Part shown: one piece after another, positions 1 through 64,000 of the stretch
How positions within the stretch are numbered: the first letter of the stretch is position 1
Layout of the letters: the number at the start of each line of letters is the position of its first letter
Source of the DNA: an uncultured Rhodocyclaceae bacterium
GTDB taxonomy: Bacteria > Pseudomonadota > Gammaproteobacteria > Burkholderiales > Rhodocyclaceae
Assembly (NCBI GenBank): GCA_934271525.1
Contig: CAKQRL010000001.1
Location: 184,314-248,313, forward strand
Reading direction: 5' to 3'
Length of the DNA stretch: 64,000 nucleotides
The notes under the pieces: generated by a model
What the model was told of the DNA's origin: nothing
What the model saw: the letters and a program-made list of their open reading frames with translations, nothing else
The model's database searches: none
Translations under genes and position numbers: made by a program

Positions 1-181
1 CAATGCTCACATTGTTGCCAACACAAACCGAAGGTGAAAAATCGTCATTGGGGGTGAATTGCAAACCCAAATTGGTAAAAGAATTTTCGCCCAAAACAAA
101 ACCTAGGCGATTTAAATAAACCTTGCGCACCACGGCATCGCCGTAATAAAAGGCAAGCATTTTGACAAAACGCATCGGCAT
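1..181 (-). CDS. hypothetical protein, N-terminal fragment running off the window start; a possible longer form starts at ATG 269-267 if the C tract length differs
   Basis: Minus-strand ORF from ATG at 181-179 (MPMRFVKMLAFYYGDAVVRKVYLNRLGF...) stays open to position 1. An upstream ATG at 269-267 has a GGAG Shine-Dalgarno 6 nt before it and overlaps the stop of the upstream gene (TAAATG). It is 88 nt from the 181 ATG, so it is out of frame at the current C12. Confidence 0.4.
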   Translation of the reverse strand, partial: MPMRFVKMLAFYYGDAVVRKVYLNRLGFVLGENSFTNLGLQFTPNDDFSPSVCVGNNVSI

Positions 182-246
182 TTTGTCGACATTTTTAAGC
201 AAAAAATCTTTTGCGAAATTATCAAGGCTATTTAAAAAGTGATTCT

Positions 247-258
247 GGGGGGGGGGGG
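247..258. repeat. homopolymeric G12 tract (C12 on the minus coding strand)
   Basis: Direct read: 12 consecutive G at 247-258. It is the longest G/C homopolymer in the window; no other exceeds 5. Confidence 0.9.
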
Positions 259-269
259 TTAAGATTCAT

Positions 270-1409
270 TTAACGCTCCGCGTGCAAAGTCAGCAAGGTA
301 ATTTCAGAAGGCACAAAAAAGCGCACGGAAAAACCGCTCCAAAGGCCAGTGCCGCGGCTAACATAAAGTTGCATTGTTTGAGAATTTTCAGTAGAAACAT
401 TGTAATGGCCGGCAACAAAGCCATCATTGAATGCCGCAACAATGGGTTGCAAGAAAAACATCAAACCGCCGTGCGTGTGGCCAGAGAGTTGCAAATCAAT
501 GCCGGCTAGCGCATTGTTTACCGCACCACGCGGTTGATGCGCCAATAGAATTTTAAAGGTTTTGGGCTCAATGTTTTTTAATGCTTGGTGAATATCGGGC
601 TTTGTGCCGCCAAAGCGCCCTTGGCTTGGGTCGGGCGTGCCAATAATCGCCAATTTTGCTTGGTTGATATTTAAAACGCGGTGTTCGTTATCCAACATTT
701 GAATTGGCGTTTTTTTGAAAAAATTGAGCCATTCCATCGCGCCTGCGTAATATTCGTGATTGCCCGTTACGCCAAAAACGCCATAGCGTGCGCGCAAATC
801 GTAAAAGGGCGCGACTTCGGATTCTAATTGTGCAACAGGCGCATCAACATAATCGCCTGTTAAAAGTATTAAATCCGGGTTTTGCGCGTTGGCGCGCGCC
901 ACAACTTCGGCAAGCCACGCTTTGTTTAATAATTTGTGAATATGCGTGTCGGTGATTTGAATAATTTTAAAACCGTTTAAATCAGGCGGTAGATTTTTAA
1001 AAGTTAAATCAACATGGCGAATGTTTGGCACACTAATGGCGGAAACGCCACTATAAAAACCTAAAATTAAAGCGGTAATAAAAAACAAAACCGCATTTTT
1101 TGTTTGTTTATGCCAAGAAAATGGGCGTTTGAATATTTTAAAAATAATTAAAATAACATCGCGCAAAATAATCATAAACAACAAAATTAAAACCGACCCC
1201 ATTAAACTTTCGGTTATAAACAAAAGGCTTTTGGGCAATGCGGGGTTAAAAAAATCACCAGCTAAAAAATAATAAATGGCATATTTGGAGAGCATTACCA
1301 AAATAACCATTGAAAATAAAAGTTTGGTTAAACGTGTGGATTGAAGTGGGTAAATAAACCGCCAAAAAATTAAAAGAAAAACAAGAAGGGATGGAATCAG
1401 TGTGAACAT
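270..1409 (-). CDS. membrane-anchored calcineurin-like metallophosphoesterase
   Basis: N-terminal hydrophobic segments followed by phosphoesterase motifs (ITDTH, GDYVD, GNHEY, GHTH). Confidence 0.75.
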   Translation of the reverse strand: MFTLIPSLLVFLLIFWRFIYPLQSTRLTKLLFSMVILVMLSKYAIYYFLAGDFFNPALPKSLLFITESLMGSVLILLFMIILRDVILIIFKIFKRPFSWHKQTKNAVLFFITALILGFYSGVSAISVPNIRHVDLTFKNLPPDLNGFKIIQITDTHIHKLLNKAWLAEVVARANAQNPDLILLTGDYVDAPVAQLESEVAPFYDLRARYGVFGVTGNHEYYAGAMEWLNFFKKTPIQMLDNEHRVLNINQAKLAIIGTPDPSQGRFGGTKPDIHQALKNIEPKTFKILLAHQPRGAVNNALAGIDLQLSGHTHGGLMFFLQPIVAAFNDGFVAGHYNVSTENSQTMQLYVSRGTGLWSGFSVRFFVPSEITLLTLHAER

Positions 1410-1426
1410 TTTAAAAAAAATTGAAT

Positions 1427-1443
1427 GTTTACCGTGGATTTTT
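1427..1443. repeat. single arm of the CCACGGTAAAC palindromic repeat family (GTTTACCGTGGA)
   Basis: GTTTACCGTGGATTTTT lies between the metallophosphoesterase start and the era stop. Confidence 0.8.
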
Positions 1444-1450
1444 AAGATTT

Positions 1451-2326
1451 TTAAATTTGCGTTAAGGATTTTAATAAGGCGGCATTATCCGCCCAACCGT
1501 GCTTGACCTTTACCCAAACTTCCAAATAAACCTTGATGCCGAATAATCGCTCCAAATCACGCCGAGCGGTAGTTGCAATGTGTTTTAATTTGTTACCATT
1601 TTTGCCGATTAACATCGCCTTGTGGTTGTCGCGCTCAACCCAGACTGCCGCAAAAATGCGGGCGAGTTTTTCTGTTTCTTCAAATTTTTCTATTTCCACC
1701 GCACAGCCATAAGGCAATTCATCGCCCAAAAAGCGAAAGATTTTTTCTCTGATAAATTCCGCTGCCAAAAAACGCATACTTTTGTCGGTGATGGTTGATT
1801 CTTCAAAAAACAAAAAATCGTGCGGCAAAAACGTTTGGGCAACATTTAACAACGGCGCACTTTCTTTTTGCGAAATGGCGGCAATCGGCACAATGGCGGC
1901 AAAGTTGAAATGTTCTTGGCATTTTTTTATAAAAGGCAACAAGGTGTTTTTGTTTTTTAAACGGTCAATTTTGTTAATTGCCAAAATCACTGGTTTTTCT
2001 TTGGGCAAATAGGGCAAAAGGGCAGAATCTTTGTCATCAAATGTTCCGGCTTCAATAATAAAAATCACCACATCAACTTCAACAAGCGTGTTTTTAACAT
2101 TTTGATTCATCCCGCGGTAGAGCGCATTTTGAAAACGGTTTTGAAAGCCGGGCGTGTCCATAAACACAAACTGCGCGGCATTCGTTGTTAAAACGCCCAA
2201 AATGGTGGCGCGGGTGGTTTGCGCCTTGCGCGAGGTTATGCTGATTTTCTCCCCAATGAGTTGGTTCAAAAGCGTGGATTTGCCAACATTCGGTTTGCCA
2301 ACCAATGCCAAAGTGCCTGAACGCAT
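1451..2326 (-). CDS. era: GTPase Era
   Basis: G1 motif GKPNVGKSTLLN, DTPG, NKID, a C-terminal KH domain, about 290 aa. Confidence 0.9.
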   Translation of the reverse strand: MRSGTLALVGKPNVGKSTLLNQLIGEKISITSRKAQTTRATILGVLTTNAAQFVFMDTPGFQNRFQNALYRGMNQNVKNTLVEVDVVIFIIEAGTFDDKDSALLPYLPKEKPVILAINKIDRLKNKNTLLPFIKKCQEHFNFAAIVPIAAISQKESAPLLNVAQTFLPHDFLFFEESTITDKSMRFLAAEFIREKIFRFLGDELPYGCAVEIEKFEETEKLARIFAAVWVERDNHKAMLIGKNGNKLKHIATTARRDLERLFGIKVYLEVWVKVKHGWADNAALLKSLTQI

Positions 2327-2968
2327 TTACATTCCTAATGATTTTAAAAGCTCGTTGTGATTTTCCGCGGTTTTCTTTTTGTGGTTTTTTTTGGGCAAAG
2401 GCTGGGCGGCAGGGGATTTTTGCAGTGGAATAAAGCTAACATCATCCATTGCCAATTCCACGTAAAACACGTGGTTGTTGCCGGTGTAAAAGGAAATGCG
2501 GCGCGCTTGCGGATGGTCTAAATTGGTATCGACTCGCAACATCACTTCCTTATTCAACACCAACATTTTGGGTTGGCTTTGCGTGATATTGGTGTGCAAA
2601 TCGGCTTCAATGCGGCGCGTGAAGTCGCCCACCATTTGGTTTAACAATTCGCCCATCACGTTTGCCACTTCTGCTGCCGTGTGTGAATGCGCCAACTCGT
2701 TGTTTGGAAAACCCATGTTGGAGAGATATTTGCTGTAAAGCTCCATTGCCGCATCGGCTGAAAAATTGATGACAACCAAACCCGAAAAACCGCCATCAAA
2801 TAACACAAAAGAGGCAATATCCGGTTTTAAGCAGGTTTTTTGAATCACTTGAACCATTGGCGAATAGCGCACGCAGTCGTTGGTGGCGGTGTTTAAAACA
2901 TTGGTTACCGATTCGCACAAATTCAACAAAACGTCTTCCACACCGCGAACGGCAGAATTATTGGGCAT
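2327..2968 (-). CDS. hypothetical protein, possibly CheX-like, co-transcribed between the dynamin-like GTPase and era
   Basis: ORF abuts the era start (stop at 2327, era start at 2326). Likely start is MPNNSAVRG. Weak resemblance to CheC/CheX-type motifs (EVANVMGELLNQMVGD). Function uncertain. Confidence 0.4.
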   Translation of the reverse strand: MPNNSAVRGVEDVLLNLCESVTNVLNTATNDCVRYSPMVQVIQKTCLKPDIASFVLFDGGFSGLVVINFSADAAMELYSKYLSNMGFPNNELAHSHTAAEVANVMGELLNQMVGDFTRRIEADLHTNITQSQPKMLVLNKEVMLRVDTNLDHPQARRISFYTGNNHVFYVELAMDDVSFIPLQKSPAAQPLPKKNHKKKTAENHNELLKSLGM

Positions 2969-2972
2969 TGTT

Positions 2973-4961
2973 TTATCCTTTCTCACTTTCCAAACTTGGA
3001 CGAAATAACGCAATGATACGCCGACTCATCTTGTGAAATTCTTCAATTTTTTGTTCAGTTTCTTTGCAACGCGCATGCACATCGTTTAAGCGTTCTTCCA
3101 AGGAATTGGTTGCTTTGTGAATGCGAGATAGGGCTTCAACTCTGCGTTCCAACTGCTGTTCATATTCCCGCACCTGCGCTTCCAAAGGAATGATGATGCT
3201 ATCCAACCACACGGCGCAATCGCTGTTGGTTTTTTCAACCACATGCCGAACGCTCAATGTGACTTCTTCAAAAAAACGTTGGGTAACTTTTCGTTTGTCT
3301 TGGGTTAAAAGACTCAAGGTTGAATTGGTATGTTTGGCGCACCACAAGTGCAAACGCCCCACTTCTTTTTCGCAACGGCGCAAATCAAAAGCGGCAGGTG
3401 GTGGAATTTGTAAGCCGTATTCTTTGGCGAATTTTTCGTAAGCGCTGGTAATGAGCGCGTGGATTTTTTTAATCTCTTCTTCTGCCGCCCAAAGCACATC
3501 CAACACGCGCCCGAAGTAAACTTCCATTGCGCCGGCTAAATGCTTGGAAAATGCGCCACTCAACATCACTTTTCTGGTTGTTTGCGTCAATTGCCGCAAT
3601 TTTTCCACATCCAAATTGCTTTGCAAATGGCGCACGCGGTCGGCAAAAACCTTGCGCATGGCATCCAAATAATTCACACTTTCGGCAAATTTTTTGCGTT
3701 CAAATTGTATGCGGTTGAGCATATAAGTAACGGCATTTTTGTTTTTGCCGCTTAATTCTTCCAATTCAAAGCATTGTTCTTTGAAATTATCTAAGCGAGA
3801 TGCCAACACGCCTTGAATAAAACCGAAGATATCGTTTAATTCCGCCTGCGCATTACTTTTGACCAAATCGTATTGGTCGGGCAAAAGCGAGTTGGAAAGC
3901 GTATTTTCTAATTCTTTTAAGCGCGAACGGGCAAGCAGTTGGGCATCGTTTTTAACCTTGGCAACCAAGGCTTTGTGCGCTGAGACGGCAAAAATTTGCG
4001 TTGGTGGAATTTCCAAAATCTGCGCGCAGTTGGCGGCTTGTTGTGCGATGATTTTGTTGATTTCCTCTTCTGTTTTGAGTTCGTCCCACAAGCTATCAAT
4101 TTTGTTTAAAACAACAATTTTTCCGGCATGACCAGTTTTGGTTTGTGCGCAAATATGCTCGCGCCACACGGTTAAATCCGATTGTGTAACGCCTGCGTCA
4201 GCTGCCAAAACAAAAAGCGTGGCGTGCGCCGAGGGCAACAAAGACAAAGTCAATTCAGGTTCAGCGCCAATGGCATTCAAACCGGGCGTGTCCAAAATCA
4301 CCAACCCTTGGCGAAGTAATGGATGCGGAAAATTAATCAAAGCGTGCCGCCAACGCGGAATTTCCACTTGGTTGTTTTCATCAATTTGAAATAGCTTATT
4401 TGAAGTGTTGTTGGCATCATCCCCGATATCAAAACCCAAACGGCGCGCTTCATCCACCGGCACGCGAATGGTTTCTTGCACGTGTTGCAGAGCGGCGGAT
4501 AAAGATTGCGCAGAATCAATATTGATTCCAATAAAATGCCAAGCGTCTTTTTGCTGGCGATAATCGCTCACATTGCCGTCTGTGGCGCGGGTTTGAATAG
4601 GCAAAAGTTCCACGCCGTGCGGTTTTTTAACGTCAAAAAATAATTCCGTTGGGCACATTGTTGTGCGGCCGGCGGAAGACGGCAAAATGCGACTGCCGTA
4701 ATCGGAAAAGAAAATGGCGTTAATCAACTCCGATTTGCCGCGCGAAAACTCCGCCACAAAGGCAATCATCAATCGGTCGGCGCGCAGGCGCGCCAAGAGA
4801 TTTTTTAAGCGTTCTTCAATTTGCGCATCTGATAAGCCATTTTCTGCCAAGCGTTCGCGAAAAATTTCAATGCGGGAAGTCAAGGCGCCGCGCCATTCGG
4901 TATATTCGTCAAATTTTTTTGAGAGCGACATCATTGATAAGCGTGAAGATTTTTTTTTCAT
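2973..4961 (-). CDS. bacterial dynamin-like GTPase
   Basis: 662 aa. N-terminal GTPase motifs (FSRGKSELINAIF = G1, DTPG, NKID) followed by long coiled-coil-like helical regions. Size and architecture fit the BDLP/CrfC/LeoA class. Confidence 0.7.
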   Translation of the reverse strand: MKKKSSRLSMMSLSKKFDEYTEWRGALTSRIEIFRERLAENGLSDAQIEERLKNLLARLRADRLMIAFVAEFSRGKSELINAIFFSDYGSRILPSSAGRTTMCPTELFFDVKKPHGVELLPIQTRATDGNVSDYRQQKDAWHFIGINIDSAQSLSAALQHVQETIRVPVDEARRLGFDIGDDANNTSNKLFQIDENNQVEIPRWRHALINFPHPLLRQGLVILDTPGLNAIGAEPELTLSLLPSAHATLFVLAADAGVTQSDLTVWREHICAQTKTGHAGKIVVLNKIDSLWDELKTEEEINKIIAQQAANCAQILEIPPTQIFAVSAHKALVAKVKNDAQLLARSRLKELENTLSNSLLPDQYDLVKSNAQAELNDIFGFIQGVLASRLDNFKEQCFELEELSGKNKNAVTYMLNRIQFERKKFAESVNYLDAMRKVFADRVRHLQSNLDVEKLRQLTQTTRKVMLSGAFSKHLAGAMEVYFGRVLDVLWAAEEEIKKIHALITSAYEKFAKEYGLQIPPPAAFDLRRCEKEVGRLHLWCAKHTNSTLSLLTQDKRKVTQRFFEEVTLSVRHVVEKTNSDCAVWLDSIIIPLEAQVREYEQQLERRVEALSRIHKATNSLEERLNDVHARCKETEQKIEEFHKMSRRIIALFRPSLESEKG

Positions 4962-4981
4962 TATTTGTTATTTTATGGTGA

Positions 4982-5029
4982 TTTTCCACGGTAAACGCCA
5001 AAATTTTTTGGCGTTTACCGTGGATTTTT
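4982..5029. repeat. palindromic repeat pair (TTTTCCACGGTAAACGCC-AAAATTTTTTG-GCGTTTACCGTGGATTTTTTT), terminator-like hairpin
   Basis: Perfect 16-nt inverted arms plus a T-run, abutting the tatC stop codon. Confidence 0.9.
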
Positions 5030-5752
5030 TTATTCCTTTTCTTTATTTTCTAAAAAACGGGCGCAAAATAAACCGATTTCGTAGAGCAAACACATCGGAA
5101 TAGCCAAAGCAAGTTGGGAAACCACATCGGGCGGGGTGATGACCGCCGCAAGCACAAAAGCAAAAACAATGAAATAAGCGCGCCATTGTTTCAATTTTTC
5201 CACATTCAACACATTGATTTTAACCAACACCAACAGCGCCACAGGCACTTCAAATGCCAAGCCAAAAGCGATGAACATTGTGATAACAAATGACAAATAC
5301 GCTTCAATGTCTGGCGCGGGCGTGATGCTTGCCGGCGCAAAGGCGTTGATGAATTTGAAAACTTGCCCAAAAACCAAAAAATAGCAAAAAGCCATTCCCA
5401 AAAAGAAAAGCAAAGTGCTTGATATCACAAGCGGCAAGCCCAAACGTTTTTCGTGTTGATAAAGCCCCGGCGCAATAAATGCCCACGCTTGCCACAAAAC
5501 AAAGGGCAAAGCCACAACAAACGCCGCCAAGGCGCTTACTTTGAGCGGAATTAAAAATGGCGTGACCACGCCAATGGCGAGCATTTTGGAGCCTTGAGGT
5601 AGCGCTGCGGTAAGCGGCGCGGCAAGAAAATCATAAATGGCAGAAGGTCCCGGATAAATGCACAACACCAACAAGGCAATTAAAACCGCCGCTAGCGATT
5701 TGAGCAAGCGGTCGCGCAATTCAATCAAATGGGAGATAAGCGATTCGTCCAT
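5030..5752 (-). CDS. tatC: Sec-independent protein translocase TatC
   Basis: 240 aa polytopic membrane protein with TatC signature. Positioned after tatA and tatB. Confidence 0.9.
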   Translation of the reverse strand: MDESLISHLIELRDRLLKSLAAVLIALLVLCIYPGPSAIYDFLAAPLTAALPQGSKMLAIGVVTPFLIPLKVSALAAFVVALPFVLWQAWAFIAPGLYQHEKRLGLPLVISSTLLFFLGMAFCYFLVFGQVFKFINAFAPASITPAPDIEAYLSFVITMFIAFGLAFEVPVALLVLVKINVLNVEKLKQWRAYFIVFAFVLAAVITPPDVVSQLALAIPMCLLYEIGLFCARFLENKEKE

Positions 5753-6072
5753 TATTTTTTCTGCGGCGGTCCATAAAAGTCGGGCGGCAAGTTTTCTAAT
5801 GTTTCTTGGATTTCAGCCACGGTTTGCCGAGTTTGCGCCGTGATTTTTTCTGTGATTTGTTGGCTTTGGTTTTCTAAATCCGCTTTGATTTGATGCACTT
5901 CTTGAAGTGGTATTTCTTTTGTCAAATCGTCTTTAAAATGCTGCGCCATTTTTTGAAAGCGCCCGATGATAACGCCTAATGTGCGTGCCACTTTGGGCAA
6001 ACGCTCGGGACCAACCACAATCAAGGCGACTATGGCAATGACCACAAGTTCAGAAAAAGCAATATCAAACAT
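5752..6072 (-). CDS. tatB: twin-arginine translocase subunit TatB
   Basis: MFDIAFSELVVIAIVALIVVGPERLP N-terminus typical of TatA/B. Second gene of the tatABC block. Confidence 0.8.
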   Translation of the reverse strand: MFDIAFSELVVIAIVALIVVGPERLPKVARTLGVIIGRFQKMAQHFKDDLTKEIPLQEVHQIKADLENQSQQITEKITAQTRQTVAEIQETLENLPPDFYGPPQKK

Positions 6073-6093
6073 TCTTTTTCAAAAAAATCACGG

Positions 6094-6140
6094 GTTGACC
6101 GTGGAACATTGCAGTTTTAAAAAAATCCACGGTAAACGCC
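6094..6140. repeat. palindromic repeat pair (GTTGACCGTGGAA ... TCCACGGTAAACGCC)
   Basis: Inverted arms between tatB and tatA. Confidence 0.85.
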
Positions 6141-6148
6141 GAATTTTT

Positions 6149-6334
6149 TTACGATTTTTCATCGCTAATTTGCTTTTCTGCTGGTTTTTCAGAAGCGCCT
6201 TCTGCCATTCCCTCTTTTAAACCTTTGATGGCAGAACCCAAATCACGCCCAATGTTTGGCAATTTTTTGGTGCCGAAAATCAAGACCACAACCAACAAAA
6301 CAATTAACCAATGCCAAATGGAAAAAGTGCCCAT
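6149..6334 (-). CDS. tatA: twin-arginine translocase subunit TatA
   Basis: 61 aa, [26 protein letters not shown]. Confidence 0.85.
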
Positions 6335-6337
6335 TTT

Positions 6338-6685
6338 TTACTCCTTTGAAACCATTTTGCCGATGGGGTCACTACCACCCAACACGTGCAAATGCAAGTG
6401 CGGCACTTCTTGGCCGCCAATTTTATTGGTGTTTACAATTAAGCGAAAACCATCTTTTGATAATTCTTGCGCAATGGTTTTTGCCCGCAAAACGAGTTTG
6501 CCAAGCAATTCGGCATCGTTTGATTCGGCTGTGAAAAGCGATTCAATGTGCTTTTTGGGAATCACCAAAATATGCACTGGCGCCAGAGGATTGATATCTT
6601 TGAATGCCAACAAATCAGCATCTTCAAACACTTTTTGAGATGGGATTTTGCCCGCTACAATTTTGCAAAATAAGCAATCTTGCAT
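6338..6685 (-). CDS. HIT-family protein (HinT-like purine nucleoside phosphoramidase)
   Basis: Histidine triad HLHLHVLGG, about 115 aa. Confidence 0.85.
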   Translation of the reverse strand: MQDCLFCKIVAGKIPSQKVFEDADLLAFKDINPLAPVHILVIPKKHIESLFTAESNDAELLGKLVLRAKTIAQELSKDGFRLIVNTNKIGGQEVPHLHLHVLGGSDPIGKMVSKE

Positions 6686-6687
6686 TT

Positions 6688-7011
6688 TTAAGTTCCTTTC
6701 CTAGAATTTTTTTCTGCAATGCCGCTTGTTCCTTCCCGCCTTGCAAGTTCATCCAACACTTCGGCAAGCGTAACTTTTTTAAACTGCAACAAAACCATTA
6801 AGTGGAATAATAAATCCGCTGTTTCATAAATCAAATGGCGGCGGTCGGCTTCTTTGCTTGCCAAAATAGTTTCAATCATCTCTTCGCCAAGTTTTTTCAA
6901 AATGCTATCTTCGCCTTTTTGAAAAAGGGCAGCGGTATAAGATTCAGCAGGGTTGGCAAATTGGCGTTCATTGAGCGTTTTTTCCAAACGCTGCAAAATA
7001 TTATTTTCCAT
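6688..7011 (-). CDS. hisE: phosphoribosyl-ATP pyrophosphatase HisE
   Basis: About 107 aa from [13 protein letters not shown]. The track ORF has an N-terminal extension overlapping hisI. Last gene of the his block. Confidence 0.8.
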
Positions 7012-7378
7012 AAATTTCTTTCGGATTTTTTTGAGGCGGTGCATTTTCGCACCACACACCGTTTTTTAAATCATAAAAAAAACACGAACGGCGCCCCGTG
7101 TGGCAAGCAAGCCCGATTTGTGCAACGGTTAAAAGAATGGTGTCTTTGTCGCAATCCGTTTGGATTTTGAGAATTTTTTGGTAATGCCCCGATTCTTCGC
7201 CCTTTTGCCACATTTTGCCGCGCGAGCGGGAAAAATAAACGGCAAAATTCGTTTCCAAGGTTTTTAAAAGTGATTCGCGATTCATCCACGCCATCATCAA
7301 AACCTTGCCTGATTCGTCCTGCGCAATGGCGGGAATCAAACCGTCTTTATTCCATTTTAATTCGTCTAAAAAATTCAT
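7001..7378 (-). CDS. hisI: phosphoribosyl-AMP cyclohydrolase HisI
   Basis: 125 aa, position within the his operon, conserved C..H..C region. Confidence 0.85.
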
Positions 7379-8133
7379 TGCCGCACCACAATGCCGCTTT
7401 TGGCTAAAAAATCTTTGGCTTGCCTAATGGTATATTCGCCAAAATGAAAAATAGAAGCCGCCAAAACAGCGTCCGCCTTGCCAAGCAGAATGCCGTCTGC
7501 CAAATGTTGCAAGTTGCCAACGCCGCCCGAAGCGATGATGGGAATAGGCACAGATTCTGATATTTTGCGGGTGAGCGCCAAATCAAAACCATTTTTGGTG
7601 CCGTCACGATCCATGCTGGTTAAAAGAATTTCACCGGCGCCGCGCGCGGCGACTTCCTTTGCCCAAAGAATGGCGTCAATGCCCGTGTCGTTTCTGCCGC
7701 CGTGGGTAAAAACGTGCCATTTTTCATTGCCGCATTGCTTGGCATCAATGGCAACCACAATGCACTGTGCACCAACTTTTGAAGAAGCTTCGTCAATTAA
7801 ATCAGGATTTTGAATTGCCGCCGTGTTGATGGAAACTTTGTCTGCACCGGCATTCAACAATCGGCGCACGTCTTCAATTTTGCGCACGCCGCCGCCAACT
7901 GTTAAAGGAATAAAAACCTCGCGCGCGCAAGATTCAACAACGTGCAAAATAATGTCGCGCTCGTCTGATGATGCCGTAATATCCAAAAAAGTCAGTTCGT
8001 CGGCGCCCATTTGCCCGTATTGTCTAGCGATGGCAACGGGTTCGCCCGCGTCTTTCAAATCCACAAAATTGGTGCCTTTGACCACGCGGCCAGCGTTTAC
8101 ATCCAAGCAAGGAATAATGCGTTTGGCTAACAT
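7375..8133 (-). CDS. hisF: imidazole glycerol phosphate synthase cyclase subunit HisF
   Basis: 252 aa TIM barrel, [12 protein letters not shown] ... typical HisF sequence. Confidence 0.95.
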
Positions 8134-8136
8134 TTT

Positions 8137-8877
8137 TTAAAACGCTCGGCGAACAACGGCAATGGTTTTGAGCGCCTGCGCAAAATCAATGGCGCCGTTG
8201 TATAAAGCGCGCCCGGCAATCACGCCTTTAATTGTGCCTGTTAAAGCAAGCGATTCAATGTCGGACAAAGAGGATAATCCGCCGCTTGCAAAAACGGGAA
8301 TTTTTAAGGATTGGGCAAGCTTGTCGGTTGCTTGAACGTTAATGCCTGTCATCATTCCATCGCGCGCAATGTCGGTGTAAATAATGCCAATCGCCCCCGA
8401 ATCTTCAAAGCGTTTGGCGCATTCCAAAACGCTTAAATCGCTTAATTTTGCCCAGCCGTCTGTGGCAATTTTGCCGTCTTTGGCATCCAAACCGATGATG
8501 ATTCGATTGGGAAACTCTCGGCAGGCTTCTTTCACAATGTTGGGGTTTTGCACGGCAACCGTGCCTAAAATTACCCATTGCACGCCCCAATCCAACACGT
8601 TTTCAATGGTTTTTAAATCGCGAATGCCGCCGCCCAATTCCACAGGAATTTTGCCGTTTAAGGTTTTGAGAATGTTTAAAATCGCTTCTTTATTTTGCGG
8701 CGTGCCAACAAAAGCACCGTTTAAATCCACCAAATGCAAGCGTTCTGCGCCTTCGGCTTGCCAGCGCGCCGCCATTTCTTCTGGTTTATCAGAAAAAACC
8801 GTGGCATTGTTCAGCTCGCCTTGCTTTAAACGCACGCAAGAACCGTCTTTTAAGTCAATTGCAGGAATAATTAGCAT
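8137..8877 (-). CDS. hisA: ProFAR isomerase HisA
   Basis: 246 aa, [12 protein letters not shown]. Confidence 0.9.
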
Positions 8878-8895
8878 TGTTCAGATTTTTTAAAT

Positions 8896-8946
8896 CGCCG
8901 TGAAAAACCGCATTTTACGAAAAAAATCAGCGTTTACCGTGGAAAA
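8896..8946. repeat. palindromic repeat pair (degenerate arm GCCGTGAAAAACCG + GCGTTTACCGTGGAAAA)
   Basis: Between hisA and hisH. Confidence 0.7.
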
Positions 8947-8950
8947 TTGC

Positions 8951-9556
8951 TCAAAACTGCCATTGCGTAAAATTTTGCATCAATTTTAAGCCGTGTTCCG
9001 CGCTTTTTTCGGGGTGAAACTGCACGGCAATGCAGTTGTTGGCAATGATGGCGCTGGTGAAATCATCTGAGTAATTGGTGGTTGCGGCAACAATATTTTC
9101 AGAGGTTTGAACAAAAAAACTATGCACAAAATAAAAACGTGAATCCTGCGCAATGCCTTGCCAAATGGGATGCTCAAAACTTTGATGCACCGTATTCCAA
9201 CCCATATGCGGAATTTTGAAGTCGGTTGGCACTTGAAAACGCTTCACCTTGCCTTTAAAAATGCCAAAACCTTGGGTATTGCCTTCTTCGCTTGTTTCAA
9301 AAAGCATTTGTAACCCCAAACAAATGCCCAAAAATGGCTTTGTTTTGGCGGCATTCAAAATGGCGTTTTGAATGCCGCGCCTTTTGATTTCAGCCATGGC
9401 ATCAGGCAAAGCGCCTTGGCCGGGAAAAACCACGCGGTCAGCAGAATCAATGGTTGAGGCGTTATTGGCAATTTTAATTTCTTCATTTGTAACGTGCCGC
9501 AAGGCTTGGTAGACCGAGCGCAAATTGCCAAAGCCGTAATCCACAATGGCAATCAT
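8951..9556 (-). CDS. hisH: imidazole glycerol phosphate synthase glutaminase subunit HisH
   Basis: 201 aa class I glutamine amidotransferase with catalytic Cys (GICLG) and HPE. Confidence 0.9.
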
Positions 9557-10143
9557 AAGGCGCCTTTGGTGCTGGGCACGTCTTTGACGCGCGAGTCTAT
9601 GGCCATTGCCATTTTCAAGGCGCGCCCAAAGGCTTTGAATAAACTTTCCGCTTGGTGGTGTGCGTTTTCACCTTTGATATTGTCCAAATGCAAAGTGATG
9701 GCGGCGTGATTCACAAAACCTTGGAAAAACTCACGCACCAGTTCAGAATCAAAATGACCGATTTTTTGCGCCGTGAAGTTGCAGGAAAAATACAAACCCG
9801 GGCGACCAGAAATATCAATCACCGCGCGGGACAAACTTTCATCCAAAGGCACATAAGCAAAGCCATAGCGCGTAATGCCTTTTTTGTCGCCTAATGCACT
9901 GCGAAAAGCCTGCCCCAACACGATGCCGATGTCTTCTACTGAATGGTGGTCGTCAATGTGCGTGTCGCCCTTGGCGATGATTGTTAAATCCACCAAAGCG
10001 TGGCGCGCAATTTGGCAGAGCATATGGTCCAAAAAAGGCACGCCGCTGTTGATTTCTTGGCTTCCCGAGCCATCCAAATCGATTACCACGCTGATTTGTG
10101 TCTCATTTGTGTTGCGGCTTACATCCGCTCGGCGTTGTTTCAT
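9553..10143 (-). CDS. hisB: imidazoleglycerol-phosphate dehydratase HisB
   Basis: About 196 aa from [15 protein letters not shown] with a GGAG Shine-Dalgarno upstream. The track ORF is longer by 10 codons. Confidence 0.9.
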
Positions 10144-10155
10144 TTTTTTCTCCTT

Positions 10156-10198
10156 TTTTCCACGGTAAACCAAAATTTTTTTGGTTTACCGTGGATTT
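10156..10198. repeat. palindromic repeat pair (TTTTTCCACGGTAAACC-AAAATTTTTTTG-GTTTACCGTGGATTTTG)
   Basis: Inverted arms between hisB and ccmI. The TAA inside the second arm is the ccmI stop codon. Confidence 0.9.
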
Positions 10199-11403
10199 TG
10201 TAGTCTTTCAATTTCTTGTCGCAAATAATTCGGCATTGTGTTGGTGATTTTGAGATATTGCACCTTGTCTTCAAAAAGCGCATCGTAAAAAAGCACCCAA
10301 GGATTTTGCGCATCCGCCGCTTTGGCTGATTCTAAAAAACTTTTTGCCTTGGCTAAATTGTTGTTGCGCCAAAAAGTGCCCGCCACAATCGCTTGCAGTT
10401 GTGCATCGTTTTTGGGAATTGCCGATTCTGCCGCAGTGAAAATTTCCAGCGCCAAATCATAACGGCGCAAATTGTGTGCGGCTTTGCCCAAAATGAGCAA
10501 AACGGCTTGCGATTCGGCACTTGGCGCAGCATTTAAAATTTTATCTTTTAAATCAATAACTTGGGCGATTGCCGCGGATTCATCATCCGCTGACAATTCG
10601 CCTTGGCGGATTTTAATGTCGGCTAATGTGTTTTCAATCATCGCCACAACGCGCGGGTCGTGGTTGGTGGTTTTGGCTTTTAACAACAATTCTTTGGCAC
10701 GTTGAATGTCGCCTTTTTCAAGCAGTGCGTAACCCAAAAAGAGCAGGGCGCGCGGGTTTTGGGAATCAATAGAGGCGGCGCGCTCCAACATTTTTAAAGG
10801 TTCACCCAAAAAACTGCCTGTTTTATTCCACAAAGCGCTTGCGTAAAGACTCAACAATTCGGCGTTTTCAATGTTTAATTGTTCTACGGCGGGCAAAGTT
10901 TCAAGGGCGCGGTCAAATTGTTCTGCGTTTTGCAATTCCATTGTTAGCGCAACAATATCGGCAAGCGCTTTTTCATCCTTTGGGTTTTCTTTTAAAGCGG
11001 CAATCAATTGGTTCTGGCTGAATTGAATCGGGTCGCGCAATTCCAAACTCAAAGCATTGGGGTTGCCCCACAAAAAATAAAGAAAAAGGGTGAATAAAGG
11101 CAAAATAAATAATAAAACCCAAGCTGTGGCAATCGCAGGTTGCCACGGTTTGGGCGAATCGGATGAAATGGCTTCTTCAAGAACGCGTTTTTTTAAATCC
11201 GCTGTTGCTTCTAAAAATTCCGATTCGCTTAAAACGCCTGCGGTTTTTTTGTATTTTAGTTTTTTCAGCTGGGTGCGCAAAATTGCCAAGTTGTCGTTGA
11301 AATCTTGGGTTTTTGGCGGAATAAAAAACGCGCGAAATAACACAAAAAAAACGCCTGCCAAAAGCAAAAACGCCAAAAAAGCAAAAAGCAAGACTTCACT
11401 CAT
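10186..11403 (-). CDS. ccmI: c-type cytochrome biogenesis protein CcmI/CycH (TPR)
   Basis: N-terminal transmembrane segment then TPR-like repeats. Last gene of the ccm operon. Start set at MSEVLLFAFLAF. Confidence 0.7.
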   Translation of the reverse strand: MSEVLLFAFLAFLLLAGVFFVLFRAFFIPPKTQDFNDNLAILRTQLKKLKYKKTAGVLSESEFLEATADLKKRVLEEAISSDSPKPWQPAIATAWVLLFILPLFTLFLYFLWGNPNALSLELRDPIQFSQNQLIAALKENPKDEKALADIVALTMELQNAEQFDRALETLPAVEQLNIENAELLSLYASALWNKTGSFLGEPLKMLERAASIDSQNPRALLFLGYALLEKGDIQRAKELLLKAKTTNHDPRVVAMIENTLADIKIRQGELSADDESAAIAQVIDLKDKILNAAPSAESQAVLLILGKAAHNLRRYDLALEIFTAAESAIPKNDAQLQAIVAGTFWRNNNLAKAKSFLESAKAADAQNPWVLFYDALFEDKVQYLKITNTMPNYLRQEIERLQNPR

Positions 11404-11836
11404 CGCCTTTCTCCAAAAGTTCAGCGGCTTTTTGCAAAGCCTTTGAATCAGGTGTTGTGGCGGCAATGCGTTGGTTGCGTTTTTTGAAATAAAGCAAAAA
11501 AGCAATGAAACCGATGGCAAAAAAAACAGCAGGCGCTGCCCACAAAATCAGCGTGTTGGTTTTTACGGGCGGGTTGTAGCGCACAAAATCGCCGTAGCGT
11601 TCAGTCATAAAATCCAAAATTTGTGCGTCCGTTTTGCCGGTTTGAATCATCACACGGATTTCGTTTTTCAAATCCGTTGCCAAATCGGCATCCGAATCGG
11701 CAATGCTTTGGTTTTGGCACACCAAACAACGCAATTCGCTGGATAATTTTAAAAGCCGCGAGTCGGCATCATCAGGTGTTTGCGCAAACACCAAAAATGG
11801 GAAAAAAACGAATAAAAACAAAAGATTAAGACGCAT
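11396..11836 (-). CDS. ccmH: cytochrome c-type biogenesis protein CcmH
   Basis: Signal peptide plus LRCxxC motif (LRCLVCQNQSIADSDA). Confidence 0.8.
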   Translation of the reverse strand: MRLNLLFLFVFFPFLVFAQTPDDADSRLLKLSSELRCLVCQNQSIADSDADLATDLKNEIRVMIQTGKTDAQILDFMTERYGDFVRYNPPVKTNTLILWAAPAVFFAIGFIAFLLYFKKRNQRIAATTPDSKALQKAAELLEKGDE

Positions 11837-12416
11837 TTTGTAACTCCGCAATGGCGGGGAGAATTTTATCTTTTAAAACATCTGCGGTGATTGGTCCCAA
11901 ATGTTTGAAGCGAATGGTGTTGTTGGCATCTATCAAAAAGGTTTCAGGCACGCCATAAACGCCGTAATCTATGCCGACTCTGCCGTTTAAATCCAAAACG
12001 GATAAGGTATAAGGATTGCCACGTTCTAATAGCCACGCATTGGCGCGGGTGGTGGCTTGGATTTTTTCATCTTCTGGTGAAATTTTAGAAGAATCAATGG
12101 TTGCATCGCCACGAATTTCTTTGTAATTCAAACCGATGATGGGAATATTGCCGTTATTTTTTGCAAACTCAACCAACACGGAATGTTCCACGCGGCAAGA
12201 CACACACCAACTTGCCCAAACGTTCAAAAGCCAGATTTTGCCTTTCATTTCAGCTGGGGAAAACGCGCGCGTATCGTTTAAAACAGGCAAGCGAAAATCA
12301 GGCGCAGGTTTGGCAATTAAAGCGGATGGAATATCGCGCGGGTTGAGCGTGAGCCCCATGCCCAATAAAATGACCAACAGCAAAAATGCGCCAAACAACA
12401 AAAAATAACGATTCAT
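11826..12416 (-). CDS. ccmG: thiol:disulfide interchange protein DsbE/CcmG
   Basis: Thioredoxin-fold WASWCVSCRVEH, 196 aa. Confidence 0.85.
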   Translation of the reverse strand: MNRYFLLFGAFLLLVILLGMGLTLNPRDIPSALIAKPAPDFRLPVLNDTRAFSPAEMKGKIWLLNVWASWCVSCRVEHSVLVEFAKNNGNIPIIGLNYKEIRGDATIDSSKISPEDEKIQATTRANAWLLERGNPYTLSVLDLNGRVGIDYGVYGVPETFLIDANNTIRFKHLGPITADVLKDKILPAIAELQNAS

Positions 12417-14323
12417 TTTTTAGCCTTTAAAAATGCGAATAAACCGCCGATTGCCATCAACAGCGCACCAGCCCACAACCATGAGATAAAGGGTTTGTAA
12501 TAAACGCGCACAATCCAAGCGCCGTTGGTTTTTTCTGCATGGGCAGGTTCGGCAAGTGCTACGTAAATATCGCGCAAAATGTTGGCGTTGACGGCGGCTT
12601 CGCTCATTGGCATTGCAGAGGAATGGTAATTGCGTTTTTCAGGGTTGAGTGTGGCGATTTTTTGATTGTCTTTTTCCAACCAAAATTCGCCAACATAGGC
12701 GGTGTAATTGGGGCCTGTTTTTTGTGTAATACCTTTAAAAATCACCGAATAATCGGCAATTTCAACGTGATTTTCCACGGTCAACACCACATTTTTTTCA
12801 ATTTCAAAGGTTGAGACCATTGCCGCGCCAAGCACAAAAACCGCCACACCCAAATGCCCCAGATGCATACCCAAAAAATCCAAGGGCAAAGGCGCTTGAC
12901 TTTGTTTGATGCGGTTAAAAATATGCGCGAGTGCGCCAAAAAAAATCCAAAAAGCCAAAAACAACGCCAAAAAACTTGTGGTTTGGAATTTTTTGTAAAT
13001 GGCTAAAAGGGCAGTGGCGGCAACAAGGCTTAAAACAAAAGGAATTGCCAATTTTTTAAGAATGGGGGATGAATCCGACTTTTTCCAGCGCAACCACACG
13101 GCAATGCCGATAAAGAACAATAATGGAAACACAATCGGCACGAATACGGCGTTGAAGTAGGGCGGCCCAACGGAGATTTTTCCCCATTGCAAAGCGTCTA
13201 TTAAAAGCGGATACAAAGTGCCCAACAAAACCGTGCCGCAAGCAACGACTAATAAAATATTGCCTAAAAGTAAAAAACTCTCGCGTGAGATGAGCGAAAA
13301 CCGCGCGCCCAAGCCCACTTTTGGTGCGCGTAAGGCAAATAAAAATAAGGATGAACCGATGACAAGGCTTAAAAAAATCAAAATAAACACGCCGCGTTTG
13401 GGGTCTGTGGCAAAGGCATGAACGGAGGTTAAAACGCCCGAGCGCACCAAAAATGTGCCTAACAACGACAAAGAAAACGCCGAAATTGCCAACAACACCG
13501 ACCAATTTTTAAAACTGCCGCGTTTTTCCGTAACAAGCAAGGAATGCAAAAGCGCCGTGCCGATGAGCCACGGCATAAAAGAAGCGTTTTCTACTGGATC
13601 CCAAAACCACCAGCCGCCCCAGCCGAGTTCAAAATATGCCCACCACGAGCCAACCGCAATGCCAAGCGTTAAAAAAATCCACGCCAACAAGGTCCAAGGG
13701 CGTGATTTTTTAGCCCATTCTGTGTTGACTTTGCCTGAGATGAGCGCCGCCACAGCAAAGGCATAAGCCAAGGAAAAACCGACATAACCCATATAAAGCA
13801 AAGGCGGGTGAATAATCATTCCAATATCTTGCAAAAGCGGATTCAAATCGCGCCCGTTGAGTGCCATTGGCAACAAGCGATTAAAAGGGTTGGAGCTTGC
13901 CAAAATAAAGAGCAAAAAACCAAAAGAAATCAGCGCCAACACGCCCAACACCTGCGCACGAAAAAAGGGTGGAATGTTTTTGGAATTGCAAACAAAGGCA
14001 GCGCTCCACCAGCCCATCATCACAATCCAGAGCAAGAGCGAACCTTCATGCCCGCCCCAAATTGCCGCGAATTTGTAAAAAGCAGGGAGATTGTTGCCAG
14101 AATTTTGGGCAACGTATGCCACGGAAAAATCATCCGTTAAAAAAGCAAAAGCCAAGGCAGCAAAGGCGATTGTGGTTAAAAACGAGAGCGCCAAATTGGC
14201 GGGCGCTGCAAAATTCACCCAAGCCAAGCGGCCTTTTTGCGCGCCCAAAATCGGCAACACGCCCGCAGGCAAAGACAAAACCAATGCCAACACCAAGGCA
14301 AAATGTCCGAATTCAATAATCAT
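12413..14323 (-). CDS. ccmF: cytochrome c heme lyase subunit CcmF
   Basis: 636 aa polytopic membrane protein with a WGGWWFWD tryptophan-rich motif. Confidence 0.9.
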
Positions 14324-14781
14324 TGTTGTGGTTTTTCTTGTAAGGTTTTTGCCAGCCCCCGCGCGTGTGCTTCTCCTAGTGCTTGGGCGGCTTCGGGCGG
14401 CATATAGTTTTCATCGTGTTTTGCCAAAACTTCTTGCGCCACAAATACGTTGTTTTCAATTCTGCCTTGCGCCACAACGCCTTTGCCTTCCGAAAACAAG
14501 TCGGGCAGAATGCCTTGGTAAATCACGGGAATATCGGTTTCGGTATCCGTTACCACAAAGTTTATTTTTAAGGAATTGGCTTCTCTTTTAACTGATTCAT
14601 TTTTCACCATACCGCCCAAGCGAAAAACTTTGTTTTTTGGTGCTTTGCCAGCGGCAATGTCGGTGGGCGAAATATAAAAGGCAATGTTGCTGTTTAAAGC
14701 ATTCAAAACCAAAGCGGCAATAGCGCCCAAAATGGCAAGTGCCACAGCGATGATGATTAGTTTTTTGTGGCGTAGTTTCAT
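14320..14781 (-). CDS. ccmE: cytochrome c maturation heme chaperone CcmE
   Basis: 153 aa, N-terminal transmembrane segment, conserved FRLGG and heme-binding region. Confidence 0.9.
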
Positions 14782-14782
14782 T

Positions 14783-14800
14783 TTTCCACGGTAAACAAAT
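14783..14800. repeat. single arm of the palindromic repeat (TTTTTCCACGGTAAAC) between ccmD and ccmE
   Basis: Immediately upstream of the ccmE start codon, inside the operon. Confidence 0.8.
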
Positions 14801-14814
14801 AATTTTTTTGAAGT

Positions 14815-14997
14815 TTAAAAGTCGCTCAAATGAAAAACTTTGATTTTTTCCAAAGTTTTGCGTGATTTTAATTTTAAAAGAACGACTTCTAGCGCCATTC
14901 CCAAAGCTGTTGCGCTCAAAGCGCCCCAAACGTATAAAGCATAACCGCCCATTGCAAAAAAGTCGGATACATTATTCCAATAAGGTGTGAGATTCAT
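14815..14997 (-). CDS. ccmD: heme exporter protein CcmD
   Basis: About 60 aa single-transmembrane peptide (MNLTPYWNNVSDFFAMGGYALYVWG...) between ccmC and ccmE. The longer track ORF overlaps ccmC. Confidence 0.6.
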   Translation of the reverse strand: MNLTPYWNNVSDFFAMGGYALYVWGALSATALGMALEVVLLKLKSRKTLEKIKVFHLSDF

Positions 14998-15737
14998 TTG
15001 GTTTCGCCTTTTACAACGATTTTTTTCACCCATTCGCTTGCCATTTCGCGCTCCAAAATAATGCGCCGCACGCGCATTAAGCTTGTGGCAAAGGCATACA
15101 TCCAAAAGGCAAGCGACATCAACAACATTGCCCACAACATAATTGCGGCAATGGAAGGCGTTTTGCCGATTGCCACACTAGCGCCTTGGTGCAAGGTATT
15201 CCACCATTTGACCGAAAAATAAATAATCGGCACGTTGATGACCCCAACCAAAAGCAAAATTGCGCCTGCTTTATCCGCGCGCCTGACATCATCAATTGAT
15301 GCAATCAATGCCCAATAGCCGATATATAAAAATAACAAAATCAATTCCGATGTTAGCCGTGCATCCCAAACCCACCACGTGCCCCACATGGGTTTGCCCC
15401 AAAAAGCGCCTGTCCAAAGGGATAAAAATGCCATCAAAGCGCCTGTGGGTGCAATTGCGCGGGTCATCATTGCCGATAATCGCGTGTTAAACGCCAAGCC
15501 AATTGCCGACCAAAAAGCCATTACCACATACAAAAACATACTCAGCCACGAGGCAGGCACATGCACGAAAATAATTCGGTAGCCTTCGCCTTGTTGAAAA
15601 TCAATGGGCGCAACAATTAAGCCCAAATACAAACCCGCCGCAGCAAAAATAAACGCCAACACCCAAAAAATTGGAATGAGTTTTCCAGCCAAAGGATAAA
15701 AGGTTGCGGGGGAAGAAAAATAATAAAGTGATTTCAT
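14994..15737 (-). CDS. ccmC: heme exporter protein CcmC
   Basis: 247 aa with the WGxxWxWD motif (WGTWWVWDARL). Confidence 0.9.
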   Translation of the reverse strand: MKSLYYFSSPATFYPLAGKLIPIFWVLAFIFAAAGLYLGLIVAPIDFQQGEGYRIIFVHVPASWLSMFLYVVMAFWSAIGLAFNTRLSAMMTRAIAPTGALMAFLSLWTGAFWGKPMWGTWWVWDARLTSELILLFLYIGYWALIASIDDVRRADKAGAILLLVGVINVPIIYFSVKWWNTLHQGASVAIGKTPSIAAIMLWAMLLMSLAFWMYAFATSLMRVRRIILEREMASEWVKKIVVKGETK

Positions 15738-15741
15738 AACG

Positions 15742-16407
15742 CTATTCTAAGGCTAATTTTAAAGCGGCGGCACAGGCAAAGGGCGACAAAGAAAAAGCAG
15801 CAAGTGCCATTGCGGCAATTAAGGACAAATGCGCATCAAAAGCCATTTGGTCAAGTGCGGCATCTACTGCCAGCGCACCAAAGATTAAAACGGGAATATA
15901 CAAAGGCAAAATAATCAAAGACACCAACACGCCGCTTGATCGCAAACCCAAAGTTAGCGCAGCACCAATTGTGCCGATGGCTGATAACGCTGGCGTGCCG
16001 ATTAAAAGCGTTAGCATTAAAACAAGCAAAGCATCAAAAGGCAAATCAAATTGAATGCCCAAAATTGGAGCGATAACACCCAATGGCACGCCTGATAATA
16101 ACCAATGCGCCGTTGTTTTTGCCAACACCACAAAAGGCAAGGGCAAAGGCGACAAAGCCATTTGCGCCAGTGTGCCGTCAGCAAAATCATCCGCAAAAAG
16201 CCGAGGCAACGACAACAAAGTTGCAAGTAGTGCGGCAACCCACAAAATGCCCGGCGCCAAACGTTGCAACAGTTTTAAATCGGCACCAACGGCAAGCGGA
16301 AAAAGGCTTGCAACCATTATGAAGAAAAACAAAATCGCCCAAATGTCTGCGGCTCTTCGGCACGCCAACAAAAAATCCCGCGCGATGATTTTCAAAAAAA
16401 TGGCCAT
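15742..16407 (-). CDS. ccmB: heme exporter permease CcmB
   Basis: About 221 aa from MAIFLKIIARDF. The track ORF's 48-codon N-terminal extension runs into the repeat array. Confidence 0.8.
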   Translation of the reverse strand: MAIFLKIIARDFLLACRRAADIWAILFFFIMVASLFPLAVGADLKLLQRLAPGILWVAALLATLLSLPRLFADDFADGTLAQMALSPLPLPFVVLAKTTAHWLLSGVPLGVIAPILGIQFDLPFDALLVLMLTLLIGTPALSAIGTIGAALTLGLRSSGVLVSLIILPLYIPVLIFGALAVDAALDQMAFDAHLSLIAAMALAAFSLSPFACAAALKLALE

Positions 16408-16697
16408 TGTTAAAATTTTTTTTGGTCTACCGTGGAAAAGCGCCGATTCTACGAAAAAACAGCGGTTTTTTAAAAAAAATCGGCGTTTACCGTGGAAAAA
16501 CGCGCTTGAAACGAATTGGCTGAAACGTTTTTTAAAAAATGTGGTTTTCAATGAAAACGCCGATTTTAACGAATCAAAAAAGCAGAAAACGAGATTTTGC
16601 GCGTTTGTTTTTCAAAAAAAATTTTTGTTTACCGTGGAAAAACGCCGATTTTAAAGAATCAAAAAATTAAAAAAAGCGTGTTTTGAAAGCGATTTTT
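16408..16697. repeat. tandem array of about 3-4 degenerate direct repeat units, each headed by TACCGTGGAAAA(A/G)CGCCGATT(T/C)TA...GAATCAAAAAA, inside the ccm operon
   Basis: Three same-orientation copies of the core 12-mer (about 16426, 16487, 16626), plus a fourth unit lacking the core (about 16545), in a 290-bp non-coding gap between ccmA and ccmB. Confidence 0.85.
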
Positions 16698-17330
16698 TTA
16701 ATGTGGCGATTTTAAGCGCAAATGCTTCATCGGTGCGCTGGCGGGTTTTAGTCCGTCTATTTTTTGGTGGGAAGTAAAAACCAACAAGCCGCCATTTGCC
16801 GAATGCGCGTTGATTTTTGCAACAAGCCATTCCAATGCTTGCGAATCCAATGCAACAAAGGGTTCATCCAACACCCACAAGCAGCGCGTATCAAAAGCCA
16901 AGCGCGATAAGGCAACGCGCCGTTTTTGCCCTTGGGATAAAAATTTGGCGGGCACATCCAAACGTTTTTTTAAATTGAGCGCACAAAGCGATTGCACTGC
17001 CACATCCAAATGCAAGGCAATGCCTGCAATTTCGGCAGATATTTGCAAGTTTTCCAACGGCGTCAATTCTTCTTTGATGGCGTTGGAATGCCCGATAAAA
17101 CAAAGGTTTTCTTTAAAATCGGGTGATTGGGCAATAGGCACATTGTTCCACAACACGCCTCCAGAATCGGGCGTGGCAAGTCCCAACAAAATGCGCATTA
17201 AGGTTGATTTGCCTGCGCCATTTTCGCCTTCAATGTGTAGCATTTCGCCTGCGGCAAGCGAAAAACATACGTTGTTAAAGAGCGGCAGCGCGCCTCGCCA
17301 ACAAGAAATATCCTGTCCACACAACTGCAT
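16698..17330 (-). CDS. ccmA: cytochrome c biogenesis ATP-binding export protein CcmA
   Basis: ABC ATPase (GENGAGKSTL, LSQGQKRR, VLDEP). Start set at MQLCGQ to match the CcmA length. The track start is a GTG inside the repeat core. Confidence 0.8.
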   Translation of the reverse strand: MQLCGQDISCWRGALPLFNNVCFSLAAGEMLHIEGENGAGKSTLMRILLGLATPDSGGVLWNNVPIAQSPDFKENLCFIGHSNAIKEELTPLENLQISAEIAGIALHLDVAVQSLCALNLKKRLDVPAKFLSQGQKRRVALSRLAFDTRCLWVLDEPFVALDSQALEWLVAKINAHSANGGLLVFTSHQKIDGLKPASAPMKHLRLKSPH

Positions 17331-17365
17331 TTTTTCAAAATTAAAAAAAGAAGGAATTTTAAGAT

Positions 17366-17420
17366 TTTCCACGGTAAACCGAATGTTTTTTTGAAAATTT
17401 TGAAAGGTTTACCGTGGAAA
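17366..17420. repeat. palindromic repeat pair (TTTTCCACGGTAAACC ... GGTTTACCGTGGAAA)
   Basis: Inverted arms with a TTTTTTTGAAAATTTTGAAAG spacer between ccmA and yicC. Confidence 0.9.
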
Positions 17421-18272
17421 TTATTCAATATTTTGCACTTGTTCGCGCATTTGTTCTATGAGAACTTTGAGTTGCATGGCGGCGCTAGTAACCTCGTTTG
17501 AAATGGCTTTGCTTGCCAAGGTGTTGGCTTCGCGCATCAATTCTTGCATCAAAAAATCCAAGCGTTTGCCGTGCGGCGCAGGGCTTTGGATAATGGTTTT
17601 TAAATTTTCAACATGCGCTTTTAAGCGGCTTAATTCTTCTGCGACATCTGTTTTCAAAAGCTGCACGGTAAATTCTTGCACCAAGCGTTCCTCGGGCAAT
17701 TCGGCTGTTGAAAATTCCTTGAAGCGTTTTCGCATTTTTTCTTGCCACAACGCGTTGAGCGCGGGCAGATTTTCGTTTAAAAAGTTTAAAACCTTGTCAA
17801 TGGCAAGCGCTTTTTCTGTTAAAAAAGCAGCCAGTTGCGCGCCTTCGGTTTTTCGGCTTATTTTGAATTGGGCGAATATTTCAGCAAAAAGATTTTGAAT
17901 ATCAACAGCAAAATTGTTCTGCAATTCTCCAACATCTTGCAACACGCCGTCCAAATGCAAGAGTTCATAAGCGCTAAATTCGCGCAAATTGGGCAACTTG
18001 GCAGCCAGTTGCGTTTGCAATTTTAAATAATCGTCAATTGCCGATTCGTTTAAAAGCCGTTTGTTTTTTTGGGTTTCTCGCTGCCAATTAAAAACGATGC
18101 GCACTTTGCCGCGAAACAAATTTTGTTTGCAAAAATTGCGCAAAAATTCTTCCGATTCTATCGGCAATGCATCGCCTGAAAATTCAACGTCTAGCGCCCG
18201 ATGATTGACGCTTTTGATGGTGATTGAAACCGATTCTTTTTTGCCTTCGGCAAAACCTGTCATACTTTGCAT
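17421..18272 (-). CDS. yicC: YicC-family stress-induced protein
   Basis: 283 aa, MQSMTGFAEG N-terminus, YicC_N and DUF1732-like C-terminus. Confidence 0.8.
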   Translation of the reverse strand: MQSMTGFAEGKKESVSITIKSVNHRALDVEFSGDALPIESEEFLRNFCKQNLFRGKVRIVFNWQRETQKNKRLLNESAIDDYLKLQTQLAAKLPNLREFSAYELLHLDGVLQDVGELQNNFAVDIQNLFAEIFAQFKISRKTEGAQLAAFLTEKALAIDKVLNFLNENLPALNALWQEKMRKRFKEFSTAELPEERLVQEFTVQLLKTDVAEELSRLKAHVENLKTIIQSPAPHGKRLDFLMQELMREANTLASKAISNEVTSAAMQLKVLIEQMREQVQNIE

Positions 18273-18331
18273 TTGTGGAACTCTTGGTAAAATAGCGCGT
18301 TTTAAAAATGAATTTTAGCTGATATAAAAAA

Positions 18332-19279
18332 ATGGTGGCACAAGTCAATAGCGCACTGCCTAACGGCACACGTCTGGAAAATTATGTAATCGTCAAACAA
18401 CTCTCATTAGGCGGGTTTTCTATCGTCTATTTGGCGCGGGATTTCAAAACCCGCGATGAAGTGGTTATCAAAGAGTTCTTGCCGAATAATTTAGCCTTGC
18501 GAATGGCAGGGGAAATGCGCCCGCAGGTCAATGAAATCAACCGCCCGCTATTTCGTTACGGCTTAAAATGCTTTTTTGAAGAAGGCAAGGCTTTGGTGAA
18601 ATTGAATCACCCGAACGTAATACGCGTTTTGAATTTTTTCCGCGCCAACGGCACGGTTTATATTGTGATGAATTATGAAAAAGGTTTTTCATTGCATCAT
18701 TACATCAAAAAACAACCAGTGGATGAAGCCTTTTTGCGCGATGTTTTTACGCGTTTGTTAGATGGTTTGCACGAAGTGCATGCGAATCATCTTTTGCATT
18801 TGGATATTAAGCCAGCCAACATTTATTTGCGCGAAGACCAATCGCCTGTGCTATTGGATTTTGGCGCCGCGCGGCAAATGTTGGAAAAAGCACCATTGGA
18901 ATTAAAACCAATGTATACGCCCGGTTTTGCTTCTCCCGAGCATTATGGCGATCGTTCCAAGTTGGGCACGTGGAGCGATATTTATAGCATTGGCGCATCG
19001 CTTTACAACTGCTTATCCAAAGTTGTGCCGCCTGCGGCGGATGAGCGCCAAAAAAATGACACCTTAATGCCTGCAATGCGCCGTTGGGAAGGACAATACA
19101 CCGATCGCTTTTTGGAGATTATTGATTGGTGTATGAATTTGAATTATTTGTATCGGCCGCAAACCGTGGCTGTTTTGCAAAAAGCCTTGTTGGATTTGCC
19201 CGAATTGCCGAAAAAAGGCGAAATTCAATGGGGCGAACTCTGGCGCAGCATTCGTAAAACTTTGAATACGGAATTGTAA
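18332..19279 (+). CDS. Hanks-type serine/threonine protein kinase
   Basis: Kinase subdomains: VIKEF (Lys), HLDIKPANI catalytic loop, DFG, a PE-containing activation segment. 315 aa, catalytic domain only. Confidence 0.8.
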   Translation: MVAQVNSALPNGTRLENYVIVKQLSLGGFSIVYLARDFKTRDEVVIKEFLPNNLALRMAGEMRPQVNEINRPLFRYGLKCFFEEGKALVKLNHPNVIRVLNFFRANGTVYIVMNYEKGFSLHHYIKKQPVDEAFLRDVFTRLLDGLHEVHANHLLHLDIKPANIYLREDQSPVLLDFGAARQMLEKAPLELKPMYTPGFASPEHYGDRSKLGTWSDIYSIGASLYNCLSKVVPPAADERQKNDTLMPAMRRWEGQYTDRFLEIIDWCMNLNYLYRPQTVAVLQKALLDLPELPKKGEIQWGELWRSIRKTLNTEL

Positions 19280-20244
19280 TGAGCTTTGAAATCTTCCAAG
19301 AAAGTCGACTCGGTCAACGCAAAAATAACGAAGACCGCGTGGGTTATTGTTATTCCAAAAATTCCGTGTTGATGGTAGTGGCGGACGGCATGGGCGGCTA
19401 TGAACACGGCGAAGTGGCTTCTCAAATTACGCTTCAAACCTTAACAGACGTTTTTCGCCAAAAGGTTTTAAAAGGTTTTAGGGATCCAAAAGCCTTTTTG
19501 TTGGATGGCATTTTGGCTGCGCATCGGGCAATTACCGAATATGCGCTTGATCACTTCACCGATTTTCCGCGTTCAACCGTGGTTGTTTGTTTGATTCATA
19601 AAGAAAAAGCCTATTGGGCGCACGCGGGCGATTCGCGTTTGTATGTTTTGCGCAACGGGCAGGTTTTCTTTAAAACGCACGACCATTGCCGAGTCAATGA
19701 TTTATTTGAAGCTGGGCAAATCACCGCCGAAGAAGCGCACAATCACCCCGACCGAAACAAAATTTACAGTTGTTTGGGCGGCACCATTACGCCGATTATT
19801 TCCATTTCCGACCCATTATTGATGAAAGCAGGCGATATTATTCTGCTTGCCACAGACGGGCTTTGGGGCAATGTTGATGACGCATCAATGATTAACGCCT
19901 TTGGCACGCAGCCCTTTACCGATTCAATGAGTCATTTGTTGGATTTGGCAGAACAAGGTGGCGGCAAGTTTTGCGATAACTTATCAACCGTGGCGCTTTT
20001 GTGGGATGGCGAGGTCTCTGAATACAGCATTACGCCTGAGGACTTGGCGAAAAATGAAGTGAAGATGGAAAAAGCCGAGCCTTATGCCCAAGATGTTGCC
20101 GCCGTGGAAGAAAGCAACAATGAAGCACCACCCGAGGTTGCGCGCGAAATTGAAGACGTGTTTGCCGATTTGCGCGCTGTTTTGGAAAAAAATCAGCCCA
20201 AAAAGCCCAAGAAAAACAACAAGATTTTCTACCCACGGCGCTAA
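19279..20244 (+). CDS. PP2C-family Ser/Thr protein phosphatase
   Basis: MVVADGMGG and DGLWG metal-binding motifs. Start overlaps the kinase stop (ATGA). Confidence 0.8.
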   Translation: MSFEIFQESRLGQRKNNEDRVGYCYSKNSVLMVVADGMGGYEHGEVASQITLQTLTDVFRQKVLKGFRDPKAFLLDGILAAHRAITEYALDHFTDFPRSTVVVCLIHKEKAYWAHAGDSRLYVLRNGQVFFKTHDHCRVNDLFEAGQITAEEAHNHPDRNKIYSCLGGTITPIISISDPLLMKAGDIILLATDGLWGNVDDASMINAFGTQPFTDSMSHLLDLAEQGGGKFCDNLSTVALLWDGEVSEYSITPEDLAKNEVKMEKAEPYAQDVAAVEESNNEAPPEVAREIEDVFADLRAVLEKNQPKKPKKNNKIFYPRR

Positions 20245-20246
20245 AA

Positions 20247-21518
20247 TTGTTTGGGTTGACCGTGGAAAAAATAAGCAATTTGCCGTTTGAATGGTTGTTG
20301 GGTTTGCGTTATACGCGTGCGCGGCGGCGCAACCATTTTATTTCGTTTATTTCGGTTATCGCTATTTTGGGCATTGCCTTGGGTGTGGCGGCGTTAATCG
20401 TTGTTATGTCGGTGATGAACGGTTTTCAAAGCGAATTGCGCGAACGCATTTTGGGCGTGGTCTCCCACATTCAAGTTAGCGCCATGGATGGCCATTTAAG
20501 CGATTGGCAAAAGGTTCGCCAAAACGCTTTAAAACACCCCGAAGTTTTAGCCGCCGCCCCTTTTGTGCAATCGCAGGTGATGATTTCATCTTCCCGCGCA
20601 AAAGGCGCCATTGTTCGCGGCATTGACCCAACCTTGGAAGAAGGCGTTGCGGCATTTGCGCAATCCATGAAAAAAGGGCAATACGAGGCTCTAAAACCGG
20701 GCAGTTTCGGCGTTATTTTGGGCGAAGATTTGGCGCGAGCAATAGGCGTAGGTTTGGGCGATTCGGTGATGATGATTGCGCCTGATGCGGACATTTCCAT
20801 CGCAGGAATTTTGCCAAGAATGAAGCGGTTTTCTGTTGTTGGCATTTTTTCGGTTGGTATGTATGAATACGATTCGGGTTTGGTGTTGATGAATCTTGCC
20901 GATGCGCAGGTTTTTTTCAAAATGGACAATGCCGTCTCTGGCGTGCGTTTGAAAACGCGCGATTTGTTCCGCGCGCCCGCCATTGTTTTGGACTTGGCTC
21001 AAACCCTAAACACGCACGCGTGGCTTACCGACTGGACGCAAAGCCATGCGAATTTTTTTCGCGCCGTGCAAATTGAAAAAACAATGATGTTTATCATTTT
21101 GTCTTTAATTGTTGCTGTTGCCGCTTTCAACTTGGTTTCCACTTTGGTAATGGCGGTAACAGATAAAGAATCGGATATTGCCATTTTGCAAACCTTGGGC
21201 GCTACGCCCCGTTCAATTATGTTGATTTTCATTATTCAAGGCGCCATTTTGGGTATTTTTGGTTTGGTTCTTGGCATTGCAGGCGGCGTGGCGCTTGCTT
21301 TGAATATTGATGTGGTTGTGCCTTTTATTGAAAACCTTTTTAACGTGCAATTTTTATCCAAAGAGGTTTACTACATTTCCGATTTGCCAAGCGAATTGCA
21401 TTGGCAAGACGTTTTTGGCGTTGCGCTAATGGCGCTTGTTTTGGCTTTTGTTGCAACAATTTATCCAAGCTACCGCGCATTAAAAATCAACCCTGCCGAT
21501 GCTTTGCGCTATGAATAA
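20247..21518 (+). CDS. lolC: lipoprotein-releasing system transmembrane permease (LolC/E, or a single LolF-type)
   Basis: N-terminus GLRYTRARRRNHFISFIS resembles E. coli LolC. FtsX domain. Only one permease gene precedes lolD. The true start may be the GTG at 20262 inside a repeat arm. Confidence 0.8.
   Translation: MFGLTVEKISNLPFEWLLGLRYTRARRRNHFISFISVIAILGIALGVAALIVVMSVMNGFQSELRERILGVVSHIQVSAMDGHLSDWQKVRQNALKHPEVLAAAPFVQSQVMISSSRAKGAIVRGIDPTLEEGVAAFAQSMKKGQYEALKPGSFGVILGEDLARAIGVGLGDSVMMIAPDADISIAGILPRMKRFSVVGIFSVGMYEYDSGLVLMNLADAQVFFKMDNAVSGVRLKTRDLFRAPAIVLDLAQTLNTHAWLTDWTQSHANFFRAVQIEKTMMFIILSLIVAVAAFNLVSTLVMAVTDKESDIAILQTLGATPRSIMLIFIIQGAILGIFGLVLGIAGGVALALNIDVVVPFIENLFNVQFLSKEVYYISDLPSELHWQDVFGVALMALVLAFVATIYPSYRALKINPADALRYE
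20256..20273. repeat. single repeat arm (GTTGACCGTGGAAAAAAT) inside the 5' end of lolC
   Basis: Encodes L-T-V-E-K at the lolC N-terminus. Confidence 0.7.
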
Positions 21519-22170
21519 CGAAATTGTTTTATCTGCCGAAAATTTGCACAAAACCTTCCGCGTGGCAGGTCAGCGCGTTTTGGTTTTAAACGGCATTTCG
21601 TTGGTGTTAAAAGCGGGCGAATTTTTGGTTATCACAGGACCTTCTGGCGCAGGAAAATCAACCTTGTTGCATTTGTTGGGCGGTTTGGAAAAACCAGATT
21701 CAGGTGCGGTTTTTTTAAAAGGTAGCGCACTTTCCGCTTTAAAACCCAAAGATTTGAATGCGTGGCGCAATCAATATTTGGGCTTTGTTTATCAATTCCA
21801 CCATTTGTTGCCGGAGTTTTCCGCCTTGGAAAATGTGGCAATGCCTTTGATTATTCGGCGAATTGAGCGCCGCGAAGCGGCGCGCAAGGCGGCGGCAATT
21901 TTGGAAAAAGTGGGCTTAAAACAGCGCTTTAATCATCGCCCATCGGAATTATCTGGCGGCGAGCGCCAACGCTGCGCCATTGCGCGCGCAATGGTGGGCG
22001 AGCCCGCTTGCATTTTGGCAGACGAGCCAACAGGCAATTTGGATTCCAAAACCGCAATAGAGGTTTTTCAATTATTAAAAAGCTTGTGTGCAGAAAAGGG
22101 GCTTGCTTTAATCATCGTAACCCATGACGAAAAAATCGCAGCTTGCGCCCAAAAACGCTTTCAACTTTGA
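21511..22170 (+). CDS. lolD: lipoprotein-releasing system ATP-binding protein LolD
   Basis: ABC ATPase: GPSGAGKSTLL, LSGGERQR, ILADEPTGNLD. Confidence 0.85.
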   Translation: MNNEIVLSAENLHKTFRVAGQRVLVLNGISLVLKAGEFLVITGPSGAGKSTLLHLLGGLEKPDSGAVFLKGSALSALKPKDLNAWRNQYLGFVYQFHHLLPEFSALENVAMPLIIRRIERREAARKAAAILEKVGLKQRFNHRPSELSGGERQRCAIARAMVGEPACILADEPTGNLDSKTAIEVFQLLKSLCAEKGLALIIVTHDEKIAACAQKRFQL

Positions 22171-22180
22171 AAAAAAGCAA

Positions 22181-22313
22181 TTTTCCATGGTCAACGCAGA
22201 TTTTTTTTGAAAATTTTAAAAGGTTGACCGTGGATTTTAAGCAGAAAGCATTTGGATTTATTTAAAAAAATCCACGGTAAACGTGAAAAAAATTTGACGT
22301 TTACCGTGGAAAA
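22181..22313. repeat. cluster of four repeat arms (two inverted pairs) in the convergent lolD/cheA intergenic region
   Basis: TTTTCCATGGTCAACGC, GGTTGACCGTGGATTTT, TCCACGGTAAACG, CGTTTACCGTGGAAAA. Confidence 0.85.
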
Positions 22314-22322
22314 TCGTTATTT

Positions 22323-24194
22323 TTAAGCAGATTCAAGGCGAAGGTTGGTGGGCGTGCGTTGGTTTTGGTCGGCGAGCAATTCTTTGATATCTAAAATCAA
22401 CACGATTTTGCCGTTAGAAAGTGTGGTTACTCCCGCAATGCCTTTGGGACGAAAACCTTCCAAAGATTTCACCACGGCATCGTCCCGCCCAACAAAGCTA
22501 TCCACGCTCAAAATAAAACTGCGGTCTGCCGTTTGCACAAAAACGCCGTATTCCGGGTAGCGTTCTTGCTCCCACCCCAAAAGAGAAACGAGCGAAATAA
22601 CAGGCAACACTTCGCCGCGCACCACCAAAGTTTCTTTGCCGCCTACTTCTTGAATGCTGTCGCGAAAAATTGGCAAAATTTCGCGCACCAGCGACAAGGG
22701 CAGGGCAAAGGGTTGGTCGCCCAACTGCACAATTAAAACAGGCAAAATGGCAAGCGTTAAAGGCAACGAAATTACAAAAACCGAGCCTTTGCCCAACTCC
22801 GAACGGATTTCAACCGAACCGTTCAATTTTTGAATGTTGGTTTTAACAACATCCATCCCCACGCCGCGCCCAGAAACGCTGGATATTTGCGTTTTGGTGG
22901 AAAATCCGGGTAAGAAAATTAAATTCAAACTTTGGCGGTCGTCCAAAGTGTTGGCTTCTTCCTCAGAAATTAAACCTTTTTCAATGGCTTTGGCGCGGAT
23001 GGTCTCAGGGCTCATCCCTTTGCCGTCATCGGCAATCATCAACACAATGTGGTCGCCTTCTTGGCGGGCTTCCAAGCGCACCAAGCTTTTTTCAGGTTTG
23101 CCTGATGCGCGGCGCTCTTCGGGCGTTTCAACACCGTGGTCGACGGCGTTCCTAACCAAGTGAATCAACGGATCCGCCAAGTCTTCAATCATCGTTTTGT
23201 CGACTTCGGTTTCTTCACCCGCCATCACCAATTCAATGTTTTTGCCCATTTGGCGCGCCAAATCCCGCGCGATGCGTGGGTATTTTTGAAAGAGTCTGCC
23301 AATGGGTTGCATGCGGGTTTTCATCACGGAATTTTGCAAATCCGAGACCAACAAATCCAGTTGATTGACCGCTTGATCCAATGCGTGCAAAGTTTCGGTA
23401 TCGTTTTTGCCAGCCAAAATATCGCTTCTTAAACTGGTGAGCCGATTTTTGGTCAAACCAATTTCGCCCGACAAATTCAAAACTTGGTCAAGCCGCGCAG
23501 TATCCACCCGAATGGTTGTTTCGCGGTTGGATTCAGAGGCGCGCCGCGCCGCACCATTTGCGGCAGGCGCGGCGGATTTTTTGGTTGGTGCGGTTGCCGC
23601 CGCCGCAGGCGTGGGAACGCTGGCGGACGCAGGCGTTCCTGTTGTTTGGGCTGGCGTGGCATTGTTCGCTGTGATGGCGGCGTGAACGGCATTCCAATCG
23701 GGCTCGTTTGAGTTGCCCGAAGCAGGTGCAGGCGTAGTAGAAGTTGCCGCAGGTGGTGTTGGCGCGGCAGATGCGCTAGCCGTAGCCGCCGCAGGCGCGG
23801 CTTTGCCTGCCACGGCGGCTTGCAAAGCCGCCAAAATGTTGGGGGCGGCGGGTTTTGGTTGTATGCTTTGTTGGAGTTCATCAAACATGGCGTGCACGCC
23901 TTGGGTTGCCGCCATAATGGTGTCCATCAACTCGGGGGTAAGTGATAGCTCGCCGTTCCTCAATTTGTCAAAAATGTTTTCCGTTAGCTGGCACAAGGTA
24001 ACAAGTTCTGTGGCGTTCAAAAAGCCTGCACCGCCTTTGATGGTGTGGAAACCGCGGAAAATGTCGTTCAACAAATTGTGGTCGTCCGGGGCTTTTTCCA
24101 AGTCCACAAGTTTGTTATCCACATCGCCCAACAGGTCATAGGCTTCTTGCAGAAAGTCCTGCAACAATTCTTCCATGCCGGCAAAATCGCTCAT
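22323..24194 (-). CDS. cheA: chemotaxis histidine kinase CheA
   Basis: HPt domain (FRGFHTIKGGAGF), Ala/Pro/Thr-rich linker, dimerisation and HATPase domains (GRGVGMDVV), C-terminal CheW-like domain. Confidence 0.9.
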   Translation of the reverse strand: MSDFAGMEELLQDFLQEAYDLLGDVDNKLVDLEKAPDDHNLLNDIFRGFHTIKGGAGFLNATELVTLCQLTENIFDKLRNGELSLTPELMDTIMAATQGVHAMFDELQQSIQPKPAAPNILAALQAAVAGKAAPAAATASASAAPTPPAATSTTPAPASGNSNEPDWNAVHAAITANNATPAQTTGTPASASVPTPAAAATAPTKKSAAPAANGAARRASESNRETTIRVDTARLDQVLNLSGEIGLTKNRLTSLRSDILAGKNDTETLHALDQAVNQLDLLVSDLQNSVMKTRMQPIGRLFQKYPRIARDLARQMGKNIELVMAGEETEVDKTMIEDLADPLIHLVRNAVDHGVETPEERRASGKPEKSLVRLEARQEGDHIVLMIADDGKGMSPETIRAKAIEKGLISEEEANTLDDRQSLNLIFLPGFSTKTQISSVSGRGVGMDVVKTNIQKLNGSVEIRSELGKGSVFVISLPLTLAILPVLIVQLGDQPFALPLSLVREILPIFRDSIQEVGGKETLVVRGEVLPVISLVSLLGWEQERYPEYGVFVQTADRSFILSVDSFVGRDDAVVKSLEGFRPKGIAGVTTLSNGKIVLILDIKELLADQNQRTPTNLRLESA

Positions 24195-24206
24195 GTTTGT
24201 TCTCCC

Positions 24207-24965
24207 TTAAAAGCCAAGGCTATCCAAGAGCTCATCGACTTGTTCTTGATTCACCACCACATCCGTTCGGCCTTGTGCGTTGATGACAGGTCCTTGCAAC
24301 ATACTGCTGACCTCTTCGGTTTTCTTCGTTTCTGGCACAACTTGCAACAAGACGCTCATCAAACTTGTTTCTAGATCTTGGGTAACTTCAATGATTTTTT
24401 TAATCACCTGACCGGTTAAATCTTGAAAATCTTGCGCCATTACAATTTCCATCAACTGCGCGTGCAACATGGCGTTTTTGGTTTTGAGGTCTTCGTTTAA
24501 GAATTTTTTGGTATCCAGCGCCAACTGCCGCAAACCGTTTGAATCCAAGCGATTCGCAAATAAATCATCCCAACGCTTGGATAGCGCCGCCGCAGAATTA
24601 TTCACTTGTTCTAATAACGGATTGGCAATATCCGTGGCGTTTAAAACGCGCCCTGCCGCTTGTTCGGTAAGATTGGCCACATACGCCAAGCGCGCTTTGG
24701 TATCGGGCATAGCCGACATATTTTTTTCTAACATTTTGTCGTAACCCAACTGCCCCAAAGTATCGTGCAAAGAACGGGTCATTTGCCCCAGTTGATTAAA
24801 AACGTTTTCTTGGGTATTAGACCAATTTTCCACGGTAGACGCGGAATTTTTTTGAGAATTGGAAGAAGCGCTCGCGGCAGTTGCAGCAGGCTCAGCGGGA
24901 TGATTGTTGGCAGCAATGGAATCAAATAAGGCTTCTAATTCGTCAGAATCGTTGGTGGCAGTCAT
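24207..24965 (-). CDS. cheZ: CheY-P phosphatase CheZ
   Basis: C-terminal ...DQEQVDELLDSLGF matches the CheZ C-terminal CheY-binding peptide. Sits between cheY and cheA. Confidence 0.8.
   Translation of the reverse strand: MTATNDSDELEALFDSIAANNHPAEPAATAASASSNSQKNSASTVENWSNTQENVFNQLGQMTRSLHDTLGQLGYDKMLEKNMSAMPDTKARLAYVANLTEQAAGRVLNATDIANPLLEQVNNSAAALSKRWDDLFANRLDSNGLRQLALDTKKFLNEDLKTKNAMLHAQLMEIVMAQDFQDLTGQVIKKIIEVTQDLETSLMSVLLQVVPETKKTEEVSSMLQGPVINAQGRTDVVVNQEQVDELLDSLGF
24829..24845. repeat. single repeat arm (TTTTCCACGGTAGACG) inside cheZ coding sequence
   Basis: Encodes ...STVENW... in CheZ. Confidence 0.6.
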
Positions 24966-24977
24966 TGTGGTTGCTCC

Positions 24978-25370
24978 TTATTTGCCCATTTTTTCAAAAA
25001 TTTTGTTGAGTTTTTCGGACATCGTGCCTGCTGTAAAAGGCTTGACAATGTAGCCGCTGGCACCCGCTTGCGCAGCCGCAATGATGTTTTCTTTTTTGGC
25101 TTCCGCCGTTACCATCAAAACGGGCAGATTTTGCAAAGCGGGCGTTGCGCGGATATTTTGCAAAAGGGTTAAACCATCCATATTCGGCATATTCCAGTCG
25201 GTCACCACAAAATCAAAGCCGCCTGCGGAGAGTTTTTCCAACGCCACTTTGCCGTCTTCGGCTTCGTCTACGTTGGTGTAACCCAATTCTTTCAACAAGT
25301 TGCGCACAATGCGGCGCATGGTGGAAAAATCATCCACCACCAAAAATTTAGTTTGGGGATTTGCGGCCAT
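24978..25370 (-). CDS. cheY: chemotaxis response regulator CheY
   Basis: 130 aa receiver: [19 protein letters not shown], conserved Lys near the C-terminus. Confidence 0.9.
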
Positions 25371-25397
25371 TTTGCCTTACTCCTTTTCTATTATTTT

Positions 25398-26342
25398 TTA
25401 ACGCTCCAACAATGGGCGCAAGGTATCTGCCAGTGCCACGGCATCAAATTTTGCCACATAGGCATCCACGCCAACGTTTTTGCCCATTGACCGATTTGCT
25501 TCTGATGACAAGGACGAGTGCATAATCACCGGCACGTCTTTAAAGCGTGCGTCAGCTTTGATGTTTTTGGTTAAAACATAACCGTCCATCTCCGGCATTT
25601 CGGCATCCACCAAAATCAAGCGCACTTCATCGCGCATATTGCGCCCGGTTTGTTGAACGTGCATGGCAATGGCTTGAAGGCGCGTCCAAGCTTCTTGTCC
25701 GTTGGTGGCGTGTTTGTGGCGCACGCCCAATTTATCCAACACTTCGGCAATTTTGCGCCGAGCAACAATTGAATCATCCACAAAAAACACACACGCATCG
25801 GAATCAATTTGCGCTGGTGGAATGTCGCTAATCATCGTATCGCCAAAGGCGTTGGTTAAAATTTGTTCCACATCCAAAATGGAGACCAAATTGCCGTTGT
25901 CAAGTTCAATCACAGCAGTAATCAAACATTGATTAGACGACAACACGCTTTCAGGCGCTTTAACGCGGTCCCAGTCGACTCGGATGATGCGGTCAACTTC
26001 GTTTACCAAAAAGCCAAGCGTGCGTTGCGAATATTCTGCCACCATCATTGTTTTGCCCAAACCTTCAGGCGCATCGGTAAGCTGCAAAAAGGCGGAGATG
26101 GATAAAACTGGAATGGCGTTACCGCGCAACGACACCAAACCTTCCACGCCGTGTGGCATATTCGGGGTTTTGGTGATATGCGGTGTGCGGCTGACTTCTC
26201 TGACCTTAAAAACATTAATACCAAAGATTTCCTTGGTGCCCAAGTTGAAGAGCAAAATCTCCATTTTGTTGGAGCCTGCCAAACGCGTGCGGGCATCAAC
26301 CGTTGCCAATAGATTTTTATTTTCGGTTTGTTCTTCCATCAA
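25398..26342 (-). CDS. cheV: chemotaxis protein CheV (CheW-like + receiver domain)
   Basis: N-terminal CheW-like domain (EILLFNLGTKEIFGINVFKVREV) followed by a REC domain (DAEMPEMDGYVLTKNIK). Confidence 0.8.
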   Translation of the reverse strand: MMEEQTENKNLLATVDARTRLAGSNKMEILLFNLGTKEIFGINVFKVREVSRTPHITKTPNMPHGVEGLVSLRGNAIPVLSISAFLQLTDAPEGLGKTMMVAEYSQRTLGFLVNEVDRIIRVDWDRVKAPESVLSSNQCLITAVIELDNGNLVSILDVEQILTNAFGDTMISDIPPAQIDSDACVFFVDDSIVARRKIAEVLDKLGVRHKHATNGQEAWTRLQAIAMHVQQTGRNMRDEVRLILVDAEMPEMDGYVLTKNIKADARFKDVPVIMHSSLSSEANRSMGKNVGVDAYVAKFDAVALADTLRPLLER

Positions 26343-26348
26343 AATCTC

Positions 26349-27311
26349 CTAGGAAATCGCCTTCAAGCGCCGTGCCAAGGTTTCAGACAAGCGCAAGGGG
26401 TCAAACTTCGGCACGTATTCATCCACGCCTACGGATTTGCCTAATTCCTGATTGGATAAGCTGGATAAGCTTGAGTGCATAATCACTGGAATGTCGTTCA
26501 AACGCGGGTCGGTTTTGATTTTTTTGGTCAAAATGTAGCCGTCCATCTCCGGCATTTCAATGTCGGTTAAAACAAGTGCCACGCTATCTCGCGCACGTTT
26601 GCCGGTGCTTTGCTCCAAGTTGGCAATTTTGTCTAATTCTTCCCAAAGCAAGCGACCGTTTGCGGCACCAACGCCTTTCACACCCATTGTCTCTAATGTT
26701 TTGGCGATTTGTTTTCGTGCCACGCTCGAGTCATCACAATAGTAAACCGTTAAATCGTGGCGGTTCAATTCTTCAACACCGCGGAAGGCAATATCGTTGT
26801 CAATGGAAGTTGTTTCAGACAAAACTTTTTCTACGTCCATCAGCATCACAAGCCGACTGTCTTCTAATTCTGTAACAGCCGTTACCAATCCACCCGTTTG
26901 CGCCGTCAACATCTCTGGCGGCACGCACATTTTGGACCAATCCAAACGCAAAATGGTATCCACGCCTTCCACCAAAAAACCCTGCGTGTGGCCGGCGTAT
27001 TCGGTAACAATTAAAATCTCGCGCGGAGTCGTTACCGGAATGCCTGCGTATTTGGCCAAATCAATCACTGGCACCAACACACCACGCAAACTCACCATTC
27101 CTTCTACCGCCGCAGGCATATCGGGAGCGGCGGTAATCGTCGGGGTGCGCATGACTTCGCGCACTTTAAAAACATTGATTCCATAAGTTTCTCGGCGATT
27201 GGTGCGGGGGTCGACCCCCAAATAAAAGAGCAATATCTCCAGCTTATTCGTGCCCGCCAACTTGGTGCGGGCGTCGATACTTTTGAGCAAATCCGACATG
27301 CCAATCCCCAA
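26349..27311 (-). CDS. cheV: chemotaxis protein CheV, second tandem paralog
   Basis: Same two-domain architecture (EILLFYLG...GINVFKVREV; DIEMPEMDGYILTKKIK). Confidence 0.8.
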   Translation of the reverse strand: MGIGMSDLLKSIDARTKLAGTNKLEILLFYLGVDPRTNRRETYGINVFKVREVMRTPTITAAPDMPAAVEGMVSLRGVLVPVIDLAKYAGIPVTTPREILIVTEYAGHTQGFLVEGVDTILRLDWSKMCVPPEMLTAQTGGLVTAVTELEDSRLVMLMDVEKVLSETTSIDNDIAFRGVEELNRHDLTVYYCDDSSVARKQIAKTLETMGVKGVGAANGRLLWEELDKIANLEQSTGKRARDSVALVLTDIEMPEMDGYILTKKIKTDPRLNDIPVIMHSSLSSLSNQELGKSVGVDEYVPKFDPLRLSETLARRLKAIS

Positions 27312-27365
27312 ACGATTGTAAAAATATGCGTTAGTTTAAACCAACACGCCTTTTAATAAAACACC

Positions 27366-27415
27366 CCCACGGTAAACCTTTATTTTTTTCAAAAAAAGAG
27401 GCGTTTACCGTGGAT
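27366..27415. repeat. palindromic repeat pair (CCCACGGTAAACC ... GCGTTTACCGTGGAT)
   Basis: Inverted arms with a TTTATTTTTTTCAAAAAAAGAG spacer. Confidence 0.85.
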
Positions 27416-27449
27416 AAAAAAAACGGCGAAGATTTTCGCCGTTTTTTTG
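27416..27449. terminator. rho-independent terminator hairpin (AACGGCGAAGATTTTCGCCGTTTTTTTG)
   Basis: GC-rich stem plus T-run immediately downstream of the thiolase gene. Confidence 0.7.
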
Positions 27450-27465
27450 TTTTGTTTGTAAATTT

Positions 27466-28647
27466 TTACATCCGCTCAAAAATAGCGGCAATGCCTTGGC
27501 CGCCGCCGATGCACATCGTTACCAAACCGTATTTGCCACCTGTGCGTTGCAATTCATAAAGCGCTTTGGTTGCCACAAATGCGCCCGTGCAGCCCACCGG
27601 ATGCCCCAAAGCAATGGCGCCGCCATTGGGGTTGGTTTTGGCTGGGTCAAAGCCCAATTCATTTGCCACGGCACAAGCTTGTGCGGCAAAGGCTTCATTG
27701 GCTTCAATCACATCCATTTGGTCTAAACTTAAACCGGCTTTTTTAAGCGCCAAGCGCACGGCGGGAACAGGACCAATGCCCATAATTTCATGCGGCACGC
27801 CTGCCACAGCATAAGAAACCAAACGTGCCATCGGTTTTTGACCAGCGGCTTTGGCGGCTTCTTCGGAAGCCAACACAAAAAAGCATGCGCCATCATTGAG
27901 CGATGAAGCATTGCCCGCGGTTACCGTGCCGTCTTTTTTGAAAACAGGTTTCATTTTGGCTAATTTTTCTAAGGTAACTTCTTTGGGATTTTCATCCACA
28001 TTGAACACTACATCGCCTTTGCGGGTTTTTAAAGTGATATCCACAATTTGCGATTTAAAATGGCCAGCTTTAATGGCGGCAGCGGCACGCGTTTGCGAAG
28101 TTAAAGCCAATTCATCTTGCATTTGGCGCGTAATGCCGTATTTTTCTGCGACATTTTCAGCGGTGACGCCCATATGTCCAACACCAAATGGGTCGGTTAC
28201 AACTGACACCATACCGTCAAAAGCACTAACATCGCCCATACGTGCGCCCCAGCGCAAATTAGGCAACATATAAGCCGCACGCGACATGGATTCCACACCG
28301 CCGCCAATGCCGTATTGCACTTCACCCAACATAATTTGTTGTGCGGTGGTCACAATGGCTTGCAAACCCGAAGAACACAAGCGATTGACCGCCATTGCAA
28401 TGGAATTGTTTTCATCACAACCAGCATTGACCGATGCCACGCGTGCCACATAAGCATAACGTTTATCGGTGGGCATGGTGTTGCCAACGGTCACATATTC
28501 AATGGCTTTGGGATCCACGCCAGAACGCGCAATGGCTTCTTTCATCACCACCGTGGCCAATTCACAAGGTTCCATATCTTTCAAAGAACCACCATAAGCA
28601 CCGATTGCAGAACGCACGGCACTCAAAACCACAACGTCTTTACTCAC
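27466..28647 (-). CDS. acetyl-CoA C-acetyltransferase (thiolase II, PhaA-like)
   Basis: 393 aa thiolase with N-terminal active-site Cys region (NRLCSSGLQAI) and C-terminal GGGQG / CIGGGQG motifs. Confidence 0.9.
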   Translation of the reverse strand: MSKDVVVLSAVRSAIGAYGGSLKDMEPCELATVVMKEAIARSGVDPKAIEYVTVGNTMPTDKRYAYVARVASVNAGCDENNSIAMAVNRLCSSGLQAIVTTAQQIMLGEVQYGIGGGVESMSRAAYMLPNLRWGARMGDVSAFDGMVSVVTDPFGVGHMGVTAENVAEKYGITRQMQDELALTSQTRAAAAIKAGHFKSQIVDITLKTRKGDVVFNVDENPKEVTLEKLAKMKPVFKKDGTVTAGNASSLNDGACFFVLASEEAAKAAGQKPMARLVSYAVAGVPHEIMGIGPVPAVRLALKKAGLSLDQMDVIEANEAFAAQACAVANELGFDPAKTNPNGGAIALGHPVGCTGAFVATKALYELQRTGGKYGLVTMCIGGGQGIAAIFERM

Positions 28648-28665
28648 GCTTTTCTCCTATAAGAG

Positions 28666-29550
28666 TTAAACAACAAAAAAACGCCCGACCATCTCAATTA
28701 GAAATAGCAGGAAACAAAAAAACAACCACATACCAAACATGCGGTCAACCAAGCTCTCGCCGTGCAAAAGCACGGCTGATGGATTTTGGAAGTCGTCATT
28801 TTTTAAGGCTAATGCGGCTTTGCCAGAATCCGACAAAAATGCGGCGTTTTGTGCCATTGTCATCAAACAATCGGTTTTTGCCTTTGCCATGGCGCCTTCA
28901 AAATGCCCCATCAACGCATAACCGAATATGGTGATGCGAGATGGCAACCAGTCCATATAAACGAATATTGTCCAACTAAAACGCCAAAAAGGCGAGTCGC
29001 TTTCTTCAAAAACTTCAATTTTTTGCGCAAGCGATTCGGCAATTCTATAAAAAAGTGCGCCTGCTGCTCCAAAAATTAAGAAAAAATAAAGCGGCGCAAA
29101 AAAATGCCGATGCGAATCAATTAAACCTTGATTGAGTGTTTCTTCTGCAATTTTTGCGTTATCTTCATGCACGGTTTCTTCTTTTGGAATGCCGTTCATT
29201 TTTTGCCAACGGATTAAATTTTGCCGCGCGGATTCAACATGCGCGCCATTAAAATCTGAAACAATTTTGATATAAAGATTCTGGCGCGGCAAAAAATCCA
29301 AGGATACCCAAAGCAGAACCACGTTAAAAACCAAAAACACCCAAAAGGCGCAGTTATCTACCCAAAAGGAAAGAATAAAAAGCAAAAGGGCAGGCAATAT
29401 GCCAACGAACCAAGCCAGTGGCGCATCGCGTTTGTGGCCGGTTTCAAAACGGGAAAATAGCCACATTTGCAGACGCATTAGAATTTTTCGCGCATCAAAT
29501 GGGAAGAAATGCGCCAAAACCACCGCCAAGATTATTGACAAGAAACTCAT
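28666..29550 (-). CDS. AmpE-family inner membrane protein
   Basis: About 294 aa from MSFLSIILAVVLAHFF. Aligns by eye with E. coli AmpE blocks (HFFAPLYFFLIFGAAG ~ FYLAPLFWLIVGGTWG; MDWLPSRITIFGYALMGHFEGA ~ [22 protein letters not shown]). The track ORF is 107 codons longer. Confidence 0.5.
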   Translation of the reverse strand: MSFLSIILAVVLAHFFPFDARKILMRLQMWLFSRFETGHKRDAPLAWFVGILPALLLFILSFWVDNCAFWVFLVFNVVLLWVSLDFLPRQNLYIKIVSDFNGAHVESARQNLIRWQKMNGIPKEETVHEDNAKIAEETLNQGLIDSHRHFFAPLYFFLIFGAAGALFYRIAESLAQKIEVFEESDSPFWRFSWTIFVYMDWLPSRITIFGYALMGHFEGAMAKAKTDCLMTMAQNAAFLSDSGKAALALKNDDFQNPSAVLLHGESLVDRMFGMWLFFCFLLFLIEMVGRFFVV

Positions 29551-29649
29551 CTGCGGATTGCCACCTTGAAGAATGCAAAAAGGGTAACACAATTTAAACC
29601 CAATCGCATAATTTGCGATTTTCTTAAAATAAATTAAAAGTTTTGCAAT

Positions 29650-29707
29650 TTTCCACGGTAAACCTTTAAAAACTTTCAAAAAAACTTTTTGTTTACCGTG
29701 GATTTTT
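29650..29707. repeat. palindromic repeat pair (TTTTCCACGGTAAACC ... GTTTACCGTGGATTTTT)
   Basis: The TAA stop of the M50 peptidase gene lies within the second arm. Confidence 0.9.
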
Positions 29708-30350
29708 AACTGGGATAAACGGAAAAAATAAGGGCTAAAAGGCGCATAAGAAAAGCAATAGCTGGCAACATTATGCTGTTCAAAATGTTGGTGAAAAGCA
29801 AAATTAAAATAATCCAAAAGCCATAAGGTTCTATTTTGTTGAGAATTGCAGCAAGCGGTAGCGGCAACCAACCCACCGCGATTCTGCCGCCATCCAAAGG
29901 CGGAATTGGAATTAAATTTAAAACGATTAAAACCAAATTCACCAAAATACCGCTACCCGCCATCGCCACCCAAAATGTGGCATTGTTTGTGCCGTTTAAA
30001 AAGCAGAGTTTTAAAATCATCGTCCAAAAAAGCGCCATTGCCAAGTTGGCAGCGGGGCCAGCCAGCGCCACCCACGCCATATCGCGCCGCGGGTTTTTAA
30101 AAAATTGTGGATTAACCGGCACAGGCTTGGCATAACCAAACAAAAAACTACCGTTGCTAAACAACAAAATCAAAACAGGTATCAAAACCGTGCCGATGGG
30201 GTCAATGTGGCGGATGGGATTTAAAGTAATGCGCCCCATTTGTTCGGCTGTTGGGTCGCCAAAGTAGCGCGCCACATAGCCGTGCGCTGCTTCATGCAAC
30301 GTGATTGCCAAAATCACTGGTATGCTGATGGTTAAAATATTTTCAAGCAT
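29706..30350 (-). CDS. site-2 protease family (M50) membrane metalloprotease
   Basis: HEAAHG (HExxH) in a transmembrane helix, polytopic, 214 aa. Confidence 0.7.
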   Translation of the reverse strand: MLENILTISIPVILAITLHEAAHGYVARYFGDPTAEQMGRITLNPIRHIDPIGTVLIPVLILLFSNGSFLFGYAKPVPVNPQFFKNPRRDMAWVALAGPAANLAMALFWTMILKLCFLNGTNNATFWVAMAGSGILVNLVLIVLNLIPIPPLDGGRIAVGWLPLPLAAILNKIEPYGFWIILILLFTNILNSIMLPAIAFLMRLLALIFSVYPS

Positions 30351-30519
30351 TGTTTATTCTTAAAAAGTTTTGAAAATGCGCCAAGTTGCTCTGCGCTCAA
30401 CAATCGCAAAAGAAGCATTTTCTAACATTTCGCCCAAACGCCCAAACGATTTTCTACTATTGTTAAAAAATTGTTTTCTTAACATTTTGCTTAAAAAGAG
30501 TTGATAAATGGCAAATTTA

Positions 30520-30582
30520 AAAATCCACGGTCAACGGCTAAAAAATTTTAAAAAAAATCAACGTTTACCGTGGAAAAACGCC
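30520..30582. repeat. palindromic repeat pair (AAATCCACGGTCAACGG ... ACGTTTACCGTGGAAAAACGCC)
   Basis: Inverted arms upstream of the M50 gene and downstream of tsaC. Confidence 0.85.
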
Positions 30583-30605
30583 AATCGTTATTTTTTAATA
30601 TTTTT

Positions 30606-31229
30606 TTATTTTTGAAACGGCGAAACATCGCCGGCGCCGATGCGGATGATTTCAGGCGCAGCGCTTGTTAAATCAATCACCGAGGTTGGAATAACGCCGC
30701 AATGGCCAGCGTCCAACACCCAATCAATCATATTGTTTAAGCGCTCGCCGATTTCCCAGCCTTGCGTCAAAGGCTCAGAGTCGCCCGGTAGTTGTAAGGT
30801 AGCGCTTAGCATTGGTGCGTTTAGTTCTTTTAATAAACCTTGCGCCACAGCATGTGCGGGAATGCGAATGCCAATGGTTTTGCGTTTGGGGTGCATCACG
30901 CGGCGCGGCAATTCTTTGGAGCCTTCTAAAATAAACACATAAGCGCCCGGTGTGGCGGCTTTGAGCAAACGGTAACATTGGTTATCAACTTTGGAATATT
31001 GGGCAATTTCGGATAAATCCCGCACCATTAAGGTCAAGTGGTGGCGCGGGTCAAGTTGCCGAATTTCGCGAATGCGGTCAATGTTGCCTTTGTCGCCCAA
31101 GGCGCACGCCAAAATGTAGGAAGCATCGGTTGGCAAGGCAATCAGCGCGCCTTGGCGCACCACTTCTGCCGCTTGCTTCAAAAGCCGCGGCGCGGGGTGT
31201 TCGGGGTGAATTTGAACAATGCGCGTCAT
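30606..31229 (-). CDS. tsaC: L-threonylcarbamoyladenylate synthase (TsaC/YrdC family)
   Basis: 207 aa YrdC-fold (ALPTDASYILAC, KGNIDRIREIRQ). Confidence 0.8.
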   Translation of the reverse strand: MTRIVQIHPEHPAPRLLKQAAEVVRQGALIALPTDASYILACALGDKGNIDRIREIRQLDPRHHLTLMVRDLSEIAQYSKVDNQCYRLLKAATPGAYVFILEGSKELPRRVMHPKRKTIGIRIPAHAVAQGLLKELNAPMLSATLQLPGDSEPLTQGWEIGERLNNMIDWVLDAGHCGVIPTSVIDLTSAAPEIIRIGAGDVSPFQK

Positions 31230-31238
31230 TTTAAAATC

Positions 31239-32372
31239 TCAAAAAAAATCGGTGTTTACCGTGGAAAAAAGCGCTAATTCTACAAAATAGCGCGCGCCTA
31301 AGGACAAAATTTCATCGTTAAAATCATAATGCGGGTTGTGTAGCGGTGCGGAATCGCCGTTGCCAATCCATGCGTAACAACCGGGTTTTTCATCCAACAT
31401 AAAGGCAAAATCCTCAGAGGTCATTGCGGGGTTGGCTTGGGTTAAAACATTTTCTTTGCCAAAAACTTGTTGGGCAACATTTTGCGCAAATTGCGTGGCT
31501 TTGGAATGGTTGATGGTTGGCGGATAATGCGGTGTTAAATGCGATTGCACCAAAATGCCAAAACCCGCCGCAATGCCTTCTGCCATTTGGCGAATCTTGG
31601 GGAGAATTGTGTTTTCCAAAAGCGCTTTGTCAAAATAGCGCAGCGTTCCAGTTAGTTTTGCCACAGGCGGCAACACGTTAAAAGTATCGCCCGCGTGAAA
31701 TTGTGTAATGCTCAACACAAGCGGGTTTTGCGCCGATTTTTGCCGTTGAATAAAAGCTTGAAGCGTTGTAACAAAACTTGATGCCGCCAAAATCACATCA
31801 TCGCCTTCAAAAGGCAAAGCGGCGTGGCAACCGCGCCCAGAAAATTCAAATGCCACGTGGCAATTTCCTGCCATAATTGCGCCCGGGAACAACGCCATTT
31901 TGCCTGCTGCAAGCCCCGGCCAGTTGTGCAGTGCAAAAACGGCGCGGCAGGGAAATTGTTCAAATAAGCCGTCCTCAATCATTGCTTTTGCGCCTGCTCC
32001 GCCTTCTTCGGCAGGTTGAAAAATGAATGCCACGTTGCCTTTGAAGTCTTGCGATTCGGTTAAGATTTTTGCCGCTTTTAAAAGCATTGCCATATGCCCA
32101 TCGTGCCCGCAGGCGTGCATTTTGCCAAGATTTATAGAAGCGTAGGGTTTTTCGGTTTTTTCTAAAATTGGCAAAGCGTCCATGTCGGCTCTTAAACCGA
32201 TCAAGGGCGCAGAGTCGCTTCTTTTTAAGTGCGCAACCACGCCCGTTTTGCCAAGATTTTCTACAATTGGCAAACCTAATTTTTTCAAAAAATCTGCCAC
32301 AAAAGCGGCTGTGGCGTTTTCTTCATAAGCCGTTTCAGGATGCGCGTGCAAATGTTGGCGAATGTTTTTCAT
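31239..32372 (-). CDS. M20-family amidohydrolase (hippurate hydrolase / N-acyl-L-amino acid amidohydrolase-like)
   Basis: 377 aa. M20D motifs (HACGHDGH, metal-binding residues). Confidence 0.8.
   Translation of the reverse strand: MKNIRQHLHAHPETAYEENATAAFVADFLKKLGLPIVENLGKTGVVAHLKRSDSAPLIGLRADMDALPILEKTEKPYASINLGKMHACGHDGHMAMLLKAAKILTESQDFKGNVAFIFQPAEEGGAGAKAMIEDGLFEQFPCRAVFALHNWPGLAAGKMALFPGAIMAGNCHVAFEFSGRGCHAALPFEGDDVILAASSFVTTLQAFIQRQKSAQNPLVLSITQFHAGDTFNVLPPVAKLTGTLRYFDKALLENTILPKIRQMAEGIAAGFGILVQSHLTPHYPPTINHSKATQFAQNVAQQVFGKENVLTQANPAMTSEDFAFMLDEKPGCYAWIGNGDSAPLHNPHYDFNDEILSLGARYFVELALFSTVNTDFF
31252..31270. repeat. single repeat arm (GTGTTTACCGTGGAAAAAA)
   Basis: Between tsaC and the M20 gene. 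Confidence 0.8.
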
Positions 32373-32797
32373 TTTAAAAGTTCCTCCAAGCGTGCCATGT
32401 GGTCAAGGTTGGCGTGGTGGTAAGCGGATTTCACATAGTCTGCCAAATGCGCGTGTTCATTTGCCAAATCGCTGGTTTCATAAGCAAAGGTTAAGGCAAA
32501 ACCTTGGGATTCATCGCCTTCAATGGTGATGGTTAAATTGCCGCTCACATGCTCGCCCGAAGGAATTACATCAAAGGACAACCACGTTTCTTCTTGCCAG
32601 CGCACAATGTCGCGCACCACAATGTTGTTGGCAAAATGCAAGCGGCGAAAAATGGCATCATTTTTTCGTTCCACAATCGCAAAATTTTCCAGTGCGGCTA
32701 AAAATTGTGCGGGGTTTTCCACGCGCTCCCACAAGGCGCGCCACAAGTTGGGTCTGGTGGATTTGGCTTGAAGTTGTAAAGTTTCTTTAAAAATCAT
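32369..32797 (-). CDS. hypothetical protein (142 aa)
   Basis: ORF with overlapping stop/start coupling to the M20 gene. No family assignable from sequence alone. Confidence 0.5.
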   Translation of the reverse strand: MIFKETLQLQAKSTRPNLWRALWERVENPAQFLAALENFAIVERKNDAIFRRLHFANNIVVRDIVRWQEETWLSFDVIPSGEHVSGNLTITIEGDESQGFALTFAYETSDLANEHAHLADYVKSAYHHANLDHMARLEELLK

Positions 32798-32815
32798 CGT
32801 GGTAGACTGCGCAAA

Positions 32816-33505
32816 ATGATGGCATTAGAAAAAATTTTACAAAAAGAAGGCTTTGGCACGCGCCGCGCCTGCCGCCGTTTGATTGAAAGCGGCGCAGTGA
32901 AAGTTCAGGGCATTGTTTGCCAAAATCCAAGTGCGTTATTTTCTCAAAAAAATTTGCCGTTGACCGTGGAAAACTGCGATTTTTTAGCAAAAGAAAAGGT
33001 CATTTTGGCGTTCAACAAACCCGTGGGCGTGGAATGTTCGCAAAAATCTTTTCACCAAAGCATTTTTTCTTTCATTCCGCAACGCTTTGTTAATCGCGCA
33101 ATCCAGCCGATTGGGCGCTTGGATGTGGCAACATCTGGCTTGATTTTTTTAACAGACGATGGGCAGTTGAATCATTTTTTAACTCTTCCTAAAAACAAAA
33201 TCCCGCGTGTTTATATTGCCGAATGCGCCGAACCGTTGGCAGAAAACGCTTGTGCGCGCTTAAAAAAAGGTATTTTGTTGAAAAACGAAAAAATAAAAAC
33301 CATCGCCGAATCGGCAGAATTGTTGGATGAAAAAACGCTCAAAATTACGCTTTCAAGCGGCAAATACCACGAAGTGCGGCGCCTTGTCGGCGCGCTCAAC
33401 AATCGCGTTGTGGCTTTAAAACGCGTGGCTTTTGGCAAATTTTTTCTACCCGATGATTTGGCGCTTGGCGAATTTTTGGAAATAGAAAAGGATGCAATTT
33501 TATGA
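32816..33505 (+). CDS. rsuA: 16S rRNA pseudouridine(516) synthase RsuA
   Basis: N-terminal S4 domain (LEKILQKEGFGTRRACRRLIESGAVKV) and pseudouridine synthase motif GRLDVATSGL. Confidence 0.85.
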   Translation: MMALEKILQKEGFGTRRACRRLIESGAVKVQGIVCQNPSALFSQKNLPLTVENCDFLAKEKVILAFNKPVGVECSQKSFHQSIFSFIPQRFVNRAIQPIGRLDVATSGLIFLTDDGQLNHFLTLPKNKIPRVYIAECAEPLAENACARLKKGILLKNEKIKTIAESAELLDEKTLKITLSSGKYHEVRRLVGALNNRVVALKRVAFGKFFLPDDLALGEFLEIEKDAIL

Positions 33506-34422
33506 TGACGCTTACCGAAATCCGCTACGTTGTGGCATTGGCGCACGAAAAGCATTTTGGGCGCGCGGCTTCGCGTTGTTTTGTCAGCCAACCGACTTTG
33601 TCTTTGGCGATTAAAAAAGTGGAATCTCGCTTAAATGCGGCGTTGTTTGAACGTATGGCAGAAGGTGTGAGTTTAACGCCTTTTGGTCAGAGCTTTTTGC
33701 CGCAAGCTGAGCGGGTTTTAGAAGAAGCCTTGCATTTAAAAGAATTGGCGCAAACGGCAGCCAACCCGTTATCTGGCCCGCTGCGCATTGGCGTGATTTA
33801 TAGCGTAGCGCCGTATTTGTTGCCGCCTTTGGTTGTTGCTATGCACCAAACCGCGCCGCAAATGCCGCTTTTTTTAAAAGAAGATTTCACCCAACAACTT
33901 ATTTTTGATTTAAAAAGCGATGCCATTGATATTGCCATTTTGGCTTTGCCAATCAATGAGCCCGGTTTGGTAACCAAACCGCTTTATGAAGAAGATTTTT
34001 GCGTGATTGCGCCCAAAAATCACCCATTTAGCAAACACAAAAAAATCAAACGCGCTATGTTGGATGAAGCGCCCGTTTTGTTATTAGGACAAGGCAATTG
34101 TTTTCGCGACCAAGTGTTGGAATCCTGCCCGAATTTGAATAAAAATGAACAACCTTTGAGCGGCATTGAAGGCAATTCATTGGAAACCTTGCGCTATATG
34201 GTGGCAAGTGGCGTGGGCGTGGCGATTGTGCCGATGAGTGCGCTCAACCCCAAAATGCAAAAAAACGATTTGATTTGCAGCATTGCCTTTGCTGAACCTG
34301 TGCCAAGCCGCACCATTGCGCTTGTGTGGCGGGTGAGTTTTCCGCGCACTCAAACAATAGACGTTTTGCAATCCGCCATTTTGTCTTGCCCTTTGTTTGG
34401 CGTTCGGGCTTTAACAAAATGA
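33502..34422 (+). CDS. oxyR: LysR-family transcriptional regulator, OxyR-like peroxide sensor
   Basis: N-terminal HTH (MTLTEIRYVVALAHEKHFGRAASRCFVSQPTLSLAIKKVE) and a redox Cys pair spaced 9 apart (GNCFRDQVLESC), like OxyR C199/C208. Confidence 0.75.
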   Translation: MMTLTEIRYVVALAHEKHFGRAASRCFVSQPTLSLAIKKVESRLNAALFERMAEGVSLTPFGQSFLPQAERVLEEALHLKELAQTAANPLSGPLRIGVIYSVAPYLLPPLVVAMHQTAPQMPLFLKEDFTQQLIFDLKSDAIDIAILALPINEPGLVTKPLYEEDFCVIAPKNHPFSKHKKIKRAMLDEAPVLLLGQGNCFRDQVLESCPNLNKNEQPLSGIEGNSLETLRYMVASGVGVAIVPMSALNPKMQKNDLICSIAFAEPVPSRTIALVWRVSFPRTQTIDVLQSAILSCPLFGVRALTK

Positions 34423-34457
34423 TAAAATGGCGACTTTTTTTAGCCAAGCGAGTCATT

Positions 34458-35402
34458 ATGAACAACGCCCTTTTTGAATCCGACATTCAAAGTTTAAATC
34501 TTATTAACCGCGGCAAAGTGCGCGATATTTACGCCATTGATAGCGAAAAAATGCTCATCATCACCACCGACCGCTTATCTGCTTTTGATGTGATTTTGCC
34601 CGACCCGATTCCTTTAAAAGGTTCGGTGCTAACGGCAATTTCCAATTTTTGGTTTGATAAATTAAGCGATATTACTCCGAATCATTTAACCGGCATTGCG
34701 CCAGAAGATGTGGTAATGCCTAACGAAATTCCACAAGTTAAAAACCGCGCCGTTGTGGTGCAACGCTTAAAACCCTTGCCACTGGAAGCTGTTGTGCGCG
34801 GTTATTTGATTGGTTCAGGCTACAAAGATTACATGGCAACGGGTGCTGTTTGTGGCATTGAATTGCCGCGCGGTTTGGTGCTGGCAAGCAAATTGCCACA
34901 AACGATTTTTACACCAGCCACCAAAGCCGAAGTAGGCGCACACGATGAAAATGTTTCTTTGGAGATCATCATTCAAAATATTGACAAAGCCTACGGCGAT
35001 TTTTTAAAAACCCACGGCACCAACGCCGAAGAAATTGCCCATTCTGTTCGCGCCAAAGCCGTGGAACTCTACGAAGTGGCGGCACTGCACGCCGAAGACC
35101 GCGGCATTATCATTGCCGACACCAAGTTTGAGTTTGGCTTGGATGAAAACGCCAAACTAATTTTGATGGACGAAGCATTAACGCCCGACTCATCGCGCTT
35201 TTGGCCGGCGGATATGTGGGTGGAAGGTCAAAACCCGCCATCTTTTGACAAACAAAGCGTGCGCGATTATTTAGAAACGCTTGATTGGAACAAAAAAGCG
35301 CCCGGGCCAAAATTGCCTGATTCCATCATTCAAATGACCTCTGAAAATTACGTGATGGCTTTTGAGCGCTTGACCGCTTTATCCAAAGACGATTTGTTTT
35401 GA
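34458..35402 (+). CDS. purC: phosphoribosylaminoimidazole-succinocarboxamide synthase PurC
   Basis: 314 aa long-form SAICAR synthetase (KVRDIYAIDSEKMLIITTDRLSAFDVIL). Confidence 0.9.
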   Translation: MNNALFESDIQSLNLINRGKVRDIYAIDSEKMLIITTDRLSAFDVILPDPIPLKGSVLTAISNFWFDKLSDITPNHLTGIAPEDVVMPNEIPQVKNRAVVVQRLKPLPLEAVVRGYLIGSGYKDYMATGAVCGIELPRGLVLASKLPQTIFTPATKAEVGAHDENVSLEIIIQNIDKAYGDFLKTHGTNAEEIAHSVRAKAVELYEVAALHAEDRGIIIADTKFEFGLDENAKLILMDEALTPDSSRFWPADMWVEGQNPPSFDKQSVRDYLETLDWNKKAPGPKLPDSIIQMTSENYVMAFERLTALSKDDLF

Positions 35403-35405
35403 TGA

Positions 35406-35462
35406 TTTTCCACGGTAAACGCCAAAAAATTTTCAAAAAAATGCAAGGTTTACCGTGGAATT
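35406..35462. repeat. palindromic repeat pair (TTTTCCACGGTAAACGCC ... GGTTTACCGTGGAA)
   Basis: Inverted arms with an AAAAAATTTTCAAAAAAATGCAAG spacer between purC and guaA. Confidence 0.9.
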
Positions 35463-35493
35463 TGGCGCAAAAAAACGGCGCAAAGGAATAAAA

Positions 35494-37029
35494 ATGCACA
35501 AAATTTTGATTTTGGATTTTGGCTCGCAATTTTCTAAACTCATCGCGCGGCGCGTGCGGGAGTTGCAGGTTTATTGCGAAATTCACCCGTTTGACGTCTC
35601 TGAATCCTTTATCCGCAATTTTGCGCCCAAAGGCATTATTTTGTCGGGCGGACCAAATTCCGTTAATGATAGCGACTTTAAAGCGCCTGAAATTGTTTTT
35701 AAACTGGGCGTGCCGGTTTTAGGCATTTGCTACGGTATGCAAACAATGGCAACACAGTTGGGCGGTGCGGTTGAAAAATCCGCCACGCGCGAGTTTGGTT
35801 CTGCGCGCATCAATATTTCTGCCGAATCGCCTTTGTTTTCTTCGGTTTTGGAGGGCGCCAACTTTTTGGACGTTTGGATGAGCCACGGCGACAAGGTTGT
35901 TGCCGCGCCAAGCGGTTTTAGCATCATCGCGCAAAACGAATCTTGCCCTATCGCCGCTTTTGCCGATGAAACCCGCCATTTTTACGGCTTACAATTCCAC
36001 CCCGAAGTAACGCACACTTCACGCGGTGAGGCGATTTTTGAATCCTTTTTGCATACCATTTGCGGTTGCGACAACGCTTGGACAATGCCGCATTTTTTGG
36101 AAGAATCGGTGATTAAAATCCAAAAAGAAGTAGGCACAGATGAAGTGATTTTGGGGCTTTCGGGCGGCGTGGATTCTTCCGTTGTGGCAGCGCTTTTGCA
36201 TCGCGCCATCGGCACGCAACTGACTTGCGTTTTTGTGGATAACGGGCTGTTGCGCTTAAACGAAGCACAACACGTTTTGGATACTTTTCGTGCGCATTTG
36301 GGCGCGCGCGTGGTGTTTGTTGATGCATCTGATCGCTTTATGAACGCTTTAAAGGGCATTAGTGATCCAGAAAAAAAACGCAAAATCATCGGGCGCGAAT
36401 TTGTTGCTGTTTTTGAAGAAGAAGCGCAAAAATTGCCAAAAGCCAAATGGTTGGCGCAAGGCACAATTTACCCAGACGTGATTGAATCGGCAAAAGGTTC
36501 AAAAGCACAAACAATTAAAAGCCACCACAACGTGGGCGGTTTGCCTGAAACCTTGAATTTAAAACTTTTGGAACCCTTAAAAGAGTTATTCAAAGACGAA
36601 GTGCGGCGCTTGGGCGTGGCATTGGGGTTGCCTGAAAAAATGGTCTACCGCCATCCTTTTCCCGGGCCGGGCTTGGGCGTTAGAATTTTGGGCGAGGTAA
36701 AGCGCGAATTTGCGGATTTGTTGCGGCAGGCGGATGCCATTTTTATTGAAGAATTGGAAAAATCAGGCTGGTATTTAAAAACCAGCCAAGCCTTTGCGGT
36801 GTTTTTGCCGGTGAAGTCGGTAGGCGTGATGGGCGATGCGCGAACTTATGAATATGTTGTGGCTTTGCGCGCCGTGGAAACGCAAGATTTTATGACTGCC
36901 CGCTGGGCAGAATTGCCACACGCTTTGCTTGCCAAAATTAGCAACCGCATTATTAATGAAGTCTCGGGCATCAACCGCGTGGTCTATGATATCTCCACCA
37001 AACCCCCCGCCACAATTGAATGGGAATAA
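35494..37029 (+). CDS. guaA: GMP synthase (glutamine-hydrolysing) GuaA
   Basis: GATase domain ([15 protein letters not shown]) plus ATP-PPase SGGVDSSV and a C-terminal dimerisation domain ending ...IEWE. Confidence 0.95.
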
Positions 37030-37039
37030 AAACCAAATA

Positions 37040-37080
37040 TCCACGGTAAACGCAAATTTTTTTGCGTTTGCCGTGAAAAA
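37040..37080. repeat. palindromic repeat pair (TCCACGGTAAACGC ... GCGTTTGCCGTGAAAAA, second arm degenerate)
   Basis: Downstream of guaA; terminator-like. Confidence 0.8.
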
Positions 37081-37128
37081 AAGCATAAAATGCACGCCTT
37101 TTAACCATTTAAGAAAGTGGCACGATTT

Positions 37129-37978
<850 letters not shown>

Positions 37979-37988
37979 TTTTCAAAAT

Positions 37989-38105
37989 TCCACGGTAAAC
38001 GTTTTGTTTTTTATCGCTGTTGATCGTGAAAAGTCATTTTTTCGCAAAAATCCACGGTAAACGCTAAAAAGTTTTGACAAAAAGAATCCGTTCACCGTGG
38101 ATTTT
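37989..38105. repeat. cluster of repeat arms (TTCCACGGTAAACG; degenerate TGATCGTGAAAAG; TCCACGGTAAACGC; CGTTCACCGTGGATTTT)
   Basis: Intergenic region between the FkbM gene and hxlR. Confidence 0.85.
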
Positions 38106-38119
38106 GGTTGTTTTGAAAA

Positions 38120-38461
38120 TCAGCTTTCGTTTTTGTAGCTTTTTCCCCAAGCGGAAAGGCTCTCCAAAATGGTGTTGAGTGATTCGCCTAATGGCGTAAG
38201 CGCGTATTCCACTTTGGGTGGAACTTCGGCAAAAACCTTGCGTTTGACGATTTTCGCTTCTTCCAACTCGCGCAAGTTTTGCGTTAAAACCTTTTGCGAA
38301 ATGCTTTGATTTTTGGTGTGCGAGACCGATTTTTTCAATTCGCCAAAACGCATTTTGCCTGCCAACAAATCGCGGATAATCAAAAACTTCCATTTGTTGC
38401 CAATGATATTGAGCGTCGTTTCAATCGGGCAGGGTGAAAAATATTTTTTCTTTGTAGTCAT
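38120..38461 (-). CDS. HxlR-family winged-helix transcriptional regulator
   Basis: 113 aa, CPIETTLNIIGNKWKFLIIRDLLAGKMRFGEL pattern typical of HxlR-type HTH. Confidence 0.75.
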   Translation of the reverse strand: MTTKKKYFSPCPIETTLNIIGNKWKFLIIRDLLAGKMRFGELKKSVSHTKNQSISQKVLTQNLRELEEAKIVKRKVFAEVPPKVEYALTPLGESLNTILESLSAWGKSYKNES

Positions 38462-38590
38462 TGTAATTCCTAAAAGGTATCCAAAAGGTGCTTATCGCAT
38501 AAAAAAGTGCTTACTTGTTTTTATGTATCAACACGTCTAAATTAAAGCTACCCGCTGTTGGGTTGTCAAGCATTTTAAAAGGATATTGCA

Positions 38591-38938
38591 ATGAAAAAAT
38601 TCAGCAAAATTACGTTGGAAACTACGCCGCGTGTGGAATTGAAGGAAACCTTGTCGCTAACAGGGTGTGAGATTTCGCACAATATTTTGAAAGCCGGGCA
38701 GGCGGTGCCTTTTTTTCACGCGCATAAAGAAAATGAAGAGATTTATTTCTTCATTGAAGGCAACGGAGCGATGGTGTTGGATGGTGAAAAAATCGCCGTT
38801 GGGAAAAATGACATTCTCAGGGTGTCGCCGCCTGTGATGCGCAAGATGCGTGCTGTTACGGATTTGCGTTATTTGTGCATTCAAGTTAAAGAAAATTCTT
38901 TGACGCAGTGGACGAAGGAAGACGCGATTTGCGCATAA
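38591..38938 (+). CDS. cupin-domain protein, divergent from the HxlR regulator
   Basis: 115 aa with cupin-like G(x)5HxH...E pattern (PFFHAHKENEEIYFFIEGNG). HxlR/cupin pairs are a common arrangement. Confidence 0.6.
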   Translation: MKKFSKITLETTPRVELKETLSLTGCEISHNILKAGQAVPFFHAHKENEEIYFFIEGNGAMVLDGEKIAVGKNDILRVSPPVMRKMRAVTDLRYLCIQVKENSLTQWTKEDAICA

Positions 38939-38948
38939 ATCTTTGATT

Positions 38949-38995
38949 TTACACGGTAAACTTCAAAAAAATTGCGGGTTTACCGTGGATTTTTG
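38949..38995. repeat. palindromic repeat pair (TTACACGGTAAAC ... GGGTTTACCGTGGATTTTT)
   Basis: Downstream of the cupin gene. Confidence 0.85.
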
Positions 38996-39036
38996 TTTTT
39001 GTAAAATAAAGCCGTTTTTTTTAAAGGAGCTAAAAA

Positions 39037-39237
39037 ATGGATAAATTGTTTGCTGATATGACTCCCGAAGAATACGAAGCGGTGATGGCAGAAATTGAAG
39101 AGCAAGACAGAGAACAGCGCGCAGAATGGGAAGCAATGATGGAAATTGTGTGCGAAGTGCAATGGATAGAGCAGATTTTGGATAGCGTTGCTGCGGATTT
39201 TGAAAAAGATTCCGGGCTTTATATGCGCTTTTATTAA
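39037..39237 (+). CDS. small acidic hypothetical protein (66 aa)
   Basis: Strong Shine-Dalgarno (AAAGGAGCT-N6-ATG), strongly acidic sequence (MDKLFADMTPEEYEAVMAEIEEQDREQRAEWEAMMEIV...), followed by a clean terminator. Confidence 0.5.
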   Translation: MDKLFADMTPEEYEAVMAEIEEQDREQRAEWEAMMEIVCEVQWIEQILDSVAADFEKDSGLYMRFY

Positions 39238-39274
39238 AACGAAAAGTCGCTGTGCGATTTTTTGCAGATAAAAG

Positions 39275-39302
39275 AAAACCCCGCATTCTGCGGGGTTTTT
39301 TG
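39275..39302. terminator. bidirectional rho-independent terminator (AAAACCCCGCATTCTGCGGGGTTTTTTG)
   Basis: GC stem CCCCGCA/TGCGGGG flanked by A-run and T-run, between the convergent small ORF and phaC. Confidence 0.85.
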
Positions 39303-39336
39303 ATTCGGTTTTAAAACCTAAAACTTTTGAAAGCGC

Positions 39337-41070
39337 TTACACCGCGCGCACTTTTACATAAGAGCCGGGCGCGGCTTCCAAAGGTTTGTATTGCGCATTG
39401 CCCAAAGTTTTGGGTGGCGTTTGTTCTTTGCCTTGCAAAGGTTTGTTCCAAGCGGCCCAATCTTTCCACCAGCTGCCGGGATGTTCCGAAGCACCTTCAT
39501 ACCAACTTTGTGCATCTTCGTTCAAATTTTCATTCGTCCAGTAGCTGCGTTTGTCTTTTTTGGCGGGATTGACTGTTCCTGCCACGTGACCAGAAGCGCC
39601 CAAAACAAAACGCATATTGCCACTTAAAATGCGTGTGCTTTGGTAAGCAGAAGTCCAAAACACAATGTGGTCTTCTTTGGCGGCAAACAAATAAGTGGGG
39701 CAATCAATTTTGCCCAAATCCACTTTCTCACCGCAAACGGTGACTTTGCCCGGCACGCGCAAATTGTTGTCGTAATAAGTGTTGCGGATATACCAACAAC
39801 CAAAAGGCCCTGCCATATTCGTGGAGTCGGAATTCCAATAAAGAATATCAAAAGCGGCTGGTTTTTCGCCTTTTAAGTAATTGTTGACCACGTAACTCCA
39901 AACCAAATCATTGGGTTTCAAAAAGGAGAAGGTGTTTTGCAAATCGCGCGCGGGTAATAATCCGCCTTTGCCGATGGTGGCATCGCGCGTTGCCAAAAAG
40001 TTGGCATCAATCATCAAACCAATATCACCCGTGTCAGAAAAATCCAACAAAGTGGTCAACAGCGTTAAGGAATGGGCAATTTTTTCACCGCGCGCCGCCA
40101 AAACAGCCAAAGCCGTGCAAAGCATTGTGCCGCCCACGCAAAAGCCCAAAACGTTGATATCTTTGGCACCAGTTACATTTTGCACAATGTGCATGGTGTC
40201 AATAATGCCTTTTTCAATAAAATCATCCCAAGTGAGTTTGCATTGCGGGTCGGTTGGGTTAATCCAAGAAACCAAGAAAACGGTGTTGCCTTGCTCAATC
40301 AAATAACGCACAAGGGAATTATCCGGTTGCAAATCCAAAATGTAGAATTTGTTAATAGAAGGCGGCACCACCAAAAGCGGACGCGCGCCCACTTTTTCGG
40401 TTAAAGGTTTGTATTGAATGAGCTGCATCACTTCATTTTGAAAAATCACACTGCCTTCTGTGGTTGCCAGATTTTTGCCGATTTCAAAAGCGGATTCATC
40501 GGTCATAGAAATGCGGCCTTTTTGCATATCGCCCAACAGGTTGTTGATGCCATCGGTAATGCTTTGACCGCGCGTTTCCATGGCTTTTTGGATAAATTCC
40601 GGATTGGTTGCCGCAAAATTAGAAGGCGAAAAAGCATCGCCGATTTGCGTTGCCAAAAAGCGCATTTTTTCTCTTGCGCGCTCATCTTCTGTGGGCACCG
40701 ATTCCACCAAACGATTGAGCATTTCCACATTCAATAAATAAGATTGATAAAGGTATTCGTAATATGGATTTTTATGCCACGCTTCACCTTGAAAACGGCG
40801 GTCTTTATCGGCGCCAGCAACTTTAAAAGTTGGTTCAATGCCTTGTTGTTTTTGCATAATGGATTGCCAAAGTTCCATTTGCTTTAAAGCATATTCGCGT
40901 TGCAAGTTGGTTACCAGTTGTGCTTCTTGTGGAATTTGCACATTGGCATTGTTCATAGAACTCATTTGACCAACTGCACCCATAAATTGTTGAAGCATAT
41001 TTTGCCCGGCTTGCATAAATTGCGCCGCATTTTGTAAAAAATCTGTGCCCGAATTGGTTTCTTGCGTCAT
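39337..41070 (-). CDS. phaC: class I poly(3-hydroxyalkanoate) polymerase PhaC
   Basis: 577 aa, alpha/beta-hydrolase with lipase-box-like GFCVGG (active-site Cys). Confidence 0.9.
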   Translation of the reverse strand: MTQETNSGTDFLQNAAQFMQAGQNMLQQFMGAVGQMSSMNNANVQIPQEAQLVTNLQREYALKQMELWQSIMQKQQGIEPTFKVAGADKDRRFQGEAWHKNPYYEYLYQSYLLNVEMLNRLVESVPTEDERAREKMRFLATQIGDAFSPSNFAATNPEFIQKAMETRGQSITDGINNLLGDMQKGRISMTDESAFEIGKNLATTEGSVIFQNEVMQLIQYKPLTEKVGARPLLVVPPSINKFYILDLQPDNSLVRYLIEQGNTVFLVSWINPTDPQCKLTWDDFIEKGIIDTMHIVQNVTGAKDINVLGFCVGGTMLCTALAVLAARGEKIAHSLTLLTTLLDFSDTGDIGLMIDANFLATRDATIGKGGLLPARDLQNTFSFLKPNDLVWSYVVNNYLKGEKPAAFDILYWNSDSTNMAGPFGCWYIRNTYYDNNLRVPGKVTVCGEKVDLGKIDCPTYLFAAKEDHIVFWTSAYQSTRILSGNMRFVLGASGHVAGTVNPAKKDKRSYWTNENLNEDAQSWYEGASEHPGSWWKDWAAWNKPLQGKEQTPPKTLGNAQYKPLEAAPGSYVKVRAV

Positions 41071-41169
41071 TTTGACCTCACTTCGTTGAATGTGGAAAAG
41101 GGCATTGTGCAGTGCAACTTAAACAATGTCAATTTAAAACAAAATAGCTTTAAAAATCAAAGTTTTAGC

Positions 41170-41919
41170 CTATCCATGCCCGTGGCCAATCAATTGTTGC
41201 ACTGCAAAAATTGAGAGAATTCCAAAGATAATTAAAAGAATTTGCAATGCGGCACTTTTTAAATCGGTTTTGTGGTGAAGCCCGGGAATCAAATCCGCCA
41301 TCGCCACATAAATCATACTTGCGGCAGCAACGCCCAAAAACAAGGGCAAAATCTCGTGCAATTCGCCCAACATTAAATATGCCAAGGCGGCGCCCAAAAT
41401 CATTGTGGCGTTTGAAATAAAGTTGAACACAATGGCGCGTTTTAGGCTGTAACCCGAATGGCGCAAAATCAAAAAATCGCCAATTTCTTGCGGAATTTCG
41501 TGCGCGATAATCGCCAACATTGTTACCCAACCGATTGTGGCATTTTCCAAAAAAGCGGCGGCAATCAACACGCCGTCAGCAAAGTTGTGGAAAGCATCCC
41601 CGATTAAAATCAACACGCCCGCGCGGTGTGGCGTGGGCGAATGGGTTTCGCAATGATTGTGGTGGCAATGTCGCCACAAAACGAGTTTTTCCAAAATAAA
41701 AAAGCCCAAAATGCCGCCAAGCAAAATAATGGAAAGTTGGTGCGCATCGGTTTCTTCAAAGGCGTGCGGCAGAATTTCCAAAAAAGCGGCACCAAGCAAA
41801 GCGCCGATGGCATAACAAATTAACAAATGCAAATGCCGCGCACGCAAGCCCACCAAAGCGCCAACAGCAACGCTAACGGTGCAAACAAAAAAAGCGGCTA
41901 ATAAGATCCAAAAAAACAT
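41170..41919 (-). CDS. ZIP-family divalent metal transporter (ZupT-like)
   Basis: 249 aa polytopic membrane protein with His-rich loop (HCHHNHCETHSPTPH) and a conserved HEIPQEIGDF motif. Confidence 0.75.
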   Translation of the reverse strand: MFFWILLAAFFVCTVSVAVGALVGLRARHLHLLICYAIGALLGAAFLEILPHAFEETDAHQLSIILLGGILGFFILEKLVLWRHCHHNHCETHSPTPHRAGVLILIGDAFHNFADGVLIAAAFLENATIGWVTMLAIIAHEIPQEIGDFLILRHSGYSLKRAIVFNFISNATMILGAALAYLMLGELHEILPLFLGVAAASMIYVAMADLIPGLHHKTDLKSAALQILLIIFGILSIFAVQQLIGHGHG

Positions 41920-41964
41920 GGTCGGGTTAAGAAAAAGAAAAAAGGTGATTATAAAGATTGCAAT

Positions 41965-42021
41965 TTCCCACGGTAAACTCCAAAAAATTTTGAAAAAAAT
42001 GCGGCGTTTACCGTGGAAAAT
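41965..42021. repeat. palindromic repeat pair (TTTCCCACGGTAAACTCC ... GCGTTTACCGTGGAAAA)
   Basis: The TAA stop of kdsB lies inside the second arm. Confidence 0.9.
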
Positions 42022-42775
42022 CGCGTTTTTTTAAACGGGATTTTAAAATTTGGCGCACATGCTCGGCATCTTCCAAGGTATCCACGCCAACAAAATCGCC
42101 ATTTTTTAAAATGGCCAAGGCAATTTTTTCGCCGTGCCAGAGTGTGCGCAACTGCTCCAACATTTCTATTTTTTCCAAAGGCGATGGCGGCAATTCCAAA
42201 AATCGTTTGACGAAAGCGGCGCGGTAGGCGTATAAGCCGATATGCTTGAAAGCCGCGCAGGGCATGGCATTGGGATTATCGCGCGAGAAAGGAATTGCTG
42301 CGCGCGAAAAATAAAGCGCCTCATTTTTTTGATTGGCAACCACTTTGACGTTATTGGGATTTTGAAAAGCCGCAAAATCTTTAAAAGGTGTTGCCAAAGT
42401 TGCCATTGCCGCGCCAGATTTTTCCAAAGTTGTTGCCACCAAATTGAGCGCTTCGGGGTTCATCAACGGTTCATCGCCTTGCAAATTCACAATGATTTCA
42501 TCATTCAAAAAACCTTGCAATTTCAAGGCTTGCGCCAAACGTTCCGTGCCGTTTTGGTGGTGTTTGTCGGTTAAAACGGCGGCGATGTTGTGTTGCTGGC
42601 AAGTGTGCAGAATTTTTTCATCATCGCAAGCCACCACCACGCTTAGGGCGTTGGATTGCAAAGCAATTTGCGCCACGCGCACAATCATTGGAATGCCGTT
42701 TAAATCAATAAGCGGCTTTTGTGGCAAGCGAGTGGATTCTAATCGCGCGGGAATAAAAACGTGAAAATCAGGCAT
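42008..42775 (-). CDS. kdsB: 3-deoxy-manno-octulosonate cytidylyltransferase KdsB
   Basis: MPDFHVFIPARLESTRLPQKPL N-terminus resembles E. coli KdsB (IIPARYASTRLPGKPL), 255 aa. Confidence 0.9.
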   Translation of the reverse strand: MPDFHVFIPARLESTRLPQKPLIDLNGIPMIVRVAQIALQSNALSVVVACDDEKILHTCQQHNIAAVLTDKHHQNGTERLAQALKLQGFLNDEIIVNLQGDEPLMNPEALNLVATTLEKSGAAMATLATPFKDFAAFQNPNNVKVVANQKNEALYFSRAAIPFSRDNPNAMPCAAFKHIGLYAYRAAFVKRFLELPPSPLEKIEMLEQLRTLWHGEKIALAILKNGDFVGVDTLEDAEHVRQILKSRLKKRDFPR

Positions 42776-42818
42776 TTTTGAAAAAAATGAAACGTTGACC
42801 GTGGAAAACAGCGAAAAA

Positions 42819-43376
42819 TCAGGGTTTTTTCTGCGCAGATTCGGGTGATTTTGCTGATTCGTTGGATTTTTCCATTTTTGCCAACGATTCTTTTACCGCA
42901 GCGGCAATGCCTTGGGTAGAAGTTAAATTGATTTTAAGCGTAGCGCCTACAAAAGCGCGTTGGTCGGGCGTGTATTCGCTAAACGACGCGCTGCGCGCCA
43001 ACAAGGCGTTGACTTCGTCATTCAATTTTTTGTATTTGCGCTCAAAATTTTTGCCGCTCAATTTGGCTGCATCTGAGGCGATTTGTTGTTCTAATGCCAT
43101 ATCTTCGGGCGACACTGCGGCAATGTAGTGCGCCATTTTTTTCATAATCTTGGTGAAATCGGCGTCAATTTTTTTTAAATCTTCTGTTGTCATTTTTTTA
43201 TTAAGCCGCTCCAAAAGAGCGCTCAACTCGGCTTTTAAAGCGCGGTCTTCTGCCATACTTAAAGATATTGGCAGGTTTTCAATTGCCGCTGCGGCTTTTT
43301 TTTCTGCCGAATTGTTTTGCTCTGCAAAAACTGGCAATGCCAAAAATGCGGCGCACAAAATTGCAATGGTTTTCAT
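42819..43376 (-). CDS. periplasmic hypothetical protein, possibly DUF1311/LprI-like (lysozyme inhibitor fold)
   Basis: Signal peptide (MKTIAILCAAFLALPVFA). Helical region with the same arrangement as the neighbouring lipoprotein. Confidence 0.4.
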   Translation of the reverse strand: MKTIAILCAAFLALPVFAEQNNSAEKKAAAAIENLPISLSMAEDRALKAELSALLERLNKKMTTEDLKKIDADFTKIMKKMAHYIAAVSPEDMALEQQIASDAAKLSGKNFERKYKKLNDEVNALLARSASFSEYTPDQRAFVGATLKINLTSTQGIAAAVKESLAKMEKSNESAKSPESAQKKP

Positions 43377-43390
43377 TTGAAATCTCCTTT

Positions 43391-43936
43391 TTAATAAATG
43401 CGTTGTTGCAAAGATTGCTGTGCAAGTGTTGCCATTTTTAAGAAAATGGCTTCAATGCCAAATTGAAATTCGGATGCCAAATAATTGCGTTCATCCAAAG
43501 TGTAATCGGCAAAATTTTTGTTCAATTCCAAGTTGGCTTGCAAAATTTCCATCTCGTTTTTGAATTTTTTGTTAAAACCTTCTTCGCCCAATTTTTGGCG
43601 TGCGTCTGCCAAATCCCACAATTCGGTTGGTTTGAGCGCCAGCACATAACGTTGCCAAAATGCCGCGCGGCGTTCCATTTTTTTGGCGTATTCGCTTAAA
43701 TCTTGCGCGTGCATTTGCAAAATGCCCTCAGAACCTCGGCTTGTTACTTCGCCCAATTCTTTGTAAAAAGCTTGAAATTCGGTTGTAGATAAAGCCTGCG
43801 GCAAATCGCGCGCTGTTGATTTTGTTGCGGTGTAAGGAATTTTGGCAACCGTAAAGTTTTCCGGTTTTTCATAAGTGGGCGCTGATGCGCAAGCCACAAG
43901 AATGCTTGCTGCAAAACCCAAAAAAATATTTTTCAT
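43391..43936 (-). CDS. lipoprotein, paralogous to the preceding gene
   Basis: Lipobox LVAC-A (MKNIFLGFAASILVACASA). Similar length and helical pattern as 42819-43376. Confidence 0.4.
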   Translation of the reverse strand: MKNIFLGFAASILVACASAPTYEKPENFTVAKIPYTATKSTARDLPQALSTTEFQAFYKELGEVTSRGSEGILQMHAQDLSEYAKKMERRAAFWQRYVLALKPTELWDLADARQKLGEEGFNKKFKNEMEILQANLELNKNFADYTLDERNYLASEFQFGIEAIFLKMATLAQQSLQQRIY

Positions 43937-43982
43937 TCAAGATTCCTTTTTCAAAAAAATTTTCAGTTGACCGTGGAAAAAA

Positions 43983-45809
<1,827 letters not shown>

Positions 45810-45832
45810 TTAAAAAAAATTTTGGGTTCACC

Positions 45833-48800
45833 GTGGAAAATTCCAAAAATTTGCCAAACTTGCCGATTTTTGAAAAGGAATCGGCGATTGTTGCCGCATT
45901 AGAAAAAAATCAAGTCGTTATTGTTGCCGGCGCCACAGGTTCGGGCAAATCCACGCAACTTGCCAAAATTGTTTTAAAAGCAGGCTTGGGGCAGAAAATT
46001 GCCCACACGCAACCGCGCCGCTTGGCGGCAAGAACCTTAGCCGCTCGGGTTGCTGATGAATTAAATATGCCAATAGGCAGCGGCGTGGGTTTGGAATTGC
46101 GTTTTGTAAATGAAACAAGCGAGAATGATTGTATTACTTTTTTAACCGATGGTTTATTACTTTCTAAAATAACGCGCGATAAACTTTTAAATCAATACGA
46201 TACCATTATTATTGACGAAGCGCACGAGCGGAGTTTGAATATTGATTTTCTCTTGGCGTATTTAAAAATTTTAATTCAAAAACGCAAAGATTTAAAAATA
46301 ATTATTACCAGCGCCACGATTGATACCGATAAATTTTCAAAACATTTTAATAATGCACCGATTATTGAAGTATCAGGCAAGTTATTCCCCGTAAATATTC
46401 ATTATTTAAATGAAGAAATGGCGAATGTGGATTTGTTAGAAAAAACAGCCGATATTGTAGAAAATTTAAATGGTAAAAAAGGCGATATTTTAATTTTTTT
46501 AGGGGGTGAAAAGGATATTGCAGAAACAATTAAAATATTGCGCAAACGCCCAAGTTTGAAAAACATGGAATTTTTGCCGCTTTATGCGCGATTAGCGCCA
46601 CAAAAACAAGCGCGGGTTTTTGAATTATCAAAAACACAACGCGTGATTTTGGCAACCAACGTGGCCGAAACTTCGCTCACTGTGCCGAATATTCGCTTTG
46701 TGATTGATTGGGGTTTGGCAAGAATCAAACGTTACGCTTACCACCAAAGAATTGAACGCCTGCCGATTGAAAAAATTTCGCAAGCCTCGGCAAATCAACG
46801 CGCAGGGCGCTGCGGGCGACTTTCAAGCGGCGAATGTTTTCGGCTTTATACCCAAAGCGATTTTGAAACTCGCCCCGCTTTTACGCCGCCCGAGATTTTG
46901 CGCGCAAATTTGGCGAATGTGGTTTTAAAAATGCGGGCATTGCATTTTAATAATACGGATTTATTTTTGGAATCTCCGCCTCAAAAAGCGTGGAGCGATG
47001 CGGAAAAAACCTTAAAAGAATTGAATGCTTTAAATGAAAATAACGGTTTAACAAAAATAGGAAAACGTTTAGCCGATTTGCCCATTGACGCGCGGCTTGG
47101 ACGCATTTTATTAGCAGCGGAACATTTAAATGTTTTAAATGAAATGCTAATTATTGTTGCTGCTATTTCTGTGCCTAATTTATTAGATGAAAATCCACGG
47201 TCAACTGAATATTTTTTTGAAAAAAATAATCCGTTTACCGTGGAAAAACAGCGTTCTGTTTTTATGGATTATTTATCATTATGGAATAAAAGAAAAAACA
47301 ACCATTCGCCAAAGTTTAAAGAATGGAGTGAGATTTATTTTCAACTCAAAAAAATATTTCAACCGAAAAAATCTGTTTTAAAATCTGCCCCAGATTTTTA
47401 TAAAAAAATACACGGCGCGATTTTAACCGGTTTTTTGGGTTTTATCGGCTTTAAAAGCGATGAAAAAGGTTTATACCAAGGCGTTAAAAATCTGCGTTTT
47501 TATTTGCACCCGAAATTAACAATTAAAAATCCACCGCGTTGGATTGTGGCAAACGAGTTGGTTGAAACAAGCCGACTTTTTGCCAGCGCCTTTGCGCAAA
47601 TTGAACCCGAATGGATTGAATCAGCGGCTTATAACTTAATTCAAAAACAATTTTTGGAACCGCATTGGGAAAAAAAATCGCAAGCCGTCATTGCTTATGA
47701 AAAAATTACGCTTTGGGGTTTAACGATTATTCCCAAACGGCGTGTTTTGTTTGGAGAAAAAGATAAAGCATTGTCGCGCCAAATATTTATTCAAAATGCC
47801 TTGGTACAAATGGATTTGCCTGTGGCGTTTTTAAACCGATGGGCATTTATTCAAAATAATTTAAAAATTATTCAAAAAATAAAAGAAATGGAAATAAAAC
47901 AACGGCGGCAAGATATTTTAATTGATGATAGTTTGATTTTTGATTTTTACAATGCGCATATTGATGCCAATGTTTATGATTTGAAAAGTTTTGAAGTGTG
48001 GTTGAAACATAACCCCAAAACGCTATTTTTATCGCAAAAAGATTTGATGAATCACCAAGCCAATGGCATAACCAATGAAAAATTTCCATCCTTTTTAAAA
48101 ATTGGTGAAAAAGCATATCCCTTGATTTATAACTTTGCGCCCAATGATGCAATGGATGGCGTTACTATTCAAATACCGCTATTGGATTTAAAAAACATTC
48201 CCTCCAAATGTTTGGAATGGTTGGTGCCCGGACTCATTAAAAACAAAGTATTGTTTTTGCTCAAAAGCTTGCCGCAAAAATACCGCGTGAAGATTCAACC
48301 ATTAGAAACTTTTACTGATGATTTTTTGGCAAAAGAAGATTTAAATTTAAACGATGGCATTGTTTTTAATCTTATTCAATTCATGCGCACAAAATACGCT
48401 TTTGAATCGCGAGGGTGGGCATTAAATGAACAACTTTTTCGCACAGAGAACCTGCCGCATTATTTTTTGATGAATGTTGAATTATTAGATGAAAATAAAA
48501 ATCGCTTGGCACTCTCACGCAATATTGATGATTTAAAAACACAATTTAAAGAATCCGCCAAAAAAGTGTTTGTTGCGCATATTCCAAAAGAAGAAACACA
48601 AGATTTTAAAAATTGGGATTTTGGCGATTTGGATGATTTGATTGAGTTAACCATCGCTGGCGAAAATGTGATTGGTTATCCAGCTTTGTGTTTTGAAAAA
48701 AATCGTTTGTTTTTAAACGTTTTTGATGATTTGGATTCTGCTACTTTGAATCATAAAATCGGTTTGTTGGAATTATTTCAGCGCGTTTTGAATGTTTATA

Positions 48801-49429
48801 AAAAAAGTTTGGAAAAAAACTGTTCTAATAGCCTTTTAATGTTGTTTATGCCTTTGGGCACGGCAGAAGAATTTAAAAAACAATGGTTGGCGCAGGTTTT
48901 TACAGAATGTTGCTTAAATGAACCATTGCCCAAAACCAAGGCTGCTTTTTTAAAACGCGTGGATAAAGCCAAACCCCGCTTAAACCTTGTGGGGCAAGAG
49001 ATGGCAAGGTTGCTCACAGAGATTTTGGAATTGTGGCGCAACCAAAAATTAAACAATGTTAAGGCTTTTCCAAACGCTTTGGAAGATTTGAATCGCCAAC
49101 GTGATTTTTTAATCCACAAACATTTTATTATTCAAAACTCTTGGGCGCGTTTAAAACAATTTCCGCGTTATTTAAAAGCAATGGATTGGCGCATTGAAAA
49201 AATTCGGCAAAACCCCGCACGGGATTTTCAAAATCAAAAAGCGATTGCTTATTTTTTAAATCTTTATTTGAGAGAAATTAAAAAACACCCGCAAAATCTT
49301 GCTTTAAAAGATTTTTATTTTTTGATTGAAGAATTGCGGATTTCTTTATTTTCAGATGGCAAATTAAAAACGCCAATGCCAATTTCAATTAAACGATTAG
49401 AAAAAGTTTGGGCTTCTTTAAAATTTTAA
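45833..49429 (+). CDS. hrpA: ATP-dependent RNA helicase HrpA (N-terminally short relative to E. coli)
   Basis: DEAH-box helicase: Walker A AGATGSGKST, DEAHER, SAT, a HA2/OB region and a long C-terminal domain. The track start (GTG 45833) lies inside a repeat arm, so the exact start is uncertain. It begins only 54 bp from the divergent thiC start. Confidence 0.85.
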   Translation: MENSKNLPNLPIFEKESAIVAALEKNQVVIVAGATGSGKSTQLAKIVLKAGLGQKIAHTQPRRLAARTLAARVADELNMPIGSGVGLELRFVNETSENDCITFLTDGLLLSKITRDKLLNQYDTIIIDEAHERSLNIDFLLAYLKILIQKRKDLKIIITSATIDTDKFSKHFNNAPIIEVSGKLFPVNIHYLNEEMANVDLLEKTADIVENLNGKKGDILIFLGGEKDIAETIKILRKRPSLKNMEFLPLYARLAPQKQARVFELSKTQRVILATNVAETSLTVPNIRFVIDWGLARIKRYAYHQRIERLPIEKISQASANQRAGRCGRLSSGECFRLYTQSDFETRPAFTPPEILRANLANVVLKMRALHFNNTDLFLESPPQKAWSDAEKTLKELNALNENNGLTKIGKRLADLPIDARLGRILLAAEHLNVLNEMLIIVAAISVPNLLDENPRSTEYFFEKNNPFTVEKQRSVFMDYLSLWNKRKNNHSPKFKEWSEIYFQLKKIFQPKKSVLKSAPDFYKKIHGAILTGFLGFIGFKSDEKGLYQGVKNLRFYLHPKLTIKNPPRWIVANELVETSRLFASAFAQIEPEWIESAAYNLIQKQFLEPHWEKKSQAVIAYEKITLWGLTIIPKRRVLFGEKDKALSRQIFIQNALVQMDLPVAFLNRWAFIQNNLKIIQKIKEMEIKQRRQDILIDDSLIFDFYNAHIDANVYDLKSFEVWLKHNPKTLFLSQKDLMNHQANGITNEKFPSFLKIGEKAYPLIYNFAPNDAMDGVTIQIPLLDLKNIPSKCLEWLVPGLIKNKVLFLLKSLPQKYRVKIQPLETFTDDFLAKEDLNLNDGIVFNLIQFMRTKYAFESRGWALNEQLFRTENLPHYFLMNVELLDENKNRLALSRNIDDLKTQFKESAKKVFVAHIPKEETQDFKNWDFGDLDDLIELTIAGENVIGYPALCFEKNRLFLNVFDDLDSATLNHKIGLLELFQRVLNVYKKSLEKNCSNSLLMLFMPLGTAEEFKKQWLAQVFTECCLNEPLPKTKAAFLKRVDKAKPRLNLVGQEMARLLTEILELWRNQKLNNVKAFPNALEDLNRQRDFLIHKHFIIQNSWARLKQFPRYLKAMDWRIEKIRQNPARDFQNQKAIAYFLNLYLREIKKHPQNLALKDFYFLIEELRISLFSDGKLKTPMPISIKRLEKVWASLKF
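47200..47249. repeat. complete palindromic repeat pair embedded in frame inside hrpA coding sequence
   Basis: AAATCCACGGTCAAC-TGAATATTTTTTTGAAAAAAATAATCC-GTTTACCGTGGAAAAAC is translated as ...NPRSTEYFFEKNNPFTVEKQ... within HrpA. Confidence 0.8.
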
Positions 49430-49440
49430 ATTGCAAAAAA

Positions 49441-49505
49441 AATCCACGGTCAACCGATTATTATTTTGATATTGTTAGTGTTTTTGTTCGTTGACCGTGG
49501 GAAAA
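49441..49505. repeat. palindromic repeat pair with a longer spacer (AATCCACGGTCAACCG ... CGTTGACCGTGGGAAAA)
   Basis: Convergent intergenic region between hrpA and the hypothetical gene. Confidence 0.85.
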
Positions 49506-49507
49506 TA

Positions 49508-50260
49508 TTAAATCATTTCGCGGATTTTTTCCAAAACAATGGGCATTTTGGAAAATACATTCAAACGTGCATTTTCATTTAAAGGGTCGCGTGCCAAAAT
49601 ATTCACCGCTTTTTCTAATTGTCGCGCAGCACCAGCCACATCGTTTAATTCAATTTGCATGGCTTCTTGCACCAACCAATCGGTGCTCAACTGCAAGGTT
49701 TCCATATTCGGCGGCAATTCGTTCAAAGCGCTGTGGATTAGTTCCAATTGTTCGGCGGCTTCGTCCAAAAAGAGTTGGTCAATAATTTCTGAGCGCCCAT
49801 CGTAATTCAAGGATTCTGCCGATTGCGTCAAACGTTTGGTGAAGTAGGTCAAGCGTGCGTTTAATTCGGGATGCTCCAAATCGGTGTCGCTCATCACTTC
49901 AAAAGTGCTGCAAAGCGCTGCTTTTAAAGAAAAAGCCTGCGGCAAGGTTGCCACGCTTTCATAGCGCCCAACGGCGTTCACCAAGGCTTCGGCAAAAGGC
50001 AGGCAATAAGGATCATTGGTTTTCAAAAGCAAGCGGTAGGTTTGCCATGCCAAATGGTGCAAGGCGTTTAAGCTTTCGTCTTCTTCCACCACCAAATTGC
50101 GCCATTGAATAAGCAAACGCCGCATGCACACTTGCCACGCATCGTTGACCGTTGGGTCAAAACGGCGCTGTGCTGCTTTTGCCAAAAGCGGCAAAATGGC
50201 ATTCAACATATTGGGCAGTTGCACGCGAAAGTCAGAATCAAGAGAAAGAGCAGGTGTCAT
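49508..50260 (-). CDS. hypothetical protein (about 250 aa)
   Basis: Clean ORF with no recognisable motif. Start probably at MTPALSLDSDF. Confidence 0.5.
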   Translation of the reverse strand: MTPALSLDSDFRVQLPNMLNAILPLLAKAAQRRFDPTVNDAWQVCMRRLLIQWRNLVVEEDESLNALHHLAWQTYRLLLKTNDPYCLPFAEALVNAVGRYESVATLPQAFSLKAALCSTFEVMSDTDLEHPELNARLTYFTKRLTQSAESLNYDGRSEIIDQLFLDEAAEQLELIHSALNELPPNMETLQLSTDWLVQEAMQIELNDVAGAARQLEKAVNILARDPLNENARLNVFSKMPIVLEKIREMI

Positions 50261-50360
50261 CGCAATTCCTTTAAAAAACAATAACTTATAGGAAGATATT
50301 ATGAAATTGCGTGAAGTTTAACTAAAAAAATAAATAAAATCAAATATTATTTTAATTTTT

Positions 50361-51176
50361 TTAAAGTTTTTTATTATTTTCCACGGTAAACGATGATTTT
50401 TTTTGAAAATGGCAATAAGAAAATAGAATGAAGCCTATCAAAATCATTGGCAAAGATAACCATTGTCCCATTGAAATGAAATAAGATTTGCCAAAAATGC
50501 CATCGTCTGGTTCTCTAAAAAACTCGGTGATAAAACGGCAACAACCATAACCAATTAAGAAAATAGCCGAGATTTTGCCTTGTTGTTTGGGTTTATAAAA
50601 CCACAACAAACAAAATAATAAAGCGCCTTCTAATAACATGTGGTAAATCTGTGATGGGTGGCGCGGCAACAAAGAACCCGATTGTGGAAAAACCATTGCC
50701 CACGGCAAATTGGCGTTTGTTATTCTGCCCCACAATTCGCCGTTAATAAAATTGCCTAATCGCCCAAACATTAAACCAAGCGGCACAAGTGGGGCGATAA
50801 AATCGGTGAGTTTTAACCACGCCATTTTGTTTTGATAAACAAAAATAGAAACGGCAAACAAAACGCCCAAAAAACCACCGTGAAAACTCATTCCGCCTTG
50901 CCAAATTTTGATGATTTCAAATGGTTGGTGAAAATAATAAATGGGATTATAAAAAAGCACTTCGCCCAAGCGCCCGCCCAAAATAATGCCGATAAAGGCG
51001 TAAAATAATAAATCGTCAAATTGTTGATGATTTAAAGGCGCTTGGTTTTGTTTGATTAAATAACGCCCCAAAAAGAGCGCTTGTAAATAAGCCAAAACAT
51101 ACATTAAACCATACCAATGAATTTTAAAAAATCCTAAATCAAGCGCCACGGGGTTGAAGTTGGGATGCGTTAACAT
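50361..51176 (-). CDS. lgt: prolipoprotein diacylglyceryl transferase Lgt
   Basis: N-terminus FKIHWYGLMYVLAYL resembles E. coli Lgt (VALHWYGLMYLVGFI). Polytopic, 271 aa. The last 9 codons (FTVENNKKL) are encoded by a repeat arm. Confidence 0.9.
   Translation of the reverse strand: MLTHPNFNPVALDLGFFKIHWYGLMYVLAYLQALFLGRYLIKQNQAPLNHQQFDDLLFYAFIGIILGGRLGEVLFYNPIYYFHQPFEIIKIWQGGMSFHGGFLGVLFAVSIFVYQNKMAWLKLTDFIAPLVPLGLMFGRLGNFINGELWGRITNANLPWAMVFPQSGSLLPRHPSQIYHMLLEGALLFCLLWFYKPKQQGKISAIFLIGYGCCRFITEFFREPDDGIFGKSYFISMGQWLSLPMILIGFILFSYCHFQKKSSFTVENNKKL
50377..50392. repeat. single repeat arm (TTTTCCACGGTAAACG) forming the 3' end of the lgt ORF
   Basis: Encodes ...FTVEN of the Lgt C-terminus on the minus strand. 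Confidence 0.7.
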
Positions 51177-51278
51177 TTTGTTTAAAAGGCATTAAAAAGT
51201 TTTGCATTATAAATAAGCAAGTTTGCTTTTAAAAGATTGTAAGCGTTAAAATTGCCGCATTCTATTGGGAGAAATAAT

Positions 51279-53126
51279 ATGCCAGCGTATCGCTCACAAA
51301 CTTCAACACACGGCAGAAATATGGCAGGCGCGCGCGCGTTGTGGCGCGCCACGGGAATGAAGGATGAAGATTTTAATAAGCCCATTATTGCGGTGGTTAA
51401 TTCTTTTACGCAATTTGTGCCCGGGCACGTGCATTTAAAAGATATTGGGCAAATGGTGGCGCGCGAAATTGAAAAAGCAGGCGGCGTTGCCAAGGAATTT
51501 AACACCATTGCCATTGATGATGGCATTGCCATGGGGCACGGCGGAATGTTGTATTCACTGCCCAGCCGTGATTTGATTGCCGATTCGGTGGAATATATGG
51601 TCAATGCGCATTGTGCCGATGCGATGATTTGCATTTCCAACTGCGACAAAATCACCCCCGGCATGTTAATGGCGGCGATGCGCTTGAACATTCCATGTGT
51701 GTTTGTGTCTGGTGGACCAATGGAAGCGGGCAAAGTGCATAACATCAAAGTGGATTTAATTGACGCGATGATTAAAGCGGGCGATTCCACCGTGAGTGAA
51801 CAAGATGTTGAACATTACGAGCGCTCGGCTTGCCCCACGTGCGGTTCTTGTTCTGGAATGTTTACCGCCAATTCTATGAATTGCCTAACCGAAGCCTTGG
51901 GGTTGAGTTTGCCGGGCAATGGCACGTTGGTTGCAACGCATCAAAATCGCCAAAAACTTTTTTTAGAAGCGGCGCGTTTAATTGTTCAAAATGCCAAGCG
52001 TTATTACGAAAACGATGATGTTTCGGTTTTGCCGCGCGAAATTGCGCAAAAAGGCGCTTTTGAAAATGCGATGACTTTGGATGTGGCAATGGGCGGCTCC
52101 ACCAACACGGTGTTGCATATTTTGGCGGTGGCGCAAGAAGCGGGCGTGGATTTTACAATGCGTGATATTGACCGCATTTCCAAAAAAACGCCGTGTTTGT
52201 GCAAAGTGGCGCCCGCCACGCAAAAATACCACGTGGAAGATGTGCATCGTGCAGGCGGTGTGATGGGCATTTTGGGCGAATTAGACCGTTTGCAGTTAAT
52301 CAACCGCACAATGCCTAGCGTGTTGATGAAAACCATCGGTGAAGAAATTGATACTTTTGATGTGATGCGTGCGGTGGCAGTTGATGTGCATGATTTTTAT
52401 AAAGCATCGCCCGGCGGCATTCCCAATACACAAGCTTTTTCGCAAAATCAATTTTTCAATGAATTGGATTTAGACCGCACACAAGGTTGCATTAGGAATG
52501 CCGAAAATGCGTATAGTTTGGACGGCGGCTTGGCGGTGCTTTACGGCAACATTGCCGAAGATGGTTGCATTGTGAAAACCGCTGGCGTGGATGAATCCAT
52601 TTTGGTTTTTTCGGGCAAAGCGCAAGTTTTTGAAAGCCAAGAAGATGCGGTAGAAGCCATTTTGGGCGGCAAAATCAAAGCTGGCGATGTGGTGGTGATT
52701 CGTTATGAAGGCCCCAAAGGTGGTCCGGGTATGCAGGAAATGCTTTATCCCACTTCTTATTTGAAATCCATGGGTTTGGGCAAAGAATGCGCACTTTTAA
52801 CCGATGGGCGTTTTTCGGGCGGCACTTCGGGCTTGTCTATTGGCCACGTCTCACCCGAGGCAGCCAATGGCGGCGCAATTGCTTTAATTGAAAACGGCGA
52901 TACGATTAAAATTGATATTCCACAACGCCAAATTCACCTTGCGGTATCTGATTCCGAACTCGCCGAACGGCGGCAAAAAATGCAAGAAAAGGGGAATGCC
53001 GCTTGGCAACCTGAAAATCGCCAACGCTTTGTTTCCAATGCGTTAAAGGCTTATGCGGCAATGGCAACATCGGCGGACAAAGGCGCAGTGCGTGATATTC
53101 AAAAGTTATCGCATTTAATGCCGTAA
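51279..53126 (+). CDS. ilvD: dihydroxy-acid dehydratase IlvD
   Basis: 616 aa from [27 protein letters not shown], nearly identical in pattern to the E. coli IlvD N-terminus. CPTCGSC cluster motif. Confidence 0.95.
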
Positions 53127-53175
53127 AGGTTTACAATGCCGTTTGAATATTGTTTTTTTAACTTTTGGAGGGAAC

Positions 53176-53481
53176 ATGAAAAAGCTCAGCCTAGCCGTCG
53201 TTGCCGCCGCTCTTGTTTTGGCGCCGCAAGCTTATGCGGATGAAGCCTTGGCAAAAGCCAAGAATTGCCGCACTTGCCATGTGGATGACAAAAAATTGAT
53301 CGGCCCAGCGTATAAAGAAGTCGCCGCCAAATACAAGGGCGACCCCAACGCCGTTAAAATGTTGGCAGAAAAAATGCGCAAAGGTGGCACGGGCGTGTGG
53401 GGCAAAGTGCCGATGCCGCCTAACCCATTGGTCAACGAACAAGAAGCCGAAACCTTGGCAAAATGGGTGTTGTCCAAATAA
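53176..53481 (+). CDS. periplasmic class I c-type cytochrome (c5/c551/c552-like)
   Basis: Signal peptide MKKLSLAVVAAALVLAPQAYA, heme-binding CRTCH, distal Met region. About 101 aa. Confidence 0.75.
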   Translation: MKKLSLAVVAAALVLAPQAYADEALAKAKNCRTCHVDDKKLIGPAYKEVAAKYKGDPNAVKMLAEKMRKGGTGVWGKVPMPPNPLVNEQEAETLAKWVLSK

Positions 53482-53498
53482 ACGCATTGTTTTTTTAC

Positions 53499-53525
53499 AA
53501 AAAAGCCTCTTTGGAGGCTTTTTTT
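53499..53525. terminator. rho-independent terminator (AAAAAGCCTCTTTGGAGGCTTTTTTT)
   Basis: GCCTC/GAGGC stem plus T-run after the cytochrome c gene. Confidence 0.85.
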
Positions 53526-53539
53526 GTGGTTGGAATCAA

Positions 53540-53554
53540 AAAATCCACGGTCAA
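53540..53554. repeat. single repeat arm (AAATCCACGGTCAAC)
   Basis: Upstream of cobB. Confidence 0.8.
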
Positions 53555-53583
53555 CTTGAAAAAAATTCAAAAAAAACAAAACA

Positions 53584-54351
53584 ATGAACAAACATTTGGA
53601 AAAAATTGATGCCCTTTTGGCTGATTTAAAAAAAGCCAAACGCGTTTTGGTGATTACCGGCGCGGGCATTTCTGCTGATTCGGGCTTGCCCACGTATCGC
53701 GGCGTGGCAGGGCTTTATAACGAAGGTTTAACCGAAGAAGGCTTGCGCATTGAAGATTGTCTGTCGGGTGCGGTTTTTCAAAAATATCCAGAAATTACGT
53801 GGAAATATTTGTGGCAAATTGGGGAAAACTGCCGCAAAGCCAAACCGAATCGCGCGCATGAAATCATCAGTGCGTGGCAAAATCGTTTTGAGCGCTTGTT
53901 GGTTTTTACGCAAAACATTGACGATTTGCACCGCCGCGCGGGCTCCAAAGATTTAATAGAAGTGCACGGCAATTTCAAAACTTTGCATTGCACACGTTGT
54001 GCGTGGGCATCGCCTTTGGATTTAAACGAATTATCCCAAGATAAACTCCCTCCCAAATGCCCCAAATGCGGCGCTGTGGCACGTGTGCCGGTTGTTTTGT
54101 TTGGGGAAATGTTGCCAGAGGATGCCATTTATAATTTTTCAAAAGCGTGGGAAGAAGGCTTTGATATGGTTTTTGTAATCGGCACCACGTGCAGTTTTCC
54201 GTATATTGCGCAACCTGTTTTGATGGCGGCGCAAAGCGGCTTGCCCACTGTTGAAATCAATTTGGACTCCACACCTGTTACACCTTTTGTGCGCCACCAC
54301 GTGGCAATTCCAGCGGCACAAGCGCTTGAAAAAATCAACGCATTGTTGTAA
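53584..54351 (+). CDS. cobB: NAD-dependent protein deacylase (sirtuin, CobB family)
   Basis: GAGISADSGLPTYRG, QNIDDLH, Zn-binding CxxC...CxxC (CTRC ... CPKC). Confidence 0.85.
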   Translation: MNKHLEKIDALLADLKKAKRVLVITGAGISADSGLPTYRGVAGLYNEGLTEEGLRIEDCLSGAVFQKYPEITWKYLWQIGENCRKAKPNRAHEIISAWQNRFERLLVFTQNIDDLHRRAGSKDLIEVHGNFKTLHCTRCAWASPLDLNELSQDKLPPKCPKCGAVARVPVVLFGEMLPEDAIYNFSKAWEEGFDMVFVIGTTCSFPYIAQPVLMAAQSGLPTVEINLDSTPVTPFVRHHVAIPAAQALEKINALL

Positions 54352-54382
54352 GAAAAAAGTTGCAAAAAAACAACGGCGCATT

Positions 54383-54420
54383 TTTTGTTGCACTGCAAAA
54401 AAATTTATCGCACTGCAAAA
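54383..54420 (+). promoter_or_regulatory. direct repeats TTGCACTGCAAAA / TCGCACTGCAAAA upstream of the phasin gene; candidate operator
   Basis: Two GCACTGCAAAA copies spaced 9 bp apart, 50-85 bp upstream of the phasin ATG. The 17-mer TTGTTGCACTGCAAAAA recurs at 41196, and GTTGCACTGCA lies upstream of phaC. Confidence 0.35.
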
Positions 54421-54469
54421 TTTTTTTAAAATGCCTTCTTTTTTATTTAGCTTAACAAAGGAGTGTTTT

Positions 54470-54997
54470 ATGTTTTTCACGACCACCCCACAAGAGTCCT
54501 TTAAGGAACAAACGAATTTGGCGGGCTATTGTATTAGCACCACTTTGGATGGCATTGAGCGTGTGGCGATGTTGAATTTATCCACCGCTCGCTCGACAGT
54601 GGAAATGGCGTTGTCTTCTATGAGCGGTTTAACGGGCGCCAAAGATTTGCGGGTAACCACTTATTTGCACAAACATTTAACGCCCGCTTTGGAACAAGGC
54701 GCACAATACACACGCAATTTTATTGAAATCAACAGCAACACACGCCACAAAATTGCCGAGCGTGTTGAAAATAAAATTGCCGAACAGCAAAATGAATTTC
54801 ACCATTTGATTGAACGCTCACTTGACCAAGGACCTTTGGCGAGTCAAAAAGCGGTTTCTATGGTGAAAAGCGCCATCCGTGCCACCACCGATACTTTGGA
54901 AGGCATCAATGAAGCTGCCAAACGTGCTGGCGAAATGGTGGAAGCAAGCACTTCTGCGGTGGTCAATGCCACGGCAAAATCGGCATGCAAAATTTAA
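54470..54997 (+). CDS. putative phasin (PHA granule-associated protein)
   Basis: 175 aa from MFFTTTPQESFKEQ with AAGGAG Shine-Dalgarno. Helical, Ala/Thr-rich, phasin-like composition; PHA genes are nearby. The track ORF start at 54251 is inside cobB. Confidence 0.45.
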   Translation: MFFTTTPQESFKEQTNLAGYCISTTLDGIERVAMLNLSTARSTVEMALSSMSGLTGAKDLRVTTYLHKHLTPALEQGAQYTRNFIEINSNTRHKIAERVENKIAEQQNEFHHLIERSLDQGPLASQKAVSMVKSAIRATTDTLEGINEAAKRAGEMVEASTSAVVNATAKSACKI

Positions 54998-55016
54998 TAA
55001 CAAACATTGTTCAAAA

Positions 55017-55054
55017 CGAAAAACGGCGTTTTTTGGAAAAACGCCGTTTTTTTG
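55017..55054. terminator. rho-independent terminator (AAAAACGGCGTTTTTTGGAAAAACGCCGTTTTTTTG)
   Basis: Stem ACGGCGTTTT/AAAACGCCGT plus T-run downstream of the phasin gene. Confidence 0.8.
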
Positions 55055-55072
55055 AATTGTTTCAAAAAAATT

Positions 55073-55090
55073 ACACGTTTACCGTGGAAA
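55073..55090. repeat. single repeat arm (CACGTTTACCGTGGAAAA)
   Basis: Follows the phasin terminator. Confidence 0.8.
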
Positions 55091-55160
55091 ATTTTATTTT
55101 TTTAGGCAAAATATAGTTTTTAAAATGTAGAATGTAGAAAAGCAACAGCGGGTTTTTGTT

Positions 55161-55928
55161 ATGGAAATGGAAGACGTTCTCTTGGATAATCGCCCTGCGG
55201 TGCAGCGTTATGTGACTACAAACGCCAACATTACTGCGCAGGAATTGCGCCTGATTTTGAGTTTTCAGGGGCGCTACAAGCTTGCCCGCAATTTCAAATG
55301 TATTGTGGTGGAAGGTTACCGTGAACGCACTTTGGTGAGTTATAACCTTGGTTTTCAGCTTTTTTTAACTTATACCGCCTTGGAACGCTTATCAAAAATC
55401 GTGCGCAAACACCACCACATGGTGGAAATCAACAATCCCAAAGTTGCGCAAAGCCTGCGTTCTGTTTATGTGACTCAACAAAACGCCATTCGCACCGTTT
55501 TGGCAAAAACGCAATTTGCCCAAAGTTTTGACGACTTTATGAGCGGCAAAACCGACAACATTCGCATTATGGCAACGGCGTTAAGAATGCTTGTTTTTGC
55601 GGGGCATTTTTCATTTTCTAGCACATCAACTTTAATGCCTTTGCATATTCGTGCTTTGCAAGATTTAAACGAAGCCATTTTGAAATATTGCGTGCAAACC
55701 TTTGAGACGTGGTTCAAAAAACGCAAAAAAGGCGAAGTGCCGCCGCCAGAACCTGCCGCAGACAACAAAACGGACGATGAAGACGACCTTGCCGAAGACG
55801 ATGCTTCCCCGCTGACCATCATTATGGAGCAGGGCGATTTAACCGAAACCGATGCCACCAGCAAATCTTTGCAGGAAAAAGATTTAACGCAAACCCAAGT
55901 GCGCCGCCGCCATCTTTTTGGGTTTTAA
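55161..55928 (+). CDS. hypothetical protein with an acidic C-terminal tail (255 aa)
   Basis: Clean ORF. C-terminus rich in D/E (DDEDDLAEDDASP). No assignable family. Confidence 0.5.
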   Translation: MEMEDVLLDNRPAVQRYVTTNANITAQELRLILSFQGRYKLARNFKCIVVEGYRERTLVSYNLGFQLFLTYTALERLSKIVRKHHHMVEINNPKVAQSLRSVYVTQQNAIRTVLAKTQFAQSFDDFMSGKTDNIRIMATALRMLVFAGHFSFSSTSTLMPLHIRALQDLNEAILKYCVQTFETWFKKRKKGEVPPPEPAADNKTDDEDDLAEDDASPLTIIMEQGDLTETDATSKSLQEKDLTQTQVRRRHLFGF

Positions 55929-55962
55929 TTTTTTGTTATTGTTTTTTTTGTGTTTTTTGAAT

Positions 55963-55988
55963 AACCGTGGCTTGCCACGGTTTTTTTG
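55963..55988. terminator. rho-independent terminator (AACCGTGGCTTGCCACGGTTTTTTT) built on the ACCGTGG/CCACGGT core
   Basis: Short hairpin plus T-run after the hypothetical gene. Confidence 0.75.
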
Positions 55989-56070
55989 TTGTTGTGAAAG
56001 AAGACGCAATATTGCCCTGATAAAATCAAAAAATCATATAGAATCAAAGAAAAATCCAAGGAGTTAAGCC

Positions 56071-56337
56071 ATGTATGATTTATCCATCGCCGTGCCACAA
56101 TCTTTCAAAACCACTTGCAGAAAAACCGAGTCAAAAGCAAAACCAAAAGATGAGCAAAAAACAGCTCAAAAAGTGGTGAAAAAAGTGGCAAAAAAAACCA
56201 AAACCCAACCCGAGCGGGTTTTTAAAGAAGAAGTTGCATCTGTTGCCACTTGGCGTGCGGTGGAAAAAGGCATGGCGGAAATTGCTCGTGGTGAGTTTTT
56301 CACCTTGGAAGAGTTGGAAGCGAAATATTTGAAATGA
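56071..56337 (+). CDS. putative type II antitoxin (partner of a RelE/ParE-family toxin)
   Basis: 88 aa, basic N-terminal region, 4-nt overlap (ATGA) with the downstream toxin gene. Confidence 0.5.
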   Translation: MYDLSIAVPQSFKTTCRKTESKAKPKDEQKTAQKVVKKVAKKTKTQPERVFKEEVASVATWRAVEKGMAEIARGEFFTLEELEAKYLK

Positions 56338-56606
56338 CTTGGCGCATTGAAACTTCCAAGCGGTTTGAAAAATTTTTGGCAAAACACAACGATGCCGCCC
56401 CGCAAATTTTGAAAATATTGCGCATTTTAGCCAACGACCCTTATAGCAATTCTTTGGATATCAAAAAATTGGTTAATCACCCTGATGGTTTTTATCGTGT
56501 GCGTTTTGGCAAATACCGCATAATTTACACATTAGATGCTGCCAACAAAACCATTGCTTTTCCCGCTGCCGATGCCCGTGGCGGAATTTATAAAAACAAA
56601 AAATAG
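56334..56606 (+). CDS. RelE/ParE-family type II toxin
   Basis: WRIETSKRFEKFLAKH ... DGFYRVRFGKYRIIYTLD matches the RelE/ParE consensus (W.IEFSK.AEKFLKKL ... GLYRIRVGDYRVIY). The C-terminal catalytic region is diverged. Confidence 0.7.
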   Translation: MTWRIETSKRFEKFLAKHNDAAPQILKILRILANDPYSNSLDIKKLVNHPDGFYRVRFGKYRIIYTLDAANKTIAFPAADARGGIYKNKK

Positions 56607-56622
56607 TTTTAAACCACCGAGA

Positions 56623-56679
56623 TTTTCCACGGTAAACGTTTAAAAACTTTGAAAAAAAGAAATCGTTCACCGTGGAAAA
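56623..56679. repeat. palindromic repeat pair (TTTTCCACGGTAAACG ... CGTTCACCGTGGAAAA)
   Basis: Inverted arms with a TTTAAAAACTTTGAAAAAAAGAAAT spacer downstream of the toxin gene. Confidence 0.9.
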
Positions 56680-56708
56680 TTACCCAACAAAAGCAAAATA
56701 AAAAAAGA

Positions 56709-56723
56709 GTGGCACTGAAATTG
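56709..56723 (+). promoter_or_regulatory. sigma-54 (RpoN) -24/-12 promoter consensus TGGCAC-N5-TTGC, about 250 bp upstream of fliC
   Basis: Exact match TGGCACTGAAATTGCT on the fliC strand. An A-tract GCAAAA array follows at about 56855-56895. Confidence 0.4.
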
Positions 56724-56975
56724 CTTTTTTGCTTGCCGTTTTTGCGTTTGTTTGGCTTAAAAAAAGGGATTCAAGTTTTGATTTTGAGCGCCGTAAAAAC
56801 ACATAAGAAAGTCCAAAAGCGCAAAAGCGTGATGTAACAAGGTTATGCAAAGCCTGCAAAAGCAAAAGCAAAGGCAAAAAAAACGCAAAACCTTGGCGCA
56901 AGAAAGGCGGAATAAAGCGTTTTAAGGCGTTTTTGGATGCAAGTTTTTTGGAATTGTTTTTTTAGGAGAATTATC

Positions 56976-58544
56976 ATGGCAATGGTTTTAAACACCAACA
57001 TCCAGTCGTTGAATTCCCAACGGCATTTGTCCAACAGCCAATCTAGTTTGAACACGGCGTTGGAACGTTTGTCTTCTGGTTTGCGCATCAACAGCGCCAA
57101 GGATGACGCTGCTGGTTTGGCAATTTCTGACCGGATGACTGCCCAAATTCGTGGTTTAACCCAAGCACAACGCAACGCCAATGACGGCATTTCCATGGCG
57201 CAAACTGCCGAAGGCGCTTTGGGCAAAATGAGTGAAATTTTGCAACGGATTCGTGAATTAGCCGTGCAATCGGCAAACGCCACCAACAGCGCTTCTGATC
57301 GCAAAGCCTTGAATGATGAAGTGGGGCAATTGGTTTCCGAATTGCAACGCTTTGCCTCCACCACGCAATTCAACGGCACCACCTTGTTGGATGGAACAAA
57401 CGCCACCAACACCTACCAAGTGGGCGCCAATGCTAACCAAACCATTATGGCAACCACCACCGACTTCCGCACGGACAAATACGGCGCTTATCAAATCGGG
57501 AATGTAGTTGCTACTGGTGGTGCTGGCGCTGGTGTTGCTGTGTCTAATGCCGTGTCTAGCTCCACAACGGGGCAACAAGTGACTGGTGCTTTTGTTAAAT
57601 CTTCTGGCACAATGATTTTGAATGGTCCCAACGGCACGGCAAATATTACATGTGGCACGGGTGATTCTGCTTACGATATGGCGCAAAAAATCAATGCGCA
57701 ATCGCAAACGGGGATTACTGCCGAAGCCCGCACGGAAACTCGCTTGACATTCGGTGCATCAGGTTCTTATAGCTTGCAAGTATTCACCACAACCGCTGCC
57801 AACGGCTCTGCGAAGGTGGATGCAAGTAACATTGCCACGGTTTCCTTTAAAATTGATGCCCACGAAACCAAAGATGGTTTGACCGCAGCAGCCAATGCTT
57901 TCAATGAAGTCTCTGCCAAATCTGGCGTTACGGCGAAAGTTACGGACGATGGCAAAGGCTTGATTTTGGTCAACGAAGAAGGCAAGAATATCAACGTTGG
58001 TTCGGATAGCAAAACTGACCCGGGTGTGATTTGTTTAGGGAACACGAGTGGTGGTGTAACCTGTGCGAGTATCGCTAGCAACTCTGCTGGTCTGCTTACC
58101 GCAGGTGGTCAAATCACCTTGGATGCGTCCCGTTCTTATTCGGTGCAACTTTCAGGCAACATGCAATTACAAGCGGGCGCTTTAACGCAAAGTTCTTTGA
58201 CTTCCGCAACAGCCCAAGCCTCCGATTTGCAAAAAGTGGCAAGTTTGGATATTTCCACGGTGAAAGGCGCCACGCAAGCCCTGCGCACGGTTGACCAAGC
58301 TTTGGATGCGGTGTCAAGCCAACGTGCCAAATTCGGTGCTTTGCAAAGCCGCTTTGAATACACGGTTGCCAACCTTTCAACCACCATTGAAAACACCACT
58401 TCGGCAAGAAGCCGTATTCAAGACACCGACTTTGCCTCTGAAACGGCAAATATGACCAAAGCACAAGTGCTCCAACAAGCTGGCACGGCAATGCTGGCGC
58501 AAGCCAACAGCTTGCCGCAAAGTGTTTTGACCTTGTTGAACTAG
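56976..58544 (+). CDS. fliC: flagellin
   Basis: 522 aa from [18 protein letters not shown] with conserved N- and C-terminal flagellin domains ([19 protein letters not shown]; [22 protein letters not shown]). GGAG Shine-Dalgarno. Confidence 0.9.
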
Positions 58545-58556
58545 CCACAACCCACT

Positions 58557-58600
58557 CAGCAAAAAGGGATTTTCAACAACCCTTTTTGCTGGGGGTTTTA
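58557..58600. terminator. rho-independent terminator after fliC (CAGCAAAAAGGG-loop-CCCTTTTTGCTG + GGGGTTTT)
   Basis: 12-bp perfect stem followed by a T-rich run. Confidence 0.8.
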
Positions 58601-58656
58601 AAAAGTTTAATTTTATTGATGACGTTTTTTTTTAATGTTTTTTCTGCAAAAAGGAG

Positions 58657-59091
58657 ATGGCAATGATGAATATCTCTACCTTAACCAACACCACGCAAGC
58701 TTTGAATCAGGCGCAAACGCAACGCACGCCCTCGCCTGTTACCACCCAAAACACGGGCAATGCGCCCGTTGAACAACGCCCAAGTTCTGCGCCGCAACCG
58801 GTGAATCAAAGCCAACAAATTGCCAAAAATGTTTCAGCCACAGAAAACCAAGACGAATTGCAGGCTTTAAACGATGCGGCACAAAAAATCAGTGCGCATT
58901 TGAATTTAAAAAATTCTTCTTTGGAATTTTCCGTTGACCAAAATTCTGGCAAAAACGTGGTGAAAATTGTGGATAAAACAACCAAAGAAGTGGTGCGGCA
59001 AATTCCATCCGAAGAAGCCATTCACATTGCGCAAGCTTTGGATGAATTGGATGAAATCCGCCAAGGTTTGCTGCTATCAGAACAAGGTTAA
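58657..59091 (+). CDS. flaG: flagellar protein FlaG
   Basis: 144 aa, Gln/Thr-rich N-terminus, conserved C-terminal FlaG block (LEFSVDQNSGKNVVKIVDKTTKEVVRQIPSEE). Confidence 0.7.
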   Translation: MAMMNISTLTNTTQALNQAQTQRTPSPVTTQNTGNAPVEQRPSSAPQPVNQSQQIAKNVSATENQDELQALNDAAQKISAHLNLKNSSLEFSVDQNSGKNVVKIVDKTTKEVVRQIPSEEAIHIAQALDELDEIRQGLLLSEQG

Positions 59092-59097
59092 AAGAAA

Positions 59098-59115
59098 AAA
59101 ATCCACGGTCAACCG
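59098..59115. repeat. single repeat arm (AAATCCACGGTCAACCGC)
   Basis: Between flaG and fliD. Confidence 0.8.
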
Positions 59116-59156
59116 CAAATTTTTTTGAAAGTTTTGTTAAAAAAAGGACAAAGAAA

Positions 59157-60608
59157 ATGGCATCCATCACCGCATTAGGCACAGGTTCCGGCATTGATTT
59201 GGAAAGTATGGTAACCAAACTCATGGATGTGGAACGCTTATCCATTACCCGAGTGCAAAACCGCCAAAAAAGCGTGGAGTCGGAAATTTCCGGTTTGGGG
59301 CAGTTGAGCAATGCTTTGTCTTCTATTCAAACGGCGGCAAAAGATTTGTTGCCTGCTTCTTCAACTGCTTCAATGAAAGATACTTTTACCACTTACAAAG
59401 CCAGCGTGGTCAATGAAAAAGTAGCCTCCGCCACTTTAAAATCGGGTGCCAAAAACACAGCCACCGGCGGCTATTCTTTGGAAGTGGAACAATTGGCATC
59501 ATCCCATCGCTTGGTTACCAAAGCAGGTGAAAAAAACGAAGTAACAGAGAATGGCACTTTGAAAATTGAAATCGGTTCTTTGTCGGAAAAAGACGGCAAA
59601 AAAACCTTTTCTGCCAACGGTGCCAAAACCTTGGAAATTGATGTTAAAAAAGACGCTTCATTGTCAGACATTCGTGATGCAATTAACAAAGCAAACGGCG
59701 GCGTATCTGCAACCATTATTAAAGGTTCGGGCGGCGAGCAGTTGGTGCTTTCATCCAAAGATACGGGTTTGGACAATGTGATGAAAATCTCCGGCTTGAA
59801 AAATTTTGCTTTTGACCCTGCCGCCGCCGCCGATTCTGCAACCAACAAAATGAGCGATTCGGCAACTGATGGCGGAGCGGCGGCGCAAAATGCCAAATTG
59901 TCCATTAACGGCATTGCGGCAGAGAGTTCTTCCAACGTGGTGGAAAATGTTTTGGATGGCGTCTCTTTAACGCTTTATGGCACCAATAAAGGTGACCCAA
60001 CCACCGTTTCCGTATCTGTGGATAATTCCACCAAAATTACTGAGAGTTTGGATGCTTTTGTAACTTCTTTTAATGCTTCTGCCACCATTATTTCCGACTT
60101 GGGCAAATACGAACAAGAAACGGGCGAAACTGGTTTGTTGCAAGGCAGAGCCATTTTGCGCAATTCCAAAACGCAACTGACCAAATTGATTTCCGGCAAC
60201 AATGGCATTGCGGGTTCGGAATACCAAAATTTGGCATCCATTGGCGTTTCATTTAGCAAAACAGGCGAGTTGCAGTTGGATTCGTCCATGCTCAAAACCG
60301 CTTTAAGCAGGGATTATGACGGCGTGATGGGCTTGGTGCAAAACACTTTCAAAGGGCTTGATTCGGGCGTGGATAAAATGATTGCCACAGACGGCACGGT
60401 CACCAAATCCACAGAAAGCACCAACAAAATTTTGTCGCAATTAAAAGAGCAAGAATCAACTTTGAATACACGCTTGAATAACATTGAATCACGTTACAGA
60501 AAACAATTTACCAGTTTGGATTCTTTGGTTTCCAGTTGGAACAACATTTCTTCGTATATCTCGCAGTTGGTAGATAGTATGAATGCCAATTCCGGGGCAC
60601 GCAAATAA
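59157..60608 (+). CDS. fliD: flagellar filament capping protein FliD
   Basis: 483 aa. N-terminus ITALGTGSGIDLESMVTKLMDVER, C-terminal coiled coil. Confidence 0.85.
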   Translation: MASITALGTGSGIDLESMVTKLMDVERLSITRVQNRQKSVESEISGLGQLSNALSSIQTAAKDLLPASSTASMKDTFTTYKASVVNEKVASATLKSGAKNTATGGYSLEVEQLASSHRLVTKAGEKNEVTENGTLKIEIGSLSEKDGKKTFSANGAKTLEIDVKKDASLSDIRDAINKANGGVSATIIKGSGGEQLVLSSKDTGLDNVMKISGLKNFAFDPAAAADSATNKMSDSATDGGAAAQNAKLSINGIAAESSSNVVENVLDGVSLTLYGTNKGDPTTVSVSVDNSTKITESLDAFVTSFNASATIISDLGKYEQETGETGLLQGRAILRNSKTQLTKLISGNNGIAGSEYQNLASIGVSFSKTGELQLDSSMLKTALSRDYDGVMGLVQNTFKGLDSGVDKMIATDGTVTKSTESTNKILSQLKEQESTLNTRLNNIESRYRKQFTSLDSLVSSWNNISSYISQLVDSMNANSGARK

Positions 60609-60633
60609 ACAAAAATAAAACAAAACAAGTAAA

Positions 60634-60661
60634 ATAAAACCCTTCTTGTGAAGGGTTTTTT
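60634..60661. terminator. rho-independent terminator after fliD (AAAACCCTTCTTGTGAAGGGTTTTTTT)
   Basis: CCCTTC/GAAGGG stem plus T-run. Confidence 0.8.
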
Positions 60662-60662
60662 T

Positions 60663-61088
60663 ATGTTTGGAACGTTTAACAAACCAACCGCCGCTTATGA
60701 ACAAGTGGGCATTGCATCGGATGTGGCAAGTGCCGACCCGCATCGCTTGATTTTGTTGCTTTTTGAAGGTGCGGCAGCGGCTTTGAACCATGCGCTTTTT
60801 TGCATGGAAGAGGGCGATATTCCGGGCAAAGGGCAATCTATTTCCAAAGCTATTTCTATTATCAACGATGGTTTGTTGGCAAGTTTGGATGTGAAAGCGG
60901 GCGGCGAATTGGCTGAACGCCTTTATGCGCTTTATGAATATATGGTTAATCGCTTACTTTGGGCGAATTTAAAAAACGACAAAACCGTTTTGCAAGAAGT
61001 GCAATACCTTTTGGAAGAAATCCACAGCGCTTGGCGTGCCATCAAACCCAATGCGGATGGCACATTTCCGCCGCCACCCGAAGAATAA
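60663..61088 (+). CDS. fliS: flagellar export chaperone FliS
   Basis: About 141 aa four-helix-bundle FliS pattern (AAYEQVGIASDVASADPHRLILLLFEGA ... LYEYMVNRL). Confidence 0.8.
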   Translation: MFGTFNKPTAAYEQVGIASDVASADPHRLILLLFEGAAAALNHALFCMEEGDIPGKGQSISKAISIINDGLLASLDVKAGGELAERLYALYEYMVNRLLWANLKNDKTVLQEVQYLLEEIHSAWRAIKPNADGTFPPPPEE

Positions 61089-61099
61089 GGCGAGAAACA

Positions 61100-61339
61100 A
61101 TGAAAATCCACGCCATTATTGAAAAGGACGAAAACGGCTATTTTGCCTACGTGCCGAGCTTGCAAGGTTGCGTAACCCAAGGCGAAACCTTGGAAGACAC
61201 TCGGGAGAATATAAAAGAAGCGGTGGCGTTGTATTTGGAAAGTTTGGAAGCTGACGAGATTCAAAGTATTTTGTCTAAACAAGTTACCATCACACCAATT
61301 GAGGTTGCAGGTAGCCATCGCATTTATACGCATTTATAA
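61100..61339 (+). CDS. hicB: HicB-family antitoxin (N-terminal RNase H-like domain only)
   Basis: MKIHAIIEKDENGYFAYVPSLQGCVTQGETLEDTRENIKEA matches the HicB N-domain consensus. 79 aa from an internal ATG in the track ORF. No intact hicA partner. Confidence 0.7.
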   Translation: MKIHAIIEKDENGYFAYVPSLQGCVTQGETLEDTRENIKEAVALYLESLEADEIQSILSKQVTITPIEVAGSHRIYTHL

Positions 61340-61448
61340 AAAAGAAAGTTTGTGAATGGTTTTGCCACACCACGCAGGCAAAGTTTTACACCCAAAAATC
61401 ATCAAAGATTTGTTTAATGTGTTGGAGCGTGCAAGGTTTTTGTAAAAT

Positions 61449-61511
61449 TCCACGGTAAACCGATGTTTTTTTCAAAAAAATAATGCGTTTACCGTGGAAA
61501 ATCGCTATTAA
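61449..61511. repeat. palindromic repeat pair (TTCCACGGTAAACC ... GCGTTTACCGTGGAAAA)
   Basis: Inverted arms with a GATGTTTTTTTCAAAAAAAATAAT spacer. Confidence 0.9.
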
Positions 61512-61545
61512 AATGAAAAAGTTTTAAAGAAAAAGGAGCGTAAAA

Positions 61546-61803
61546 ATGTCCGCCGTTTTAAAACCTGTGGAAGAGCCGACTGATGAAATAACCATTCGCA
61601 TTGCCAAAAAAATCAGCAATGCTTATGCCCGTTATGCCGACATTTTGAATATGCCCAAGGAAGAGTTGCTCGCCCGAGCGTTGGACGCTTTTGTGGAAGA
61701 AATGCACGATGCGGCGGCAATTTTGGAAGCCCGCAAAGCCACCGCCGCAGGCGAGAGAACTTACACTTGGGAAGAAGTGCAAAGAGAAAATGGGCTCATA
61801 TAA
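61546..61803 (+). CDS. putative antitoxin (partner of a truncated RelE/ParE toxin)
   Basis: 85 aa. Overlaps the start of a RelE-like fragment by 14 nt. Confidence 0.4.
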   Translation: MSAVLKPVEEPTDEITIRIAKKISNAYARYADILNMPKEELLARALDAFVEEMHDAAAILEARKATAAGERTYTWEEVQRENGLI

Positions 61804-61915
61804 AATCACCTACACGCCACACGCCCGCAAGCAATTCAAAAGTTTGGATAAATCGGTGCAACGCCGCATTCAAAAATTTTTAAGCGAAGTGGCAGCGCTT
61901 GGTGAAATTTATTAA
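61790..61915 (+). pseudogene. truncated RelE/ParE-family toxin (N-terminal 41 codons only)
   Basis: MGSYKITYTPHARKQFKSLDKSVQRRIQKFLSEVAALGEIY* matches the first half of the RelE/ParE consensus, then stops. Confidence 0.5.
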
Positions 61916-61939
61916 ACAATTTTTAAGAAAGATAACATT

Positions 61940-62401
61940 GTGAGCATTCCATTTTTCCAACCAAAAATTTTGAATAAAGCGTGGGTTTTGTCTGGTGTTT
62001 TGTGGCGAGATGATTTTACAGACGAAGCACGTCAAGGCGCCATTAATGCGGTTAAAGGCAAATATTTTGAATTGTGGGGTGCGGAATTTTTAAAAGATGT
62101 GTTGCCTTGTGGTTATTCTGCGGAATTAGCCGATTCCAAAGTTCAAAAAGGTTGGGATTTAAAGATTTTGAACGCCCACAAGAAAGCGACAGATTTTTTG
62201 CAAGCCAAGGCAACATCTTGCACGGCGTATGTTTATGAATCGCTTGTGCGTTATCCGCAATTTCGGGTTTTGACCACCCACGAAGTGGCGAAAAAAATGC
62301 GCCCTAAAAAGTTTAATAAAACGGAATTTGTTTGGGATTCTGGAATGTTAAACACCGATTTGGGCGAGTGGATTGCAGAAGAATTTTCTAAAAAATACTA
62401 A
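61940..62401 (+). CDS. hypothetical protein (153 aa, GTG start)
   Basis: ORF immediately after the toxin remnant. No recognisable motifs. Confidence 0.4.
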   Translation: MSIPFFQPKILNKAWVLSGVLWRDDFTDEARQGAINAVKGKYFELWGAEFLKDVLPCGYSAELADSKVQKGWDLKILNAHKKATDFLQAKATSCTAYVYESLVRYPQFRVLTTHEVAKKMRPKKFNKTEFVWDSGMLNTDLGEWIAEEFSKKY

Positions 62402-62422
62402 TTTGTTTTTTAATTTTTAATT

Positions 62423-62520
62423 TTTTCCACGGTAAACAAAAAGTTTTTTTGAATTTTTTTTTTGATTGTTTAAGGCGCCAAGCCGACTTTTAAAAAAAAT
62501 CTGCGTTTACCGTGGATTTT
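62423..62520. repeat. palindromic repeat pair with a long spacer (TTTTCCACGGTAAAC ... GCGTTTACCGTGGATTTT)
   Basis: Contains a T11 run. Upstream of the response regulator gene. Confidence 0.85.
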
Positions 62521-62560
62521 TATTTTAAAATTTTCCACAATTTTTGAGCTTGGGGGCGCT

Positions 62561-63259
62561 ATGAAAGAAAGAATTTTGCTGGTGGAAGACGATGAACGCT
62601 TGGCTTCAATCACAGCGGAATATTTAACCAAAAATAATTTTGACGTGAAAATTGAAGGCCGTGGTGATGCAGCCGAAGAACGCATTGTGCGCGAAGCGCC
62701 TGATTTGGTGATTTTGGATGTGATGTTGCCCGGCAAAGATGGCTTTGAAGTTTGCAAAGCCGTGCGTGATAAATACGCCGGCATCATCTTAATGCTGACC
62801 GCGCGCGATGAAGATTATGACCAAATTTTGGGTTTGGAATTGGGCGCTGATGATTACATTGCTAAGCCCGCGCAGCCGCGCGTTTTATTAGCCCGAATCA
62901 AAGCCTTGTTGCGCCGCAACCATGCAAGCGATTGGGCAACGGATGCCGAAACCTTGCAATTTGGCGCTTTTAAAATCAGCCAGCAGACGCGAAGCGCCAC
63001 TTTGAACCAAGAAAATATTGATTTGACCACGGCGGAATTTGATTTGTTGTGGTTAATGGCAACGCATGCGGGCAGTGTTTTGTCGCGCGATGATTTGTTG
63101 CAAGAGTTGCGCGGCATTGGTTTTGATGGTTTGGATCGCTCAATTGATGCGCGAATTTCACGCTTGCGCCGCAAGTTAAATGATGACCCGGACAATCCCA
63201 AACGCATCAAAACCGTGCGCGGCAAGGGTTATTTGTTCAGCAAATATGATTGGGATTAA
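62561..63259 (+). CDS. OmpR-family two-component response regulator
   Basis: REC (ILLVEDDERL, DLVILDVMLPGKDG) plus a winged-helix transcriptional-regulatory domain (RSATLNQENIDLTTAEFDLLWLMATHAG ... VRGKGYLF). Confidence 0.9.
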   Translation: MKERILLVEDDERLASITAEYLTKNNFDVKIEGRGDAAEERIVREAPDLVILDVMLPGKDGFEVCKAVRDKYAGIILMLTARDEDYDQILGLELGADDYIAKPAQPRVLLARIKALLRRNHASDWATDAETLQFGAFKISQQTRSATLNQENIDLTTAEFDLLWLMATHAGSVLSRDDLLQELRGIGFDGLDRSIDARISRLRRKLNDDPDNPKRIKTVRGKGYLFSKYDWD

Positions 63260-64000
63260 ACCTTTTGTGCGTTTATTTCAACGGCAGCGCCGTGGACCAT
63301 ATCGCTTATTGCGGCTTTTTTTGAATTTTTATGTGATTTTCATCGGCGCTTTTGTGGCGATTGCATTTAGCGCCGATTATGTGATTAGTCGCGCGCAACA
63401 CGAGCGCATTGAAGAATACGCGCGCCGTTTTATGCAAGGCACCATTACGATGATAACAACCGATTTGGATCGTTATCCCGTTGTGCTTTGGAGCATTCGT
63501 CTGCAACAATTACAAGCGCATTTTTCTTACCGCCTGCGTATTTTTAAGCGTGAAGAAATCGCGCAACTCTTGCCACAAGTGCGTGATTTGGATGCCTTGG
63601 ATGAAGGCGACATTGTGGTGAATTTTCCTGCCAAAATGATGTATCAGCGGCTTGGCAACACGCCTTTTATTTTGGCTATTGGCCCGTTTTCAAAAGATTT
63701 GCAAAGTCCAGAAGATAGCGCCTCTTTGCCTTTGGAAGCGCGAATGCGGCTTTTGACGTGGTCGCTAATGGCGTTTTTGTTTGCGGTGGTTTTGTATTTT
63801 TGGCTGCGCCCCATTGTGCGCGATTTGGAAAATATGCGCCAAGCCGCCGCCCTTTTTGGCACGCAACGCCGCGACATTCACACGCGGGTGAAAACAAATT
63901 TGTTTGCGCCGTTGTCTATTGCTTTTAATTCAATGATTCGCCGCATTGATGAGCTTTTGCAAACGCACAAGGAATTAACCAGCAGCATCTCGCACGAGTT
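63246..64000 (+). CDS. sensor histidine kinase, partial (runs off the window end)
   Basis: Overlaps the response regulator stop. Two transmembrane segments flank a periplasmic domain, then a HAMP-like region and the start of the H-box (LTSSISHEL). Confidence 0.75.
   Translation, partial: MIGIKPFVRLFQRQRRGPYRLLRLFLNFYVIFIGAFVAIAFSADYVISRAQHERIEEYARRFMQGTITMITTDLDRYPVVLWSIRLQQLQAHFSYRLRIFKREEIAQLLPQVRDLDALDEGDIVVNFPAKMMYQRLGNTPFILAIGPFSKDLQSPEDSASLPLEARMRLLTWSLMAFLFAVVLYFWLRPIVRDLENMRQAAALFGTQRRDIHTRVKTNLFAPLSIAFNSMIRRIDELLQTHKELTSSISHE

What the first reader, a model, noticed from the sequence alone, without database searches (positions are those of the whole stretch)
1..64000. Hyper-abundant palindromic repeat family with core CCACGGT(A/C)AAC, a DNA-uptake-sequence-like and terminator-forming element
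The 11-13-nt core (reverse complement GTT(T/G)ACCGTGG) occurs at about 40 loci and about 55 arms in 64 kb. Chance expectation for a 10-mer is about 0.1 per window. Most copies are inverted pairs: WTTTCCACGGTAAACSS, then an A/T-rich spacer with conserved TTTTTTGAAAAAAA or TTTCAAAAAAA, then SSGTTTACCGTGGAAAW. These are predicted to form long stem-loops followed by T-runs. They sit after nearly every transcription unit, for example 4982-5029, 10156-10198, 17366-17420, 35406-35462, 41965-42021, 56623-56679, 61449-61511. The density of about one per kb matches DUS in Neisseriaceae and USS in Pasteurellaceae, which also pair as terminators, but the sequence matches no DUS/USS dialect I know. The conserved spacer suggests a small mobile palindromic element (MITE-like) rather than simple DUS pairs; both may be true.
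Basis: partly seen in the sequence, partly recalled or inferred. Interest (0 to 1): 0.85.

Follow-up and report, generated by a model that had tools for sequence, protein, structure and literature searches.

The report
Candidate new DNA uptake signal
An uncultured, probably human-gut betaproteobacterium carries a 12-letter DNA word plus a T-rich tail about once per kilobase, and it behaves like the "self-DNA" uptake tags so far known only in the Neisseria and Haemophilus families rather than like a jumping element or a transcription stop signal.

Summary
In detail: CCACGGTMAAC occurs 49 times in 64 kb (0.02 expected).

The repeat unit is an asymmetric ~34-nt motif, A-WWW-T-CCACGGT-M-AAC-S-NNN-AA-TTTTTTT-S-AAAA. 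The "conserved spacer" is simply the AT tract of each unit. It is also present in ~22 partnerless singles, and the commonest pair (27-nt spacer, 9 of 16) is two units overlapped.

- Motif positions carry ~2 bits and N positions ~0, which fits a recognition site and not copies of a master element.
- Copies inside genes (hrpA, ccmF, rsuA) replace homologous residues with 0 to +2 residues of length change, always in one reading frame.
- Copies persist at orthologous sites in a related species.
- There is no strand or orientation bias and no insertion polymorphism among the sampled strain contigs.
- Only about one third of hairpins are followed by a T-run, units sit inside operons, and ordinary terminators exist separately.
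- Two related low-GC species share the motif with a shifted variant preference; 62%-GC relatives lack it.
- A type IV pilin gene lies 1.3 kb outside the window.

Best reading (~50%): a third, independently evolved uptake-signal family with USS-like architecture. Uptake itself and a receptor remain untested.

The parts
4986..5023 (.). face-to-face pair, 16-nt spacer, between the dynamin-like gene and tatC
10160..10194 (.). face-to-face pair, 13-nt spacer, between ccmI-like TPR gene and hisB
17369..17417 (.). face-to-face pair, 27-nt spacer (two overlapped units)
22185..22233 (.). pair downstream of lolD, 27-nt spacer; conserved at the orthologous site in L021
22272..22309 (.). pair, 16-nt spacer, downstream of cheA; T-run after the stem on the - strand
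27367..27413 (.). pair, 25-nt spacer; a separate canonical terminator lies beside it at 27417-27448
29653..29701 (.). pair, 27-nt spacer
30525..30573 (.). pair, 27-nt spacer
35410..35458 (.). pair upstream of guaA, 27-nt spacer; conserved at the orthologous site in L021
37041..37076 (.). pair downstream of guaA with a decayed right arm (2 mismatches); arrangement differs in L021
37990..38029 (.). unit with a strongly decayed partner arm
38052..38100 (.). pair, 27-nt spacer, in a convergent spacer
38951..38988 (.). pair, 16-nt spacer
41968..42016 (.). pair, 27-nt spacer
47195..47243 (.). complete pair inside the hrpA reading frame, encoding NPRSTEYFFEKNNPFTVEK; not an insertion relative to homologues
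49444..49500 (.). pair, 35-nt spacer, downstream of hrpA
56627..56675 (.). pair, 27-nt spacer
61450..61497 (.). pair, 26-nt spacer
1409..1442 (-). single unit; AT tract runs up to the ATG of the next gene
6076..6109 (-). single unit between tatA and tatB (back-to-back with the next)
6122..6155 (+). single unit between tatA and tatB
8914..8947 (-). single unit between hisH and hisA
12770..12803 (+). single unit inside ccmF CDS ([13 protein letters not shown]); gap-free against 6zmq
14781..14814 (+). single unit that makes up the whole ccmD-ccmE spacer; these genes overlap in outgroup L030
16407..16440 (-). single unit (GTAGAC variant) in the ccmA-ccmB spacer
16467..16500 (-). single unit in the ccmA-ccmB spacer
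16609..16642 (-). single unit in the ccmA-ccmB spacer
20237..20270 (-). single unit over the lolC start (LTVEK); conserved in L021, where the GTG inside the core is the annotated start
24825..24858 (+). single unit (1 mismatch) inside cheZ CDS (QKNSASTVEN)
31236..31269 (-). single unit spanning the last codons of one gene, its TGA stop and the next ATG
32941..32974 (-). single unit inside rsuA CDS (QKNLPLTVEN); gap-free against 1vio
42776..42809 (-). single unit
43948..43981 (-). single unit
45808..45841 (-). single unit (GTGAAC variant) in the divergent thiC-hrpA spacer
50376..50409 (+). single unit in the C-terminal codons of lgt (SSFTVENNKKL)
53540..53573 (+). single unit
55059..55092 (-). 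single unit, followed by a separate canonical hairpin and T-run
59098..59131 (+). single unit between flaG and fliD
62422..62455 (+). single unit
62487..62520 (-). single unit

Best explanation
The element is a DNA-level recognition motif, not a transcript feature and not a transposable unit. It is a 12-bp core T-CCACGGT-M-AAC followed at a fixed distance by an AT tract (AATTTTTTT-S-AAAA).

The most likely mechanism is the one established for DUS and USS. A surface component of a type IV pilus-based DNA-uptake machine binds this motif preferentially. DNA fragments from relatives that carry it are taken up and recombined more often. Any mutation that improves a match therefore spreads (molecular drive, possibly aided by selection). 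Copies accumulate wherever they are tolerated, which means mainly intergenic spacers, plus loosely constrained protein segments in the one reading frame that encodes benign residues ([EQ]KNxx[LF]TVE[NK]).

Inverted pairs are two units sharing their T7/A7 tracts. Their hairpins are a by-product and only sometimes double as terminators.

Shown here: the motif anatomy, its abundance, in-place origin of coding copies, conservation at orthologous sites, lineage-specific variants, lack of orientation bias, and presence of a type IVa pilin gene. Inferred: that the recognising protein belongs to the uptake machinery and that uptake is biased.
For: - Enrichment is about 2,500-fold with equal strand use.
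- The logo has ~2 bits at core and T-tract positions and ~0 bits at the four N positions in all three species. This indicates position-specific constraint and not shared descent.
- About 22 singles keep the AT tract without any partner arm.
- Coding copies are not insertions. The hrpA pair aligns with 15 homologues at +2 residues, and the conserved Pro of ERP is encoded by the core's CCA. The ccmF and rsuA copies are gap-free against solved homologues.
- The 4 mid-gene and 3 gene-end coding loci all have the reverse-complement unit on the coding strand in one reading frame. The forward arm in hrpA uses the C variant, which avoids a TAA stop.
- There are 7 exact cores in CDS against 0.11 expected after codon shuffling.
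- Copies sit at orthologous sites in a species with 79% GuaA identity, while flanks and N positions have diverged.
- Position 7 preference is A 61% here and C 64% in the related MAG. High-GC relatives have no exact core in 16 kb.
- No presence/absence polymorphism among 12 strain contigs, and 0 SNPs in 456 core positions.
- No orientation bias relative to transcription (14:9, p = 0.4). Copies occur in convergent, tandem and divergent spacers.
- A type IVa major pilin gene lies 1.3 kb outside the window.
- Published hallmarks of uptake sequences match: permissive-site accumulation, inverted-repeat pairs, frame bias, evolution by point mutation, and a core plus AT tracts in USS.
Against: - No uptake experiment exists and the organism is uncultured.
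- No minor-pilin receptor (ComP or ComN type), pilQ, comEA, comEC or dprA could be looked for, because only about 190 kb of the lineage was accessible. That DNA holds one prepilin gene.
- In non-coding DNA the units look like net added sequence. ccmA/ccmB and ccmD/ccmE overlap by 4 nt in a 62%-GC outgroup, but here they are separated by ~300 nt and 33 nt consisting largely of units, with local tandem duplication. Point mutation alone does not explain that.
- The intergenic bias (8-11 per kb against 0.17 per kb in CDS) is stronger than I recall for H. influenzae USS.
- The SNP deficit in cores is not statistically significant (p = 0.05-0.24).
Confidence: 0.5

Rival explanations
1. The motif is the binding site of an abundant cytoplasmic DNA-binding protein, such as a nucleoid-associated, architectural or global regulatory factor. 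Each site is kept by selection for chromosome organisation or gene-boundary insulation, with no link to DNA uptake.
For: The logo is recognition-type, with an adjacent AT tract typical of bend-sensitive binders. Sites are conserved at orthologous gene boundaries. Units occupy 26% of intergenic bases and 64% of spacers of at least 30 nt. There is no orientation dependence.
Against: I know of no factor with about one site per kb that also builds full sites, even a complete inverted pair, inside coding regions. Site-by-site selection does not explain tandem arrays of three co-oriented units in one spacer. It also does not explain why a shift in variant preference between species should affect all sites together.
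Confidence: 0.2
2. The elements are small non-autonomous mobile elements (MITE-, REP/BIME- or RPE-like) that are copied into new sites by a transposase encoded elsewhere.
For: They are palindromic pairs of fairly uniform size, with the 27-nt spacer dominant. In non-coding DNA the units are extra sequence relative to an outgroup in which the genes overlap, and tandem duplications occur. Their density is similar to REP families.
Against: - N positions are random while core positions are invariant, the opposite of copies descended from a master.
- About 22 singles are half-elements that are not themselves palindromic.
- Coding copies replace homologous residues instead of adding ~19 residues, unlike RPEs.
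- There is no target-site duplication beyond A/T runs that belong to the motif (mean 4.3 nt against 3.6 nt in controls).
- There is no insertion polymorphism among 12 strain contigs.
- Copies are fixed at orthologous sites in another species.
- No transposase or RAYT domain appeared in the window's Pfam hits.
Confidence: 0.1
3. The pairs are primarily RNA-level elements, either intrinsic terminators or 3'-end stabilising hairpins, and the singles are decayed halves.
For: Pairs fold at -13 to -29 kcal/mol. Density is highest in convergent spacers (10.8 per kb). About six hairpins are followed by a T-run in the direction of incoming transcription. In known DUS/USS systems the inverted-repeat copies mostly coincide with predicted terminators.
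Against: - On the transcribed strand the tail is AAAAT in about two thirds of cases.
- Units lie between co-transcribed genes such as tatA-tatB, hisH-hisA and ccmD-ccmE.
- A full pair sits in the middle of hrpA.
- Singles are as well conserved as pair arms and keep the AT tract.
- There is no orientation bias.
- Conventional GC-stem plus T-run terminators exist separately, one right beside a pair.
- There is no Rfam match.
Confidence: 0.1

Closest known systems
Uptake signal sequence (USS) of Pasteurellaceae (Hin-type AAGTGCGGT, Apl-type ACAAGCGGT)
   Same: It is bipartite: a short, strongly conserved core followed by AT tracts at a fixed distance. It is non-palindromic, occurs about once per kb, uses both strands equally and forms inverted pairs in spacers. 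Coding copies arise by substitution in favoured reading frames (for USS; here). The shared core letters are ...CGGT.
   Different: The core is CCACGGT, not GTGCGGT or AAGCGGT, so the crucial GCGG is ACGG here. The host is a Rhodocyclales-affiliated betaproteobacterium, not a gammaproteobacterium. There is one long T7 tract plus AAAA in place of two WWWWWW tracts. The intergenic bias is much stronger. Uptake is untested.
DNA uptake sequence (DUS) dialects of Neisseriaceae (AT-GCCGTCTGAA and relatives; ComP receptor)
   Same: The host belongs to the same bacterial class. The motif is a 12-mer at about 1 per kb occupying about 1-3% of the genome, with frequent inverted pairs at gene ends. Related species show variant ('dialect') shifts. 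The organism is host-associated and has a type IV pilin and a type II-C-like CRISPR-Cas9.
   Different: There is no CTG core, which is invariant in all DUS dialects; the motif contains neither CTG nor CAG. DUS has no conserved AT tract. The host is not Neisseriaceae by GuaA neighbours or by the MAG label. ComP was not found and could not be searched for.
REP/BIME elements with RAYT transposases; MITEs such as Correia elements; Rickettsia palindromic elements
   Same: They are abundant, short, mostly intergenic, often palindromic, and occasionally lie inside reading frames.
   Different: The single unit is not a palindrome. Internal positions are random. There are no terminal repeats, target duplications or insertion polymorphism. 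Coding copies add 0 to +2 residues, not a whole element.
HIP1 (GCGATCGC) of cyanobacteria
   Same: It is a hyper-abundant short word found in both coding and non-coding DNA and maintained in place, not transposed (from my own knowledge).
   Different: HIP1 is an 8-bp perfect palindrome with no flanking tract and no strong intergenic preference. The present motif is asymmetric and about 34 nt long.

Membership tests
DUS (Neisseriaceae) | 10-12-mer related to GCCGTCTGAA with the invariant 5'-CTG-3' core | tested here: not met
   Neither CCACGGTMAAC nor its complement contains CTG or CAG. The best ungapped alignment to AT-DUS gives 7 of 12 matches with the CTG positions mismatched (sequence inspection; definition).
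DUS (Neisseriaceae) | Host belongs to Neisseriaceae and encodes the minor pilin ComP | tested here: inconclusive
   GuaA neighbours are Rhodocyclaceae and the related MAG is labelled Rhodocyclales. No marker-gene phylogeny was done. ComP could not be searched genome-wide, and only one prepilin gene (a major pilin) lies in the accessible DNA.
USS (Pasteurellaceae) | 9-bp core AAGTGCGGT or ACAAGCGGT with the essential inner core GCGG | tested here: not met
   The core reads CCACGGT (ACGG). Only CGGT is shared.
USS (Pasteurellaceae) | AT-rich tracts at a fixed distance 3' of the core | tested here: met
   AATTTTTTT at +15 to +23 (1-1.8 bits) and AAAA at +25 to +28, in singles as well as pairs and in three species.
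Uptake sequences in general (DUES) | Hundreds- to thousands-fold over-represented short word, about 1 per kb, genome-wide, on both strands equally | tested here: met
   49 observed against 0.02 expected, 25 on + and 24 on -, at 0.84, 0.96 and 0.60 per kb in three species and in every stretch sampled. No whole-genome count was possible.
Uptake sequences in general (DUES) | Copies arise in place by point mutation and are not inserted elements; coding copies show a reading-frame bias | tested here: met
   Met for coding copies: hrpA, ccmF and rsuA alignments show 0 to +2 residues, and all coding loci use one frame. Not met for some spacers, which are longer than in an outgroup.
Uptake sequences in general (DUES) | Lineage-specific, with variants tracking phylogeny | tested here: met
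   Position 7 is A-dominant here and C-dominant in two relatives. The motif is absent from the 62%-GC Rhodocyclaceae contigs. Only three species and two outgroup contigs were sampled.
Uptake sequences in general (DUES) | Under-represented in recently acquired DNA such as prophages and islands | tested here: inconclusive
   No clear island lies in the accessible DNA. The cas9 region has 1 copy in 3.9 kb and the strain-variable segment of L027 has 0.64 per kb. The viral-contig scan returned only unrelated 63%-GC hits.
Uptake sequences in general (DUES) | Type IV pilus/competence machinery present and uptake or transformation enhanced by the motif | not testable with these tools
   A type IVa major pilin gene is present. 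The secretin, ComEA/ComEC and the receptor could not be searched.
MITE | Terminal inverted repeats, target-site duplication, internal sequence conserved by descent, insertion polymorphism | tested here: not met
   random N positions; no target duplication; no polymorphism; coding copies are not insertions.
REP/BIME | Each unit is an imperfect palindrome; an associated RAYT gene is present | tested here: not met
   The single unit has no internal stem apart from the weak T7/A4 tract. No Y1-transposase domain appeared in the window's Pfam hits. The genome-wide RAYT search was not done.
Intrinsic terminator | GC-rich stem-loop immediately followed by a U-run in the direction of transcription, at the ends of transcription units | tested here: not met
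   A T-run follows in about 6 of 19 transcribed directions. Units occur inside operons and inside hrpA. Separate canonical terminators are present.
Integron attC array | RYYYAAC...GTTRRRY imperfect palindromes after promoterless cassettes next to an intI gene | tested here: not met
   GGTCAAC...GTTGACC resembles the attC ends with one mismatch each. However, the flanking genes are housekeeping operons on both strands, singles are common, and no integrase appeared in the Pfam hits.

The most novel reading that the evidence does not exclude
This is the first DNA-uptake signal family outside Neisseriaceae and Pasteurellaceae. It would be an independently evolved 12-mer with a USS-like AT tract in an uncultured, low-GC, Rhodocyclales-affiliated lineage that appears in human gut metagenomes. 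That would imply that these bacteria are naturally transformable with a preference for their own DNA, and that an as yet unidentified, probably pilin-type, receptor reads T-CCACGGT-M-AAC.
Probability: 0.45. Interest if true: 0.88.

Novelty: new variant of a known kind. Interest (0 to 1): 0.78.

Why it matters
Sequence-specific DNA uptake has been documented in only two bacterial families for more than forty years. The question of whether such signals arise by neutral drive or by selection rests on those two examples.

A third, unrelated motif converging on the same layout would give an independent replicate for that debate. The shared layout is a core plus AT tract, inverted pairs, frame-biased coding copies, and variants that differ between species.

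It would also point to natural transformation in an uncultured member of the human microbiome. It would provide a sequence tag for assigning metagenomic contigs to this lineage, and a defined DNA ligand with which to search for a new receptor.

Tried and rejected
- **Rfam scan of the whole window:** no hit. No tRNA genes either.
- **JGI metagenome scan with HrpA:** one distant, irrelevant locus.
- **Protein search with an HrpA fragment:** only fragmentary hits at 44% identity or less. These were usable for the indel test, but I did not get the close relatives I wanted.
- **Genome contigs pattern scan:** stopped at 12 rows, so it cannot be used to claim absence elsewhere. Four of the 12 hits were isolated chance palindromes in unrelated genomes.
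- **Viral-contig scan:** only two unrelated 63%-GC contigs.
- **Literature search for the motif strings:** only incidental primer matches. No paper links uptake sequences to Rhodocyclaceae.
- **Promoter idea** (TTGAAA in the tract, or TTGACC in the complement as a -35 box): rejected. Start codons lie 4-30 nt from the unit, and orientation is not consistent.
- **Sigma-54, CRP/FNR, LexA, IHF and NrdR consensus comparisons by eye:** no match.
- **Chi/KOPS-like polar motif:** rejected, because strand use is equal (25:24).
- **Rearrangement breakpoint in strain L027:** not at an element.
- **SNP-protection test:** right direction but underpowered.

Full report

Yes. CCACGGTMAAC has 49 exact matches in 64 kb, 25 on the + strand and 24 on the - strand. 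Dinucleotide-preserving shuffles give 0.02. Allowing one mismatch gives 57 arms: 16 face-to-face pairs and 25 unpaired hits. Two of those 25 have decayed partners and one is a chance hit, leaving 22 true singles and about 40 loci.

The family is not local to this region:
- 0.84 per kb over 91 kb of this species (window plus flanks recovered from other assemblies);
- 0.96 per kb in eight stretches from seven contigs of a related MAG labelled "Rhodocyclales bacterium";
- 0.60 per kb in a third species whose GuaA is 79% identical.

**2. Anatomy**

Orienting every copy shows that the conserved unit is longer than the core and is asymmetric: A(-5)-WWW-T(-1)-CCACGGT-M-AAC-S-NNN-AA-TTTTTTT-S-AAAA, about 34 nt. 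Core positions and the preceding T carry 1.6-2.0 bits. The T-run carries 1.0-1.8 bits. The four positions after the core carry 0.06-0.31 bits.

About 22 copies are true singles that keep the tract but have no partner arm; the best candidate partner has at least 4 mismatches. The commonest pair, with a spacer of exactly 27 nt in 9 of 16 pairs, is two complete units overlapped so that the T7 of one is the A7 of the other.

Units cover 2.7% of the window and 26% of intergenic bases.

**3. Host and setting**

The window encodes era, tatABC, his and ccm operons, lolCDE, che genes, guaA, phaC, thiC, hrpA, lgt, ilvD and a flagellar cluster. Its GC content is 39-48%.

GuaA's nearest named relatives, at 74-75% identity, are Azoarcus, Azospira, Propionivibrio and other Rhodocyclaceae. 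No marker-gene phylogeny was done, so the family assignment is provisional.

Identical proteins occur on many contigs of ENA and Logan metagenome assemblies. Some sample labels (NIEL14, ZEEV15, VALL22) look like human-gut cohorts. That habitat is my inference from the names alone.

Just outside the left edge lies a type IVa major pilin gene. It has N_methyl and Pilin domains and its best PDB match is PAK pilin. It is itself bracketed by two element pairs. Further along is a cas9-cas1-cas2 locus with a 36-nt-repeat array.

**4. Not a mobile element**

Five tests argue against mobility.

- (a) Copies of a master element share ancestry at all positions. Here invariant and fully random positions alternate within 34 nt, in three species.
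- (b) A complete pair lies inside hrpA (47195-47243) and encodes NPRSTEYFFEKNNPFTVEK.
  - Against E. coli HrpA and 15 diverse homologues, this stretch aligns with the homologous ERPxDxQQAADxxHxRFxDxx segment with only +2 residues. The conserved Pro is encoded by the CCA of the core.
  - The ccmF and rsuA copies align gap-free with solved homologues.
  - These copies were therefore built by substitution. That is the property Redfield and colleagues used to show that USS "are not inserted elements".
- (c) There is no target-site duplication beyond A/T runs that belong to the motif.
- (d) Twelve strain contigs at 99.2-99.8% identity, covering 45 kb and about 38 arms, show no presence/absence polymorphism of any unit. 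They have 0 SNPs in 456 core positions against 0.5-1.6% elsewhere. The SNP result is in the expected direction but not significant.
- (e) In the species with 79% GuaA identity, copies sit at the same three places: upstream of guaA, downstream of lolD, and on the lolC start codon. Neighbouring spacer DNA and the N positions there have diverged. The site downstream of guaA has changed arrangement.

**5. Not primarily a terminator or other RNA element**

- Each unit begins with ATTTT, so a pair reads TTTT-stem...stem-AAAA. On the strand actually transcribed into it, the tail has at least 5 T in 8 in only about 6 of 19 cases.
- Units lie between genes of obvious operons (tatA-tatB, hisH-hisA, ccmD-ccmE) and in the middle of hrpA.
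- Density is 10.8, 8.5 and 5.5 per kb in convergent, tandem and divergent spacers. Singles show no orientation bias relative to transcription (14:9, p = 0.4).
- The genome has ordinary GC-stem plus T-run terminators of its own, for example 39273-39301. Another, at 27417-27448, is directly beside a pair.
- 64% of spacers of at least 30 nt carry a unit, not "nearly every" one.

**6. What it most likely is**

The combination of features seen here is, to my knowledge, matched only by DNA uptake sequences:
- an asymmetric recognition-type logo;
- about 1 copy per kb on both strands;
- accumulation in permissive DNA;
- in-place origin of coding copies;
- a single tolerated reading frame, in which the four mid-gene and three gene-end coding loci all read [EQ]KNxx[LFS]TVE[NK], while the forward arm in hrpA uses the C variant that avoids TAA;
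- 7 exact cores in CDS against 0.11 expected;
- a lineage-specific shift in the preferred variant, with position 7 A 61% here and C 64% in the related MAG;
- absence from 62%-GC relatives.

The layout of a core followed by an AT tract at a fixed distance resembles the Haemophilus USS in particular. There the tracts contribute to uptake, probably through DNA shape.

My best explanation, at about 50% confidence, is a third, independently evolved uptake-signal family read by a component of a type IV pilus-based uptake machine and spread by uptake-biased recombination.

**7. What does not fit neatly**

In spacers the units are net extra DNA. In a 62%-GC outgroup, ccmA/ccmB and ccmD/ccmE overlap by 4 nt. 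Here they are separated by about 300 nt and by 33 nt. The ~300-nt spacer holds three co-oriented units plus a decayed copy, with ~70-nt tandem duplications. The 33-nt spacer is essentially one unit. Point mutation alone does not create such spacers, so duplication or illegitimate incorporation must also contribute.

The intergenic bias is stronger than I recall for USS. No receptor, secretin or ComEA/ComEC could be searched for: only about 190 kb of the lineage was reachable, and it holds one prepilin gene. Uptake itself is untested.

**8. Comparison and membership**

The element is not a DUS. It has no CTG core, which is invariant in all DUS dialects, and the host is not Neisseriaceae by the available evidence.

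It is not a USS. It has ACGG in place of the essential GCGG, and the host is not a member of the Pasteurellaceae.

It works like both, on indirect evidence. MITE, REP/BIME, RPE, attC and intrinsic-terminator memberships each fail at least one defining feature that I tested.

The motif strings do not occur in the searchable literature except as chance primer matches. A 2025 survey still treats uptake sequences as confined to the two classical families.

**9. Verdict**

The uptake-signal reading is the best supported but remains unproven. The terminator and MITE readings are largely refuted.

If uptake bias is confirmed, this would be a new class of uptake sequence in a new lineage, found in an uncultured human-associated bacterium.

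Noticed in passing
window 37129-37170: An (AG)16 dinucleotide tract lies directly after the ATG of an FkbM/RfbT-like methyltransferase gene. The repeat number ranges from 5 to 16 among strain contigs, and the annotated protein length varies from 252 to 328 aa. This looks like a phase-variable contingency locus.
   Followed up: partly
L024 16900-20876 and L025 16990-20876 (about 5-9 kb beyond the window's left edge): A type II-C-like CRISPR-Cas9 locus (cas9, cas1, cas2) with about 17 copies of the 36-nt repeat GTTCCAGCCAGAGCACATATCTCAATCTGCTATAAT and ~30-nt spacers. The array length differs between strains, and one motif copy lies inside cas9.
   Followed up: partly
L024 12720-13232 (-), about 1.3 kb beyond the window's left edge: A type IVa major pilin gene of 170 aa (N_methyl and Pilin domains, PAK-pilin-like with a C-terminal Cys pair), flanked on both sides by element pairs.
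   Followed up: yes
window 16401-16698: The ccmA-ccmB spacer of about 300 nt contains three co-oriented units, a decayed fourth copy and ~70-nt tandem duplications. In a 62%-GC Rhodocyclaceae outgroup (L030) these genes overlap by 4 nt.
   Followed up: partly
window 47270-47300 (hrpA): HrpA of this species lacks about 19 residues present in all 15 aligned homologues, just after LWNKRKNNH and immediately downstream of the in-frame element pair.
   Followed up: no
window 61925 and L027 1-9363: One strain has a different gene set (ligA, a Mur ligase, a SPOR protein, cvpA, purF, a glycosyltransferase, dsbB) to the left of this point, in place of the fliC-flaG-fliD-fliS cluster. The breakpoint is not at an element.
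   Followed up: partly
window 39273-39301 and 27417-27448: Conventional GC-rich hairpin plus T-run terminators that are unrelated to the repeat family. The first is bidirectional, with an A-run and a T-run.
   Followed up: no
window 56071-56606 and 61100-61803: Small toxin-antitoxin-like genes (a ParE-like toxin, a HicB-like antitoxin and a DUF6290 protein) are interspersed with the flagellar genes.
   Followed up: no
window 1-64000: Cumulative GC skew reaches a minimum near 28-32 kb. Genes lie almost entirely on the - strand to the left of about 32.8-45.8 kb and on the + strand to the right. This pattern resembles a replication origin or a large inversion boundary, but no dnaA or origin features were seen.
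   Followed up: no
window 1409-1442, 42776-42809, 6076-6109: Several genes start 18-25 nt after a core, so their leader is the unit's U-rich tract and has no recognisable Shine-Dalgarno sequence. In lolC the GTG inside the core appears to serve as the start codon in the related species.
   Followed up: no

Follow-up and report, generated by a model that had tools for sequence, protein, structure and literature searches.

A tract of 12 consecutive cytosines near the 5′ end of a predicted hexapeptide acetyltransferase gene is very probably a contingency locus, at which slipped-strand mispairing would switch the reading frame of the enzyme (probability approximately 85%). The tract was found in a 64-kb stretch of DNA that was analysed as a whole and is referred to here as the window. 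Mispairing during replication is proposed to add or remove cytosines at codons 4–8, with tracts of 11 or 14 cytosines (C11, C14) giving an enzyme of 177 or 178 residues, the two forms differing by one proline in the disordered N-terminal tip. Any other length, the C12 of the window among them, would lead to an early stop in translation and therefore leave the full-length enzyme off. The original prediction had described a slipped-strand phase-variable gene with its long form currently OFF, and this description was supported, as C12 is out of frame, the tract varies in length and the downstream gene is real. The locus is a genuine instance of the homopolymer switches described previously in Neisseria, Campylobacter and Escherichia coli K1.

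The features surrounding the tract are given in Table 1. The number of G/C runs in the window fell from 118 of 4 nt to 15 of 5 nt and one of 6 nt, followed only by the 12-mer. The tract is therefore the sole G/C run longer than 6 nt, in agreement with the earlier statement that no other long G/C homopolymer is present. An i.i.d. model gave an expectation of 0.0013 G/C runs of at least 12 nt per 64 kb; from this value and the falloff in run length, the tract is not a chance occurrence. Checking of the sequence also confirmed the reported start codon directly behind the stop of a metallophosphoesterase gene, with a Shine-Dalgarno motif at the reported spacing, and the peptide of the out-of-frame allele. 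Because the metallophosphoesterase stop abuts the acetyltransferase start, the pair probably shares a transcript and is translationally coupled, with the acetyltransferase gene last in the operon. The metallophosphoesterase consists of an N-terminal region followed by a calcineurin-like phosphoesterase domain from approximately residue 147 (Pfam Metallophos, E=4e-15), and its matches to LpxG and YaeI were below the curated cut-offs. An Rfam scan of the whole window gave no family at threshold, so that neither a riboswitch nor a leader RNA is indicated at the tract.

Table 1. Positions of the poly-C tract and of the features around it, numbered from the first base of the window.
Feature	Position	Strand	Remarks
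Acetyltransferase gene, 5′ part	1..269	-	Residues 1–89 in the in-frame register; remainder past the window edge, recovered from L001–L036
ATG of the Met30 codon (ATG-181)	179..181	-	Internal to the family protein; gene callers start here solely in out-of-frame alleles (148-aa product)
TAG closing the OFF-frame peptide	228..230	-	C12 allele; 13-codon peptide MNLNPPPPESLFK
T5 run	234..238	-	8 nt 3′ of the tract; T4 in five assemblies, all with C14
Poly-C tract	247..258	-	C12 on the coding strand (G12 on the plus strand); spans codon 4 (from its third base) to codon 8 in the long-form reading frame of the acetyltransferase
Long-form acetyltransferase start ATG (ATG-269)	267..269	-	Directly 3′ of the upstream stop (TAAATG); used by gene callers in L001/L022, L033 and L034
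GGAG Shine-Dalgarno	276..279	-	6-nt spacer to ATG-269; within the metallophosphoesterase 3′ end; from sequence reading
Metallophosphoesterase gene	270..1409	-	379 aa; stop TAA at 272-270 abuts the acetyltransferase start

The ORF beginning at ATG-181 is open back through the tract, as had been noted, and leaves the window at residue 89 of the long form. Extension to the left, which had been proposed as a means of identifying the gene, was obtained from metagenome contigs of the same locus. These contained the complete gene, neither short nor non-coding, with a product of 177 aa when in frame and 148 aa from the internal ATG-181. The product scored over the Pfam gathering threshold for Hexapep (E=8e-11) and Hexapep_2 (E=1e-7), and an AlphaFold2 model with a pLDDT of 94.7 had as its top structural matches exclusively left-handed β-helix (LbH) acetyltransferases; sequence and model together identify the protein as a predicted member of the hexapeptide acetyltransferase superfamily. 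Residues 1–6 were modeled as coil, followed by a confident helix at residues 7–25 that is exclusive to the long form.

The tract was compared between approximately 25 independent metagenome assemblies of one species, in which the metallophosphoesterase product was identical or near-identical wherever the contig included its gene. The approximate counts were C11 once, C12 five times including the window, C13 ten times, C14 with T5 once, C14 with T4 five times, C15 three to four times and C16 once, together with two aberrant longer calls. Continuous proteins had been predicted for C11 and C14, and both lengths were found in public assemblies (L001 and L034) as natural alleles that, with T5, keep ATG-269 in frame and encode 177- and 178-aa proteins. 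Translation from ATG-269 ends after 12–14 codons in C12, C13, C15 and C16, and the window allele is predicted to be OFF for the full-length enzyme. By the same arithmetic any tract length of 3n+2 should be in frame, given the usual T5 run. In the five assemblies with exactly C14 and T4 the loss of one T is a second frameshift, which makes the otherwise in-frame C14 allele OFF; the recurrence of this combination indicates that tract length can persist unchanged between related samples.

In-frame alleles were found in 3 of 25 resolved assemblies, on two haplotype backgrounds (L001; L033 and L034) and in two lengths. This is below the neutral expectation of one third (binomial p=0.015, or p=0.046 with a probable clone collapsed). 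The shortage is consistent with selection for OFF, and also with a largely silent gene. Among public proteins the 177/178-aa form came from 6 contigs, against approximately 30 contigs with a 146/148-aa call.

Despite the rarity of in-frame alleles the gene was strongly conserved. When the window lineage was compared with the divergent L028 lineage, 11 synonymous changes and 1 nonsynonymous change were found in the acetyltransferase gene, giving a pN/pS of 0.03; across the lineage comparisons the nonsynonymous differences numbered 0–1. The metallophosphoesterase gene gave 0.22–0.35 in the same lineage comparisons, a weaker constraint than that on the acetyltransferase. The ORF was intact in 31 of 31 readable loci, and the pattern of substitutions is that expected of a working gene under purifying selection.

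Strong purifying selection in a species whose consensus alleles are mostly out of frame could also be accounted for if the tract acted as a dimmer, with slippage of RNA polymerase along the C/G run, or re-initiation at ATG-181 behind the 13-codon peptide, giving some enzyme from out-of-frame alleles and the tract length setting the level. Slippage of transcription at long homopolymers, mainly A/T runs, is well established for bacteria, and the 13-codon short ORF of the C12 allele stops 46 nt ahead of ATG-181, an arrangement that would suit re-initiation. Against this, ATG-181 has no Shine-Dalgarno motif and the short form would be without the conserved and confidently predicted helix. Adjustment of the level of enzyme in this manner is compatible with a frame switch and is considered unlikely.

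The frame switch was also weighed against the possibility that the gene is being lost, the tract being a mere mutational hotspot that inactivates an acetyltransferase acquired earlier, with no adaptive switching. Approximately 85% of assemblies are out of frame, one lineage bears the second frameshift in the T5 run, and no partner glycan genes are near, all of which would be expected under gene loss. A pseudogene would not be expected to remain intact beyond the tract in every readable locus, to retain in-frame alleles of two lengths on two haplotype backgrounds, or to be under greater constraint than its neighbor. The pseudogene explanation was rejected on the dN/dS result, and loss of the gene is regarded as very unlikely.

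It had been suggested as a fallback that the tract tunes a promoter of the form starting at ATG-181. The true gene would then encode 148 aa, with the tract as part of its promoter or 5′ leader, and tract length would set transcription and not frame, as spacer or upstream-element tracts do. In favor of this, a 148-aa (or 146-aa) product is what most gene callers report, and the ORF shows strong conservation although the majority of natural alleles have ATG-269 out of frame. The comparison with homologues did not bear out a start solely at ATG-181. The long form was aligned with 30 database proteins (P0001 from the same species among them), of which 28 are 169–201 aa in length, and the homologue matches span 92–96% of the long form. 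Homology reaches approximately 20–25 residues upstream of Met30, with conserved positions that include D16, F22-L23, K25 and V27-D28, and Met30 and Pro31 are themselves at least 90% conserved as an internal motif of the alignment. Homologue lengths, alignment upstream of Met30 and the internal Met30-Pro31 motif together argue that the long form is ancestral, and the short form would lose the predicted helix. Between the window and the L028 lineage, the differences upstream of Met30 in the long-form frame are two synonymous and one conservative (Leu to Ile). No GGAG-like motif was found upstream of ATG-181, in contrast to the ideally spaced GGAG at ATG-269. The promoter scan of the coding strand gave no sigma-70-like site between the upstream stop and ATG-181, which is weak negative evidence since the promoter and terminator scan was overall no richer than shuffled sequence. 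With the long form homologous upstream of Met30 and ATG-181 lacking start signals, the fallback is therefore unsupported and appears highly improbable.

Comparison across strains, as recommended with the original prediction, found the tract not to be invariant, with C11 to C16 in the approximately 25 assemblies and flanks that were often identical. Loci with no SNPs in a flank of approximately 1640 bp bear C12, C13 and C14, and loci differing by one or two SNPs in the flank bear C11 and C15. Nine control homopolymers (A8/T8, G5, C5 and C6), each comparable in 6–23 assemblies, were constant, so that the poly-C tract was the sole varying run when set against them. Contigs L008, L009 and L019 terminate at or beside the tract and L020 begins approximately 50 nt downstream of it, breaks that hint at frequent, reversible switching in a clonal population. 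Illumina sequencing is error-prone at long G/C runs, L035 contains an evident scaffold artefact at the tract (a long poly-G run, N's and C19) and L028 an aberrant C20 with altered neighboring bases, and between-assembly differences could partly be consensus miscalls at a long G/C homopolymer. That all the differences are sequencing or assembly artefacts around one fixed length is hardly credible given that six lengths (11–16) are represented across numerous studies and assembly programs, that related samples share a length (ten cases of C13, five of C14 with T4) and that unique sequence borders the tract on both sides in every contig, and was rejected on the control-homopolymer test. We infer that the tract changes by replication slippage, at a high and reversible rate within a clone.

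The closest characterized proteins to the acetyltransferase are Maa and LacA, which were the best profile and fold matches (1kqa, E=3.8e-22; Foldseek TM-scores of 0.55–0.64 with 1kru, 1ocx and 3srt) and which share with it a similar length and N-terminal helices followed by a β-helix. In contrast to these enzymes it scored far below the NCBIfam equivalog cut-offs, with 51 bits for LacA (cut-off 347), 38 for Maa (314) and 38 for WcaF (192), and the catalytic His115 of LacA, in the loop after coil 3, has no counterpart, the column being variable and aligned with Ala100. There was no invariant histidine in the alignment of 31 sequences, and the sole histidine of the acetyltransferase is residue 10. 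The match to QdtC (3fs8), a nucleotide-sugar N-acetyltransferase from the 3-amino-3,6-dideoxyhexose pathways, was limited to the C-terminal coils at residues 120–171 (E=4.7e-18), and the N-terminal architecture differs. The nearest relative, P0002, shares 80% identity, lies on a 624-bp contig and begins MKSLLSQKF, without a tract. A search of genome contigs with the long-form protein gave just one unrelated match, from Anaerolineales (39% identity), and in a protein cluster look-up these acetyltransferase proteins had been named by no source.

The gene neighborhoods of three homologues were examined. The clusters of P0003 and P0004 (62–63% identical) contain FdtA, a DegT aminotransferase and GT2 glycosyltransferases, and that of P0100 (47% identical) contains FdtA, a formyltransferase, a Wzx-type flippase and GT1 glycosyltransferases. 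FdtA thus adjoins all three homologues and the DegT aminotransferase two of them (P0003 and P0004). A tblastn search of the window and its flanks, to within approximately 75 kb of the gene, gave no FdtA, DegT, ATP-grasp or GT2 partner. Over that distance the gene lacks the adjacent FdtA/QdtA isomerase and DegT-type aminotransferase genes that would mark a functional analogue of FdtC/QdtC, and the pathway context of the homologues is therefore not transferable to this gene. The enzyme may acetylate a sugar of a surface glycan, possibly by N-acetylating a 3-amino-3,6-dideoxyhexose. If it does so, switching would vary a structure that host immunity or phage encounter at the cell surface. P0100, a distant homologue in an organism of 32% GC, starts TTG-G10-TAT at a polysaccharide locus that has other variable poly-G tracts, and its G10 start would represent an independent recurrence of the tract in the family.

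Glycan loci of Campylobacter jejuni, Neisseria (lgt, pgl) and Haemophilus carry a G/C homopolymer of approximately 8–15 nt in the 5′ coding region of genes for glycan-modifying enzymes, with frame-dependent ON/OFF expression and length polymorphism between near-identical strains. The C12 tract resembles these contingency genes in its position in the 5′ coding region, its polymorphic lengths and its toggling of frame, and differs in that the host is an uncultured betaproteobacterium of the human gut, placed by GuaA matches of approximately 75% identity nearest to named Rhodocyclaceae and not known as a pathogen, and that the gene stands apart from any glycan cluster (within approximately 75 kb). 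NeuO, from the E. coli K1 prophage CUS-3, is an LbH polysialic-acid O-acetyltransferase with a slipped-strand repeat a few codons past the start, and the repeat encodes a flexible extension at the N terminus whose length varies; the catalytic histidine of NeuO is His147 in the crystallized variant (PMC3046976). It was a profile match of the present family (3jqy, E=3.6e-13), and both are hexapeptide LbH acetyltransferases turned on and off by a slipped-strand repeat near the start, the surface-glycan target being putative here. The NeuO repeat is the heptanucleotide AAGACTC in 2–93 copies, is prophage-borne and increases activity with heptad number, whereas the tract described here is a mononucleotide run adding at most one proline, on the chromosome and in an operon with a metallophosphoesterase gene, and the enzyme has no equivalent of the catalytic histidine of NeuO. 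The wciZ gene, found unlike the poly-C gene in a Gram-positive host, codes for a membrane acyltransferase and carries a repeat of the dinucleotide TA. Its slipped-strand mispairing reversibly abolishes capsule O-acetylation in Streptococcus pneumoniae 15B/15C (PMC4432689). The literature on poly-G phase-variable acetyltransferases and on homopolymer phase variation in gut metagenomes was searched, and no description of this locus was found.

A second, independently variable G/C homopolymer lies upstream of the adjacent, convergent type IVa pilin gene, approximately 38 nt ahead of its sigma-54-like -24/-12 element. The acetyltransferase and pilin genes are separated by a bidirectional terminator hairpin, which was detected in the promoter and terminator scan. 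The fim tract of Bordetella pertussis belongs to a sigma-70 promoter and has the activator site on one side and the -10 element on the other. Changes of a single C in the fim2 and fim3 promoter C-stretches are reported to alter fimbrial expression (PMC1891110, PMC10172299). Both the fim tracts and the second tract are variable G/C homopolymers that precede the promoter of a fimbrial or pilin gene, and both hosts are betaproteobacteria; the second tract differs in lying upstream of a sigma-54-like element of a type IVa pilin gene, and its effect on expression is putative. A speculative extension would make the two tracts a two-switch module, in which the second sets pilin transcription through spacing upstream of the sigma-54 promoter and the poly-C tract decides the acetylation of a pilin-linked or other surface glycan, giving a gut commensal at least four surface states. 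The enzyme would then be an uncharacterised, histidine-less branch of the hexapeptide family, with a three-helix N-terminal domain, acting on 3-amino-3,6-dideoxyhexoses. This combined proposal is doubtful.

Homopolymer contingency loci are textbook features of mucosal pathogens and are poorly documented in uncultured gut commensals. Routine gene calling mis-annotates genes of this kind as N-terminally truncated (148 instead of 177 aa), and assemblies tend to break at the tract. The absence of histidine, the helical N-terminal domain and the recurrence of FdtA as a neighbor make the family a reasonable target for biochemical characterisation. The locus is traceable in public metagenomes, where tract length could act as a fast strain marker for transmission studies and could show, sample by sample, how a surface structure is being selected by agents such as IgA or phage.

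The C12 tract lies on the minus strand of the window, where the site reads ...GCGGAGCGTTAAATGAATCTTAA-C12-AGAATCACTTTTTAAATAG..., and on re-reading the window the layout in the original prediction (the tract, the TAAATG junction, the GGAG motif and the frames of the two ATG codons) was accurate. Translation from ATG-269, the start of the long form, gives MNLNPPPPESLFK in the C12 allele and ends at a TAG codon, leaving this allele OFF (out of frame) for the long form as had been proposed. The frame of ATG-181 is open upstream through the tract, and its other end leaves the window. The tract was also confirmed as the only long G/C homopolymer present: the 64 kb, with a GC content of 44%, contain 118 G/C runs of 4 nt, 15 of 5 nt, one of 6 nt and otherwise the single 12-mer, against 0.0013 runs of that length expected under an i.i.d. 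model. The C12 tract is not a chance feature.

Coordinates of the features at the switch site, past the window edge and in the locus of the homologue P0100
Feature	Sequence	Coordinates	Strand	Remark
Metallophosphoesterase ORF	window	1409..270	minus	379 aa; TAA stop at 272-270
GGAG	window	279-276	minus	six bases 5' of ATG-269; canonical Shine-Dalgarno
ATG-269	window	269-267	minus	directly 3' of metallophosphoesterase TAA
C12 tract	window	258-247	minus	
T5 run	window	234-238	minus	T4 in L005, L010, L016, L017, L018, each with C14
TAG ending the C12 reading frame	window	230-228		
ATG-181	window	181-179		codon of Met30
Dynamin-like GTPase and DUF3334/CheX-like genes	window	2327-4961		upstream of era
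Acetyltransferase residues 96-104	L001	~11426-11452		past window edge
Type IVa pilin	L001	11801-12313		
Second tract	L001	12408-12416		just past window position 1
rpmG to cas2-cas1-cas9	L001-L004	~15900-17200		
Insertion at tract	L035	~2860-2925		long poly-G run, then 10 N's
TTG-G10-TAT, start of P0100	L042	5001-5015		
Further poly-G tracts	L042	1383-1392, 2136-2147, 5939-5949		also in L043-L045

The leftward extension that had been suggested identified the downstream gene in contigs crossing the window edge. These were recovered by exact-protein look-up with the metallophosphoesterase and are numerous, coming from human-associated metagenome assemblies with sample labels (e.g. NIEL14, ZEEV15, LOKM19, VALL22, BOND22) that resemble the names of human gut cohorts; the host is an uncultured betaproteobacterium with a GuaA that has exact matches only among metagenome and MAG proteins, and for which identity to Rhodocyclaceae (Azoarcus, Azospira and Propionivibrio among them) is ~75%. 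The ORF 3' of the tract encodes a hexapeptide-repeat (left-handed β-helix) acetyltransferase, with Pfam Hexapep and Hexapep_2 above threshold, and was annotated by the gene caller as 177 aa from ATG-269 in contig L001 and, in most other contigs, as starting at ATG-181 (148 aa) or at the methionine after it (146 aa). After this gene come a bidirectional terminator hairpin, a type IVa pilin gene in convergent orientation, oligopeptidase A, rpmB/rpmG and, last, a CRISPR-Cas9 locus of type II-C. Assemblies differ in the genes present from rpmG to the cas genes, with two additional small ORFs in L002 and a different 181-aa ORF in L003. Elsewhere in the window, a 662-aa dynamin-like GTPase (Pfam Dynamin_N) and a 213/228-aa DUF3334/CheX-like protein gave no NCBIfam match.

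Tract length was compared across about 25 independent assemblies in which it was resolved, and ranged from C11 to C16. The expectation that 11 or 14 C would give a continuous protein held for the natural alleles of these lengths.

Tract alleles among the assemblies compared (counts approximate; ON, ATG-269 in frame with the acetyltransferase ORF)
Allele	Assemblies	State
C11	~1	ON, 177 aa
C12	~5, including the window	OFF
C13	~10	OFF
C14, normal T5 run	~1	ON, 178 aa
C14 with T4 (nearby T5 run one base shorter)	~5	OFF
L033, with C called for one flanking A, total length equal to C14	~1	ON, 178 aa
C15	~3	OFF
C16	~1	OFF

Length differed on identical flanks: C12, C13 and C14 were all present among ten sequences with no differences in ~1640 bp, and C11 and C15 were carried by sequences 1-2 SNPs from this group. 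A second haplotype group without internal SNPs contained C13 and C14, and a third C13, C15 and C16. Mutation of the tract is far faster than the accumulation of base substitutions. The five T4 assemblies had no flank SNPs and are probably one circulating clone, in which, it seems, an allele of ON length was turned OFF when the T5 run slipped as well; for this clone the in-frame lengths would be C12 and C15, giving a slightly altered tip (PPPPESLLNS...). Two tract calls were aberrant, a C20 with altered flanking bases in L028 and the insertion in L035, which is an assembly or scaffolding artefact of a kind provoked by long G/C runs. Contigs L008, L009 and L019 end at or beside the tract, and L020 begins ~50 nt further downstream.

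From codon 16 to the stop (162 codons) the ORF was intact in 31 of 31 readable loci. Comparison of the window lineage with L028, the most divergent, gave 11 synonymous and one nonsynonymous difference (pN/pS 0.03), against pN/pS of 0.22-0.35 for the adjacent metallophosphoesterase gene in the same lineage comparisons. In-frame alleles were a minority, at 3/25 assemblies and, in the protein collection, 6 contigs against ~30. Neutral lengths would put one third in frame, and the observed share is lower (p=0.015, or p=0.046 with the probable C14-with-T4 clone collapsed); among these not fully independent contigs it fits a switch usually held OFF in the sampled niche. Transcriptional slippage, or re-initiation at ATG-181, may still let out-of-frame alleles make some enzyme, a refinement compatible with switching that would help explain strong constraint alongside mostly OFF consensus alleles.

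The original prediction had also considered the tract as a modulator of a promoter for the ATG-181 form. This alternative, a promoter-spacer role, was not upheld, as no sigma-70-like promoter was found between the metallophosphoesterase stop and ATG-181, and the bases preceding ATG-181 (AAAAATGTCGACAAA) contain no Shine-Dalgarno sequence of the kind found at ATG-269. A database search gave 1126 homologues of the 177-aa form, almost all of the matches listed being 166-201 aa with 92-96% query coverage. In a 31-sequence alignment conservation begins right after the proline run, the residues preceding Met30 are homologous and partly conserved (consensus L-x3-D-x-F-I-x2-F-L-x-K-x-V-D), and M30 and P31 are internal and at least 90% conserved. 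An AlphaFold2 model from this alignment was confident (mean pLDDT 94.7) and predicted coil at 1-6, helices at 7-25, 32-41 and 45-54 and then the β-helix, with helix 7-25 confined to the long form. The homologous N-terminal extension, start signals and promoter scan thus identify the long form as the ancestral full-length protein; the 148-aa form is a gene-caller product of out-of-frame alleles. The nearest relative, P0002 (80% identical), starts MKSLLSQKFLEKID... without a homopolymer, which makes the tract an acquisition specific to this lineage, at an N-terminal tip that is poorly conserved.

Nine control homopolymers (six A8/T8, one G5, one C5 and one C6) in the same contigs each had a single length in the 6-23 assemblies comparable, against five lengths for the C tract over this comparison; general noise in the assemblies is therefore no explanation of the length differences. 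Decay of a pseudogene is contradicted by the intact ORF and low pN/pS, which indicate a maintained gene. Slipped-strand mispairing remains the best-supported mechanism, with a probability of about 0.85: it would change C-tract length and so toggle translation of the full-length enzyme, C11 and C14 being in frame with the normal T5 run. The phase-variable reading is supported by the anatomy of the site, a hypervariable tract between fixed flanks, the natural occurrence of both ON and OFF alleles, N-terminal homology and purifying selection. Switching would be reversible and high-rate within clones, and would presumably alter a surface phenotype.

The top profile and fold matches were maltose and galactoside O-acetyltransferases (LacA, 1kqa, E=3.8e-22; Foldseek TM-scores 0.55-0.64), with all NCBIfam equivalog scores far under their cut-offs. 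At the position of the LacA catalytic residue His115 this protein has Ala100, in a column that varies, and the family alignment contains no invariant histidine, the sole histidine of this protein being residue 10. Residues 96-104 include invariant Ser99 and Asn102-Asn103. Certain hexapeptide N-acetyltransferases of the Fdt/Qdt pathways function without a catalytic base, and the histidine-less family suggests a base-independent, possibly N-acetylating mechanism. A gene for FdtA (3,4-ketoisomerase) adjoins all three homologues with fetched loci, P0003 and P0004 (62-63% identical) and P0100 (47%). The P0003 and P0004 loci also encode a DegT-type aminotransferase and GT2 glycosyltransferases, with an ATP-grasp enzyme in P0004; the P0100 locus holds two FdtA genes, a sugar formyltransferase, a Wzx-type flippase and GT1 glycosyltransferases. 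Together with the absent histidine, this context suggests N-acetylation of a 3-amino-3,6-dideoxyhexose for a surface glycan. In the source organism no FdtA or DegT gene was found within ~75 kb of the acetyltransferase gene.

Poly-G/C tracts in the 5' coding regions of glycan-modifying genes are standard contingency loci in Campylobacter, Neisseria and Haemophilus. Among documented systems NeuO of E. coli K1 comes closest: this hexapeptide O-acetyltransferase is switched on or off by a repeat just 3' of the start codon, and translation of the repeat gives the protein a flexible extension at its N terminus (PMC3046976). NeuO differs in having a heptanucleotide repeat, a prophage location and a catalytic histidine. 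The pneumococcal wciZ is likewise a slipped-strand acetyltransferase switch (PMC4432689). The gene for P0100, from a 32%-GC organism, itself begins with a G10 tract, and the enzyme family has therefore gained a 5' homopolymer at least twice. Three further poly-G tracts occur in the P0100 polysaccharide locus, where lengths vary between contigs (G8-G10, G10-G12, G8-G11), and the called length of a neighbouring hexapeptide gene is 140, 157 or 179 aa.

A second hypervariable homopolymer lies between the pilin and oligopeptidase A genes, with equivalents in L002-L036. Its lengths were G8, G9, G10, G11, G13, G14 and G15, with G19 at a contig end in L005 and an interrupted G5AG7 in L003. On the pilin strand it ends ~38 nt 5' of a sigma-54-like element (TGGCAT-N7-TGCT) and ~95 nt 5' of the pilin ATG, and may switch pilin transcription between phases or adjust its level. 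Between the two main lineages (L001 against L024 and others) 17 of the 170 pilin residues differ, 16 of these falling in the C-terminal half; for the adjacent acetyltransferase the count is 0-1.

The main reading of the original prediction is supported and the finding is real. This type of switch is well known; here it occurs in a gut commensal that is uncultured, and the evidence from natural populations is unusually good.

Follow-up and report, generated by a model that had tools for sequence, protein, structure and literature searches.

A dynamin-like GTPase gene, a DUF3334 gene with a predicted CheX-fold product and era in a lineage-specific gene order

The window, by which we mean the whole 64-kb stretch of DNA analysed (64,000 nucleotides), begins with a group of four co-directional genes on the minus strand, in the order dyn, DUF3334, era and metallophosphoesterase. 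The first, dyn (2973..4931, minus strand), encodes a bacterial dynamin-like GTPase of 652 residues plus stop, as indicated by Pfam, homologue starts, a PDB profile, an AF2 model and a fold search. It is followed by a gene for a DUF3334/CheX-like protein of 213 residues plus stop (2327..2968, minus strand; Pfam DUF3334 and CheX matches and a predicted CheX fold), and by era (1451..2326, minus strand), coding for the 291-residue GTPase Era (equivalog NF000908, 343.7 bits). A gene for a membrane metallophosphoesterase, YaeI/LpxG-like by Pfam and NCBIfam matches (270..1409, minus strand), starts 41 nt past era and likely closes the transcription unit. On its 3' side, a consensus scan alone indicated a terminator-like hairpin with a T-run (87..110, minus strand). 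The era-metallophosphoesterase order also occurs in two related loci, L002 and L088.

The junctions between the genes are very tight. The DUF3334 ATG (2968) lies 4 nt beyond the dyn stop, its Shine-Dalgarno sequence AAGGA sits within the final dyn codons, and its TAA stop, at 2327, is immediately abutted by the era ATG (2326). On the other side of dyn, the interval to tatC contains a perfect hairpin with an 18-bp stem (4985..5024), formed by two inverted copies of a genome-wide repeat, TCCACGGTAAAC, and retained in L002, L089 and L093. A sigma-70-like promoter match, by consensus only, was found at 4960..4988 (minus strand; TGGAAA, 17-nt spacer, AATAAT; 9 of 12 consensus positions), and such matches were no commoner in this region than in shuffled sequences. 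Judging from this layout, dyn, DUF3334, era and the metallophosphoesterase gene are probably co-transcribed, from a promoter proposed at the level of consensus. Rfam and tRNA scans of the 64-kb window detected no RNA genes. The window also contains cheA, cheZ, cheY, two cheV genes, fliC and fliD.

The start of dyn differs from that given in the preliminary description, in which the protein had 662 residues (open reading frame 2973-4961, minus strand). That frame exists, and only its length and start need revision: M11 (MSLS...) is the start in all 15 aligned homologues, and public gene calls for the same protein give 653 residues. The dynamin gene therefore most likely starts at ATG 4931, giving a 652-residue product. 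The upstream ATG and its run of nine A residues, which had been read as an MKKK N-terminus, belong to an 11-nt insertion specific to the window (4950..4961, minus strand) and absent from L002, L003 and L089 (the 94%, 82% and 78% relatives). Moreover, the -10-like hexamer AATAAT overlaps the ATG at 4961. Since the insertion is without counterpart in relatives and overlaps this hexamer, the A-run is most likely part of the 5' leader, and the MKKK reading was abandoned.

The dyn product matched Pfam Dynamin_N with an E-value of 3e-16 (60.3 bits, cut-off 27). A profile search of PDB sequences retrieved Nostoc BDLP (E 1.3e-11), and also SynDLP, mitofusin and IniA. The AF2 model (pLDDT 81) was used for a fold search, in which BDLP was the best match (E 9e-19), followed by IniA, Campylobacter DLP1/2, mitofusins, SynDLP and LeoA. 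Matches to BDLP, IniA and Campylobacter DLP1/2 were full-length, with TM-scores of approximately 0.4, a low value that we attribute to differing conformations. In the predicted structure, N-terminal helices (residues 3-51) precede a GTPase domain (approximately 54-336) and an all-helical stalk (338-643), in agreement, at the level of prediction, with the long helical stalk-like regions described initially. The GTPase motifs are all invariant in an alignment of 55 sequences: G1/P-loop AEFSRGKS (residues 60-67; 4731..4754, minus strand), G2/switch-1 GRTTMCPTE (88-96; 4644..4670, minus strand), G3 DTPG (214-217; 4281..4292, minus strand) and G4 NKID (276-279; 4095..4106, minus strand). The dynamin-like large GTPase first recognised from its G1, DTPG and NKID motifs thus stands, and Pfam, PDB profile and fold search all placed it with dynamins rather than in another GTPase family. 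Judged by sequence and model, the 652-residue protein does belong to the dynamin superfamily, as a GTPase of the BDLP/mitofusin class.

A conserved non-helical loop, YGLQIPPPAAFDL (residues 505-517; 3381..3419, minus strand), carries the pattern GLxIxxPxxF with G506, L507, P512 and F515 invariant; in the model it is a candidate lipid-interacting tip. No strongly hydrophobic or transmembrane-like segment was found in the protein, the highest Kyte-Doolittle mean over 19 residues being 1.35, inside the GTPase core. Membrane binding is therefore suggested by family resemblance only. As for a clamp-binding motif of the CrfC kind, Q-x-x-L-F is not a conserved feature of the N-terminus.

Nostoc punctiforme BDLP (2J68, 2J69, 2W6D) shares with the dynamin of the window the Dynamin_N domain with G1-G4, the N-terminal helices and the long helical stalk, and stands with IniA, Campylobacter DLP1/2, SynDLP and mitofusins among its best profile and fold matches. 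However, identity to BDLP-type structures is only 14-17%, and no obvious hydrophobic paddle is present. Bacterial dynamin-like genes are mostly paired in operons, according to PMC6104087. In contrast, dyn is a single gene without an adjoining second dynamin, and no second or split dynamin gene was detected in the window or in relatives. At least 588 of the 600 pattern matches listed from species-representative genomes are relatives of this dynamin, the closest species-representative relative among these matches being 52% identical. Unlike the sporadic bacterial dynamins, the betaproteobacterial protein is widespread and has a fixed housekeeping synteny beside mutM. In sequence terms, the 652-residue protein is the local orthologue of this highly conserved, single-copy betaproteobacterial GTPase. 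By family resemblance, GTP-dependent dimerisation of the G domain and rearrangement of the stalk would lead the protein to assemble homotypically at the cytoplasmic membrane, with no partner dynamin, and this assembly might serve membrane tethering, fusion, fission or repair.

Gene linkage was compared across genomes. The flanks of dyn were searched by targeted tblastn, naive clustering of open reading frames having given spurious families in high-GC genomes. In none of 80 loci from other betaproteobacterial species were DUF3334, era or tatC found within 10 kb of dyn. Instead, mutM lies upstream of dyn on the same strand in 73 of the 80, mostly 50-470 nt away, and fdx-coaD-rsmD is convergent downstream in about 50. 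Conversely, 78 of 80 metagenomic DUF3334 loci lack dyn and era, and in Dechloromonas dyn and DUF3334 are 2.8 Mb apart. The dyn-DUF3334-era order was shared by the window, L002, L003 and L089, and was found only in this one low-GC, apparently Rhodocyclales-related clade. In L089, an apparent ORF of 80 aa separating dyn from DUF3334 was rejected as a scaffold-gap artefact, since it contains a run of N and joins N-terminal DUF3334 sequence to C-terminal dyn sequence. The linkage of the dynamin to era, regarded from the outset as unusual, is indeed not an order-wide arrangement (0 of 80 species).

These data bear on the proposal that dyn and DUF3334 form a dedicated module of the crfC(yjdA)-yjcZ or LeoABC type, with the small protein controlling or recruiting the GTPase, whether for membrane remodelling, segregation of chromosomes or defence against phage. 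A precedent exists in E. coli, where RdcA (formerly YjdA/CrfC), a large dynamin-like GTPase, is encoded ahead of a tightly coupled smaller gene, that for RdcB (formerly YjcZ). The pair acts in signalling, namely in the activation of the diguanylate cyclase DgcE (PMC6510439). No counterpart of this activation was seen here, RdcA aligns with the dynamin of the window at 25% identity and only across the G domain (E 3e-5), and RdcB (292 residues) has no similarity to the 213-residue, CheX-fold DUF3334 protein (E 11). LeoABC of enterotoxigenic E. coli and DynA-type defence dynamins belong to the same superfamily. LeoA appeared among the fold matches (8e-10) and PADLOC LeoBC gave a weak partial match restricted to the G domain (38.9 bits), but the NCBIfam LeoA/HP0731 model NF041922 scored 19.8 bits, below its cut-off of 325 bits. 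The neighbours of the locus are housekeeping genes (his, tat, era), i.e. core genome and not a defence island. The 4-nt gap, the DUF3334 Shine-Dalgarno sequence inside the 3' end of dyn and an adjacency that is kept in the three relatives and dates from the clade ancestor do leave room for some functional coupling within the clade. Nevertheless, because dyn and DUF3334 occur together in a single small lineage, they point to a local reshuffle and not to a dedicated dynamin-plus-partner machine. Given also the separation of the two genes in all 80 other species, we consider the module reading very unlikely, and did not retain this part of the preliminary description.

The sister branch provides further evidence on the order of events. 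In L088 the order is tatC-DUF3334-era and dyn is absent, as would be expected had dyn been inserted recently between tatC and DUF3334 as a mobile or defence gene. The repeat hairpin flanking the site, and a restriction-modification-like methyltransferase gene upstream of the dyn remnant in L096, are in line with such an acquisition. However, in-frame dyn remnants persist in L093, L094 and L096, where DUF3334-era is retained. Those of L093 and L096, the sister lineage of L088, occupy the same site and are 68% identical to dyn of the window. Loss is thus more parsimonious than gain, and a later insertion of dyn was rejected on account of these remnants. The GC content of the dyn region equals that of its surroundings (0.448-0.456). 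Identity of the dynamin to Rhodocyclales orthologues (51-53%) is in line with that of Era (62%) and DUF3334 (approximately 60%), so that vertical descent fits. Moreover, the partial LeoBC match was the only one obtained with PADLOC, and no defence model matched strongly. Recent acquisition therefore appears exceedingly improbable. The same branch also speaks against the dedicated module, since dyn was truncated, decayed (including a P-loop change from GKS to GKF) or lost while DUF3334-era stayed.

What lies at the locus is a probable operon, rearranged in this clade and made up of known protein families, and the rearrangement also affects era. Era itself is a normal equivalog; it is its neighbours that differ from the canonical lepA-lepB-rnc-era-recO order, with DUF3334 upstream and the metallophosphoesterase downstream. 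A tblastn search of the 64-kb window with E. coli RNase III gave no match, and both recO and rnc are absent from the window. The order lepA-lepB-DUF4845-rnc-era-recO is kept in Azovibrio, the nearest named relative, and in L092. The preliminary description was thus right to find era without rnc upstream unusual, since Azovibrio and another relative keep rnc-era. We propose that era became detached from the canonical rnc-era-recO operon in the clade ancestor and may now be translationally coupled to DUF3334. The DUF3334 stop and the era start abut or overlap in every clade member, across approximately 64% Era identity.

The tightly coupled 213-residue partner of dyn had been described as a protein of unknown function. 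The coupling holds, and the protein can now be identified as DUF3334, with a predicted CheX fold. Pfam DUF3334 is its primary family (E 1.6e-89, 300 bits); the Pfam CheX match is marginal (29.8 bits, gathering score 27) and Pfam CheZ did not match. Foldseek comparison of the model (pLDDT 75) retrieved the CheX structures 3hm4, 1squ, 1xko, 6vpw and 3hzh with E-values from 2.6e-11 to 2e-8 (about 1e-10 to 1e-11 for 3hm4, 1squ and 6vpw) and TM-scores, normalised to the target, of 0.84-0.88. Middle domains of FliM and FliY were also matched. The family is very compact, with 181 representatives at 50% clustering and no domain fusions. Like the dynamin family it is centred on Betaproteobacteria, and both are unusually conserved (mean column identity 71% for DUF3334 and 79% for the dynamin). 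When the DUF3334 alignment served as a profile against PDB sequences, nothing meaningful was retrieved, because this profile is too narrow; the link to CheX came from single-sequence phmmer and from the fold search. Full-text literature searches found no paper on DUF3334, and nothing on BDLP together with CheX or with Betaproteobacteria.

The model places a catalytic-type E-x2-N motif, E107-L-L-N110 (2639..2650, minus strand), on a long helix, with a proline at P133 (2570-2572). E107, N110 and P133 do not vary among 58 sequences. The phosphatase active-site consensus is D/S-x3-E-x2-N-x21/22-P, and the catalytic pair of T. maritima CheX is E96 and N99 (PMC12887009). The DUF3334 pattern, N103-x3-E107-x2-N110-x22-P133, agrees with the CheC/CheX/FliY consensus except at position one, which holds Asn where the consensus has Asp or Ser. 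In a single-sequence phmmer comparison, GELlN of DUF3334 aligned with GELgN of T. maritima CheX. Predicted fold, E-x2-N and proline are thus shared with CheX (T. maritima 1SQU/1XKO, B. burgdorferi 3HZH, V. vulnificus 6VPW), although identity is 13-20% and the DUF3334 protein is about 60 residues longer. Indeed, it extends into a disordered linker and a C-terminal peptide that are absent from the CheX structures of approximately 150 residues.

This C-terminal peptide, LLKSLGM (2330..2350, minus strand), emerged from the alignment, the model and a comparison of tails as CheZ-like. The invariant DUF3334 tail is DDLLKSLGM, compared with DELLDSLGF in CheZ of the window and DDLLDSLGF in E. coli CheZ. 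In a six-frame translation of the window, LL.SLG[FM] occurs only twice, in these DUF3334 and CheZ tails. Both proteins therefore end in [DE][DE]LLxSLG[FM]-COOH past a flexible linker, with Met as the last residue in DUF3334 against Phe in CheZ; the remainder of DUF3334 is not CheZ-like. The E. coli CheZ peptide reportedly tethers CheZ to CheY (1KMI). The DUF3334 tail is thus a putative CheY-docking peptide, and its CheZ type indicates a CheY-like receiver as ligand.

A non-catalytic role for DUF3334, as a CheX-fold or FliM-like adaptor that might, for instance, dock to the flagellar switch or modulate Era or the assembly of ribosomes, with a functional coupling to era, should also be weighed. 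The FliM and FliY fold matches, the Asn at position one and the conserved abutment with era would suit an adaptor, as would the location of DUF3334 outside che operons elsewhere: no che genes adjoin it in Dechloromonas, Simplicispira or the metagenome loci. However, outside the clade DUF3334 never adjoins era in these genomes and loci, and Era of relatives is grouped with rnc and recO. Both catalytic residues and the proline are invariant and line up with those of the CheX active site, and the CheZ-type tail indicates a CheY-like receiver. We thus regard an adaptor as unlikely. From its motif and CheZ-like tail, the DUF3334 protein is most likely a CheY-P phosphatase. In the manner of the CheZ tail, its C-terminal peptide would tether it to phospho-CheY or some other receiver of the CheY type, and E107 and N110 would position a water molecule for hydrolysis of the acyl-phosphate. 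DUF3334 would then be a second CheY-P phosphatase alongside CheZ, CheY, CheA and two CheV proteins. Its co-occurrence with CheZ here is similar to that of CheX with CheZ in Vibrio (PMC12887009).

Altogether, we consider it probable that a rearrangement created a four-gene operon combining a BDLP-class GTPase, a CheX/CheZ-like CheY-P phosphatase and an era gene that has left the rnc operon. A functional connection between dyn and DUF3334, with a phospho-relay gating dynamin assembly or the dynamin placing the CheY-P phosphatase at the membrane or pole, is highly improbable in our view; if true, the operon of this clade would be the one place where the link became fixed in gene order.

As known families in a lineage-specific gene order, the original observation matters little in itself. 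Escape of era from the RNase III-linked operon would mean that its expression in this clade is no longer tied to rnc. DUF3334 gains a concrete and testable predicted function, that of a CheX-fold phosphatase with a CheZ-type CheY-docking tail. Such a function is relevant to a question still open, namely why CheX-like phosphatases and CheZ are retained side by side in some bacteria (PMC12887009). Finally, the very conserved, unpaired betaproteobacterial dynamin beside mutM offers a tractable BDLP of the housekeeping kind, whereas those examined to date are sporadic and paired.

The gene calls placed all genes of the region on the minus strand. The genes from hisB to hisE, a HIT-family gene, tatA, tatB and tatC (5752-5030) were followed by a perfect hairpin (4985-5024), a large ORF initially delimited as 662 aa (4961-2973), a 213-aa gene (2968-2327), era (2326-1451) and a membrane metallophosphoesterase gene (1409-270). 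Four nucleotides separated the stop of the large ORF from the start of the 213-aa gene, whose AAGGA ribosome-binding site lay within the final codons of the large gene; the TAA of the 213-aa gene abutted the era ATG. GC content (0.448-0.456) was near the window-typical 0.42-0.47.

The large protein is a dynamin-like GTPase, as had been proposed. It matched Pfam Dynamin_N (E 3e-16), and the family profile matched the PDB sequences of Nostoc BDLP (1.3e-11), SynDLP, mitofusin 1/2 and IniA. In the AlphaFold2 model (pLDDT 81), N-terminal helices precede a G domain, which is followed by an all-helical stalk (338-643); the top fold matches of this model were BDLP (9e-19), IniA, Campylobacter DLP1/2, mitofusins, SynDLP and LeoA. 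G1 (AEFSRGKS), G2 (RTT), G3 (DTPG) and G4 (NKID) were invariant. No transmembrane-like segment was present in the protein, and a conserved loop (505-517) is a possible lipid-binding tip.

The preliminary description was largely right about the GTPase, the 213-aa gene and their order with era, but probably not about the dynamin start. Alignment of 16 homologues indicated that the family N-terminus is the eleventh residue of the 662-aa ORF (MSLS...), and public gene calls for the same protein gave 653 aa. When the DNA was aligned to that of relatives with 94%, 82% and 78% identity, the alignment placed the upstream ATG and its A9 run (MKKK) inside an 11-nt insertion unique to the window, overlapping a -10-like hexamer. 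Therefore the gene was taken as 2973-4931 (652 aa), and the A9 run is most likely leader sequence.

Members of the dynamin family occur widely across Betaproteobacteria, with at least 588 relatives of the query encoded among the 600 pattern matches listed. Synteny was assayed in the best 80 of these, one locus per species (42-52% identity to the window dynamin). In none of these 80 was there a DUF3334, era or tatC gene within 10 kb of the dynamin, indicating that the arrangement is not general. The position of the orthologue was nevertheless strongly conserved (L001, L008-L087), with prs-ispE-lolB-TPR on one strand, mutM-dynamin, and convergent fdx-coaD-rsmD. mutM lay upstream on the same strand in 73 of the 80, mostly at 50-470 nt (4-6.5 kb further away in Methylophilaceae-type loci), and fdx-coaD-rsmD was convergent downstream in about 50. 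In Dechloromonas denitrificans the two genes are far apart (dynamin, 0.56 Mb; DUF3334, 3.4 Mb), and unrelated genes surround DUF3334 in Simplicispira. Among 80 metagenomic DUF3334 loci, two had era or a dynamin remnant alongside, both from the window's clade. The closest named Era relatives were from Rhodocyclales (Azovibrio, 62%); Azovibrio and one other contig displayed lepA-lepB-DUF4845-rnc-era-recO. The region is a probable clade-specific operon that unites three housekeeping or signalling genes found apart from one another elsewhere.

Within the clade, dynamin-DUF3334-era was common to the window and its relatives L002 (94%), L003 (82%) and L089 (78%). An 80-aa gene called in L089 (2115-2357), a chimera of the DUF3334 N-terminus and the dynamin C-terminus, was rejected as an assembly artefact over an N run. 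A second branch comprised L088, L093, L094 and L096 (Era identity 64% to the window group, 72% within the branch). L088 displayed tatC-DUF3334-era-phosphoesterase without the dynamin. L093 and L094 (two independent runs; 145-798) and L096 (6303-6956) carried, upstream of DUF3334, a 217-aa in-frame dynamin remnant with an internal deletion: residues 1-172, 67-68% identical to the window dynamin, were fused to the final ~35 stalk residues, and G3, G4 and the stalk were missing. The L096 P-loop had decayed further (SRGKSE to SWGKFA, i.e. GKS to GKF). The remnants, from a lineage of 38-40% GC, are gene decay caught under way. Upstream of the L096 remnant (3450-6153), a 294-aa ORF and the gene for a 528-aa protein bearing an NPPY-type DNA methyltransferase motif may represent a restriction-modification insertion at this position. 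DUF3334-era was kept throughout the clade, stop and start always abutting or overlapping. Most parsimoniously, dynamin-DUF3334-era was already present in the clade ancestor, and the dynamin then decayed and disappeared from one branch, in which DUF3334-era was kept; this argues against the dynamin and DUF3334 being obligate partners.

The proposal of a dedicated dynamin-partner module is likewise disfavored by the lack of linkage in the 80 best loci. Resemblance to crfC(yjdA)-yjcZ did not hold: the window GTPase was similar to E. coli YjdA/CrfC, now named RdcA, over the G domain only (25% identity), and the DUF3334 protein proved unrelated to RdcB/YjcZ. Membership in the LeoA family, and with it a LeoABC-type system, was rejected (19.8 bits versus a cut-off of 325).

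Several other features of the window were recorded. The 11-mer CCACGGT[A/C]AAC, in most cases with a T and an A/T run in front of it, occurred at 55 sites in 64 kb (≤1 mismatch; e.g. 4986/5013, 10160/10184, 22272/22299, 35410/35448, 41968/42006, 61450/61487). Of these sites, 45 were intergenic, against a gene coverage of about 80% for the window; for a 14-mer version, 28 matches were counted versus 0.34 expected. Copies often formed inverted pairs flanking variable spacers, giving terminator-like hairpins. L002 had the exact A-variant frequently, L088 rarely, and L003 and L089 not at all; the C-variant was present in L089 and L093. The pattern recalls Neisseriaceae DNA-uptake sequences and would be closer to these than to a REP or MITE element. 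On the plus strand (18332-20244), neighbouring genes for a Ser/Thr protein kinase and a PP2C phosphatase lay beside yicC and a MacB/FtsX-type ABC transporter. The GC minimum (45833-50281, 0.36-0.37) contained a 1198-aa HrpA-like DEAH helicase with DUF3418 and a 257-aa ORF (49508-50281) which, like the ORF at 55161-55928, had no Pfam match.

The 213-aa protein belongs to Pfam DUF3334 (E 1.6e-89), its CheX match being marginal. Its model (pLDDT 75) superposed on CheX of Desulfovibrio, Thermotoga, Vibrio and Borrelia with target-normalised TM-scores of 0.84-0.88. It carries N-x3-E-x2-N-x22-P, with E107, N110 and P133 invariant in 58 family members, and in the HMMER alignment its GELlN paired with GELgN of T. 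maritima CheX, whose catalytic pair is E96 and N99 (PMC12887009). DUF3334 is a compact family, reduced by clustering at 50% to 181 representatives, none with a domain fusion, and we found no paper naming it. After a disordered variable linker, the family members end in an invariant peptide (consensus DDLLKSLGM), to be compared with the CheZ C-termini of the window (DELLDSLGF) and of E. coli (DDLLDSLGF). In E. coli, the C-terminal peptide of CheZ docks on CheY. LL.SLG[FM], searched for in all six reading frames across the whole window, was detected in CheZ and the DUF3334 protein only, each time at the extreme C-terminus. The window also encodes CheA, CheZ, CheY (24978-25370), two CheV proteins (tandem genes, CheW-REC architecture), flagellin and FliD, at 22323-27311 (minus strand) and 56937-60608 (plus strand). 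Since cheZ is part of this set, the organism has both CheZ and a CheX-like DUF3334 protein. We infer for the latter a CheX fold with a CheZ-type tail, the most useful new insight from this analysis.

Follow-up and report, generated by a model that had tools for sequence, protein, structure and literature searches.

The genes ccmA, ccmB, ccmC, ccmD, ccmE, ccmF, ccmG, ccmH, and ccmI were identified by Pfam matches and are all encoded on the minus strand of the window, the 64-kb stretch of DNA that was analyzed, which has a G+C content of 44%. The part of the operon around the ccmA-ccmB junction contains the following features.

16698-17330, minus strand: ccmA, 210 aa, Pfam ABC_tran; its last codons (...CTTAAAATCGCCACATTAA) are array unit U0 with a decayed core, as seen when U0 is aligned to the remaining units and to the junctions of relatives
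16408-16697, minus strand: the ccmA-ccmB spacer, which is the repeat array, noncoding, 290 nt, 32% G+C
15742-16407, minus strand: ccmB, 221 aa, Pfam CcmB over residues 4-217
14994-15737, minus strand: ccmC (Pfam)
About 14815-14997, minus strand: ccmD (Pfam)
14781-14814, minus strand: single repeat unit filling the ccmD-ccmE spacer before the ATG of ccmE; identically placed and oriented in the sister lineage L085
14320-14781, minus strand: ccmE (Pfam)
12413-14323, minus strand: ccmF (Pfam)

The stop codon of ccmA and the start codon of ccmB are separated by 290 nt. In 79 other betaproteobacterial ccm loci, the median distance between the two genes was +1 nt, and the distance was between -8 and +33 nt in 68 of these loci, indicating that the split is unusual, as an earlier note on this DNA had claimed. 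Four independent metagenome assemblies of the species (99.1 to 99.8% identical to the window) contain this array with an unchanged number of units, and it is therefore not an assembly artifact. The unit number was equal in all five copies of the species examined. Tandem Repeats Finder did not detect the ccm array because its units are too diverged, and an Rfam scan of the whole 64-kb window gave no match. The reading frame of ccmB is open upstream to a TTG at 16551, which would yield a protein of 269 aa. This N-terminal extension was rejected, since it is encoded by the repeats and the 221-aa form already has the start of the Pfam CcmB domain at its residue 4.

Three exact copies of TACCGTGGAAA are located in the spacer, at 16428, 16488, and 16630 on the plus strand, and share one orientation. 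The core of a fourth unit, 16519-16577, is decayed, but the unit is an 82% direct repeat of the 45 nt after the 16630 core. The same-orientation repeat array described in the earlier note is thereby borne out, and a profile search of the window agreed with its statement that this is the only tandem direct array of the element there. The proposed anatomy of the unit held in part: the beginning TACCGTGGAAAA(A/G)CGCCGATTYTA agrees with two of the three intact units, and the proposed end GAATCAAAAAA is present twice. The copy reported between ccmD and ccmE is real; it fills the 33-nt spacer and abuts the ATG of ccmE. Alignment of the units divided the array and the end of ccmA into five copies.

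16663-16724, minus strand: U0, formed by the 3' end of today's ccmA, a decayed core, and a T tract
16578-16662, minus strand: U1, an intact-core copy of the junction module, with TACCGTGGAAA at 16630-16640 (plus strand)
16519-16577, minus strand: U2, a copy with the decayed core TTTTCATTGAAAAC, hypervariable between strains, 82% over 45 nt
16457-16518, minus strand: U3, a copy with an intact core at 16488-16498 (plus strand)
16402-16456, minus strand: U4, a copy with an intact core at 16428-16438 (plus strand), abutting the ccmB ATG (16407)

The five copies are 55 to 85 nt each and have diverged to 62 to 82% identity. U0 to U4 align with one another and with the single-unit junctions of the relatives L088 and L085 over the ccmA-terminal GTTA(G/A)AATCGGCG, the core, and the T tract, and the copied module includes the last 15 to 20 nt, approximately, of ccmA. 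The decayed core of U0, CCACATTAA, provides the stop codon of ccmA, and the tail of U3, GCCGATTTT, pairs with the head of U4. U4 is almost identical to the single-unit junction of L088, where the ccmA-ccmB spacer is 25 nt and the ccmA stop codon TAA lies inside CCACGGTAA. The spacer of L085 is 33 nt (TAA-AAAAATCCACGGTCAAC-TTG-TTTTTTTTCAAAA-ATG) and holds one unit in the same orientation as in the window. Because the modules align including the ccmA 3' end, the array is best described as a tandem duplication of the whole junction and not as a series of insertions.

The earlier note had raised the possibility of an insertion hotspot, which these junctions contradict: sister lineages already carry one unit in the same orientation at this place, and the array aligns as tandem copies of everything from the ccmA 3' end onward. 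In the comparison with related genomes that it suggested, the two sister lineages have 25 to 33 nt of one unit, not a repeat-free spacer. With moderate confidence, and as a single reading together with an uptake-like repeat and an array that has no dedicated role, we interpret the 290-nt spacer as the ancestral ccmA-ccmB junction amplified locally in tandem. This junction would have consisted of the last ccmA codons, one repeat unit of about 35 nt, and the ccmB start. Slippage or unequal crossing-over between the A/T tracts may have multiplied the module, after which two cores would have decayed and three would have been kept.

A second same-orientation array was found in L155 (7038-7170, three perfect copies of 46 to 47 nt), and two copies are located at the same place in L208 (3698-3779), indicating that such duplications do occur and vary in copy number. 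They are rare, with two arrays of at least three same-orientation units in about 1.06 Mb of lineage DNA and same-orientation neighbors in 9 of 152 close neighbor pairs. The ccm array resembles tandem duplications of the VNTR type in its 55- to 85-nt units, its homopolymer-tract bounds, and its divergence, as does the sister array in its variable copy number. It differs in that its copy number is constant in five strains and its copies are old enough to have reached 62 to 82% identity. U2 (16519-16577) showed more than 20 differences from the corresponding segment of L083 and L084 (9150-9205), strains that are approximately 99.5% identical elsewhere. Judged from the sequences, import or conversion would account for the divergence of U2 better than point mutation, and the variability of this unit suggests either little constraint or import by recombination.

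The earlier note had proposed that hairpin or attenuator structures in the spacer could tune the expression of the operon. A dedicated structure of this kind was not supported. The RNA fold of the whole spacer was no better than those of shuffled sequences (z = -1.19), and a scan of the sense (minus) strand within 16408-16697 found no terminator-like site. The three intact cores share one orientation and so cannot form the 15- to 17-bp hairpins of paired units; with such cores the operon would be read through. The start context of ccmB is A/U-rich and without a Shine-Dalgarno sequence, as in the relatives, and ccmB would thus keep its ancestral start region. We infer that the array is most likely a near-neutral duplication without a dedicated regulatory role.

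Some room for attenuation is left by one local hairpin formed by the U3 tail and the U4 head (-20.4 kcal/mol, z = -2.79), which was equaled by 1 of 200 shuffles. It is located 25 nt before the ccmB ATG and is followed by CUUUUCC, a short U run. A weak promoter-like match, TTTAAA-17-TAGAAT, is also present on the sense strand at 16474-16446, inside U3/U4. Both elements could give the array some regulatory effect, and the stability of the unit number in the five copies could reflect selection. It is therefore conceivable, but in our judgment unlikely, that an array of the same duplicated-junction origin has been co-opted as a cis-regulatory spacer, in which the U3/U4 hairpin and U tracts would cause attenuation or processing, or an internal promoter would drive ccmB to ccmI, so that CcmA would be uncoupled from CcmB to CcmI. 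The 290-nt gap does abolish the translational coupling that is usual for ccmA and ccmB, and there is an analogue in the REP/BIME sequences of the Escherichia coli malE-malF junction, where repeated extragenic clusters between operon genes are able to change relative expression. The promoter-like matches in the region, however, numbered 11 against a shuffle expectation of 12.6, two sister lineages manage with 25 to 33 nt, one unit is hypervariable between near-identical strains, as expected without constraint, and the similar array elsewhere varies in copy number. Together with the whole-spacer fold and the lack of a terminator-like site in the sense-strand scan, these results speak against such a co-option.

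The unit of the array belongs to a repeat that is present throughout the genome and the lineage, which the earlier note did not recognize. Aligned copies define a unit of about 35 nt: TTTT(C/G)AAAAAAA, approximately six variable bases (N6), and GTT(T/G)ACCGTGGAAAA. The motif has its own core, GTT[T/G]ACCGTGGA; the motif string GTTTACCGTGGAAAA comes with the A tract, and the distal A/T tract is conserved as strongly as the core. With at most one mismatch allowed, the 11-mer occurred 37 times in the window compared to 1.09 expected, a number reached by none of 100 shuffles. A profile search (E < 0.01) detected 55 units in the 64-kb window, 29 on the plus strand and 26 on the minus strand, covering 2.8% of its length. 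The core 8-mer has a density of 0.81/kb, with 52 exact copies versus 43 with one mismatch. The commonest 10-mers of the window all derive from the repeat unit, which is present in 30 of its 47 intergenic regions. In about 1.06 Mb of lineage DNA, 599 units were found, 323 on the plus strand and 276 on the minus strand. The coding share is about 8 to 12%, and approximately 90% of the units are intergenic. Units occur singly in either orientation and more often as inverted pairs that share a central T7(G/C)A7.

In 80 other betaproteobacterial ccm loci, the motif was not found. Scanning metagenome contigs for the pattern yielded 118 unit-dense stretches (about 0.97 Mb) from a handful of assemblies, and a literature search with the motif strings returned only primer matches. 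The repeat occurs in dialects: the ratio of GTTTACC to GTTGACC was 34:12 in the window, and the OARM01 contigs have almost only GTTGACC. Three other identities of the unit were considered and rejected. As a sigma-70 promoter, it would have TTGAAA and TACCGT just 13 nt apart; units also point either way with respect to genes, and some lie directly against start codons. GGAAAA was not accepted as a Shine-Dalgarno sequence, as hisB has its own AAGGAG after the unit. Homology to the terminal repeat of the Correia element was discarded, since the AATCCAC that we take to be common to both has the opposite topology. In public assemblies, ccmA (224 aa instead of 210) and hrpA start at a GTG inside ACCGTGGAAA (window positions 17372 and 45833), and these starts within the repeat are probably annotation artifacts caused by it.

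The lineage of the window groups with Rhodocyclaceae and not with Neisseriaceae. Its CcmC, CcmB, and GuaA are at most 74 to 77% identical to those of named Rhodocyclaceae and other betaproteobacteria among the matches listed, and a CcmC scan of the genome collection gave a best identity of 77% among the matches listed, with no close relative there. The motif-bearing sister lineages are L085/L086/L087 (CcmB 70% identical, 40% G+C), L088 (CcmB 74% identical), and L091 (GuaA 79% identical). The pair upstream of ccmA, the ccmD-ccmE unit, and the unit before hisB are all kept in place and orientation between the window and L085.

The strain and lineage comparisons also revealed three variable sites. 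In L134, a contig of a sister lineage, positions 7600-10400 are 93 to 100% identical to window 42035-45427 over kdsB and most of thiC, with flanks of 55 to 75% identity; the window open reading frame 42819-43376 is missing from this contig, and the repeat pair 41963-42022 marks the left breakpoint. This mosaic is either a recent interlineage replacement or a chimeric contig. The window and L082 differ from L081, L083, and L084 by an 8-nt indel (AAATCTGA-like) at window positions 8878-8886, just upstream of the his gene 8137-8877. An (AG)16 tract at 37133-37164 directly follows the ATG at the 5' end of a plus strand gene. In strain locus L089 the same gene has (AG)11 and encodes a 279-aa Methyltransf_21 (FkbM-type) protein. 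The 10-nt difference shifts the frame, so that the gene looks switched off in the window, and it is likely, from these tracts, to be phase variable by slipped-strand mispairing.

The units located inside genes bear on how the repeat spreads. Full in-frame units were found in four genes of the window.

12769-12803, minus strand: full unit in ccmF (11 residues), gapless against 20 homologues
24825-24860: unit in the linker of cheZ
32939-32973: unit in rsuA, between the S4 and catalytic domains
47194-47248: complete inverted pair in hrpA

The forward units in ccmF, cheZ, rsuA, and hrpA are all translated in one reading frame, giving ...KNxxxTVE(N/K)... The gap test that was applied to USS by Redfield et al. 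(PMC1626085) was used to compare such proteins with their homologues. CcmF aligned without gaps with 20 betaproteobacterial homologues, which have EKDVRMxxGDTV where the window lineage and L085 have EKN(V/L)VLTVEN. RsuA was gapless across its unit, SQKNLPLTVEN, when compared with PDB 1vio_A residues 5-225. A unit is located within the cytidylate kinase domain, the length of which is normal, and HrpA showed a net difference of +2 aa from E. coli HrpA. The gapless coding copies indicate that the units arose in place by amino-acid-changing substitutions and not by insertion, which also speaks against the hotspot proposed earlier, as the repeat family does not appear to have been spread by insertion. 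Of the 599 units in the 1.06 Mb, 73 are located deep within long open frames, 31 of them in a single frame, (E/Q)K(N/K)xx(L/F/S)TVE(N/K). Coding units were found in linkers of RpoD, FtsK, RNase E, YidC, CheZ, RsuA, and others. The repeat would thus arise by point substitution even in genes, where it would force amino acid changes.

In 124 of 152 neighboring unit pairs, the orientation was minus-plus. The hairpins predicted for such pairs have stems of 15 to 17 bp and are far more stable than shuffled sequences (z = -6.8 to -8.7). Two of these pairs flank the ccm genes.

17364-17421: inverted pair between yicC and ccmA, 15-bp hairpin, -22.5 kcal/mol, z = -6.8
10156-10195: compact inverted pair separating ccmI from hisB, with a 17-bp hairpin of z about -8.5 and the T tail antisense to the operon

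A T-rich tail was present on at least one side of 207 of 273 pairs, compared to 128 of 365 single units. Between convergent genes at 22171-22322 there are two pairs, each with its T tail on the strand of the gene that it follows, and pairs inside operons (4981 and 10156) have the T tail on the antisense strand. From orientation, fold, and tails, the inverted pairs at gene ends are predicted to be the stems of intrinsic terminators. The head-to-head arrangement was found in 19 of 152 close neighbor pairs. One example is at window 6074-6156, where two units with the cores facing each other and the A tracts outside occupy a divergent intergenic region. GC-rich stem-loops with T runs that are not built from the repeat are located beside repeat units at 27418-27450, 53500-53527, and 55018-55056, indicating that the genome also uses conventional terminators.

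The features of the repeat correspond to the hallmarks listed for the uptake sequences USS and DUS (PMC2817400, PMC1626085, and a 2025 preprint). The repeat has about one copy per kb, far above chance, without orientation bias (0.81/kb; 29 to 26 in the window and 323 to 276 in the lineage). It originated by mutation in place and not by insertion in CcmF, RsuA, cytidylate kinase, and HrpA. It is underrepresented in genes and, within them, prefers one frame and permissive regions, with an intergenic bias stronger than in the known cases, and it forms dyad pairs at gene ends that are putative terminators by their orientation, predicted hairpins, and T tails. The coding share of USS and DUS is 34 to 65% (PMC2817400), compared to 8 to 12% here, indicating that the repeat is far more intergenic than known uptake sequences. 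We consider it a balanced and moderately confident reading of the sequence data that the repeat is not a mobile element and behaves like a DNA uptake sequence, with the array as a junction duplication that has no dedicated role. A sequence of this kind would recur about once per kb in both orientations, and its inverted pairs would serve as the stems of intrinsic terminators. We infer the uptake function from this footprint.

No competence genes were found within the 64-kb window. A ComEC gene with Pfam Competence, DUF4131, and Lactamase_B domains is present in the sister-lineage contig L200 (5457-7853, minus strand), and its beta-lactamase-fold part contains an in-frame inverted unit pair (FSTVNFEKNLNFEKKLALTVEN). 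In the single example of foreign DNA, an Eco57I-type N6-methyltransferase/restriction island at L091 3111-6929 lies between conserved genes; the following 137-nt spacer is without a unit, and the neighboring spacers have units.

An abundant DNA-binding protein, either nucleoid associated or genome structuring, or another non-uptake DNA signal would offer a different explanation, which we regard as improbable but not negligible. Selection would then maintain a site every 1 to 2 kb, and the ccm array would be a cluster of three sites. Such selection would leave the same signature of origin in place and the same orientation independence. Coding copies are indeed located in long genes (hrpA and ccmF), where intergenic sites are far apart, and an A tract that is conserved would lend itself to DNA bending or to contacts in the minor groove. 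To our knowledge, however, no protein site of approximately 13-nt specificity occurs at about 1 per kb, which counts against this explanation. The exact cores outnumber the one-mismatch cores, which is unlike ordinary protein-binding sites (PMC1626085). The repeat also agrees with uptake sequences in every detail of its terminator pairing, dialects, and reading-frame bias.

That the repeat is a selfish element of the REP/REPIN or MITE type, moved by a transposase and with the ccmA-ccmB junction as an insertion hotspot, is very improbable despite its mostly extragenic location, high copy number, strong consensus, and frequent inverted doublets. Coding copies add no protein length, single units lack palindromy, and target duplications were not seen. 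Units occupy the same places in the same orientation in lineages with CcmB only 70% identical. The 64-kb window encodes neither a transposase nor a RAYT, and the array units carry flanking ccmA sequence and are therefore segmental duplications. Each REP is itself palindromic, and REPs are tied to RAYT transposases. The repeat differs from REP/BIME in having nonpalindromic single units, array units of one orientation, and family members that also evolve in genes without added length; the missing palindromy, the lack of a RAYT in the window, and the gapless coding copies place it outside the REP/REPIN-RAYT families. The MITE class does not fit either, given the lack of target duplications, the position and orientation kept across lineages, and the strain comparison, in which no unit-sized indels were found between strains of the species.

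The uptake-like repeat is most similar in layout to the USS of Pasteurellaceae (Hin-type AAGTGCGGT and Apl-type ACAAGCGGT). The two are alike in having approximately 0.8 copies/kb in both orientations, with exact copies at least as numerous as one-mismatch copies, and in their origin by point mutation, reading-frame bias, and dyad pairs as terminators. In both, the core is GC-rich and is flanked by AT-rich segments on just one side. Written in the USS orientation, the unit is TTTCCACGGT(A/C)AAC-N5-TTTTTTT(G/C)AAAA, and its core ends in CGGT like that of USS. The USS core ANNNGCGGT with its two AT-rich segments is not found here, however, as the repeat has CCACGGT where USS has GCGGT (A instead of G). 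USS are 35 to 50% intergenic compared to approximately 90% for the repeat, the distal A/T tract of which is far more conserved. The host here is a betaproteobacterium.

The DUS of Neisseriaceae resemble the repeat in their betaproteobacterial host, in dialects in related species, in inverted-pair terminators, and in coding copies in permissive protein parts. The DUS are 10- to 12-mers related to GCCGTCTGAA with a CTG core, whereas GTT(T/G)ACCGTGGAAAA has no CTG and aligns with no listed dialect. The DUS are also without flanking AT motifs, unlike the repeat (PMC1626085). By its motif, the repeat is a member of neither the Neisseriaceae DUS family nor the Pasteurellaceae USS family.

Uptake sequences have been described in only two families (PMC1626085 and the 2025 preprint). 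Tentatively, the uncultured low-G+C lineage near Rhodocyclaceae may be a third group, after Pasteurellaceae and Neisseriaceae, with a genome saturated with uptake sequences that have their own core, dialects, and a Pasteurellaceae-like layout, and the ccm array may be a by-product of the drive that keeps the motif. The eye-catching repeats within this obligate operon are best understood as a duplicated junction and not as a regulator. The array itself is of modest interest, and the interesting part is the repeat family, which is a candidate for a third kind of uptake sequence in a new lineage. The origin of uptake sequences is debated, both between molecular drive and selection and between convergent and divergent evolution. 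If the interpretation is true, these questions would gain a natural replicate in a third independent lineage, which differs in the core and shares the layout and genomic footprint. It would also provide a concrete motif for uptake and pilin-binding assays and would predict natural transformation with a preference for self-DNA in this uncultured group.
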